Shown here: positions 1 through 25,534 of the stretch, one piece after another
Layout of the letters: the number at the start of each line of letters is the position of its first letter
How positions within the stretch are numbered: position 1 is the first letter of the stretch
Assembly (NCBI GenBank): GCA_000442015.1
Contig: KE561054.1
Location: 124,001-149,534, forward strand
DNA length: 25,534 bases
Direction: 5' to 3'
DNA from: Rozella allomycis CSF55
Lineage: Eukaryota
The notes under the pieces: generated by a model
Told to the model about the DNA's origin: nothing
What the model saw: only the letters and a program-made list of their open reading frames with translations
The model's database searches: none
Made by a program: the position numbers and the translations under genes

Positions 1-842
1 CCGAATAACTTTTTCCCTAGGATTCCAAATCCCAATTTTACAAAACTTGAAAGTGAAGGGGATTCGTCAGGAGGGCCGGTAATGGTGATGAATAGGCCAT
101 TTTTTCTTAACATACCTTTAGACGCTAAATTGTAATATTCACCTCCACCTACACAGTCTACACAGAGGTGGAAAAAGTCCTTTTTAGTTTCCAGTTGTTT
201 TATCAAGTCACCTTTTGTATAATCAACAACAACGTCAATGCCTATATAGTTTTTCATAAATTCTGCATTTCTGGTACTACAAATTCCCCAAATTTGGCCC
301 ACGCCCATCTTTTTCAGGATTTGACATGTAAAGATGCCTACTCCTCCAGAACAACCGATCACGATCACATTCTTTGAAGAATTATTTTTAACTTCAAAGG
401 GATCAAGCCTACCATTGACAACTAGACAGTACCAGGCTGTCGTTCCACAAACACCAATTGTCGCAGCTTGGCTCCATTCAAATTCCTTTGGTTTTTTTCT
501 TACAGAATCTTTATCGACGTTTAATTTAACAAACTCTGCTTGTGTGCCATCACTTTCCGGTGAATGAAGTTTTCCATACACTTCATCTCCAACTTCAAAT
601 TCAGTGACACCTTCTCCCTTGGCTACAATAACACCAGCATAATCTAAGCCAAGAGTATGAGGGAGAGATATTTTCAAGTATGTTTTCATGTAACCTCCTG
701 CCACCTTCCAATCTACTGGGTTAATTGATGAAGCAATAACCCTCACTATTATCTCTTTGCCATGTGTTATCTTAGGTTCTTCTCTATCCAAAACTTTGAT
801 ATTGCCATCCATTGCATAATGGCTTGCCACGACTGCCTTCAT
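1..842 (-). CDS. NADPH:quinone oxidoreductase / zinc-binding dehydrogenase-like (MDR superfamily), 3'-truncated by the window edge
   Basis: Not in the ORF track. Manual translation from ATG 842 gives MKAVVASHYAMDG...IIVRVIASSINPVDWK...LPHTLGLDYAGVIVAKGEGVTEFEVGDEVYG...VIVIGCSGGVGIF, with the MDR motifs INPVD and G.D.AG and a Rossmann GxSGGVG. The frame is open to position 1. Confidence 0.9.
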   Translation of the reverse strand, partial: MKAVVASHYAMDGNIKVLDREEPKITHGKEIIVRVIASSINPVDWKVAGGYMKTYLKISLPHTLGLDYAGVIVAKGEGVTEFEVGDEVYGKLHSPESDGTQAEFVKLNVDKDSVRKKPKEFEWSQAATIGVCGTTAWYCLVVNGRLDPFEVKNNSSKNVIVIGCSGGVGIFTCQILKKMGVGQIWGICSTRNAEFMKNYIGIDVVVDYTKGDLIKQLETKKDFFHLCVDCVGGGEYYNLASKGMLRKNGLFITITGPPDESPSLSSFVKLGFGILGKKLF

Positions 843-1054
843 TGCTTTTATTGTGCAAAATTAACTTAATTAAGAAATCTTGAATATCAATAATACAATA
901 TCGAAACTTTGCTATTCAAATTTTTAGTTTTGGTATTAAGTATAGTTACTTGAAGGATAATAGATAATATTTGATAATATTTGGCGGCTCCTATAATGTT
1001 AATATTCGCAATGTAAACTATTCTCATTAAAAATGTTTTAACCAATTTTATTCT

Positions 1055-1971
1055 TTAAACTGTGTTTATCTGAGAATTTGTTTCAAAAATATAACCGTTG
1101 CCTTTGTAGCTCGCCACAGGTAAAAGCCACAGTAGGGGACGATTACCGAAAACCTTTCAAAGGTATAATAAGAGTTTTACTTGAAGAAAATTTTCTCTAT
1201 TTCCTAGATCAAAAACGTTTGCACCGGATGATGTAAATCCAAATCTACTCTTCTCCATACTCTCTATCGTCGTTTTGTTTTTAAGTATTAGTTGCAAATG
1301 GTAAATAAGCAGAATAAATACCGTAAGACCGAAAAGTCCGCTCCCTAAAATACAGAACATCCATTGGAGATTATCGGTATCCCAGTTTTTAGATAGGTCC
1401 CTTGAAACATCTGCTATAGCAGGTGCGAGGACAATTAAAATGCTCAAACAGTACAATGACAAATACCAGAGAAACAAAATAAAAAATTTGTAATTCTTGA
1501 ATCCAACACAATTATTTACCCATGGGCAGTGGTGGTCCATTTTCAAAACACACTTTTTACAAACAGAGCAATGGTGGCACCTGTCTGGTTTAGGAGCATC
1601 GCACTTTCTGCAATATCTTTCTTTTCCATTTTCTTTTCTAGTAATACTTGGTGGGTTTCCAGTCGGAGCAAAATCCATACTTGATGATGATGGACACCCG
1701 GGATTCACGAAACAAGTTTTTAAATAGGAAACAATTAAAAGAACAAATAAAATATGGTAAAATATGACGAAAATGTAAGCATTTGTCTTTTGGACTGCTT
1801 CTGGAAGCCAGTGTTTCGCTGTTGTTAAATATTATGTTAAATCATACCACAGTAGGAAAAAATAATAACATAGTAGCTCCAAAGTATTAGAGAAATCGCT
1901 ATTAAAAAAGGAATCGCATTTGCAATGATTGAAAAGACTTTTGCGCCTCGTTCAAAACTGTGGCTGGCCAT
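1055..1971 (-). CDS. DHHC palmitoyltransferase (Pfa3/ZDHHC2-like)
   Basis: Contains C..C...KPDRCHHCSVCKKCVLKMDHHCPWVNNCVG and the TTxE motif (TTIES), plus TM helices. GT-AG introns 1819-1847 (29 nt) and 1154-1180 (27 nt) restore one frame from MASHSF to ...QINTV*. Confidence 0.93.
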
Positions 1972-2223
1972 GACAGTCGGGGTGGAGAACAAAAAATAGA
2001 AGATAAGACTCACCCGCTATACAGATATATGTTTTTCCTAATTATTAAATTTAACTAGTTAACGATACTTTTCTTCCTATTCTATGATTAATCGTATTTA
2101 CTTAATATATGATGCCATAAATCACTTTTCGTCTGATTTTTTTTAAAACATATTAAAATTTATATTAATAATTTTATANATATATGTCTGATAGAATTCT
2201 TAAAACATATAATAATTTTTTAT

Positions 2224-3608
2224 TTATTTCTTTTTGGGTGCGGTCACGTTAAATTTAAAGTAAATGATGTCTCCATCTTCTATCACATGATCCTTGCCTT
2301 TTTGGAGATACTTTCCAGCAGCTTTGACTTGAGCTTCTGATCCTAAATCCTTCAAGTCTTGATATTTCATGATTTCAGCCATAATAAATCCCCTTTCGAA
2401 ATCAGTATGAATAACCCCTGCTGCCTGAGGCGCCTTGGTTCCTTTTCTTATTGTCCATGCGCGAACTTCATCTGCTCCTGCAGTGAAAAAATAGATTAGT
2501 TGCAAAGAAGAATACCCGGTTACAATAATCCTATATTACAATCGAAATTCTAAAATATACTTTGGAAGGGCGCTTGTAGTGTTTAATTCTTTCAAATATT
2601 GCTCTTTTTCGTCTGGAGTGGACTGTGAGAGTAAAAGCTCCAAGGAACAAGAAAAGGGAATCAAAGTATCGCCAGGGGTGTTTTCGTCAATCCATTGTTT
2701 AATTTTAGGCAACCAAATATGTGACTATAATTAAAAATCTTACCATTTGTTCTTTTTACGAGCATAGTCAGTTTCAGAGATATTGGCCAAATAAGTTACA
2801 GTCTTTGCAGTGAGAAGCAAAAGGGAATTGATAATGTCAATTTCCTTGCCATTCCAGTCACCGTGACGAACGTCTTTTTTCTCTTCGCTGACCCATTTAT
2901 AAACCAATAATTTATTAATTGAAATTAAAATTACTTTTTCCACGGTTTCTAGCTCAAAGACCTTTTCTTTGTTTTTTTCCTGACCACGAATGCCCTTTTT
3001 GAGCGATTCATATTTATTTTTTAAAAATTCTTCATCTTTCAGTCGAAGTTCTTCATGAATGATGCTGAGGTCACGAACAGGGTCAACTTCTCCTTCGACA
3101 TGAACGACATTTGGCTCTGAGAAAGCCCTCACTACATGGAATATACCGTCCACAGCACGAATCTAGTAATTAATAAAAAAAACTTGATCCTACATTGGAC
3201 AAAAAGGCATTTCCAAGACCCGCTCCACTGGCAGCACCCTTAACCAGTCCAGCGATGTCGATGACCGTCAAGTAAGCAGGAACCTAAAATTATGAATATG
3301 TGCAATTACTTTTGACGCTGGCTTATACGTGTCACAAAGCCAATCAAATCTTGCATCAGGAACTGCAACTCTACTCTCCTCCGGATCTATCAATAATATA
3401 TTGTAAATATAATACCTATTGTACAAAATGGGTAATTCTCAGCGGCAACAGCAGAGTTTGTAAGAGCATTAAAAAACGATGATTTACAATTACCAGCAAC
3501 AAATGATACTTACCCAACATTTGGCAATCCTACTATGCCTATTTTCAAGTTATTTGATGGTCGCCCTAATAAAGGCTTTTCAGGCGTGGTTGATGTCTTC
3601 TTTACCAT
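2224..3608 (-). CDS. OLA1: Obg-like ATPase OLA1/YchF
   Basis: Motifs [42 protein letters not shown] and the TGS domain (EVRAWTI...[17 protein letters not shown]). GT-AG introns: 3387-3415, 3284-3309, 3163-3193, 2531-2560. Apparent GT-TG introns: 3487-3513, 2905-2934, 2714-2743. An upstream in-frame ATG lies at 3746. Confidence 0.95.
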
Positions 3609-3639
3609 TTTTTTACTTGCGAAGCCACGCTCTCCTTGG

Positions 3640-4097
3640 ATGAAAACCAGTTTGCGAATACGAGATCGAAAAGGTTTGGGCAGAATTGACGTTGAGAAAC
3701 TGGAGTTTGACCCTTTCGAAGCTAATGAAACTATTGGTGAAAACATTAGCCCTTCTGTGTATGAGGCGCTGCCATCATCCGTAAAAGGAATTTAAATGTT
3801 TGAATAGTAGTATCTTTTGCATTGCATACATGAAGCAACATCATTACACATCGAGGAACCCGAAAGTTATTTTTCAATGGATCCAACTGCTTTGATGGCT
3901 GCCGGTAATATTCTCAATACCAAAACAAGAAGGAATTCTGGTTCAAGAGTTGTTAAGGAGCGAAATATCATCCATGAAGGAAAATTGTAAAATAGGTAGT
4001 TAAATTAAATTTACCGACATCAGTTTTAAACGAGAGTGAAGACGCATTCTTTCAAGACCACATTCGAACACCAAATGAGCAAAGTTCAGAAGAATGA
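3640..4097 (+). CDS. Small spliced gene, Rrn10-like (RNA polymerase I upstream activation factor subunit)
   Basis: Exons 3640-3780, 3811-3904, 3933-3995 and 4024-4097 are joined by 28-30 nt GT-AG introns. The product contains ...EALPSSYLLHCIHEATS...YFSMDPTALMAAGILVQE..., resembling the Rrn10 pattern LPDSDLL..IH...DETAL.A.GIL.EE recalled from memory. Start codon is uncertain. Confidence 0.6.
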
Positions 4098-4214
4098 TAT
4101 TATATTAGTTCTTAAGGTTGGTGTTTAATTGAATGTCGGCATCCATTAAAAAAATAAACTTTTTTGCTCTGTTTGCCTGGGCAAGCCACTATAACCCTTG
4201 TCGGATTTTTTTCA

Positions 4215-4732
4215 ATGGTATGAATTTGAACTTTTCGTGTTTTATTATTCTTATATGTTTCGAATAGATATAATAATTACAGAATTTAATTTCTAGGTTT
4301 ATAATCGCTTTATTGAAGTTGGCCGTGTAGTCCTTGTTAACTATGGTCCAGATGCTGGAAAACTTGCTGTTATCAGCGAAATTATTGATCATAACAGAGT
4401 AAGCGCAATTATTAAGTAAAATACAGGCTATTGTCGATGGTCCAACTACCGGTGTTGCACGTCAACAATTATCTTTTCGCCGACTTGCTGTTACACCATT
4501 TAAAGTTTCAGTTCCACGTGGAAGTCGTTCAAAGACAATCAAAAAAGTTTTTGAAGCTGAAAAAATCGCTGAAAAATGGGAAACCACTTCCTGGGCAAAG
4601 AAATTAGCCGTTAGAGAAAAGAGAGCAGCCATGTCTGACTTTGATCGTTTCAAGGCTATGTTACTCAAGAAGCAACGCCGCGCTGTTGTTGGAAAGGAAT
4701 ATGGAAAATTGAAAAAAGCTGCCAAATTATAA
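4215..4732 (+). CDS. RPL14: 60S ribosomal protein L14 (eL14), 136 aa
   Basis: ATG, then a 79-nt intron (4218-4296), then [34 protein letters not shown], intron 4399-4426, then AIVDGP...SWAKKL...[10 protein letters not shown]... Confidence 0.95.
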
Positions 4733-4814
4733 TAAAATTCATTTCCATTGACACTTGTACTGTTTCTATTTCTAGTTTATTTTACGGCGATTCTTGTTGC
4801 TGGTGGCGCATTTC

Positions 4815-5220
4815 ATGAAAGTAAAGAAAAAGGATTTGAAACGGCAAGAACGCAAAGAAAATTTATTAAAAAGTAAAAGTTATGAAGTTTTTTGAAAAAA
4901 GATCTATACTCTAGGCCTAAAAATGAAAAAAGATGCAAGGCATTTGAATTAGATGATATAAAAAAGGAAGTTTTACTTAATGAAAAGGTTTTAGCATTGT
5001 CGAATGATTTTCACAAAGAAAAGGTTTCAAATAACCAGAAGAGACCAAAGACATCAAAAGGAAGGATTTCTACGTTGTATGGAGATTTTTTTCTTTTAAA
5101 TCTAGACACAAAGAGAAGAAACAGATAAATAATGTACTGAATTTTCCATTATTCCAGAAAGACCCAACTTCTGCTCTAAAGGAACATCTCAAAAACTTAG
5201 TTGAAACTAAACGAATTTAG
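4815..5220 (+). CDS. Slx9/FAM207A-like ribosome biogenesis protein
   Basis: Lys-rich N-terminus. GT-AG introns 4873-4901 and 5077-5105. The C-terminus KEKKQINNVLNFPLFQKDPTSALKEHLKN fits the Slx9 pattern VL..P.F..DP..A...HL.N. Confidence 0.65.
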
Positions 5221-5411
5221 TCAATTACGAAATGGTTTATTTGGATATTAACATGACTCAATAAAGGTGCTTCAGATTTTTTCAGTTACTCTGAAATAAT
5301 TCGGGATAACGTTATATAATATTATTGATAAAGCAATGAAATTATAAAAAATTTTGTGAACTATTTTATTGTTATCACAGTTAAGCCTGATTTAGCAAAA
5401 TTCCAGAATTC

Positions 5412-8023
5412 ATGGATTTTGTTTCTGCCTTACAAAACACGTTAGAAATATTTAGCAATGATCCCAGACCTTACCAAGAGGTTATCTATGATATCCTAAA
5501 CAGGGCAGATTGCTTGAACATAATCTTTTTGTGTTTTCAAGTAATATTGTGCAACCAAGATATATAGAATCGAGACCTTCATTTTACAGGATGCAAACTA
5601 TTAGAAATGCAACTCGTTAAATTAAATTATCAGGATAATATTGAAGATTTTGTCGAGACAATTTGGGCTACAATGGTGGAACAAATGTTCACTGCTAGAG
5701 ACGTTAGAAAAATATCAAAATGGGTAAACGAAATGATTTAGTCGCAAAGAGTGTTTGTATCGCACTTAAAAATGAATGGACTTTTCTTGATAGAATGTTT
5801 ATGTTCGCGGAAAGACAATCGCATTTTCAGTTCATATCTTTGTTTGTCATTGAATGTCTTCGAAATTGTACAGATCAATTTTTAATTTCTTCCTTTGTCA
5901 TTCAAAATTCAAAGTTTGGTGGTGATTGGAAAAATCATTTGGTGGAGAATCTTCCTAAATGCATGGATTTCTTAAAGCAATGTATAATTAATCTACAATT
6001 CTGCGAAGAATGTATGGAAGTCTATGGAGAATGGATAACATATAGTAGGTCTTTAGAGTAATTTGAATTCGATGCTCTAATAAGTGAACTAGTTGAGTAC
6101 ATTAAATTTGTACTTCCTCTATTAAGTAACACACTGTACTTTAAGATGGCATGTGAATGTATCAACCAGGGAGTTCTTGCCAGCCACCATTATAAGAGTC
6201 AAGAAAGCTTTATTTTTCTTGCTTCGAATTTAATTGAATTGTCTAATATGCTAAATGACGAAAATGATTTTTATTCATTCTCAAAGCTACTGGTCAATTA
6301 TGGCAGTACGTTTCCAAACACGTTTTTAACACATGAGCGCCTTATTCATTTACTTTTATCATTGACAACTCGAAATAGTATTTCTTATGATTTAAATATG
6401 TTGTATTTTCCGTGCTGGATTGATCTTGCGTACCATTGTAGCGAGAACGATCGGTTTAAAACAACACTTGAAAAGTGTGTGGAGGCAATGCTACCAAATT
6501 TGATCCATAAAATTTTATACGCTGAATATTCAACAAAGGACGATAAGGATGCCTTTGAATCATTTAGAAATGAAGTATCAGACCTCCTAATTGAATTTTA
6601 CAATTTTGGTTTTCTTAATTTAAGTTTTCTAGATTTAGTAATTACAGACAGTTGCTCCTGGAGGACACAGGAATTATTTTTTTATTTATCTTCGCAATTT
6701 ATTGCTAATGTTAAAGAAATTGATAGTCGTAATATCGTTTTCAGAGGCTTACATAACCTGCCATGTATTAATGATAACCAAATTTTATCAAAGAGTGTAT
6801 TTCGATTTATTGATGAAATTTGCCGCTCGGGTACTTTGGATCTTTTCCCAGATTTTCCTATGCTACCTTTATTGGAATACACTTTAAGCCAATTGAACAC
6901 AATTTCGAAGTTACGCAAAACAATAATTGGCATGTGCTGCAAAATAAATGCTTTGGAGATAAAAGTTTCTCCCGAATTTTTTTCCAATGTTTTGAAACAA
7001 TTTAAACCGAATGAAAATGTAGAGAATAAGTGCGTACTTTGCTCGATTATTGTAATATTGGGTCAGCATGATCAGAAATTTATTGAAAAGTTACTAAATC
7101 TTATCGATGAAGAAGGATGCGTATCTTTTCAATACAAATACTTCATGTCTGTTATAACGCATGTTACAGAGCCTGTAATTATTGAAGCCTTAAGACCACG
7201 TGCTAACAAAGTAATTTCAGCACTGATTGAATACCAATTACTAGAAGAGGCATTCAATTTCATCCCTATTGCTTTAGAAAAAAGTTGCGTTAATTTAAGT
7301 CCTGTCATGAACTTTCTTCATGAAGTTTTATCTAGTGACAAAGACTCTGCCACGATTGAATGTTGCATTAATTGCATGGAAAAGCTTCTTGTTATTGATA
7401 ATGCGCAATCTAGGTCAATTCTAGATCTTTGTCTATTTCGTCTGAAACATTTTGGTGCGACAATGTCAAATCAACCTGAGAATGTTGATTTAATATATGC
7501 GCTAATGAAAAAAGTAATATATTTTCTTTAGTGACAACTGTGCATTTCAGGTATGGCCGAGCTACCGACATCAATTGAAGACGTTGCCACCTTCACCCTA
7601 AATTTTTTATCCATTAAGAATAGAATATGCCTTGAAAAAGTTTGCTCCTTTTTGGTAGAAGATTATGCATGATAATTTTTAGGAATACATTTTAAAGCGG
7701 AAAAGTTTTTCCTTTTGTTCTATTGGATATCCAGTAACAGAGTTGTACACCAATCTATTTATCACCCCACTTCCGAAATCTTATTTGGAGGTTTTATTCC
7801 ACTTGGCGTTCCATATTAAGCGCCATTACCCACAGGAATTTATATTTTCCTTTAATAGTCTATTTAAAAATATGATTGAGAATAAATCCTTGAAAGCGAA
7901 TATTAAATTGCTACTTGAAAATGTTAACCGGTAAATATATCCCATTTATGCTTTACTGGAAGTGCTAGGAATATTAAGGAATTCAAAGACGCTTCATTTA
8001 ATATGTTAAATGCTTTAAAATAA
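5412..8023 (+). CDS. Large alpha-helical (ARM/HEAT-like) protein, possibly a divergent importin-beta family member
   Basis: ORF fragments join through GT-AG introns 5541-5567, 5724-5749, 6058-6084, 7655-7682 and 7931-7962, plus 7514-7540 (GT-TG). Leu-rich helical sequence with a 'SWRTQELFFY' segment like importin-13/transportin-SR W...E. The family call is tentative. Confidence 0.55.
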
Positions 8024-8208
8024 ATCATTTATTGACAAGTACACTAGGTTTATCTTTTAAATTTTATGAACGCTAGCAGTTTTTTAGATACATAAATGTT
8101 TTATTGATCAATTTAATCATTAGCAGAATATCAGTAAAGATTGATTATTTGTATCACTGAAAAACTTTAATCTTGCTGCTCCAACTTTTGGAAATTCCAG
8201 ATCCAAAC

Positions 8209-10715
8209 ATGAATAGCGAATTGACGCCATTGAATATAACTGAAATAGTCTCCGATGTCTTAATCAGTCTTTCTTATTTCGCAATACCATTGGAGATTTT
8301 CTATTTCCAAAAACTACTACCAAATCCATTCAAGTACAGAATTGTCATTTGGCTCTTTGAAATGTTTATTTTTGCTTGCGGAACAACACATTTTGTTGGA
8401 AGTTTTAAATTTTCTTATAACGTCGCTTCTATAATGGTTTTGACTAAGGTCTTGACAGCAATAGTTTCGTTCATAACGGCTATTCTACTTATCCGAGTTT
8501 TTCCGTTAGCGTTTTCACTGCAAAACAGAAATATGAAGTTGGAGGAAGAAATAGGGCTCAGGGAAGAAAATGAAAGAGAATTGATAAAAGCAAACGCTTC
8601 ATTGTTGAGATTTCGTAGGATAGTTAATAGAATTAGAAGTTCCCTGGATGAAAACATATTGATTGACACCGCAGTGAGAGAAATCCGAAGGGAATTTGCG
8701 GCTGATGTGTGTTTGATCGCACAAAAGGATTCCTTGGCAGTGGCTGAGGGGACTTTCAAAGTCAGGGGTATTTCATTCAAAACCCTTAAAGGGTCTATCG
8801 ATACATTATCATTAAACAGTTTAAACGAAAATAAAGATGCCAGTTTTATGAACAAGGATGAAATAAGAGGAATTTTCGGACTGGACACTTCTGTGAAGAG
8901 TGGCTTATTCATTAGATTGAAAGATTCTCAGAATTGTGAATTGGGGATTATGTTCTTATTAAATTATTGTTATGTTAATAAATTTGATGAGATTGAGATG
9001 GAATTATTGCATGAAGTGGCCATACAAATTAGCATTGCTCTTGACCAAGCTATTTCAATTGAAAAGGAGCGGCAAAGTGTAGAAAATTTAAAGAAAGAAT
9101 TTCAAAGAAATGAATTGCTAAATAAAGAAAAGAACGCGGCTGAAATGACAAGCAAAATGACCGCCGACTTTCTAGCCACAATGTCCCATGAAATACGGTA
9201 AATAAAAGTAAAATAAAACAATTTAGGACGCCTTTAAATGCCATAATAGGATTTGGAAATATTCTGCAGCAACAATCCTTAACAGAAGAGCAGCAGGAAA
9301 TTTTGGAAATGATAACTTCGAGTAGCAACCTTTTATTAAATCTGATCAATGATATTTTGGATTACTCAAAAATTGAAAGTGGCTTTTTGTCTTTGGAAGA
9401 TAAAGAATTTTCACTAGTGTCCTCCGTTGAGAGAGTTATTATGCTCAATTCCCAACATTCCTTTTCAAAGAACATTCAATTGAACATGTTTATTGACCCT
9501 TCCGTTCCAATTATGATAAATGGAGATGAAACAAGGTTGAAGCAAGTTTTAAATAATTTTATTAACAATGCCATCAAATTTACAGACACTGGAGAGGTTA
9601 TCGTGACTATCGCCACCACTGAAGATTACTTTAAATTTTACGATTTTTCGGAATGGAAAGAGTTTCATGTTTTGGCGGCAAACAACCATAACGTTCCAAG
9701 ATTGTACTTTAGAATTATTGACACAGGTATTGGAATCGCAGAAGAATCACTCCCAAATTTATTTCAGAAATTTAAACAAGTAGATTCCTCAATCACTAGG
9801 AGGTTTGGGGGTACTGGACTAGGCTTAGCAATTTCATTTAAATTAGTAGAGATTTTCCATGGGTCTCTCTCTGTTTCTAGTCTAGTCGGCAAAGGCTCTG
9901 CTTTCTCTTTTTCAATATCATTAGGATCAAACCCTGGTAAAAAATGGACTGAAAACCCCGCCTTTTCTAAAAAATTTTCAGTTGCAATTGTATCGCCCAT
10001 ATTAAGAACTCGCCAATCAATTGAACATATTTTAACTTGCCTTGAATACCCATTTAAATCGTTTTCTAGTATATCTGAATATTCAAAGTCTACCGATACA
10101 TATCGCATTGTGCTTGTGGATGAAACAGTATCTGAATCACACCTAGATAATATTACCATTCCTGAGAATTGCATGCTCCTTGTCAACAGTTCGTCTACCA
10201 TCCCTGTAACATTCAAACAAAGATTTGTCGCATGTTTAACAAAACCTTTGCGGTACACAAATATTATAAAGATATTTTCTTCAATTAATAATGGAAATTC
10301 AATATCCCTGGACAAGGCAGCTCATTTATCTAGATCTTCTCTCTTTGAAAAGAAGCTGCATATATTGGTGGTTGATGACAATGCAATTAACAGAAAAGTA
10401 ATAGCAAAACTCTTGGAATCTATTCTTTGCCCTCAAATTGATTTTGCTGAAGATGGCGCAGTCGCTGTAAAATTGGCGCTTTCGAAATCTTACGATATCG
10501 TCTTCATGGATGTTTCAATGCCCGTTATGGATGGATTGACAGCTACGCGACTAATCAAAAAAGAAAAGAAGGTGTTTATCGTCGCAATGACAGCCAATGC
10601 CCTCTATCAGGAACGCCTCTTATGCATGGAATCTGGAATGGATGACTACCTTGCAAAGCCCGTTTCACGAGATGACGTTATATCTCTTCTTGAAAGATTT
10701 TTGAAAAGACTCTAA
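8209..10715 (+). CDS. Ethylene-receptor-like (ETR1-type) hybrid histidine kinase: 3-TM ethylene-binding domain, GAF, HisKA, HATPase, receiver
   Basis: N-terminus SDVLISLSYFAIPLEIFYF...FIFACGTTHF matches the ETR1 SDFFIAIAYFSIPLELIYF...CGATH pattern. H-box SHEIRTPLN spans intron 9198-9226. N, G1, F and G2 boxes are present (NNAIKFT, DTGIGI, LFQKF, GGTGLGL). Receiver motifs VVDDN, FMDVSMPVMDG and KP. Confidence 0.93.
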
Positions 10716-10765
10716 TATTGATGGTAATAAATTATGATCCATAAACAATTTATTCTAATTAATGA

Positions 10766-11707
10766 CTACCTAGCGTTAAGCAAAGACAATATATCTAAAT
10801 GCAGCTCTTTCTTCGCTAATTGTTTACACTTCTCTTTACACTTTCTTAGATCAATCCGCCAATCGTCAAGAAGCAGCTTGACAACTTCACAATGTCCTGC
10901 CTTACAAGAATTTATCAGGCACGATGAAAATGACGCATTTGGATTTACTCGAACATCGCTTAAAAGAATTTCGACAACCTTGGCATGTCCAGCTTGACAT
11001 GCCCATCGTATCGCCGCATTGTTTTCTGCTGTAGGATCAACCCTCTTGTCAGAAATTAAATATTTAACAATTTCATCATGACCAAAACTTGAAGCCCACT
11101 TTATTGCATGATTATCAAAAACGGCCGGATCTACTTTGTCAGTAGAAACTAAATATTCTACAAGGTCAAAATTGCCATTTTCGCAGGCAATCACAAATGA
11201 ATCTTTACAAAAAGATTCGTCGACAGCAAACAAGAGCATTAAATTTGGGATATAATCCGCATGTTTAGATATACTCATAACTGCTTCATGGACTTGCTCG
11301 CGATTGTAAAATGATGGGTATTTCAAAATTGCATTTAAAGCTACATAATTACACTTGAACATTTCAATCAAATTAATTTCAGTACAACTAAAGCAAAACG
11401 ATTTGTGTTTGACCAAGACTTCTATACAATCAGTCCAATGGCATTTAAGAGCCATAATAAGGGCTTTATTGTTTAATATTGACACATTCATATGTTTTAA
11501 AAGTAAAATAAAATGCAGCATTTTAATGTTTTTGTTGTTGATACAATGAAACAGCGCAAAACACTGATCCAATAGTGGGTCGTGCGCGAAATTAAAATTT
11601 GCTAGAATATTTCTGTGAATAATTGCAAAATTCAGAGAACTTTTAAAGTCTAGTTGTGAAAATATTTTAAAATATATGTCTGGGTGTAAATCGCACACCT
11701 TTGTCAT
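10766..11707 (-). CDS. Ankyrin-repeat protein with N-terminal F-box-like segment
   Basis: Intronless 313 aa ORF. Starts CDLHPDIYFKIFSQLD (F-box-like) and carries repeats DPAVFDNHAIKWASSFGHDEIVKYLISD and DPTAENNAAIRWACQAGHAKVVEILLSD. Confidence 0.85.
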   Translation of the reverse strand: MTKVCDLHPDIYFKIFSQLDFKSSLNFAIIHRNILANFNFAHDPLLDQCFALFHCINNKNIKMLHFILLLKHMNVSILNNKALIMALKCHWTDCIEVLVKHKSFCFSCTEINLIEMFKCNYVALNAILKYPSFYNREQVHEAVMSISKHADYIPNLMLLFAVDESFCKDSFVIACENGNFDLVEYLVSTDKVDPAVFDNHAIKWASSFGHDEIVKYLISDKRVDPTAENNAAIRWACQAGHAKVVEILLSDVRVNPNASFSSCLINSCKAGHCEVVKLLLDDWRIDLRKCKEKCKQLAKKELHLDILSLLNAR

Positions 11708-11823
11708 GAAAACTTAAAAGTGAAAATCGGGAACGGAAATTTAAAGTTTAGATTAGAGATTGAGCATTAGCTTTCATGCCTATTAAAGGGAAAGACGCTT
11801 TTGGAATGATTTGAGTTTTTGGG

Positions 11824-12521
11824 ATGAATGCTGGAAGAGCGTCGAGAAGAAGATACTCCACGGGTTCATTTTTAGGACCACACGAAGATGTTAAACGAGA
11901 AGAGAATAAAGACAAATCAAACGATGATTCTGATGTAAATGCATTTCAAGTCCCTAAGAATATATGTTTTCTGTGCGGGGGGAAAGGGCATTGGGCAAGA
12001 GAAGTATTTATTTATGCTATATGTGACATAGTGTACTTCATTGCCTAAACCATTTCAAAATGAAAATTCTCCTACATGTTACAAATGCGGGGGTAAAGGT
12101 AAACTTTCATTTTATGAAGTAGAGGTCATTTTGCTCGCACCTGCGCGAGTGGATCTTTAAAGAAGGCAAGATCTATGTGGGCAAGATATCAAGGATTGCA
12201 TATCGGAGAGTCCACGGAAAGCAATTATCCCAATATATCATTTGATTATGCTTACGATCAATACCAACCCCACATTTGTGTTGGGGGAACCACGTACTTT
12301 TACGATCCATTCATTCCTAAATTCAAGGAGGAGGAGGGTTAGTTAANTGTGATACAATTGAAGAGATTCGCACAGACAATGAAGGCGATAACACATCGGA
12401 ATTATCTTCTGGTAACGGAGAAAATAATATTACTGGGGACAACAACGTACTGAATGAGTCAAATTGTAACTTTAGAAATGAAAATGATATTTTTCTTGCA
12501 TATTTAATAAATTATTTTTAA
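11824..12521 (+). CDS. CCHC zinc-knuckle nucleic-acid-binding protein (two knuckles)
   Basis: CFLCGGKGHWAREC and CYKCGGKGHFARTC appear after removing introns 12004-12031 and 12099-12124. A third intron at 12338-12363 is inferred. The 3' end is less certain. Confidence 0.75.
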
Positions 12522-12577
12522 TTAAATCTGTTTGGTGAAATGGCCACTGTTTTGGATTTGAGAATTTTCTGTTAATA

Positions 12578-14974
12578 ATGGACTTTCCTTTTCTTTACAG
12601 AGTAGCACAAAAACTAGAGAAAAGTGGAGTTTGGAAGCAATATTTACCTCAAAATTTTGAAGAACTGCTCAGCTCGAGTGTGGAGAGTTTGGATCGATTC
12701 AAGGAATTTCTCCTAGAGCCAATAACGAATGATTTTCTGGTCAAAGATTATGCTAGATTCAAAATATCGTCTATGATTCACGAACAACTTATATATGAAT
12801 TATTTCCTGAATGTCCTGATAAATGGAAAAGAATGAGTGATGCAAAAAGTGTTGAAGAAGATTTTGCGATAATCGTTGATGATATGTACTATACATTAGA
12901 AGATGACATAAATGACATTGAAAATGATTTTAAAAAAGACCACGTAAACGTTTTAATTAAATTCGATCATAGATGGAGAAAGATAGTAATGAGGAGGCTA
13001 GGAAATTGAACTTTAGATTGGGGGCTGAGACTCCAGTCAATGATAATGAAAACATGATTGGATTAAAATATTTGTTAGCTGAAATTGATAGAAATCATAC
13101 TGGCAAATCCAGCAGAGAATTAAAAACACTACTTTTAGAAGTTCGCCCTAATAGATCAAAATGGGCGAATGAAGGGAAGGTTGGACAAGAAGAGCTATAC
13201 GATACCTGCGAAAAAGTTTTAGCTCAATTAAAACTCTACACACCCCACGTCACCCCCTTTCTAAACAAAGTGAGTAAAAAAGATGCTCCGGACTATTATG
13301 ACGTTATAAAAAACCCTATGGATTTAGGAACCATGGCACGAAAGTTAAAATCATTCGAATATCAAAGCAAAAGTGAGTTTGCTTCAGACTTGAACTTGAT
13401 TTACACAAATTGCATCCAATACAATTCATCCCCTGTAATAAAATAGTATAGTGAAAACAAAAGGATAGCATTTATCGTATCCATGCTACGAAATTAAAAG
13501 AAAAATATGAGGAGCTGCTCAAATTTGTTCCAGATATAGAAATCAAAGACAGAGATGACTTGGAGGAAGATGAAAGCGAAAGTAAGATTTTATTGACGAG
13601 TGAAACAGTTGTGTCAGTTGTAGACGACGGTCAATTTTCAAAATTTCCGGATTTACCTGATCAGCCATCGATTGGTGATGAAGACTTGGCTTTTGAGGAT
13701 ATGGACAATGAACCTTTAAATATCAATGAAATTCTTGATCCTTCCATGCCACTTTTGCAGGATATACAAGAAATTAAATTCAAATCGGTTTCATTCGAAA
13801 TACGCACGAATTACTTATTGAATAGAAAGACCCTGGTTTCCAACAGAAAGTCCGAATTTTCAAGAAATATGATAAGCCCGCCCTTAAATTCAGAGTTTAA
13901 CTTTTTTCCTGAATTTCAATTTATTTCTGGATGCATTCCGGACTCATTATGTTTTCCTTATCATAGCATTCGAATGAGTCGTGAAAATTTGGATTCCTTT
14001 GAAGAAAGACCTAGATATTCCAACTTTCGATCTGCTCTGCCTAATTCAAAAGCTTTGGAACAAATATGTTCCACTATTAAATCATTACAAAACATTCGAA
14101 ATCTATGCGATCAAATGGAACTTTTGCCAGATAATACACTTGTTCCAAGGCAATACTCAATGCCATCATATACACCTCAATTCGAAGAGCTTTATCAAAG
14201 TGATATAACAAACCACCTATGCAAATCACTGCTAGAGTTAAATTTGAATTGCCTCTTGACATTTCATGGCTTTGAAGGCGTCCAAACCAATGCTCTCTTT
14301 CTACTTTCAGACATTTTTGTTTCACTATTTTCAGATCTTGCAAGAACATTAAAAACCTATTTTGAAGTTTATTCAAAGTCGAAAACTCTCCAAGTAATAA
14401 AAATGGCTAGACGAGAAAGGAAATTTTGCAATTGAGTCTTAACGCGACATTTAACCTGAAATTAAAAGACATTGCAGAATACATCTGCGATTTTTACGTT
14501 TCATATCCAGCCACGTTAGATGATCTGGAGAATAAACTTTCGTCGACGTTTGACAAAATATTTCACCCAGAGACATTTGATTTTACTTTAAATGAAGAAG
14601 ATTTTATTTCTGGGAACTTTGCTGAATTGGCTGGGATTGACATTTTTGGTTTGAGGGATTTGGGTATTGATGCAACTTCAATACCAGAGTCCTTGTTTAA
14701 CCCCTCTAGAAAAAAGTCATCAAAACGATTAATAGATTCGTAAAAAGATTTTTAATATCTAATAGCAATACCCCCAATAAGACCTTCAAACCACATCATC
14801 AATTGCCGTCATTATCAGAAACAACTTTCATCGGTCTTTTAGCGCCTATTGTTAATGAAAAAACTAAGAATAATGCTTTAGTTGATGTAAGGTTAAATCA
14901 ATTAATTACTATAGGAACATTTGTCACATACTAAAGCAATTAAACCAAGGCCAGTAAAAAAGTCTAAAAAATAA
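12578..14974 (+). CDS. SPT7: SAGA complex subunit Spt7 (bromodomain + histone fold)
   Basis: RSKWANEGKVGQEELYDTCEKVL precedes a bromodomain (PFLNKVSKKDAPDYYDVIKNPMDLGTM...NCIQYN). Also a histone-fold region (HGFEGVQTNALFLLSD) and DIFGLRDLGI. Introns 12944-12972, 13435-13463, 14394-14419, 14740-14765, 14887-14914, and possibly in-frame 13582-13608. Confidence 0.88.
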
Positions 14975-15087
14975 ATTAAAAATTTTGTACGTAATGATCA
15001 CTGTATACTCATAAATGTATAATTGTACCCACAATAGTTCTGGATAAGACAAGTTCGATTAAAGTTAACCTTGAGATTGGATATCAA

Positions 15088-15160
15088 GGGCTCATAGCTC
15101 AGTTGGTAGAGCGCACGCTTTGCATGTGTGAGGCCCCGAGTTCAAACCTCGGTGAGTCCA
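15088..15160 (+). tRNA. tRNA-Ala(TGC)
   Basis: 73 nt cloverleaf. Acceptor GGGCTCA/TGAGTCC has the G3:U70 Ala identity pair. D arm GCTC-AGTTGGTA-GAGC, anticodon arm CACGC-TTTGCAT-GTGTG, T loop GTTCAAAC. An oligo-T Pol III terminator follows. Confidence 0.97.
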
Positions 15161-15341
15161 ATTTTTTTTGGTTCTCAATTTTCTAATTTGATGCGAACCA
15201 ATGATCTCGATATCCCTAATCTGTTTTATTTTCAATAAAATTTAATACAGAGCTTTTAAAACACTTATTTTTAAGCGAATTCGACGGTTGACCGATTTAT
15301 TGTGAAATATATTGGAAATTGTGTTAACTGTTATTGTCCAC

Positions 15342-16007
15342 ATGGAAGCGAAAAGACCAACAATTGAATTTTTCTTTGACATTCTTAGCGCATATTCCTA
15401 CATTGGCTTTGAAACACTACTTTCTTTAGATTGGGAAGTCAACATTGCACTTAAACCATTCCTACTGTTTAAAGTAAGCAAGGAATCTGGTAACATACCA
15501 CCGGCGATGATTAAATCAAAAAGATCATTTGTTTTAAGAGACCTGCAAAGACAAGCAGGCCACTGTGGAATCAAATTCTGTGTGCCCAAGAGATTTCCTA
15601 TTAACACCATTCCAATTATGCGATTCTTGGTACTGTTAAATGAAACAAATCGCATAGCAGCCTTCAAGGCCACAAAGGTACTTTTCAACTTATATTGGGG
15701 ATGTGGATTTGATGTATCAATATTTGCCAATGTCGTTGAAAAGCTTGCTTACGAAACTGGGTTTTCGAAAGATGAGTTGGCTGGTATGTACAAAAAATCT
15801 AACGAAGATGAAAATTACTTACAAATCCTAGATAAGAATTGCGCAGAAGCACTTGATGCAGGTGCATTCGGTGCTCCAACAATGCTGGTTAAGCTTACTT
15901 CCGCCAGTCATAAAGAATTTTTCTTTGGAAGCGATAGATTCCATCACATACAAGAATATTTGGAATCGGAACAGCCCGCTTTGATTCCCTCAAAGTCAAA
16001 ACTTTAA
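15342..16007 (+). CDS. GSTK1: Glutathione S-transferase kappa (DsbA-like/HCCA isomerase family) with C-terminal SKL
   Basis: Motifs IEFFFDILSAYSYIGFE, SGNIPP, GAFGAPTM and FFGSDRF. Protein ends ...SKL*. Confidence 0.9.
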   Translation: MEAKRPTIEFFFDILSAYSYIGFETLLSLDWEVNIALKPFLLFKVSKESGNIPPAMIKSKRSFVLRDLQRQAGHCGIKFCVPKRFPINTIPIMRFLVLLNETNRIAAFKATKVLFNLYWGCGFDVSIFANVVEKLAYETGFSKDELAGMYKKSNEDENYLQILDKNCAEALDAGAFGAPTMLVKLTSASHKEFFFGSDRFHHIQEYLESEQPALIPSKSKL

Positions 16008-16297
16008 TAAATCCATGTGAATCTTCTAAATGTATTCCTCAAGTCTCAACCATATAATACTTTTATATTTAACTTTGAGGCGGGATGTGATTAACAAACC
16101 CCGCCTTTAATGGGGTTTGAAAAATGAAGCTGAGCCCAAAACCAATTGAGCAAAAGGCCTTAGCTTTAGTGGACTGATATTGCACATAACGTATCCTAAT
16201 CCTTGATAATATTCTACAAAAATTTTTTTTGAAAAAGTCAAAGATTTATTCATGTCAGTAAAAATCGATATTACCCTTTTTCATATTTTCCGGTTTT

Positions 16298-16714
16298 ATG
16301 TTTGACTTTGATGACTATTTTTCAAGGCAAAATAAAAGACATGACTGGTACAACTATGCGACAATTCCAGAACCTGCTGACACATTAGTTAACGATCTGG
16401 GTAGAAGTATATTTGTATTTTCAAAGGGCACGGATCACTAATGCGTGAGCATTTTAGTGATACACGTAGATCAGAATCTTTAGTATATAGATTGTTGAAA
16501 AGAAATAAAAAGCAGCCACTGGAGCTTTTGGGTGAAGCGAAAACTAGTTTAGATCAAAAGTATGGTACGTTTGTTCCACTATAATATTAATACAGAAGTA
16601 AAGAAAGCTGAGTTTGATGGAAATTTGAAAAGAGAAATAGAAGAAGAATTGAATTTGTTTGATGACCATTTTTTTCAACAGTTGGAAAATAATTTCATGA
16701 AACTTTGCCAGTGA
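16298..16714 (+). CDS. Hypothetical protein (~119 aa), acidic/helical
   Basis: Exons 16298-16400, 16427-16564 and 16596-16714 are joined by 26 and 31 nt GT-AG introns into an open frame MFDFDDYFSRQ...NNFMKLCQ*. No family recognised. Confidence 0.5.
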
Positions 16715-16878
16715 AACAAGTTCCAAGTGTTTTTTGAGATTAATAAATTTAAAAAGATATTTTTAGATGAATAAAGTAAAAAAAATTTGAGATGAAGTTA
16801 TAAACCATCAAAAATCTTAGACCTTAATGTGAATAGTATTATATTGAATTAATATATCAGTATTGAACTAATTACTCA

Positions 16879-18257
16879 TTAGATATTTATTGTGTTGGCT
16901 AAACTTAAGATTTCACTACGGGAATATTTAGCTCCATTTTCTATTTCTTTTCGATGTATTCGTATTGCAGATTCCCAATTAACATAGTTATTTATTGGCA
17001 ACATGTCGTGCTTAGATTCATGATCTAATTGTTTATCCATGTCCTCCAATATTGCGTCTGCAGTAATATTGGCATCCATCTATGATTACCAGAACTAATT
17101 ATTTTACCATAGTAGATGCCAAAACTCCGCTTGGTCCTCTTTTGGCCCAACCAGCAGAGTAAAGCATGCAATGGCTGTCATTTGTCAATAATTTTCCAGT
17201 TGGATGAGTGATTTTGGAATTTTCTATAAGAGTGTCGATATTTTCTTGTGCGTAACCGATGCTACTAATGATTAAATCAGTCTCAATGTGTTCATGCTCA
17301 CCAGATGGGACTAATATATCATTTTGATTCCTATATTTGCCTACACTCATAGTTAAATGTTCATTCATTTTATGAACACATTTTGGGACCCTCATGAATT
17401 TAAATTCTAATGTTTTCTTTTTGATATTGCTAGCATCACTGGCCGAACTTAGAAGAAGATCTACGACTCTCTTTTTTGATTTTGACAATACGCTTGGTTC
17501 TGGATATATTTCTCTCTTATTTAATTTTATCTGAACATCATTGATGTTTGTAATTTCACGAATTTCTTTTGCTGTAAACTGAACCTACGAAATACTCAAA
17601 TGGTTTTTGTTACGTCATAAATAGACTTTCGTCCAATGATTAAAACTGTATTTATGGAATTGGAAAGATTTTCCAAGAATCCTTTATTAATATCCGTATT
17701 CTCTAATTCAGATTTAGGTTTCAGGAGCATTCTGGCAATGTCTAATGCTACATTACCATTTCCAATTATTGTGACGTGTTTAATTTTCGAAATTTTTTGG
17801 ATTAATTCAACATTATTTTTATCATTCGGCTCCGTGTTGTACAAAGCGACAAAGTCGACGGAAGTTACGATGTGTTCACTCCCATGGATGTGCAATTTGT
17901 TAGCCCCAGTCGCACCACTTGCCAAAAGAATAGAATTATATCGTTCGCATAATCTTTTTAACGGGATGTGTGTTTGATGAGAGAGAGGCTTCCTTAAATC
18001 ACCAATCAACACGTTTCCATAAAAATTCTTTAGGCTTTTACCGATTTCAATAAACTTTGACATGCAAGCCTTTCTATTCATTTTAATTAAGATACCTTCA
18101 CTTCTGGATGGTCTGGGGCGACACCATATTTTACCAGGCCAAATGGCAAAGGATGGCGTTCGAACATATCAATATGTATAGGAAATTTGGCCTTTTTAAT
18201 TAGTCTTTGAATACAGTAAAATGCTGCTGGTCCGCTTCCAACAACGGCGAGTCGCAT
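16879..18257 (-). CDS. ARH1: NADPH:adrenodoxin (ferredoxin) oxidoreductase
   Basis: Motifs MRLAVVGSGPAAFY, PFGLVKYGVAPDHPEVK, IIGNGNVALDIARML and GWAKRGPSGVLASTM. Introns 18070-18095, 17585-17613, 17080-17107. Confidence 0.93.
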
Positions 18258-18315
18258 TGATCAGTAAATTTCAAAAATCCAAACAACCTTCAGTATTGCC
18301 GCAACAAACACCAAT

Positions 18316-18851
18316 ATGGCGCAAACCAAAACTCCAGAAATTACTTCGACTCAAAAGTTTTTGCAAGCGGAACAAGAACTATATGAACTGGTATGCAGGA
18401 AGAAACAGGTCGACTTAAACTTGGCTCAACTTGAAACTCAATTATATCATTTTGAAAACACATATCTTGAAGATACAGCGCTAACAGGAAATGTTATAAA
18501 AGGCTTTGATGGCTATCTAGGCTTAAGGTCAGAGAAAAGACGAGGCATCAGAGATAGCGATAGATTATTCTCTAATTCTTCTGTAACATACCCAAAAGTA
18601 AGCCACTAAGATTATTTTTAAAGGCTTTAGCAATGCACTCAGAGACAGCGGTTACAGTGGAAAGGCCTTATTCTCCTGCAAATGATGTCCCGACTAGTTC
18701 AGGCGATGAAGCAGTAAGAAAAAGAAGAAGAAGAAAATCAAATTTCAAGGCAAGCATCGAAGACAATGAAGACTCTGATGATGAAGAATTTAAGGTTGGT
18801 CGAAAGAACATGACTACATCCGCTGTGTCCGACGAAGAAACAATCAATTAA
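18316..18851 (+). CDS. EAF6: NuA4/NuA3 histone acetyltransferase subunit Eaf6
   Basis: LAQLETQLYHFENTYLEDT..GNVIKGFDGY...DRLFSNSSVT. Intron 18598-18623. Confidence 0.9.
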
Positions 18852-18915
18852 TCGTTTCCCCTATTAATAAATTAATAAGAAATCGTTTATTTATTGAAAT
18901 GTAAGTTTTAATTAC

Positions 18916-19559
18916 TCAACCAATCATGCTTCGCTTCCTTCCCCGCAATCTTACTTCTTCCAACTTTATTACTATGCTCTCTGGGTTTGAAACCTTTTTA
19001 AAATAACTGGAGATAATTGTTTCAAAAAAGTCTTTGTCGTTAGGATGAGAGCTATCGAATGCGCGTTCAAGAACGTAAAGGTCTACAGCCTTGTCTTCGG
19101 CCAAGGAAGATATATATCCCAATCCAAAATCGATGAAGACCTATTTGAATATTATTGTGATTTTACAATTTCATTGGAAGAATTTTCTACCAATATATTT
19201 GAAGTGGTTAAGTCACCGTGAATTATGTCACAAGAATGTAACTTTGCAATAGATTCTCCAATGCTTTCAGCTAAATATGCATGACTGCTTATACACGATT
19301 TAAGTGGCCTCCCAGAAATATGTTCCATTGCTAATATACTTTCCTGTGTATCAACCCAGTACAAAACAGGTGTTCTTACGTCACATGACGCAGCCTTGAC
19401 TAATAGCTTTGCCTCCTGTGATAATCTTGACTTTGTAATGTTTTGATCTAAAATATGATGTCTATAATTTTTAGATTCTCTCTTCTTTAATATTATCTTA
19501 TCGAAATTCTTGAAACTTTGAGTAAAAGTCGACGCTTCAGCACCTTGGGAAATCAGCAT
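18916..19559 (-). CDS. BUD32: KEOPS complex kinase Bud32/TP53RK
   Basis: QGAEA, KNYRH..LD, IIHGDLTTSNIL, intron 19141-19166, then IDFGLG, EDKAVDLYVLERAF and VRLRGRKRSMIG*. Confidence 0.95.
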
Positions 19560-19575
19560 CCTGGAAAAATCTTAA

Positions 19576-19974
19576 ATGAAAATTCTACATGATCGGGTAG
19601 TGTTTCTTTCAGATGCCGAGGTTTATGATCATTTGAAATACGTTAGTAAAACTAAATGTTCTGTTGTATATGAAGTAATTTCTTATGACTGGGATTTTAG
19701 ACACAAATGTTTTTTGAAAAATGTAATATTGAAGTCACAAGGCTCTCTAAAGAGAAAATTTTAAGAATAAATGAAACCTTGAAAGCTTTCAACTTAACGC
19801 CTGCAGAAAAACTTCAAATATTTAACATGTTGCCAACATCTATGGTTGAATTGATATGCGTAATAATATTCCAGTAATTTCAATAAGATTATAGAAGAAT
19901 GCGAAGAACGCTTCCAGCCCAATGATTTACAGGAAATAATCGACGCTATTACTGAGGTCAAAAATGTTGAATAA
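19576..19974 (+). CDS. RPC17: RNA polymerase III subunit C17 (CRCP, Rpb4 family)
   Basis: MKIL.....LSDAEVYDHL at the start. After introns 19675-19700 and 19860-19887 it reads LTPAEKLQIFNMLPTSMVELICIIEECEERF. Confidence 0.88.
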
Positions 19975-20157
19975 ATTTTGAAATTTGATTTGAGTTTCCA
20001 ACTTTTATAATTTATACTATTCTTTTCCACTATATTTTAAAATTTAACTTCAACTTTTCTGCCCTTGGCCCATAGAAGTCAGAACGAACAGATTGATCTG
20101 ATTAACCCGTCAAGATGGCATAAATTAGTCGAATTACCAGTTTAAAATCTCGTCATC

Positions 20158-20545
20158 ATGAAAGTTAAGGTAACAGACTTTAATAGAGCTTAGATAGTTA
20201 AGTGAAAAGGAAGCGACAGATTTAAGAAATCAACTTGAAAATGTGCTTGAAGGTATTAGAAATGAAATTGTAAAGGCGAAAATGGAATTTTTGTCGACAA
20301 CAGATGCTCAAGGGAAAAGAGTATTGATCGAGAACGAATTTAATCAACTTCTCGATGAAAGAAAGGAGGCATGGGACCTTTTGCTCAAATACTATCAGGA
20401 TATTTTAAAAGGGAAATTAATTATTGGTAAAATCTTAATATATTCGCGTTGAAAAGTTAAGAAAAGGAAGTTCAAATCGATATCTAGCGACAATGAAGAA
20501 GATGAGACTGACAACGAAAATGAAGGCGACATGAATGAAGAATAG
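20158..20545 (+). CDS. Hypothetical small coiled-coil protein with basic NLS-like motif and acidic tail
   Basis: GT-AG introns 20170-20197 and 20427-20456 give MKVKLSEKEATDL...VKKRKFKSISSDNEEDETDNENEGDMNEE*. Confidence 0.55.
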
Positions 20546-20660
20546 TTTATAGCATTAATAAATGTTAAAAAATCGTATTAATATAGACTAAAATATATTT
20601 TCTCATGATTTCGTTTTTCCCATGTAGTAGCGAGGTCGGAGATATTCTGCTAACCAAGAA

Positions 20661-21822
20661 ATGTCATACTTGAAAGAACTAGAGGAAGTTTTGTACCGAA
20701 AGAAACGAGATCCGCAAAAGACACACACAATTATATTTGAAGATTTTACTGTACAGGATTTGAATACTCCTATGAAAGATATTGATGAGATATTGGATGA
20801 TCTTAATTTACTGATAGCAAAAACAAAAACAAGCAATTTATCAAAAGAAAAGGAAATAAATCAAAATCAAGTAAAGGAAGAACCTATTATACCACCTCAA
20901 TTAACGCCCATGAAACCTTTGAGAACTGCACCAGAACCTCCTAAAAAGGTTTCACAGTTAGCGTCGAGATCGGAAAGTCTCAAAGACTTTACTAGTTCTA
21001 CAGGCAATCAATTTGAGAAAATCAAAGGTAGTTTAATGAAGAAGGCTACTGTAAAAATATATATTGAGAATTTTGATACCTATAAAACGCTTGTTGTGAC
21101 TACTGTTATGACATGCGGGTTTATAGTACAAAAATTAAGGGATATGCTTAAAATATCTCAAGAAGACTATTACATTTATGAACTTTGCTTTGATTTCTTT
21201 GCCGGTACATCAATATCCTTCATGTGAATAAGCAAGACCTTTAAGATACGAAGAATCTTTAATGGATGTGCTTGCCAGTTGGGAAGAAGAAACAGAAAAC
21301 ACACTTTTGTTTAAGAAATGCAATTTTCCTCTGGGTTTAACAATTTCTGATGCAGTAACGTGATAAAGTTGTTTTAATTAGCAAAAAATACCCATGGCGT
21401 ATGGATATGCACAAATTGAAGGGAAACGAAACAAGTGGAACAAAAGATTTATCCAAGTTACTCCCAGGATTATATTTCACTACAAGGACGCCAATGTAAC
21501 TTGCATTATCTATGAATAGTTTAAGAAGACCGACGGTGAACTACTGTGTGATTTAATCAACTTTGAACCATACAAATTGACAGAAATCAATAGAAATTAT
21601 CCAACCAAAAATGTTCTGATCTTAAAATCTACTAGTCCCCTAAGGTCTTTTGAATTGATAGAAGATTACATTAAGTTTATTTGTTTTGACTCAGAAGAAA
21701 AGCTTAATGATTGGCTGGCGTCGATTCGTTTCACGAAACTACAACTAATCAAAGGAAGCGATAAAAAATTAGAGAAAAAAGAAATGTTAAAATCATTTTC
21801 AAGGTCTCAATCATATTTATAA
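20661..21822 (+). CDS. Ras-association (RA) + PH domain adaptor (Grb7/MRL-like architecture)
   Basis: Pro-rich linker, then RA-like VKIYIENFDTYKTLVV...IYE...RPLRYEE, then PH-like KWNKRFIQV...FHYKD...FICFDSEEKLNDWLASIR. Introns 21205-21232, 21355-21381, 21496-21525. Confidence 0.75.
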
Positions 21823-21841
21823 ATATTAAATAAGTAATAAA

Positions 21842-22949
21842 CTATTCTTCATCGCTTTCTATGCATACTTTACTACTCATCATATGACTTAATTCGGAAT
21901 GAACTTTTTCTTTTTCTTTGATCTCTTTCAGCTTATTCGCAGGTTTAATGTCAATATCAATAACTTTACATTGGTAACGTAATTGGTCTTTAGAGCTGAT
22001 CTGGATTCGTCCATGATTGGTTTCTGCTTGCTTGGATAATAGAGTAACCTCTTCTCGGCAAATATTTTCAAAGATATCTGGACTGGGGAATTCTAAAGTG
22101 CAGAAAAGGGACAAATCATTTAGTGTTGACGCTACCAAATTGTCTTCCAGTGATTCTGAGTTTGCCAAATTCTTCTGTGATAGTTTTAATTTTTGAAGGA
22201 CTCCCTCACCTGCTAAAATCATAGCCATACACCAAATGACATTATCAATTTCTCTTTGACATGCATTCAAATTAGGAACTTTTTGGCCACCCACAAAGAT
22301 TTTAACGTGGTTATGATTGCTATCTACCATTTGTTTCAATGTAAAGAAAATTCTTTCCTTCTTTCTTGAAAATAATCCCAGAGAGCAGCATTGCCAAGAT
22401 TTTCGTTTCTTTCGAAAATTGGAAGTACAATTACGACAAATATTTGGATATATGGATGCTATTTTAATGCCCCATTTCGGCTATACTCATCAAGTACATT
22501 TTATACCTTTATCTCAATAGAAACGGTCCGTAAGGTCTCCAATTCATGGTGATTCAACAATGATATATTGTTAATTAGAAGACCATGAATCTTTGAGTCT
22601 TTTGATATAGTGTTGCACATGCTCTTGACTGAATGATCGCGAAAATGAACTTCATCGTGGGCGCTCAATAGATCAAGAAACTCCTTACCACTGAAAACAA
22701 ACGGGCTCTAGTTTAAACGAAATTTATCGATCTACCTGAGGACTGTAGTACTCTGTTCCAATATATTTACAAACTATTTCCTTAGATTTTTCAATATCTG
22801 ATCGCCGTAAAGTCTTTGAAACACGAAGTAGAGTGTTTTTCTATGAAAATAAAGATTATCGGTATTACGTATTTAATATTCTTTCCGGTGTACTTAAAAA
22901 TGATATTGGCTCCACCCTCAGCATAAAGTTTCCATTCCGCGTGTAACAT
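21842..22949 (-). CDS. IPK1: Inositol-pentakisphosphate 2-kinase
   Basis: Motifs W.LYAEGGANIIF, VSIEIKPKWG, CRNC, STLNDLSL and VIDIDIKP..KL. Introns 22841-22868, 22708-22735, 22481-22506. Confidence 0.85.
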
Positions 22950-23172
22950 TTTGCGGTTTGCCGTTTTGCACTTTTCATTTTTTGGTATAGTCAAATAAAT
23001 TAGAACTCTGGTGACCGAATCCAATTTGTAGTTTTAACAATTTACTAATTTCAGCGTTATTTCGTTATAACTTCAACTCCCAAGTATGCACTTCGTATAC
23101 TCTCGTTAAACTTCTATACATTAATAATAAAAATAATTATCAGTAAATTTGGATTTAATATTAAATTTGTTT

Positions 23173-23978
23173 ATGCTTCCAACTTATCAGGAAACTGCCA
23201 CCACTAATTCTACATCTAGGCCTCATGCTATTTCCAGATATTTATTGAGACCATCATTACATGAAACAGATTCAATTAAGCTGAGAAAAAAAGCAATTTG
23301 TTGTGACTCATGTGTTCAACATTCCTGTTTCTGTTGCTGCCGTTCAGGCGAGCATTGTCTGTTCAGTTCAATGTTTGGATTCCTAGTATTAATATTAATA
23401 AGCACTTTGCTAATAATATATTTCCCCAAGCCATTGTCAATATCTATTGAATCAGTAAAATCAGTTGGACAGTCATCTATCCTAATTGATCCATTAACTC
23501 TATATAGCGATTGGAGTGTCAATTGCATGGCAGAAAATACTAATTCTTACTCGATGTACATTAAGAGTGCATTGTTCGAGGTATTCTACTAGTTTAGTTA
23601 ACTTTAGGTATATCATTCACTTGATCCGTCCACAAGCAAGTTGGGTGAAGGTGTTATCTCTGATTTCAAAGTGGATTCTGAATCAAGTAGCCAAGCTAAC
23701 ATATTCTTTAAGCTTCGTTACGTTTCATTATCCAAGGATGGAAATGATCCTGTGTTTCTGGATCTATTGGACAAATGCTACAATCAAAAGGGTATTCTAA
23801 ATGTAATTATTAAAACAACGTAAGCATTTGCAAGCTTTATTTTAGATCTGAATTTATTCTGTGGAATACATTTAACCTTAAATATCAATTTTCGTTCCCC
23901 GCCAATTTTGAATGTCCAACCATGATTGGGATCAACGTGCCACAGCCAGTACAGAAAACAATATCTCAGAAAAGGTGA
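23173..23978 (+). CDS. Single-pass membrane protein, LEA_2/TMEM106-like
   Basis: Cys-rich juxtamembrane segment, one TM ending in FPKP, then beta-rich ENTNSYSMYI (N.N motif). Introns 23581-23607 and 23820-23845. Confidence 0.65.
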
Positions 23979-24030
23979 ATTTTATCAAAATAAATTTTTT
24001 TCCATTTATTAACAAAATGTGATTCGTCAG

Positions 24031-24693
24031 TTACAAATTTACCTTAAAACTATTTAAGGGTTTAGCCAATTTAGGATCGGTTTTAATATTCTCTGGAATT
24101 CTACAAACAAACTCTTTATCTAATGTAAAGGAATATGAATCCTTTATCCATTTTAGTGGTGAGAGGAATGAAAGCGTGGTGTTAATGTTAAAATGTACAG
24201 TTTTGGATTTTGAGCATGCTATCAGCAATTCGTCTACCAATTGTTTGTGCTCAAATTCTTGTGAGTAAAACAATTGCATTCGGCAATCCATATTTATCTT
24301 TTCACTACTTCTTCGTTTAAAACGTGGCGATTTTGTCATGCAATAGCCTAAAGGGAGTATTTTATAATTAACCTAATCGATAAAATGAATATTTTTTACG
24401 TCAAGTTGCATTTCTTTTAATTCTACATCTACTTCATAAGGACTTTCAGCAATTAAATTCAATGAAGCCTCTGCCGTGATGTTAAAACGAAAATTTGGTT
24501 TTTTTGTTACAAGTTCATGAATAATATAATTTTGAAATTTAACATGGCCGATTTTTACTTTTGGGATTTGAAAGTTGAATAACGACAAGAAAGCCAACGA
24601 AAATCCTATGATCAGCAAGCCAAAAACACCGAAAATGAAAAACAAAATGGTAGACACTCCACAAAGAGGTCGCTTTTTCCCCACTTTGGACAT
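24031..24693 (-). CDS. Single-pass membrane protein, LEA_2-like
   Basis: Basic N-terminus, TM, FQIPKVKI, then beta-rich domain. Intron 24373-24399 joins the two ORFs (MQLD|VNYKILPLGYC). Confidence 0.6.
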
Positions 24694-24723
24694 GCCAGCC
24701 ACAATTTTGAAGGCATTTATTTT

Positions 24724-25534
24724 ATGGACAGAAGCCAGCAAGTTCTCCTAAATGTATAACATTTTATTAATGTAAATATAGCAAGTAGATAAATGGCTTC
24801 ATGAAAATAACATTTTGCTGAATGTCAGCTGCCTTGAAGAAGCCAATGAACTGTACCGGTTTTCAAAGATTAACCACTTTGCAGAGGAAAAATCAAAAAT
24901 GGCTATTGAATTCTACGATATTCTATCCCGATCTTTAGAACACCAAAGTACATGTGTTAAATGATTGTGTGACCAGAACATTTGGATTCTCAAATTCTCG
25001 ATAGTCTACCATTAGAAAGATTTTTAACGGCCAAGGCGGATAAAATTTTGCATATTCTTATTGATATTTCTGTGTCATTGCAGTTGGAAGAACTGGAACT
25101 TAATGACATGATTATTGGCATAACAAAACTAATCAACGAGGAGTCACGATTGCGAAAAATTTGTGATGAACAAAAAATTATGCGGATGGATGTCAAAGAA
25201 ATTGCTGAAAAAAGAATGCAATCCTCAAAAAATAAACAGTACAGTAAAACATTGATTAATAATGATATACTGCCCAAATGAGCGAAAATACATCCAAAGA
25301 GATTCAGAAGTCTTTAGAATGGACTCACTGGAATTCCATAATGAATGCAAAGAGAGAAGAATACAAAAACAGACTACAAGAACTCTCTACTATATACAAT
25401 GGCTCAGATGTTGAGGAACAAGAGCTACGATATCCCTTGATGCAAAGATTAGTTCATAATTTTGAAAATTTCGAGAAAATGCACCGAGAAAAACAGTCAG
25501 AGCTTATGGCGGTTAAAGACCTTCCCCCGGTAAA
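24724..25534 (+). CDS. HAUS1-like augmin subunit, 3'-truncated by the window edge
   Basis: QVDKWL near the N-terminus, FLTAKADKILHILIDISVSL, AKREEYKNRL and terminal DLPP follow the order of HAUS1 motifs recalled from memory. Introns 24754-24781 and 24948-24976, plus a third near 25244-25272. Confidence 0.6.

Follow-up and report, generated by a model that had tools for sequence, protein, structure and literature searches.

Near-minimal introns with a 26-nt floor and apparent TG acceptors in a genomic window of Rozella allomycis

How is the 3' end of an intron chosen when the whole intron is about 30 nt long, and must that end be AG? A window of 25,534 nt from the fungal parasite Rozella allomycis CSF55 (the whole stretch of DNA analysed) raises both questions: an initial annotation had placed about 50 introns in it that start with GT, nearly all of them 26-32 nt long and some seemingly ending without AG. 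Gene models built on reading frame across the whole window comprise 23 genes and 54 introns (Table 1) and bear out these sizes: 53 introns measure 26-32 nt and the remaining one 79 nt (26 nt, 14 introns; 27 nt, 8; 28 nt, 13; 29 nt, 9; 30 nt, 6; 31 nt, 2; 32 nt, 1; 79 nt, 1). The resulting density, 2.56 introns per kb of coding sequence, agrees with the 2.5 per kb printed for R. allomycis in the accessible part of PMC8476143. The length range was not created by a length prior during modelling, because all 28 frame-fixed short introns, defined as those without another frame-compatible AG or TG 15-45 nt from the same donor, are 26-30 nt long and none is shorter than 26 nt. G+C content is 0.25 in introns versus 0.35 in exons. 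Of the 14 introns with a length divisible by three, 13 contain an in-frame stop, a likeness to Paramecium, in which nearly all such introns carry stops.

Table 1 Introns modelled in the window. FF, frame-fixed; distances of AGs are counted from the donor.
Positions	Strand	Feature	Gene	Ends	Remarks
1154..1180	-	intron 27 nt	DHHC palmitoyltransferase	GTAAA..AAG	FF
1819..1847	-	intron 29 nt	DHHC	CAG	FF
2531..2560	-	intron 30 nt	OLA1	TAG	FF; model aligns to homologues
2714..2743	-	intron 30 nt, non-AG	OLA1	GTAAG..TTG	homology, structure, X5 letters
2905..2934	-	intron 30 nt, non-AG	OLA1	GTAAT..TTG	homology, structure, X5 letters
3163..3193	-	intron 31 nt	OLA1	TAG	
3284..3309	-	intron 26 nt	OLA1	TAG	
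3387..3415	-	intron 29 nt	OLA1	TAG	FF
3487..3513	-	intron 27 nt, non-AG	OLA1	GTAAG..TTG	homology, structure, X5 letters
3781..3810	+	intron 30 nt as modelled	unconserved gene		AG at 27 nt (3807) gives immediate stop
3905..3932	+	intron 28 nt			25-nt AG alternative likewise in frame
3996..4023	+	intron 28 nt		CAG	
4218..4296	+	intron 79 nt	RPL14		right after ATG; skips AGs at 50, 65 nt; FF
4399..4426	+	intron 28 nt	RPL14	GTAAG..CAG	FF
4873..4901	+	intron 29 nt		AAG	FF
5077..5105	+	intron 29 nt		TAG	FF
5541..5567	+	intron 27 nt	helical-repeat protein	TAG	FF
5724..5749	+	intron 26 nt		AAG	FF; X5 differs at 5738, 5741
6058..6084	+	intron 27 nt		AAG	FF
7514..7540	+	candidate non-AG intron 27 nt		GTAAT..CTG	in frame; no X5 difference
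7655..7682	+	intron 28 nt		TAG	
7931..7962	+	intron 32 nt as modelled		AAG	CTG at 28 nt would stop protein after 3 codons
9198..9226	+	intron 29 nt	ethylene-receptor-like hybrid histidine kinase	TAG	FF
12004..12031	+	intron 28 nt		TAG	splits first CCHC knuckle
12099..12124	+	intron 26 nt		GAG	TAG that ends at 24 nt (12122) passed over
12338..12363	+	intron 26 nt		GTT donor	N at 12347 inside
12944..12972	+	intron 29 nt	bromodomain protein	TAG	
13435..13463	+	intron 29 nt		AAG	unused AGs inside, at 12 and 17 nt; FF
14394..14419	+	intron 26 nt		AAG	unused AGs inside, at 17 and 22 nt
14740..14765	+	intron 26 nt		TAG	FF
14887..14914	+	intron 28 nt	bromodomain protein	GTAAG..TAG	probably last of gene
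16401..16426	+	intron 26 nt		AAG	FF
16565..16595	+	intron 31 nt		CAG	
17080..17107	-	intron 28 nt	adrenodoxin-reductase-like	TAG	
17585..17613	-	intron 29 nt		TAG	
18070..18095	-	intron 26 nt		AAG	TAG that ends at 22 nt passed over
18598..18623	+	intron 26 nt	NuA4/Eaf6	GTAAG..AAG	
19141..19166	-	intron 26 nt	Bud32-like kinase	TAG	FF
19675..19700	+	intron 26 nt	Rpb4-like	TAG	
19860..19887	+	intron 28 nt		AAG	FF
20170..20197	+	intron 28 nt, weakly supported		TAG	first exon just 4 codons, hence weak; internal AGs at 17, 19, 24 nt
20427..20456	+	intron 30 nt		AAG	FF
21205..21232	+	intron 28 nt		AAG	FF
21355..21381	+	intron 27 nt		TAG	
21496..21525	+	intron 30 nt		AAG	AGs at 24, 33 nt in frame too
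22481..22506	-	intron 26 nt	inositol-pentakisphosphate 2-kinase	TAG	FF
22708..22735	-	intron 28 nt		TAG	FF
22841..22868	-	intron 28 nt		TAG	FF
23581..23607	+	intron 27 nt		TAG	FF
23820..23845	+	intron 26 nt		GTAAG..TAG	
24373..24399	-	intron 27 nt		TAG	FF
24754..24781	+	intron 28 nt	HAUS1-like	TAG	FF
24948..24976	+	intron 29 nt		CAG	FF
25239..25264	+	candidate non-AG intron 26 nt		ATG	in frame

The clearest departures from AG lie in the OLA1/YchF gene on the minus strand, where three of seven introns have a TTG acceptor. Once all seven are removed, the reading frame spans 394 codons without a stop or frameshift and matches homologues end to end. In a comparison with 14 fetched homologues, 11 of which extend to the joint at 3487-3513, the model is gap-free there in 11 of 11 and at each of the other two TTG joints in 14 of 14. 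It also exceeds the public gene model, which errs at exactly the three TTG introns, in identity to all 14 homologues (for example, 288 versus 253 of 400 positions). Residue numbering in solved structures is likewise continuous across all three joints. Residues 244, W245 and 246 of S. pombe 1ni3 are contiguous at 2714-2743, and a search for a frame-compatible AG within 80 nt found none. The intron at 2905-2934 is in frame and lacks a stop, but its 10 codons are missing from all 14 homologues, and its removal makes 1ni3 residues 191 and 192 neighbours. The third, 3487-3513, splits the P-loop (GxxxxGKS): exon 1 ends at residue 36 of structure 5ee0, exon 2 begins at residue 38 and the joint codon corresponds to G37. 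There is no other AG within 70 nt of this donor and no in-frame alternative, so this TG cannot be the partner of a nearby AG. The three TTG acceptors are required for a gap-free match to both homologues and structures.

Could these ends instead be artefacts, arising from assembly or sequencing errors or from a decaying OLA1 pseudogene that retains unremoved introns? The window is indeed draft sequence, with N bases at 2179 and 12347. However, contigs of X5, from a separate run and study, cover 2203-8082 with 11 differing letters, none of them at the four TG ends in this interval, which excludes the assembly errors that had been a concern at these sites. Moreover, the OLA1 frame is intact and matches homologues throughout, and a second Rozella-labelled OLA1 is absent among the best 120 of 1952 matches. 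This explanation is largely refuted and in our judgement very improbable; at the level of DNA and protein homology, the predicted non-AG acceptors in OLA1 are real. It is similarly hard to credit that the models at TG sites are wrong in some other way, for example because non-GT donors pair with AG or because removal proceeds in two nested steps. Alternative acceptors were enumerated for the modelled donor only, which leaves some room for such schemes, but homology fixes the exact count of removed bases. Sliding the joint by one base at 2714-2743 and 3487-3513 yields GG..TT or TA..GG, which is no better, and using the nearest AG inside 2714-2743 would produce a 19-nt intron and a frameshift.

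Two further candidates outside OLA1 are less secure. The CTG end at 7514-7540 has an in-frame GT-AG alternative (7514-7561, 48 nt), and its gene has no homologues with which to choose between the two. The ATG end at 25239-25264 also has one (25239-25282, 44 nt), although Pfam gives a weak hint in favour of the 26-nt model, under which the HAUS1 match begins at residue 4 of the exon. The initial annotation had five introns seemingly ending in YTG; of the five non-AG acceptors modelled here, the three in OLA1 are upheld by homology, the CTG has an AG competitor and the fifth is ATG, not YTG. TG acceptors thus account for three of the seven OLA1 introns, all three secure, and for between 0 and 2 of the 47 others. 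This clustering may be a peculiarity of the gene or a detection bias, since TG acceptors are exposed solely by a very conserved protein. One RNA run compared with the window gave just chance pieces of about 25 nt.

Acceptor choice across the window shows a sharp dependence on distance. The short introns skip 33 internal AGs, spread over 27 introns, 9 of them at least 20 nt from the donor. With the single exception of 3807 (passed over for 3810), these AGs all end short of 26 nt and therefore resemble sites that are too close rather than a free choice, which qualifies the earlier description of closer AGs being bypassed. Even an AG that ends at 24 or 25 nt goes unused, and 14 introns are exactly 26 nt long. 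Conserved domains help to place such joints: 12122 is skipped in favour of 12124 because the spacing of the CCHC zinc knuckle requires it, and only the 12099-12124 joint yields C-X2-C-X4-H-X4-C in translation. The intron at 13435-13463 splits a bromodomain, with Pfam positions 1-74 of 84 ending at the donor, and that at 9198-9226 splits a HisKA domain with Pfam matches on both exons. Taking the first AG at least 26 nt from the donor is correct for 47 of the 48 AG introns, and if TG is admitted alongside AG under the same floor, 51 of 53 acceptors are predicted, compared with 37 of 53 for a floor of 27 nt and 44 of 53 for 24 nt. The two exceptions, as modelled, are 3781-3810 and 7931-7962. The rule is not universal, as the 79-nt RPL14 intron passes over two AGs beyond the floor.

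The initial annotation had proposed that the 3' site is set mainly by distance plus a final G. The distance component holds well, but the proposal overstates the freedom at the preceding base: AG still dominates, with A at -2 in 48 of the 53 short introns, T in 5 and C or G never, even though T outnumbers A inside these introns. Of the AAG and GAG acceptors described as common, AAG is so (16 of 53) but GAG occurs once in 53. Taken as a whole, both the initial observation and its interpretation are partly supported: the tiny, motif-poor introns stand, the stated frequency of GAG does not, and two of the non-AG ends are less secure. The dominance of AG favours a more conventional scheme, in which ordinary branch-point-first splicing uses a degenerate branch site and takes the first AG past a minimal branch-to-acceptor spacing. 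The narrow lengths would then reflect selection for the shortest workable intron, and the TGs would be leaky OLA1 exceptions, perhaps inefficient or regulatory, rather than a property of the whole machinery. Consistent with this, the secure TG ends are confined to one gene, the 79-nt intron acts like a conventional longer intron, and there is no significant shortage of G from position 26 up to the used site (4 versus 7.0 expected, p = 0.16), nor of TG before the used AG.

Other internal signals fit this scheme less well. The donor is GTA in 52 of the 53 short introns (12338-12363 is the exception), but a branch motif was not detected in them: CTAAY occurs in 2 of 53, and the best TACTAAC-like score averages 4.61 versus 4.62 in shuffled sequences, with 269 of 500 shuffles at least equalling the observed value. 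Nor do the 53 introns support a pyrimidine tract (fraction 0.50 at -14 to -4 versus 0.53 upstream), so the initial impression that both signals are missing withstood comparison with shuffled controls. The sole positional signal keeps its place relative to the 5' end: counted from the donor, position 23 is A in 33 of the 53 introns (62%, background 0.36), with examples in all length classes, a maximum over positions 7-23 that just 5 of 5000 shuffles reach. The best 3'-anchored column (-4, 30 of 53) was equalled by 136 of 5000. Three TG acceptors among seven introns of an essential, intact gene also far exceed a leak rate, and we consider the branch-first scheme rather unlikely, if still a serious contender.

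We think it reasonably probable instead that Rozella spliceosomal introns have shrunk to near-minimal size and use the first AG at least 26 nt from the donor or, failing that, a TG as sole acceptor. The recognisable signals would be a GTA(A) donor, low G+C and that first AG; where no AG lies within short reach, a TG there would be taken. We would guess that the spacing between the 5' end and the branch adenosine is constant, with the adenosine at about position 23, in which case the 26-nt floor would correspond to the branch and some 3 nt beyond it. Such geometry would position the 3' site, and the -2 base may then be U or A. In post-catalytic yeast spliceosomes, the last G of the intron pairs with the first G and the A at -2 contacts the branch A; a U at -2 could preserve a contact there. 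In yeast, 3' splice-site UAG-to-UUG mutants are rescued by prp8 alleles, and U at -2 is the classic change tolerated by altered Prp8. There, UUG is a mutation that cripples a laboratory reporter, whereas the Rozella TTG would be natural and constitutive, with removal at the RNA level at exactly the modelled joints. Donor and distance cannot be the whole code: sense exons contain 202 GTA triplets, of which 48 are likewise followed by an AG at 26-32 nt yet evidently remain unspliced, and further information must therefore be read.

Tiny introns of narrow range are already known elsewhere, the accessible part of PMC10245619 listing mikrocytids (16-17 nt), chlorarachniophyte nucleomorphs (18-21 nt), heterotrich ciliates (15-16 nt) and Paramecium; we located no published account of TG acceptors for Rozella, whose introns of about 30 nt are mentioned only in passing. 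To judge from that portion, Rozella shares with these lineages many introns per gene, a very narrow range, a hard floor and too short a length to fit branch and pyrimidine signals side by side with ease. It differs in its 26-32-nt lengths, some TG acceptors and a placement in the literature beside microsporidia, and in lacking the conserved internal sequence of mikrocytid introns. Human U2-dependent TG 3' sites, as far as the consulted sections of Szafranski et al. 2007 (PMC2374985) describe them, are rare, at about 0.01% of candidate TGs; they depend on an AG within 28 nt and never serve as the only acceptor. Their existence lends the branch-first scheme some support, and they share with Rozella a GT donor, TG as the sole tolerated non-AG dinucleotide and a likeness at -3, which is a pyrimidine in 4 of the 5 Rozella candidates. 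Unlike them, TG serves so large a share of OLA1 introns, and once with no AG nearby, which counts against that scheme.

Microsporidia, the sister lineage, offer a further parallel. In the available excerpt of Whelan et al. 2019 (PMC6349667), which does not mention TG acceptors, the short introns of Encephalitozoon cuniculi are roughly one third as long as its 76-nt intron, rare long introns are well spliced in contrast to short ones, and Rozella S23 has two putative introns of about 30 nt without conserved 5' and branch motifs. On this partial view, microsporidia have few introns with conserved motifs, whereas those of Rozella are frequent and almost motif-free, yet in both, short introns occur together with rare long ones of about 76-79 nt. 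The 79-nt intron at 4218-4296 had been overlooked in the initial annotation.

Twenty-three protein genes were modelled in the window, 20 of which contained introns (54 in total), and the reading frame was open after intron removal in all 20 intron-bearing models. The models came from a dynamic-programming finder trained on the window's long open frames, which scored codon log-odds, GT donors and acceptors ending in G, and which mildly penalized non-AG ends and any length outside 26-31 nt; each model was afterwards checked for an open frame. An earlier, permissive finder had been discarded, as it chained genes through intergenic DNA. The evidence base comprised the 25.5 kb of the window, homologous proteins, solved structures and public DNA runs. 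With a GC of 0.30-0.39 the window is AT-rich; it follows the standard code and is dense in genes, coding sequence making up about 83% of it. Pfam matches within single exons included a DHHC palmitoyltransferase, an ethylene-receptor-like hybrid histidine kinase, a bromodomain protein, a DSBA-like protein, an adrenodoxin-reductase-like oxidoreductase, a NuA4/Eaf6 subunit, a Bud32/RIO-like kinase, an Rpb4-like protein, an inositol-pentakisphosphate 2-kinase, a HAUS1-like protein, an ankyrin protein and a zinc-type dehydrogenase. The identity of OLA1/YchF came from homologues and solved structures, and a further gene is, on our reading of its translation, presumably RPL14.

Intron length was confined to a narrow range with a hard lower limit. 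Fifty-three of the 54 introns measured 26-32 nt (14 of 26 nt, 8 of 27, 13 of 28, 9 of 29, 6 of 30, 2 of 31 and 1 of 32), the other being 79 nt, and none was shorter than 26 nt, bearing out an initial annotation that had placed about 50 introns of 26-32 nt by hand. To control for bias from the finder's prior, we enumerated for each intron all other acceptors of the same donor that kept the downstream exon open. Twenty-eight short introns had no other frame-compatible AG or TG at 15-45 nt from the donor, and every one of these frame-fixed introns was 26-30 nt long; in the remaining introns, the modelled acceptor was nearly always the first frame-compatible AG, with alternatives at 33-80 nt. Raw counts of GT..AG pairs by length, taken without gene models, showed no length preference, so base composition does not explain the pattern, which is a property of the introns. 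Among introns with a length that is a multiple of three, 13 of 14 carried an in-frame stop; the only stop-free one was the OLA1 intron at 2905-2934, retention of which would add 10 residues. As in other narrow-range tiny introns, the confined length accompanies a high density, here 2.56 introns per kb of coding sequence in the window models, in agreement with the 2.5 introns per kb stated for R. allomycis in PMC8476143.

The ruler can best be described as a hard floor at 26 nt, beyond which the first AG is taken. Given the donor, the first AG ending at or beyond position d was the modelled acceptor in 47 of the 48 AG introns at d = 26, the count falling to 43 when d was 24 and to 34 when it was 27, and a rule that takes the first AG or TG at d = 26 recovered the modelled acceptor in 51 of the 53 short introns. 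The two misses, 3781-3810 (TAG at 27 nt) and 7931-7962 (CTG at 28 nt), lie at unconserved gene ends where the site chosen by the rule would end the protein a few codons sooner, so neither can be scored. Nearer AGs had been described as repeatedly skipped; there are indeed 33 of them, in 27 introns, but all except one end before position 26 and are thus below the floor. At 12099-12124, the clearest case, the modelled intron passes over a TAG ending at 24 nt for a GAG at 26 nt, and in translation only the GAG joint gives the C-X2-C-X4-H-X4-C spacing in the second zinc knuckle that is also found in the first. Introns 3905-3932 and 21496-21525 each offer a further in-frame AG (at 25 and 24 nt, respectively), so the absence of anything under 26 nt is shown for the frame-fixed set only.

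All 54 introns begin with GT, as U2-type introns do, with GTA as the donor in 52 of the 53 short ones and GTAA in 35. The U12-type RTATCCTT box occurs at the 5' end of none of the 54, the nearest approach being GTATCTTA at 18070-18095. A U2-complementary branch motif (CTRAY or TACTAAC-like) was no more frequent in the 53 short introns than in shuffles, and no search by 4-mers, 5-mers, TRAY patterns or TACTAAC-like score exceeded them. CTAAY was present in 2 of the 53; the most enriched branch-type 5-mer, TTAAT, reached z = 2.0 without correction for multiple tests; and the mean best TACTAAC-like score per intron was 4.61 compared with 4.62 after shuffling, with 269 of 500 shuffles at or above the observed value. 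There was also no pyrimidine tract before the acceptor, the pyrimidine fraction being 0.50 at positions -14 to -4 versus 0.53 upstream, so that both absences noted by the initial annotation held up. Donor and distance do not suffice, however. Of the 202 GTA triplets in sense exons, 48 are followed at 26-32 nt by an AG yet evidently remain unspliced, implying that something beyond these two features is read. Low G+C is the obvious candidate for this extra cue: introns have a G+C content of 0.25, exons 0.35 and the decoys 0.36, and no decoy combines GTAA with a G+C of 0.30 or less.

One positional signal did emerge. When the short introns were aligned at their 5' ends, position 23 was an A in 33 of 53 (background 0.36), and this held across lengths of 26, 27, 28, 29 and 30 nt (10 of 14, 5 of 8, 8 of 13, 6 of 9 and 3 of 6, respectively). 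A maximum this high over positions 7-23 was reached in 5 of 5,000 within-intron shuffles, compared with 136 of 5,000 for the best 3'-anchored column (-4; 30 of 53), and 43 of the 53 introns have an A within positions 22-24. In these 53 sequences, the A at position 23 fits a putative branch adenosine whose distance from the 5' splice site is constant. If the acceptor must lie three or more bases beyond such an adenosine, a branch near position 23 would account for a floor of exactly 26.

Forty-nine of the 54 introns end in AG, three end in TTG with support from homology, and two are candidates for an end in CTG and in ATG. Among the short introns, the last three bases were TAG in 26, AAG in 16, CAG in 5, GAG in 1, TTG in 3, CTG in 1 and ATG in 1; AAG is therefore as common as had been reported, but GAG is not. 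The proposal that the 3' site is set mainly by distance plus a final G survives in its first part, as distance clearly matters, but needs amending in its second: the -2 base of the short introns is A in 48 and T in 5, with no C or G at all, even though T is the most frequent base inside them, which indicates that AG is strongly preferred and TG a fallback. Between position 26 and the used acceptor, G occurred 4 times (7.0 expected; p = 0.16) and TG once (about 3-4 expected by hand count), neither being a significant depletion. In structures of post-catalytic spliceosomes, the last G of the intron pairs with its first G and the -2 A contacts the branch A, and yeast prp8 alleles reportedly suppress a UAG-to-UUG acceptor mutation, which together would make U at -2 the least surprising substitution.

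The three TTG ends occur among the seven introns of OLA1/YchF (minus strand, 3608-2224), the most conserved intron-rich gene of the window. For the intron in the P-loop, the last residue of exon 1 corresponds to residue 36 in rice OLA1 (5ee0) and 33 in human OLA1 (2ohf), and the first of exon 2 to residues 38 and 35, respectively, with the glycine in between encoded by the joint codon; there is no frame-compatible AG within 80 nt and no other AG in any frame within 70 nt of the donor. The ten codons of the second TTG intron are missing from all 14 aligned homologues, and once the intron is removed, the sequence runs directly from residue 191 to residue 192 of S. pombe YchF (1ni3). For the third, exon 5 extends to 1ni3 residue 244 and exon 6 resumes at residue 246, W245 being encoded by the joint codon; this intron has no frame-compatible AG, and the sole nearby AG, 11 nt upstream, would shorten it to 19 nt and cause a frameshift. 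With all three removed, the gene encodes a 393-residue OLA1 that is gap-free at the joints in 11, 14 and 14 of the 14 homologues (all that reach the respective joint) and exceeds the deposited Rozella OLA1 model (P0001) in identity to each of the 14. P0001 has a spurious N terminus without a P-loop, keeps the ten intron-coded residues and loses 18 conserved residues before the WLPKIK motif. Each of these errors sits at a TTG-ended intron, consistent with a gene finder that permitted only GT-AG. At the level of DNA and protein homology, the TG acceptors of this one essential gene are real.

Introns of OLA1 that end in TTG, two further candidate non-AG introns and the sole long intron
Feature	Position	Strand	Length (nt)	Intron ends	Context
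OLA1 TTG intron	3487-3513	minus	27	GTAAG..TTG	splits P-loop
OLA1 TTG intron	2905-2934	minus	30	GTAAT..TTG	in frame, without stop
OLA1 TTG intron	2714-2743	minus	30	GTAAG..TTG	
Candidate non-AG intron	7514-7540		27	CTG	in-frame GT-AG alternative of 48 nt
Candidate non-AG intron	25239-25264		26	ATG	GT-AG alternative of 44 nt
Sole long intron	4218-4296		79		directly after RPL14 start codon

Assembly error, the explanation by which the initial annotation had proposed its non-AG sites might fall, can be set aside for four of them. Four public runs were compared with 2200-22199, including X5, a DNA run that differs from the likely source run in year, sample and study. Contigs from X5 covered 2203-5180 with 2 differing letters and 5151-8082 with 9 (differences listed at 2841, 5428, 5738, 5741, 5857, 6741, 6752, 6799, 6807 and 7233); none falls at an acceptor, and the same letters are present at all four TG ends in 2203-8082, which are therefore not assembly errors. 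An RNA run, X12, yielded 13 pieces, those listed being 22-27 nt with 1-3 mismatches and all continuing into unlike sequence, as expected by chance.

That all three secure TG ends lie in one gene could be an OLA1-specific feature. It could also be a detection bias, in that only a very conserved protein betrays such ends: no frame test can reveal one of the TTG introns, while the remaining ones are mis-modelled in the public annotation. When metagenomes were scanned with an OLA1 alignment, the 80 loci recovered were 48-65% identical; most lay on contigs the size of an mRNA from unrelated eukaryotes, and none was close to Rozella. Five YTG ends were first proposed; in the present models, three TTG ends are upheld by homology, one CTG end has a GT-AG competitor, and the fifth candidate is ATG. 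For both of these candidates, the length distribution alone makes the short version somewhat more likely than the long one. The CTG candidate lies in a helical-repeat protein (5412-8023) for which an exhaustive, profile-free search of 1.8 billion representative proteins found no relative beyond one match (P0121, to 6086-7513), which is 94% identical, differently modelled and presumably from the same species. This entry ends exactly at the donor of the disputed intron.

The 79-nt intron of RPL14 stands outside the first-AG rule, since an AG at 50 nt and another at 65 nt are both passed over. The 3' portion of this intron is rich in T and includes a TTTAAT some 10 nt before the end, and X1, the likely source run, differs from the window within it at 4269 and 4278. 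It looks like a member of a second, conventional intron class and is reminiscent of the rare long, well-spliced introns of microsporidia.

Narrow-range tiny introns as such are already established in other lineages, PMC10245619 describing them in mikrocytids (16-17 nt), a nucleomorph (18-21 nt), heterotrich ciliates (15-16 nt) and Paramecium. Fungal intron medians start from 29 bp in a paper that includes Rozella (PMC8042348), and on the short introns of Rozella itself we met with nothing beyond passing remarks. We found no report of TG or other non-AG acceptors in the Rozella lineage, in a search that did not extend to the 2013 genome paper, where a remark is possible; a paper on Paramicrosporidium contains no text on introns. 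The 3' AG is among the most constant signals of eukaryotic gene expression, and human TG acceptors are only a rare alternative beside an AG. They are given for 36 human genes in PMC2374985, never as the sole site and always requiring an AG within 28 nt, an arrangement from which at least the P-loop intron of Rozella OLA1 departs.

Taken as a whole, the initial observation was largely right and well above chance, and Rozella may plausibly have an unusual spliceosome. A bolder reading, which we offer tentatively and on balance doubt, is that this spliceosome measures and does not read: it would place the branch about 23 nt from the 5' site and then take the first A/U-G at least three bases later, so that across the genome several per cent of introns would have UG as their constitutive and only acceptor. 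Rozella would then be the first lineage whose U2-type GT introns regularly lack a terminal AG, and the public gene set, built on GT-AG alone, would be systematically wrong at such introns, as it is in OLA1. Comparative studies that use the public Rozella proteome inherit errors such as those in OLA1. A free-standing TG acceptor in an essential gene would be a natural system for examining the role of the -2 base in the second splicing step and would show how far geometry can stand in for sequence. Rozella is described in the literature as a sister lineage of the microsporidia, whose splicing machinery is heavily reduced, and the finding therefore bears on how that reduction began.

Several other features of the window were recorded. 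The start codons of OLA1 and of the neighbouring plus-strand gene are 31 bases apart (3608-3640). X5 and X6, another public DNA run, both carry a 3-base insertion (GGA) behind 17798, in the adrenodoxin-reductase-like gene, which is an in-frame length polymorphism between samples. X1 has second, lower-depth contigs with clustered differences at 2534-2593, 9202-9251, 10370-10421 and 11672-11944, where its main contigs break and depth is about 50-120 versus 200-340, suggesting two haplotypes or near-identical copies. Two protein genes flank a tRNA-Ala (TGC) gene at 15088-15160, where X6 depth jumps to about 1,400, as expected for sequence common to other organisms or copies. Finally, the hybrid histidine kinase at 8209-10715 combines ETR1_N (E = 1e-24), GAF, HisKA, HATPase and receiver domains, a plant-hormone-receptor-like sensor in an organism that parasitizes a water mould-like fungus.

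Follow-up and report, generated by a model that had tools for sequence, protein, structure and literature searches.

Predicted GT-TG micro-introns in the OLA1 gene of Rozella allomycis

Background

U2-type introns that begin with GT and end with TG were reportedly described in human by Szafranski et al. in 2007. The portions of two reports on which we draw (PMC4176328, PMC1557818) present human GT-TG introns as a rare U2-type class, with functional members in GNAS and TSPYL2 and a conserved one in ARS2. There, as in the segments examined below, a U2-like 5' splice site is combined with TG in place of AG, and TG emerges as a recurrent non-AG acceptor. According to the same portions, the TG site of TSPYL2 is an alternative, tissue-specific 3' splice site, and that of GNAS is cited under alternative splicing.

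A second system comes from Saccharomyces cerevisiae. As excerpted, the study of prp18-delta cells (PMC10711555) reports that non-YAG (BG) 3' splice sites, including UUG, are used genome-wide, with UUG among the most efficient; sites lying upstream of the annotated one are favoured, and their use hinges on pairing with the intron's first base. Closer in phylogeny, the available part of a third report (PMC6349667) describes introns of about 30 nt that introduce premature stops in R. allomycis S23, as well as short introns in the related microsporidian E. cuniculi that are spliced at less than 20%. These ultra-short introns are similar in length to the 24-35-nt introns treated here, and that part of the report makes no mention of non-AG acceptors.

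The main texts found by searching the literature on Rozella introns mention neither non-canonical splice sites nor non-AG acceptors in Rozella, and they did not yield constitutive TG acceptors in approximately 30-nt introns of housekeeping genes in the Rozella lineage. We examine here three segments of an OLA1/YchF (Obg-like ATPase 1) gene, labelled I1, I5 and I6, for which removal at a terminal TG would account for the encoded protein.

Results

Gene model

By the window we mean the whole stretch of DNA analysed, 25,534 nucleotides from R. allomycis CSF55 (assembly GCA_000442015.1, contig KE561054.1, positions 124,001 to 149,534 of the forward strand). The locus is best explained as an OLA1/YchF gene of single-copy type from a Rozella-like organism. 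Its coding sequence runs from 3608 to 2224 on the minus strand and comprises eight exons and seven introns, with 1,182 coding nucleotides specifying 393 amino acids. Its features, and one stretch upstream of it, are as follows.

2224 to 3608, minus strand: OLA1/YchF coding region as built and translated, ATG at 3608, TAA at 2226-2224
3514 to 3608, minus strand: exon 1, 32 residues beginning MVKK, ending with the GG of a Gly codon (phase 2)
3487 to 3513, minus strand: I1, 27 nt, GT..TG, GTAAGTATCATTTGTTGCTGGTAATTG, in-frame TAA at its second to fourth bases
3416 to 3486, minus strand: exon 2, which completes the Gly codon and adds 23 residues
3387 to 3415, minus strand: I2, 29 nt, canonical GT..AG, GTATTA...GATAG
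3284 to 3309, minus strand: I3, 26 nt, canonical GT..AG, GTAATT...TTTAG
3163 to 3193, minus strand: I4, 31 nt, canonical GT..AG, GTAGGA...ACTAG
2905 to 2934, minus strand: I5, 30 nt, GT..TG, GTAATTTTAATTTCAATTAATAAATTATTG, open in frame, 10 residues if read
2714 to 2743, minus strand: I6, 30 nt, GT..TG, GTAAGATTTTTAATTATAGTCACATATTTG, in-frame TAA, TAA and TAG
2531 to 2560, minus strand: I7, 30 nt, canonical GT..AG, GTATAT...ATATAG
3620 to 3746, minus strand: upstream stretch MFSPIV...GERGFA, ATG at 3746, the false first exon of the public gene model P0001

The spliced model aligns end to end with fungal OLA1 proteins, and its exon 1 carries the block ending in (I/V)VGLPNVG that is common to the homologues. 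It combines an N-terminal G domain, including GxxxxGKS, with a C-terminal YchF domain, the composition by which OLA1/YchF proteins are recognized. The loop, the central helical insert and the C-terminal domain are shared with the solved Obg-like ATPases (PDB 5ee0, 7y9i, 2ohf, 1ni3 and 1jal); no difference lies in the protein, and the gene structure alone is peculiar. The N-terminal read-through translation of OLA1 is matched by Pfam model MMR_HSR1 (E-value 2.3e-6) and by OLA1 structures in the PDB (E-values reaching 6e-12). Among the matches listed for the last exon, the best is P0001, named 'cytoplasmic protein, partial [Rozella allomycis CSF55]' by NCBI and bearing precomputed assignments to PF01926 and PF06071, followed by Obg-like ATPase 1 proteins of fungi, which are 75-83% identical. 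Of the 120 best matches listed per protein search, a single one bears the name Rozella. A metagenome scan for relatives returned four loci at 32-52% identity, none of them a close relative.

The long ORFs of the window close properly under the standard code. Neighbouring genes encode a zinc-type alcohol dehydrogenase (ADH), a DHHC palmitoyltransferase, an ETR1-like hybrid histidine kinase and an ankyrin protein, and further neighbours are a DSBA-like protein, an inositol-pentakisphosphate 2-kinase and an RPL14-like gene.

A TG-ended segment within the P-loop

I1, of the form GTAAGT...ATTG, interrupts the Walker-A codons of OLA1. An earlier note on this DNA had described a 27-nt GT-TG segment at 3487-3513, and re-reading of the minus strand bears out both wording and coordinates: the sequence runs aatgttgg, then gtaagtatcatttgttgctggtaattg, then taaatcatcg, with GT occupying 3513-3512 and the final G falling at 3487. 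The note had also claimed that removal of the segment gives GLPNVGKSS and that the unspliced frame meets a TAA. Translation agrees on both counts. Read without splicing from the ATG at 3608, the exon 1 residues are followed immediately by TAA, whereas exact removal of 3513-3487 restores the Walker-A motif GLPNVGKSS and the frame resumes with the 23 residues of exon 2. The only AG inside I1 is indeed that of the donor GTAAG, at 3510-3509, and use of the next one downstream (3439-3438) would, as had been said, cost the protein its GKS: an intron from 3513 to 3438 removes 76 nt and also shifts the frame. The reading of I1 as a translated insert of nine amino acids was rejected, given its in-frame TAA and the resulting split of GxxxxG from KS.

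Homologues place the boundary at the same point. Across an 18-residue window centred on the I1 junction, all 93 homologues among the matches listed are gap-free. Comparison of the read-through with rice and human OLA1 structures shows a nine-residue gap at exactly this point, and against the solved structures 5ee0 and 7y9i it falls between GIVGLPNVG and KS; likewise, positions 1-33 of MMR_HSR1 are stretched over 42 residues of the read-through N-terminus. The alignment leaves three registers for the excised segment. Removal of 3514-3488 (GG..TT) yields an identical mRNA, and removal of 3512-3486 (TA..GT) yields GGG AAA, likewise Gly-Lys, so the boundary is ambiguous by that much, but only the GT..TG register shows the splice-donor consensus. 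Counted over the 51,068 positions of the two strands, GTAAG is present 29 times (a frequency of 0.00057), and the chance of finding it at any of the three registers is about 0.002.

A metagenome protein, P0123, reads GVVGLPNIG, then LVIFLSFFSLYPTAINTPPHS (21 amino acids), then KSSLFNALT. This arrangement suggests that, in another organism, a 63-nt intron at the same Gly-Lys position may have been read through. In a further protein, P0185, an insert of read-through type sits two codons farther upstream.

Two further segments, I6 and I5

I1 is not an isolated case, as I6 and I5 lie in the same gene. Judged from the reading frame and the alignment, I6 would be a second obligatory GT...TG intron. 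With I6 removed, 118 of 119 homologues among the matches listed are gap-free at the junction, and the chance of a GTAAG donor at the registers that the alignment allows is about 0.003. Its one internal AG, at nucleotides 18-19, would define a 19-nt intron (2743 to 2725) and a frameshift, and the remaining in-frame GT/GC-AG options remove conserved residues. A crude parse of the gene likewise chose I6 as the sole way through.

I5 is probably a third GT..TG intron, although its retention is possible. It is stop-free, and the public model P0001 retains it as coding. Its GC content is 10%, compared with 37% in the ORF that contains it; only two stop-free, low-GC segments of this kind occur in the window, the other being upstream of a start codon. 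None of the 118 homologues among the matches listed has extra residues at the ten-codon site, and in 55 of the 118 the protein is shorter at this point by one or a few residues.

Comparison with the other introns of the window

A simple dynamic-programming parse with hand corrections predicts 38 GTA...AG introns in the window, 24-35 nt long with a median of 28, of which 4 are in OLA1 and approximately 34 elsewhere; in two neighbouring genes, exon-by-exon Pfam matches say little about the predicted junctions. Within OLA1, the canonical junctions I2, I3, I4 and I7 are gap-free in 93 of 94, 98 of 102, 114 of 114 and 83 of 119 homologues, respectively; all junctions were scored over 18-residue windows, with homologues taken from the protein matches listed.

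At their 5' ends, I1, I5 and I6 have U2-type splice sites (GTAAGT, GTAATT and GTAAGA, respectively) in which GT is followed by an extension complementary to U1/U6, and their lengths (27, 30 and 30 nt) fall within the range of the 38 GTA..AG introns. Their GC contents of 0.33, 0.10 and 0.20 compare with a mean of 0.25 for the introns of the window. All three end in TTG, for which the chance is approximately 1.5e-5, and T is also the commonest base at position -3 of the GTA..AG introns (21 of 38). With a normal donor, a normal length, T at -3 and TTG ends, the segments thus look like normal introns in which the A at -2 has been replaced by T. The U2-type YAG is what they lack. In a position table of the 38 GTA..AG introns, a clear branch consensus is not visible either.

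As to class, a U2-like donor with a terminal TG places I1, I5 and I6 with the GT-TG introns. Minor, U12-type introns carry the 5' splice site /RTATCCTT and the branch site TCCTTAAC; the donors of the three segments contain no ATCCTT. Nor would TG act here as an alternative to a nearby AG, there being no productive AG near I1 or I6; its use would be constitutive.

Among the approximately 34 introns predicted by this crude parse in other genes of the window, none needs a non-AG acceptor. TG introns thus number 3 of 7 in OLA1 and 0 of 34 elsewhere (hypergeometric p approximately 0.003 by our own arithmetic, with the other genes parsed without homologues, so that TG introns in them could have been missed). 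Four further TG-intron candidates were discarded: those at 896 and 23143 lie upstream of the ADH start codon and of an ATG, respectively, that at 4399 is the canonical 28-nt intron of the RPL14-like gene, and that at 7514 marks where one gene stops, with a new ATG coming after it. An origin of I1, I5 and I6 by tandem duplication was also rejected, since they resemble their flanks no more than shuffled sequences do (p 0.23-0.98).

One property sets the three segments apart. The lengths of I1, I5 and I6 are all multiples of 3 nt, compared with only 8 of the 38 GTA..AG introns. A simple relaxation of the acceptor leaves this unexplained, and together with the clustering in one gene it leaves room for a special class of introns, perhaps retention-prone or regulated.

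Alternative explanations

We regard it as probable that I1, I5 and I6 are U2-type micro-introns spliced with UUG as the 3' splice site. The strongest competing account, which we nonetheless consider unlikely, is that the three acceptors are dead, with the segments unspliced or rarely spliced and OLA1 recently inactivated or strongly down-tuned, so that its transcripts end at the TAA after Gly32. TG is a very poor acceptor for standard spliceosomes, the TG cases in the window are limited to OLA1, Rozella is a reduced parasite, and the short introns of its relatives may be poorly spliced, going by the available part of PMC6349667. Moreover, neither a transcript nor a correctly spliced protein of this OLA1 occurs among the matches listed from the databases searched, no RNA run is among those listed as containing the locus, and a comparison of RNA run X11 with the window returned only spurious pieces of 19-25 nt, located on longer unrelated contigs.

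The state of the gene speaks against inactivation. Neither a stop nor a frameshift disturbs the 1,182-nt frame outside the three -2 positions. Three independent hits that fall exactly on the -2 base of acceptors (3 of the 7), each giving T and leaving the rest of the gene undamaged, are unlike neutral decay (approximately (7/1385)^3 by our own arithmetic). Exon 1 would serve no purpose with I1 left in place, and it retains 21 conserved residues. The spliced model is 70-73% identical to the OLA1 proteins of Rhizopus, Spizellomyces, Conidiobolus, Syncephalis and Sorochytrium, which is the same range that these show among themselves; the gene is therefore under constraint, strongly so at the protein level in each exon, exon 1 included, and conservation on a par with that of fungal orthologues argues against a pseudogene.

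A second account, which we hold to be improbable, allows canonical sites only and makes the product a variant OLA1 without a classical P-loop, arising either as in P0001 or from GC-AG introns at 3538-3509 (30 nt) and 2763-2725 (39 nt). In-frame solutions of this kind do exist, with 392 amino acids from the 3538 to 3509 intron and 390 from the 2763 to 2725 intron, and a canonical-only model is what the annotation pipeline picked. Wherever P0001 and the window share an exon, their sequences agree completely. It has no exon 1 of OLA1; instead it joins the upstream stretch 3620..3746, for which the alignment contains no counterpart in homologues, to the AG inside the GTAAG of I1, and it therefore has no P-loop. 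Further on, it drops a conserved 19-residue block to reach an AG. Both losses arise because the annotation permitted canonical sites only.

Enumeration of the GT/GC..AG pairs around I1 gives 35, none of which restores GxxxxGKS. Five leave the frame open. Four of these cost the protein 18-47 residues, GKS among them; the remaining one is the 30-nt GC-AG intron 3538-3509, whose product also lacks GxxxxGKS, the Gly before the Lys being missing. The canonical-only models discard blocks of 16 or 19 residues that are encoded in the DNA and match homologues residue for residue, and in place of GxxxxGKS they put 10 residues with no Gly before Lys. The GC donors that they invoke, GCATAG and GCTCGT, also look unlike the GTA donors with which each of the 38 other introns begins.

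A third account, very improbable in our view, attributes the T at -2 to an error in the assembled record, or to a variant of its strain or allele, and would have TAG at all three sites in the true or predominant allele. Some instability is present: other DNA runs differ from the window by 0.3-0.5%, the window has Ns at 2179 and 12347, and the assembly is unstable nearby, with joints at 2146-2221. An error, however, would need the same A-to-T change at three separate sites, and nine DNA runs are listed as containing the stretch, eight of them with at least half of its words. Contigs from X4 (record 8, 2203-4225), X6 (record 18, 3409-10369) and X7 (record 22, 2180-7105) cover I1, and no insertion, deletion or joint falls at 3487-3513 or at the other two segments, a check that covers indels and joints and leaves a substitution at the acceptor bases in other DNA runs possible. 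The X4 contig differs from the window at only two positions, one of which is 2841. P0001 also translates the three sites as they stand in the window (NCK, IWL and LLV); at I1 it reads AGNCKSS (AAT TGT AAA), which matches TG, although the window and the source record of P0001 may belong to one assembly. In X6, one nucleotide is deleted from the T-run of I4, at 3175. X6 and X7 were rejected as transcriptomes, as their contigs run through introns and are hence genomic.

Programmed translational bypass, as in T4 gene 60 and the mitochondrial byp elements, relies on matching take-off and landing codons. That ribosomes skip the segments in this way, or that they are eliminated from DNA, is the least credible account: the multiples of 3 nt, the identical TGG...TGG codons of I6 with a stop directly after take-off, and the GTA...GTT ends of I5, both Val, are in its favour, but I1 has no matching landing codon (GGG versus TGT before AAA), a splice-donor consensus opens each of the three segments, excision from TA to TA at I1 spans 26 nt and shifts the frame, no flank similarity supports a duplication or mobile origin, and the organism, which follows the standard code, has ordinary GTA..AG introns of matching size. 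A ciliate reading (TAA as Gln, with IES) was rejected as well, since the ORFs end properly under the standard code, the homologues are fungal and the 26-nt TA-TA excision breaks the frame.

Discussion

A working OLA1 protein would require that two or three tiny introns be cut at TG and not at the near-universal AG. We propose that I1, I5 and I6 would be removed by ordinary spliceosomal excision, with exon ligation at UG as the 3' splice site. The terminal G of the intron would be kept and only position -2 altered, with U for A. In cryo-EM structures, the 3' G pairs with the 5' G and the A at -2 contacts the branch adenosine; by this geometry, -2 would be the more replaceable base. In introns this short, distance from the 5' splice site or the branch point, and not AG itself, is probably what mainly determines the 3' splice site. 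We infer both the splicing of OLA1 RNA at these TGs and the structural tolerance of U at -2 from the DNA and its alignments. If short introns behave as in E. cuniculi, where splicing is below 20%, splicing of I1, I5 and I6 could also be inefficient. A correctly spliced OLA1 protein of this gene is absent among the database matches listed.

The earlier note had concluded that this spliceosome accepts TG as a 3' splice site. For OLA1 the reasoning stands and gains weight from the exact removal, the GTAAGT donor, the want of a canonical alternative, the two further segments and the conservation of the product. As a generalisation it goes beyond what the window offers, in whose other genes the approximately 34 predicted introns are GTA..AG, so that putative TG use here is confined to OLA1.

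Set against the described systems, the OLA1 case would differ in the role of the site. In the human examples, as far as the portions cited go (PMC4176328, PMC1557818), TG sites are connected with alternative splicing; in OLA1, I1 and I6 would have TG as their only productive sites, in introns of 27-30 nt within a housekeeping gene, and two or three of seven introns would be of this type. The likeness to prp18-delta yeast lies in the use of UUG as 3' splice site by a U2-type spliceosome. In yeast, however, that use is a mutant phenotype yielding mostly minor, aberrant isoforms in the excerpted account (PMC10711555), whereas in OLA1 it would be the wild-type, productive pathway.

A broader proposal, which we advance tentatively and think doubtful as it stands, is that this spliceosome has naturally relaxed 3' fidelity for introns of about 30 nt, with UUG as a constitutive acceptor, and would thus be a wild-type counterpart of prp18-delta. 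Such relaxation might perhaps be linked to second-step or proofreading factors lost or changed in the Rozella/microsporidia lineage. The 3n lengths and the clustering in one gene would hint at a regulated, retention-prone class of introns.

If the TG sites are used, OLA1 would be a natural case of a core, constrained gene in which two or three introns require exons to be ligated at a non-AG site, and it would offer a handle on how the 3' end is defined in very short introns. If fidelity is relaxed, annotation restricted to canonical sites would mis-model every gene of this genome that has such an intron, as it has OLA1. Comparative studies on the public proteome, whose OLA1 lacks the P-loop and the 19-residue block, would wrongly score OLA1 as degenerate. 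Use of the TG sites would also show how far the AG rule can relax in a reduced spliceosome, on the branch that leads to the microsporidia.

TG segments and the public model of OLA1

Besides the 27 nt segment that interrupts the P-loop (3487-3513), two further segments that begin with GT and end in TTG lie within the OLA1 gene:

2714-2743, minus strand, GT...TTG segment of 30 nt (I6)
2905-2934, minus strand, GT...TTG segment of 30 nt (I5)

All three TG segments of OLA1 have a length divisible by three, as compared with only 8 of the 38 GTA..AG introns predicted across the window. The public protein model of this locus, P0001, which NCBI lists under Rozella allomycis CSF55, has been put together wrongly: it includes a false exon upstream (3620-3746), lacks the P-loop, retains I5 as coding sequence, has lost 19 conserved OLA1 residues and ends six residues too early at its C-terminus.

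Sequence variation and assembly reliability

Roughly 0.3-0.5% of bases differ between the window and the contigs from other DNA sequencing runs, and several strains or haplotypes therefore exist. Among the substitutions listed between run contigs and the window, only one falls inside the OLA1 gene, at position 2841, where the plus strand reads C in run X4 and T in the window, so that an Ile codon (ATT) becomes Val (GTT). A contig of run X7 is missing 13 nt at 466, a loss that would shift the frame of the alcohol dehydrogenase-like ORF at 3-842 on the minus strand. Another contig, from X6, is missing 6 nt at 1229 in the DHHC gene, with the frame kept.

The window carries an N at 2179, on the 3' side of the OLA1 stop. 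Within 2146-2221 the X4, X6 and X7 contigs either omit 33-55 nt or have other sequence in its place:

2146->2180, 2147->2203 and 2176->2221, joints in the X4, X6 and X7 contigs

The window sequence near this N is probably mis-assembled or polymorphic. Contigs of X6 also skip 110 and 175 nt in the region 12118-12518 (N at 12347), which the gene parse splits into three small 'genes'; gene structure there is unreliable.

Neighbouring genes

8209-10715, plus strand, ethylene-receptor-like hybrid histidine kinase (ETR1_N, GAF, HisKA, HATPase_c and receiver domains)
7529-7553, plus strand, start of a new ATG-led ORF

The kinase gene is interrupted by a single intron of 29 nt (9198-9226). The gene before the new ORF codes for 679 aa, and only about 20 nt separate its stop from the start of that ORF; same-strand genes are thus very tightly spaced.

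Inserts at the OLA1 P-loop in other organisms

Gene calls for two proteins from other organisms contain read-through inserts at this P-loop position or directly beside it. That of P0123, 21 aa long, has the P-loop Gly and Lys on either side, and that of P0185, about 38 aa, lies two codons upstream of the same position. Judged from these two gene calls, the placement of the inserts suggests that an old or recurrent site for introns lies within the Walker-A codons of OLA1.

Follow-up and report, generated by a model that had tools for sequence, protein, structure and literature searches.

The AG at the 3′ end of an intron is among the most invariant signals of eukaryotic genes, and the TG ends that have been published are either infrequent options next to an AG or mistakes made by mutant spliceosomes. 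In human U2-type introns, TG 3′ splice sites amount to about 0.02%, are always alternative and are tied to a neighbouring AG, and the Discussion of the same study reports having met no TG acceptor that is used constitutively (Szafranski et al. 2007, PMC2374985). In yeast without Prp18, UG, CG and GG ends and branch-proximal ends are activated, and deletion of the conserved Prp18 loop leads to more use of non-AG 3′ splice sites; Prp18 is cited in that paper as a ruler of the minimum distance from branch to 3′ splice site, and its Discussion adds that substrates with short spacing may not need the protein (Roy et al. 2023, PMC10711555). Yarrowia lipolytica carries a fused branch point-3′ splice site with a mean of one base between the two motifs, and TG ends are not reported in the available passages (Mekouar et al. 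2010, PMC2911113). The introns of Rozella itself are described in print as about 30 nt long with weak motifs (PMC6349667) and as present at 2.5 per kb (PMC8476143). Neither GT-TG nor Rozella occurs in the available main text of a cross-kingdom survey (PMC7072748). We found no report of TG-ended Rozella introns in the literature searched, which was mostly that open without subscription; the supplements of PMC7072748 and PMC8476143 could list Rozella splice-site counts.

The window analysed here is a stretch of 25,534 nt from Rozella allomycis CSF55 (contig KE561054.1, positions 124,001 to 149,534). Homology places an OLA1 gene on its minus strand, with the following features in window coordinates.

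2224..3608, minus strand: OLA1/YchF-type Obg-like ATPase gene, 7 introns, by homology
3487..3513, minus strand: intron 1, 27 nt, GT...TG, inside the P-loop GLPNVG/KS, required
3387..3415, minus strand: intron 2, 29 nt, GT-AG
3284..3309, minus strand: intron 3, 26 nt, GT-AG
3163..3193, minus strand: intron 4, 31 nt, GT-AG
2905..2934, minus strand: intron 5, 30 nt, GT...TG, in frame and stop-free
2714..2743, minus strand: intron 6, 30 nt, GT...TG, phase 2
2714..2715, minus strand: TG acceptor of intron 6, within TTG, with T at -3 as in most AG introns here
2725..2727, minus strand: internal TAG of intron 6, ending at +19, skipped in the GT-TG reading
2531..2560, minus strand: intron 7, 30 nt, GT-AG, which skips an internal TAG at +11

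Removal of all seven introns of 26-31 nt leaves 393 codons plus TAA with no internal stop. Four of the introns end in AG (introns 2, 3, 4 and 7) and three in TG (introns 1, 5 and 6). On the minus strand, 2743-2714 reads AAATG/GTAAGATTTTTAATTATAGTCACATATTTG/GTTGCCT, and the donor is GTAAGATT; GTAAG is the donor consensus of this organism. Introns of the U12 type have an RTATCCTT donor and an extended CCTTAAC branch site. Intron 6 has neither this donor nor a CCTTAAC-like branch site, and at its 3′ end the AG of a U2-type intron is replaced by TTG. The first-pass annotation had predicted that retention would give TAA, and the retained intron indeed reads TGG TAA followed by two further in-frame stops; the frameshift that it expected from the internal AG is also found, because excising 19 nt, up to the TAG that ends at +19 (2725), puts the sequence out of frame. 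The 30-nt GT-TG cut restores the conserved stretch, as claimed, in the form KKNKWLPK, and the alignment to homologs that had been suggested as a check shows the spliced stretch contiguous in 99/119 non-Rozella homologs. Stop read-through or a UAR=Gln code was considered and rejected on the three in-frame stops, the terminal TAA of the gene and the long stop-free frames under the standard code.

To place the boundary we built a protein profile from 94 of the 119 non-Rozella homologs, namely those of 380-450 aa, and scored every GT/GC/AT donor from 2890 to 2700 with every end from 2880 to 2575, which gives 5,347 pairs, 766 of them with an open frame. The 30-nt GT-TG cut ranks 1/5,347 at 725.3 bits, and the best canonical alternatives, a 39-nt GC-AG cut (701.8 bits) and a 75-nt GT-AG cut (666.4 bits), like all others of their kind, lie at least 23 bits lower. 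By this top score among all donor/end pairs, the GT-TG intron is required for the conserved protein, in line with the original claim. Non-canonical cuts close by score nearly as well: an AT...AT cut shifted by 3 nt reaches 722.8 bits (2.5 lower) without the donor consensus, and a 27-nt GT...AT cut reaches 718.8 bits (6.5 lower). The protein score alone thus pins the boundary loosely, to the frame and an approximate length, and the exact end of intron 6 is argued from the donor consensus and the genome statistics instead. Our gene parser gives a posterior of 0.98 for the donor and frame under a neutral acceptor model and of 0.98 for the exact end under the trained model. One sequencing run was matched to window 1-20000 at 80% likeness; its 27 partial contigs all diverge from the stretch and gave no joint across the OLA1 introns, an uninformative outcome. 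Of 60 metagenome loci, two genomic fungal copies were inspected (L127, L130); both lack an intron at the NKW site, and the loci yielded no close relative of Rozella.

The other two TG-ended introns of the gene differ in how strongly the protein calls for them. In intron 1 the GT...TG cut ranks 1/2,624 pairs, the best canonical rival stands at 694.3 bits, 31 bits below, and PN[VA]GKS is unbroken in 98/98 homologs with a P-loop. Intron 5 (2934-2905) is a likely intron but is not required for the frame; the spliced form scores 725.3 and the retained form 710.4 bits, so that read-through costs 15 bits, and retention is a 10-residue insertion missing from 6/6 aligned homologs. The gene parser did not call intron 5. 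Intron 6 is therefore the second required GT-TG intron, as it had been described, but the third TG-ended one in OLA1, because 2934-2905 is a further, stop-free and in-frame, GT-TG candidate.

The frequency of TG ends was estimated with our own gene parser, in which the acceptor dinucleotide was free and which was trained on the same DNA, with homology checks at OLA1 only. The sample covers 868,617 bases, or 7% of the genome (C861 1-710,000, C706 1-90,000, the window and 30 small loci), and its donors have A at +3 in 97-100% and A at +4 in 63-76% of introns. Under a neutral model, with the frequencies of non-AG ends set by intron composition, an in-frame AG was missing at 38 donors (posterior >=0.8) and present at 1,514. 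At these 38 donors TG occurs between +26 and +31 at 22/76 in-frame and 9/152 out-of-frame positions. Because codon phase itself favours in-frame TG (127/1,536 vs 206/6,056 in AG introns), a phase-matched expectation was used; it predicts 5.8 in-frame TG against the 22 seen, a number reached in 0/200,000 simulations. With the window excluded, 18 TG remain at 34 donors. No TG, CG or GG lies in range of 10/38 AG-less donors, which may be parser errors. Once freed, the acceptor frequencies are AG 1,635, TG 45, GG 9, TT 9, CG 8 and AA 1, with AT at 0.0 of about 1,720. TG thus accounts for about 2.6% of sampled introns, which may be low because in-frame cases such as intron 5 are missed. Freed donors are GT 1,634, GC 9.5 (about 0.6%), AT about 1 and others <=3.4, only GC being above noise. 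By trinucleotide, the 28 TG calls divide into TTG 13, ATG 9, CTG 5 and GTG 1. In longer introns TG is scarce from +26 up to the real end (12 seen vs 31.7 expected; for AG, 8 vs 16.1), as expected if it acts there as a cryptic end, although local composition could contribute. We saw no depletion of competing AGs at +24..+33 of TG introns (3/27 vs 254/1,432, p=0.61) and no significant clustering of TG introns by gene (4 pairs within the same gene, 2.4 being expected; P=0.22). Two further candidates in the window come from the parser only, and the genes that hold them have no Pfam matches.

7514..7540, plus strand: GT...TG candidate, 27 nt, internal TAG at +18, parser posterior 0.98
25244..25272, plus strand: weaker GT...TG candidate, 29 nt, parser posterior 0.72

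These frequencies bear on whether intron 6 might be cut at a nearby non-G end, such as the 27-nt GT...AT cut with one Cys added, or at mixed ends with much retention, TG not being dominant. The GT...AT cut has the modal length and is merely 6.5 bits below the top score, and prp18-null yeast also uses HAU ends (PMC10711555), whereas AT ends vanish from the freed model and the added Cys would break NKWL, which is found in 99/119 homologs; we regard this reading as quite unlikely. It is still harder to credit that this OLA1 copy is a null allele or a pseudogene in decay, its acceptors lost and its work done by an OLA1-like gene without introns on C437. That second gene, intact and coding for 400 aa, does exist (L002:583-1785), and three TG ends out of seven introns in one gene are many against a rate of 2.6%. 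Yet the coding part of OLA1 has no stop and no frameshift, is 70-73% identical to its best homologs and has a short branch of 0.19; the C437 copy reaches about 52% identity, on a long branch of 0.65. Moreover, all three TG changes are A-to-T at -2, and in the sample TG (45) is far above the transition products AA (1) and GG (9), with AT donors at about 1. Random decay does not fit this pattern, since it would hit donors too and favour transitions. The preferred reading, a working OLA1 with a UG-ended intron 6, is the one followed below.

The annotation had further supposed that a TG at the typical distance is preferred over an AG too close to the donor. The first half of this fails: 30 nt is atypical, being the length of 59/1,435 confident AG introns and 1/28 TG calls, and the mode is 26-28 nt. 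Confident AG introns of <=40 nt have lengths of 25 (2 introns), 26 (386), 27 (378), 28 (356), 29 (194), 30 (59) and 31 nt (42), so that 1,314/1,435 fall at 26-29 nt and 0 under 25 nt. AGs less than 25 nt from the donor are never candidates, because no confident intron is shorter than that. As to the second half, position does override the AG dinucleotide, but a special contest between TG and a nearby AG is not supported. An AG ends at +19 in 51/1,432 AG introns (3.6%; GA control 3.9%), and internal AGs at +15..+22 are found in 311/1,432 AG introns vs 9/27 TG introns (p=0.16, not significant). Given the length floor, the common internal AGs and the TAG passed in like manner by intron 7, such skipping is routine; that of the +19 TAG is ordinary and adds little by itself. 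Nor does intron 6 resemble the TG-AG tandem of human sites, for the nearest AG, 11 nt upstream, is in the wrong frame and falls short of the 25-nt floor, and the next lies 76 nt downstream of the intron end. From the intron 6 donor there is no AG between +20 and +105, the next being at +106, and TG would be used for want of a reachable AG. Removal in two steps, the first at the +19 AG, was rejected by inspection, as the remaining 11 nt are still without an AG, and a hairpin hiding the TAG was set aside because only weak folds of -4 to -5 kcal/mol appear, computed with no shuffle control.

An adenosine peak suggests how the position of the cut is set. A at +23 is present in 87, 68, 65 and 74% of introns of 26, 27, 28 and 29 nt, compared with ~35% elsewhere; a T bias at +21 precedes it, the peak shifts to +24 in 31-nt introns, and where A+23 is missing, A is more frequent at +24 (51%). 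TG and AG introns share this feature (21/27 vs 1,028/1,432). From this A peak (+22 to +24), the branch point is likely placed from the donor. Intron 6 has C at +23 and A at +22 and +24, and its candidates are the following.

2720..2722, minus strand: candidate branch adenosines of intron 6, A+22 (2722, in T-C-A-C) and A+24 (2720), by the A peak of the genome sample

The likelier reason for the skipping of the +19 TAG would be that it lies upstream of the donor-anchored branch adenosine. The missing A at +23, together with a length at the long end of the TG class, counts against our reading of intron 6.

Public gene models bear on the same site. The two OLA1 proteins nearest to it in the database both carry the name Rozella allomycis CSF55: EPZ33522.1, on the same contig, and RKP21759.1, from a second assembly of the same strain. 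RKP21759.1 has 0 differences over 401 residues from the protein of this assembly, and reads SHIW across the intron 6 site; its residues at the three TG sites are W, C and L, whereas an AG would yield R, S and a stop. Since the Trp codon is the same in RKP21759.1, base 2715 agrees in both assemblies, and with the second assembly identical at the TG sites a miscall is unlikely. That the T at -2 stems from faulty sequencing or consensus calling, or from heterozygosity at the site, is in our view the least credible of the alternatives: local faults or alleles do exist, as scattered single Ns and a 5-nt inversion in Prp18 between the assemblies attest, but the second assembly's protein agrees at all three TG sites and throughout, and errors would not produce TG preferentially where it restores the frame.

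Both public models (3510-3791 and 2224-3608, minus strand) start in another frame and are left without the P-loop; they translate intron 5 and omit the NKW motif, and each departure falls where an AG end is missing. They use the TAG at 2725 as an acceptor joined to an upstream donor, in the 75-nt form. This raises the question of whether the +19 TAG is a real acceptor, with a GT-AG intron at 2799-2725 (75 nt) or a GC-AG intron at 2763-2725 (39 nt). Both cuts keep an open frame and an AG end, the longer has the precedent of EPZ33522.1 and RKP21759.1, and GC donors exist at the low rate given above. The cuts are nevertheless 59 and 23.5 bits lower; the 75-nt cut deletes 18 residues conserved in homologs, while the 39-nt cut has a length class (37-40 nt) with 0/1,435 confident AG introns and a GC donor without the A at +3 that 97-100% of introns have. 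An upstream donor would also leave introns 1 and 5 and the genome-wide TG excess unexplained, and we consider it very unlikely. If intron 6 does end at UG, AG-only gene models are wrong at such TG sites in this key early-diverging genome.

The genome encodes the major spliceosome: U2, U6, Prp8, Slu7, Prp18, Fyv6 and U2AF35 were found. The U2 GTAGTA and U6 ACAGAGA motifs are present. The Prp8 α-finger aligns without gaps to yeast 1558-1630, with Gln kept at the 1594 position (by counting), and U2AF35 retains the CSRKH and CCRQ motifs in an alignment with S. pombe U2AF23. Because the parts inspected look standard, an altered Prp8 α-finger, U2AF35 or U2/U6 was rejected as the cause. Prp18 is intact, at 331 aa, in both assemblies, and in both its loop after WP reads MGVMGPINLNER. 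Among the best 150 of 263 Prp18 matches (149 listed homologs, 146 of them parsed), most read [IM]GVT.VGIH.R, and T4, V6, G7, I8 and H9 are held by 131, 138, 132, 132 and 134 of the 146. The Rozella loop differs at these five near-invariant positions and has one extra residue, a form shared by 0/146 of these parsed homologs. Inspection revealed no alternative splice that would restore the usual loop. The changed loop could explain both the 3-8 nt branch-to-end spacing and the tolerance of UG. That it causes this tolerance is a conjecture we think somewhat less likely than not, the correlation being one in a single species; the loop may simply have drifted, because substrates with short spacing may not need Prp18.

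Two irregularities concern the assemblies of these spliceosome genes. At L003:1631-1645 (C1022), a 5-nt hairpin-loop inversion in Prp18 accounts for the only two residues that differ between assemblies, SF here and ND, the conserved form, in the second; it is either an assembly fault or an allele. In Prp8 (L176, about 840-1500; C706 16,740-17,400), the end of an exon is tandemly duplicated together with the donor, which, with further repeated intron-like pieces, breaks the reading frame in the parse; the duplication is likewise either an assembly fault or real. Single Ns at window 2179 and 12347, scattered likewise through the assembly, may mark uncertain or heterozygous bases.

Taken with the donor consensus and the genome sample, the protein comparison makes it highly probable that 2743-2714 is an ordinary U2-type mini-intron of a working OLA1 in which UG is the only usable 3′ splice site. 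At the level of the DNA, the conserved protein is kept only when intron 6 is removed at its TG end. The Rozella spliceosome would fix the branch adenosine near +23, sometimes +24, from the donor, so that AGs upstream of the branch, the +19 TAG included, would end up inside the lariat. Ligation would then take place at a G a few bases past the branch, normally in AG and in about 1 in 40 cases in UG, with the terminal G kept and pairing with G+1 (pairing as modelled in PMC10711555). A rewritten Prp18 loop may lie behind both the UG tolerance and the very short branch-to-end distance. Put together, Rozella would have a naturally retuned major spliceosome that spans ~23 nt from donor to branch adenosine, can ligate only 3 nt past that adenosine and uses UG constitutively, with no other acceptor, in several hundred introns (an extrapolation from 2.6% in the 7% sample), because its Prp18 loop is rewritten; this full picture we offer as tentative, and rather doubtful as a whole.

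Intron 6 is very probably spliced at UG, and the wider TG-ended trait would be a new form of U2-type splicing. As at human TG sites, intron 6 has a GT donor, a TG end and the major spliceosome, but unlike them its TG is the sole protein-keeping end and the class has a sampled rate of about 2.6% (PMC2374985). S. cerevisiae without Prp18 or its loop similarly keeps the terminal G and relaxes -2 (UUG, AUG, CUG), and branch-proximal ends are favoured in both; its BG ends are error products of a mutant, whereas the Rozella TG would be a normal junction, and Prp18 is absent in the yeast mutant but present with a changed loop in Rozella (PMC10711555). Yarrowia also has its branch point a few bases from the intron end, but its branch motif is strong and coupled to the 3′ end, whereas the Rozella motif is weak (T-R-A) and coupled to the donor (PMC2911113). 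Trichomonas type B (PMC12316389) and Paramecium (PMC12862383) introns share the narrow length range at about 23-28 nt, yet they have GT-AG ends (PMC12316389, PMC12862383), and the Trichomonas branch site is fused to the 3′ motif (PMC12316389). Were the reading true, constitutive UG ends in a P-loop ATPase would mean that a natural spliceosome can do without the -2 adenosine if the place of the cut is set by geometry, and a wild organism would be living with what is in yeast a fidelity mutant.

Several other observations were made in the same DNA. The OLA1-like gene on C437 (L002:583-1785) is intronless and intact, codes for 400 aa, is about 52% identical to its best matches and groups, on a long branch, with four sequences from metagenomes (FastTree support 0.87); introns are absent from only about 10% of the sample's long genes, and the gene is possibly an old paralogue or a transferred copy. 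On the plus strand, window 8161-10715 holds an ethylene-receptor-like hybrid histidine kinase with ETR1_N, weak GAF, HisKA, HATPase_c and receiver domains, interrupted by a single intron of 29 nt. The ribosomal protein L14 gene contains an intron of 79 nt (window 4218-4296, plus strand), the sole long one of 51 introns called in the window, which might be the carrier of a small RNA.
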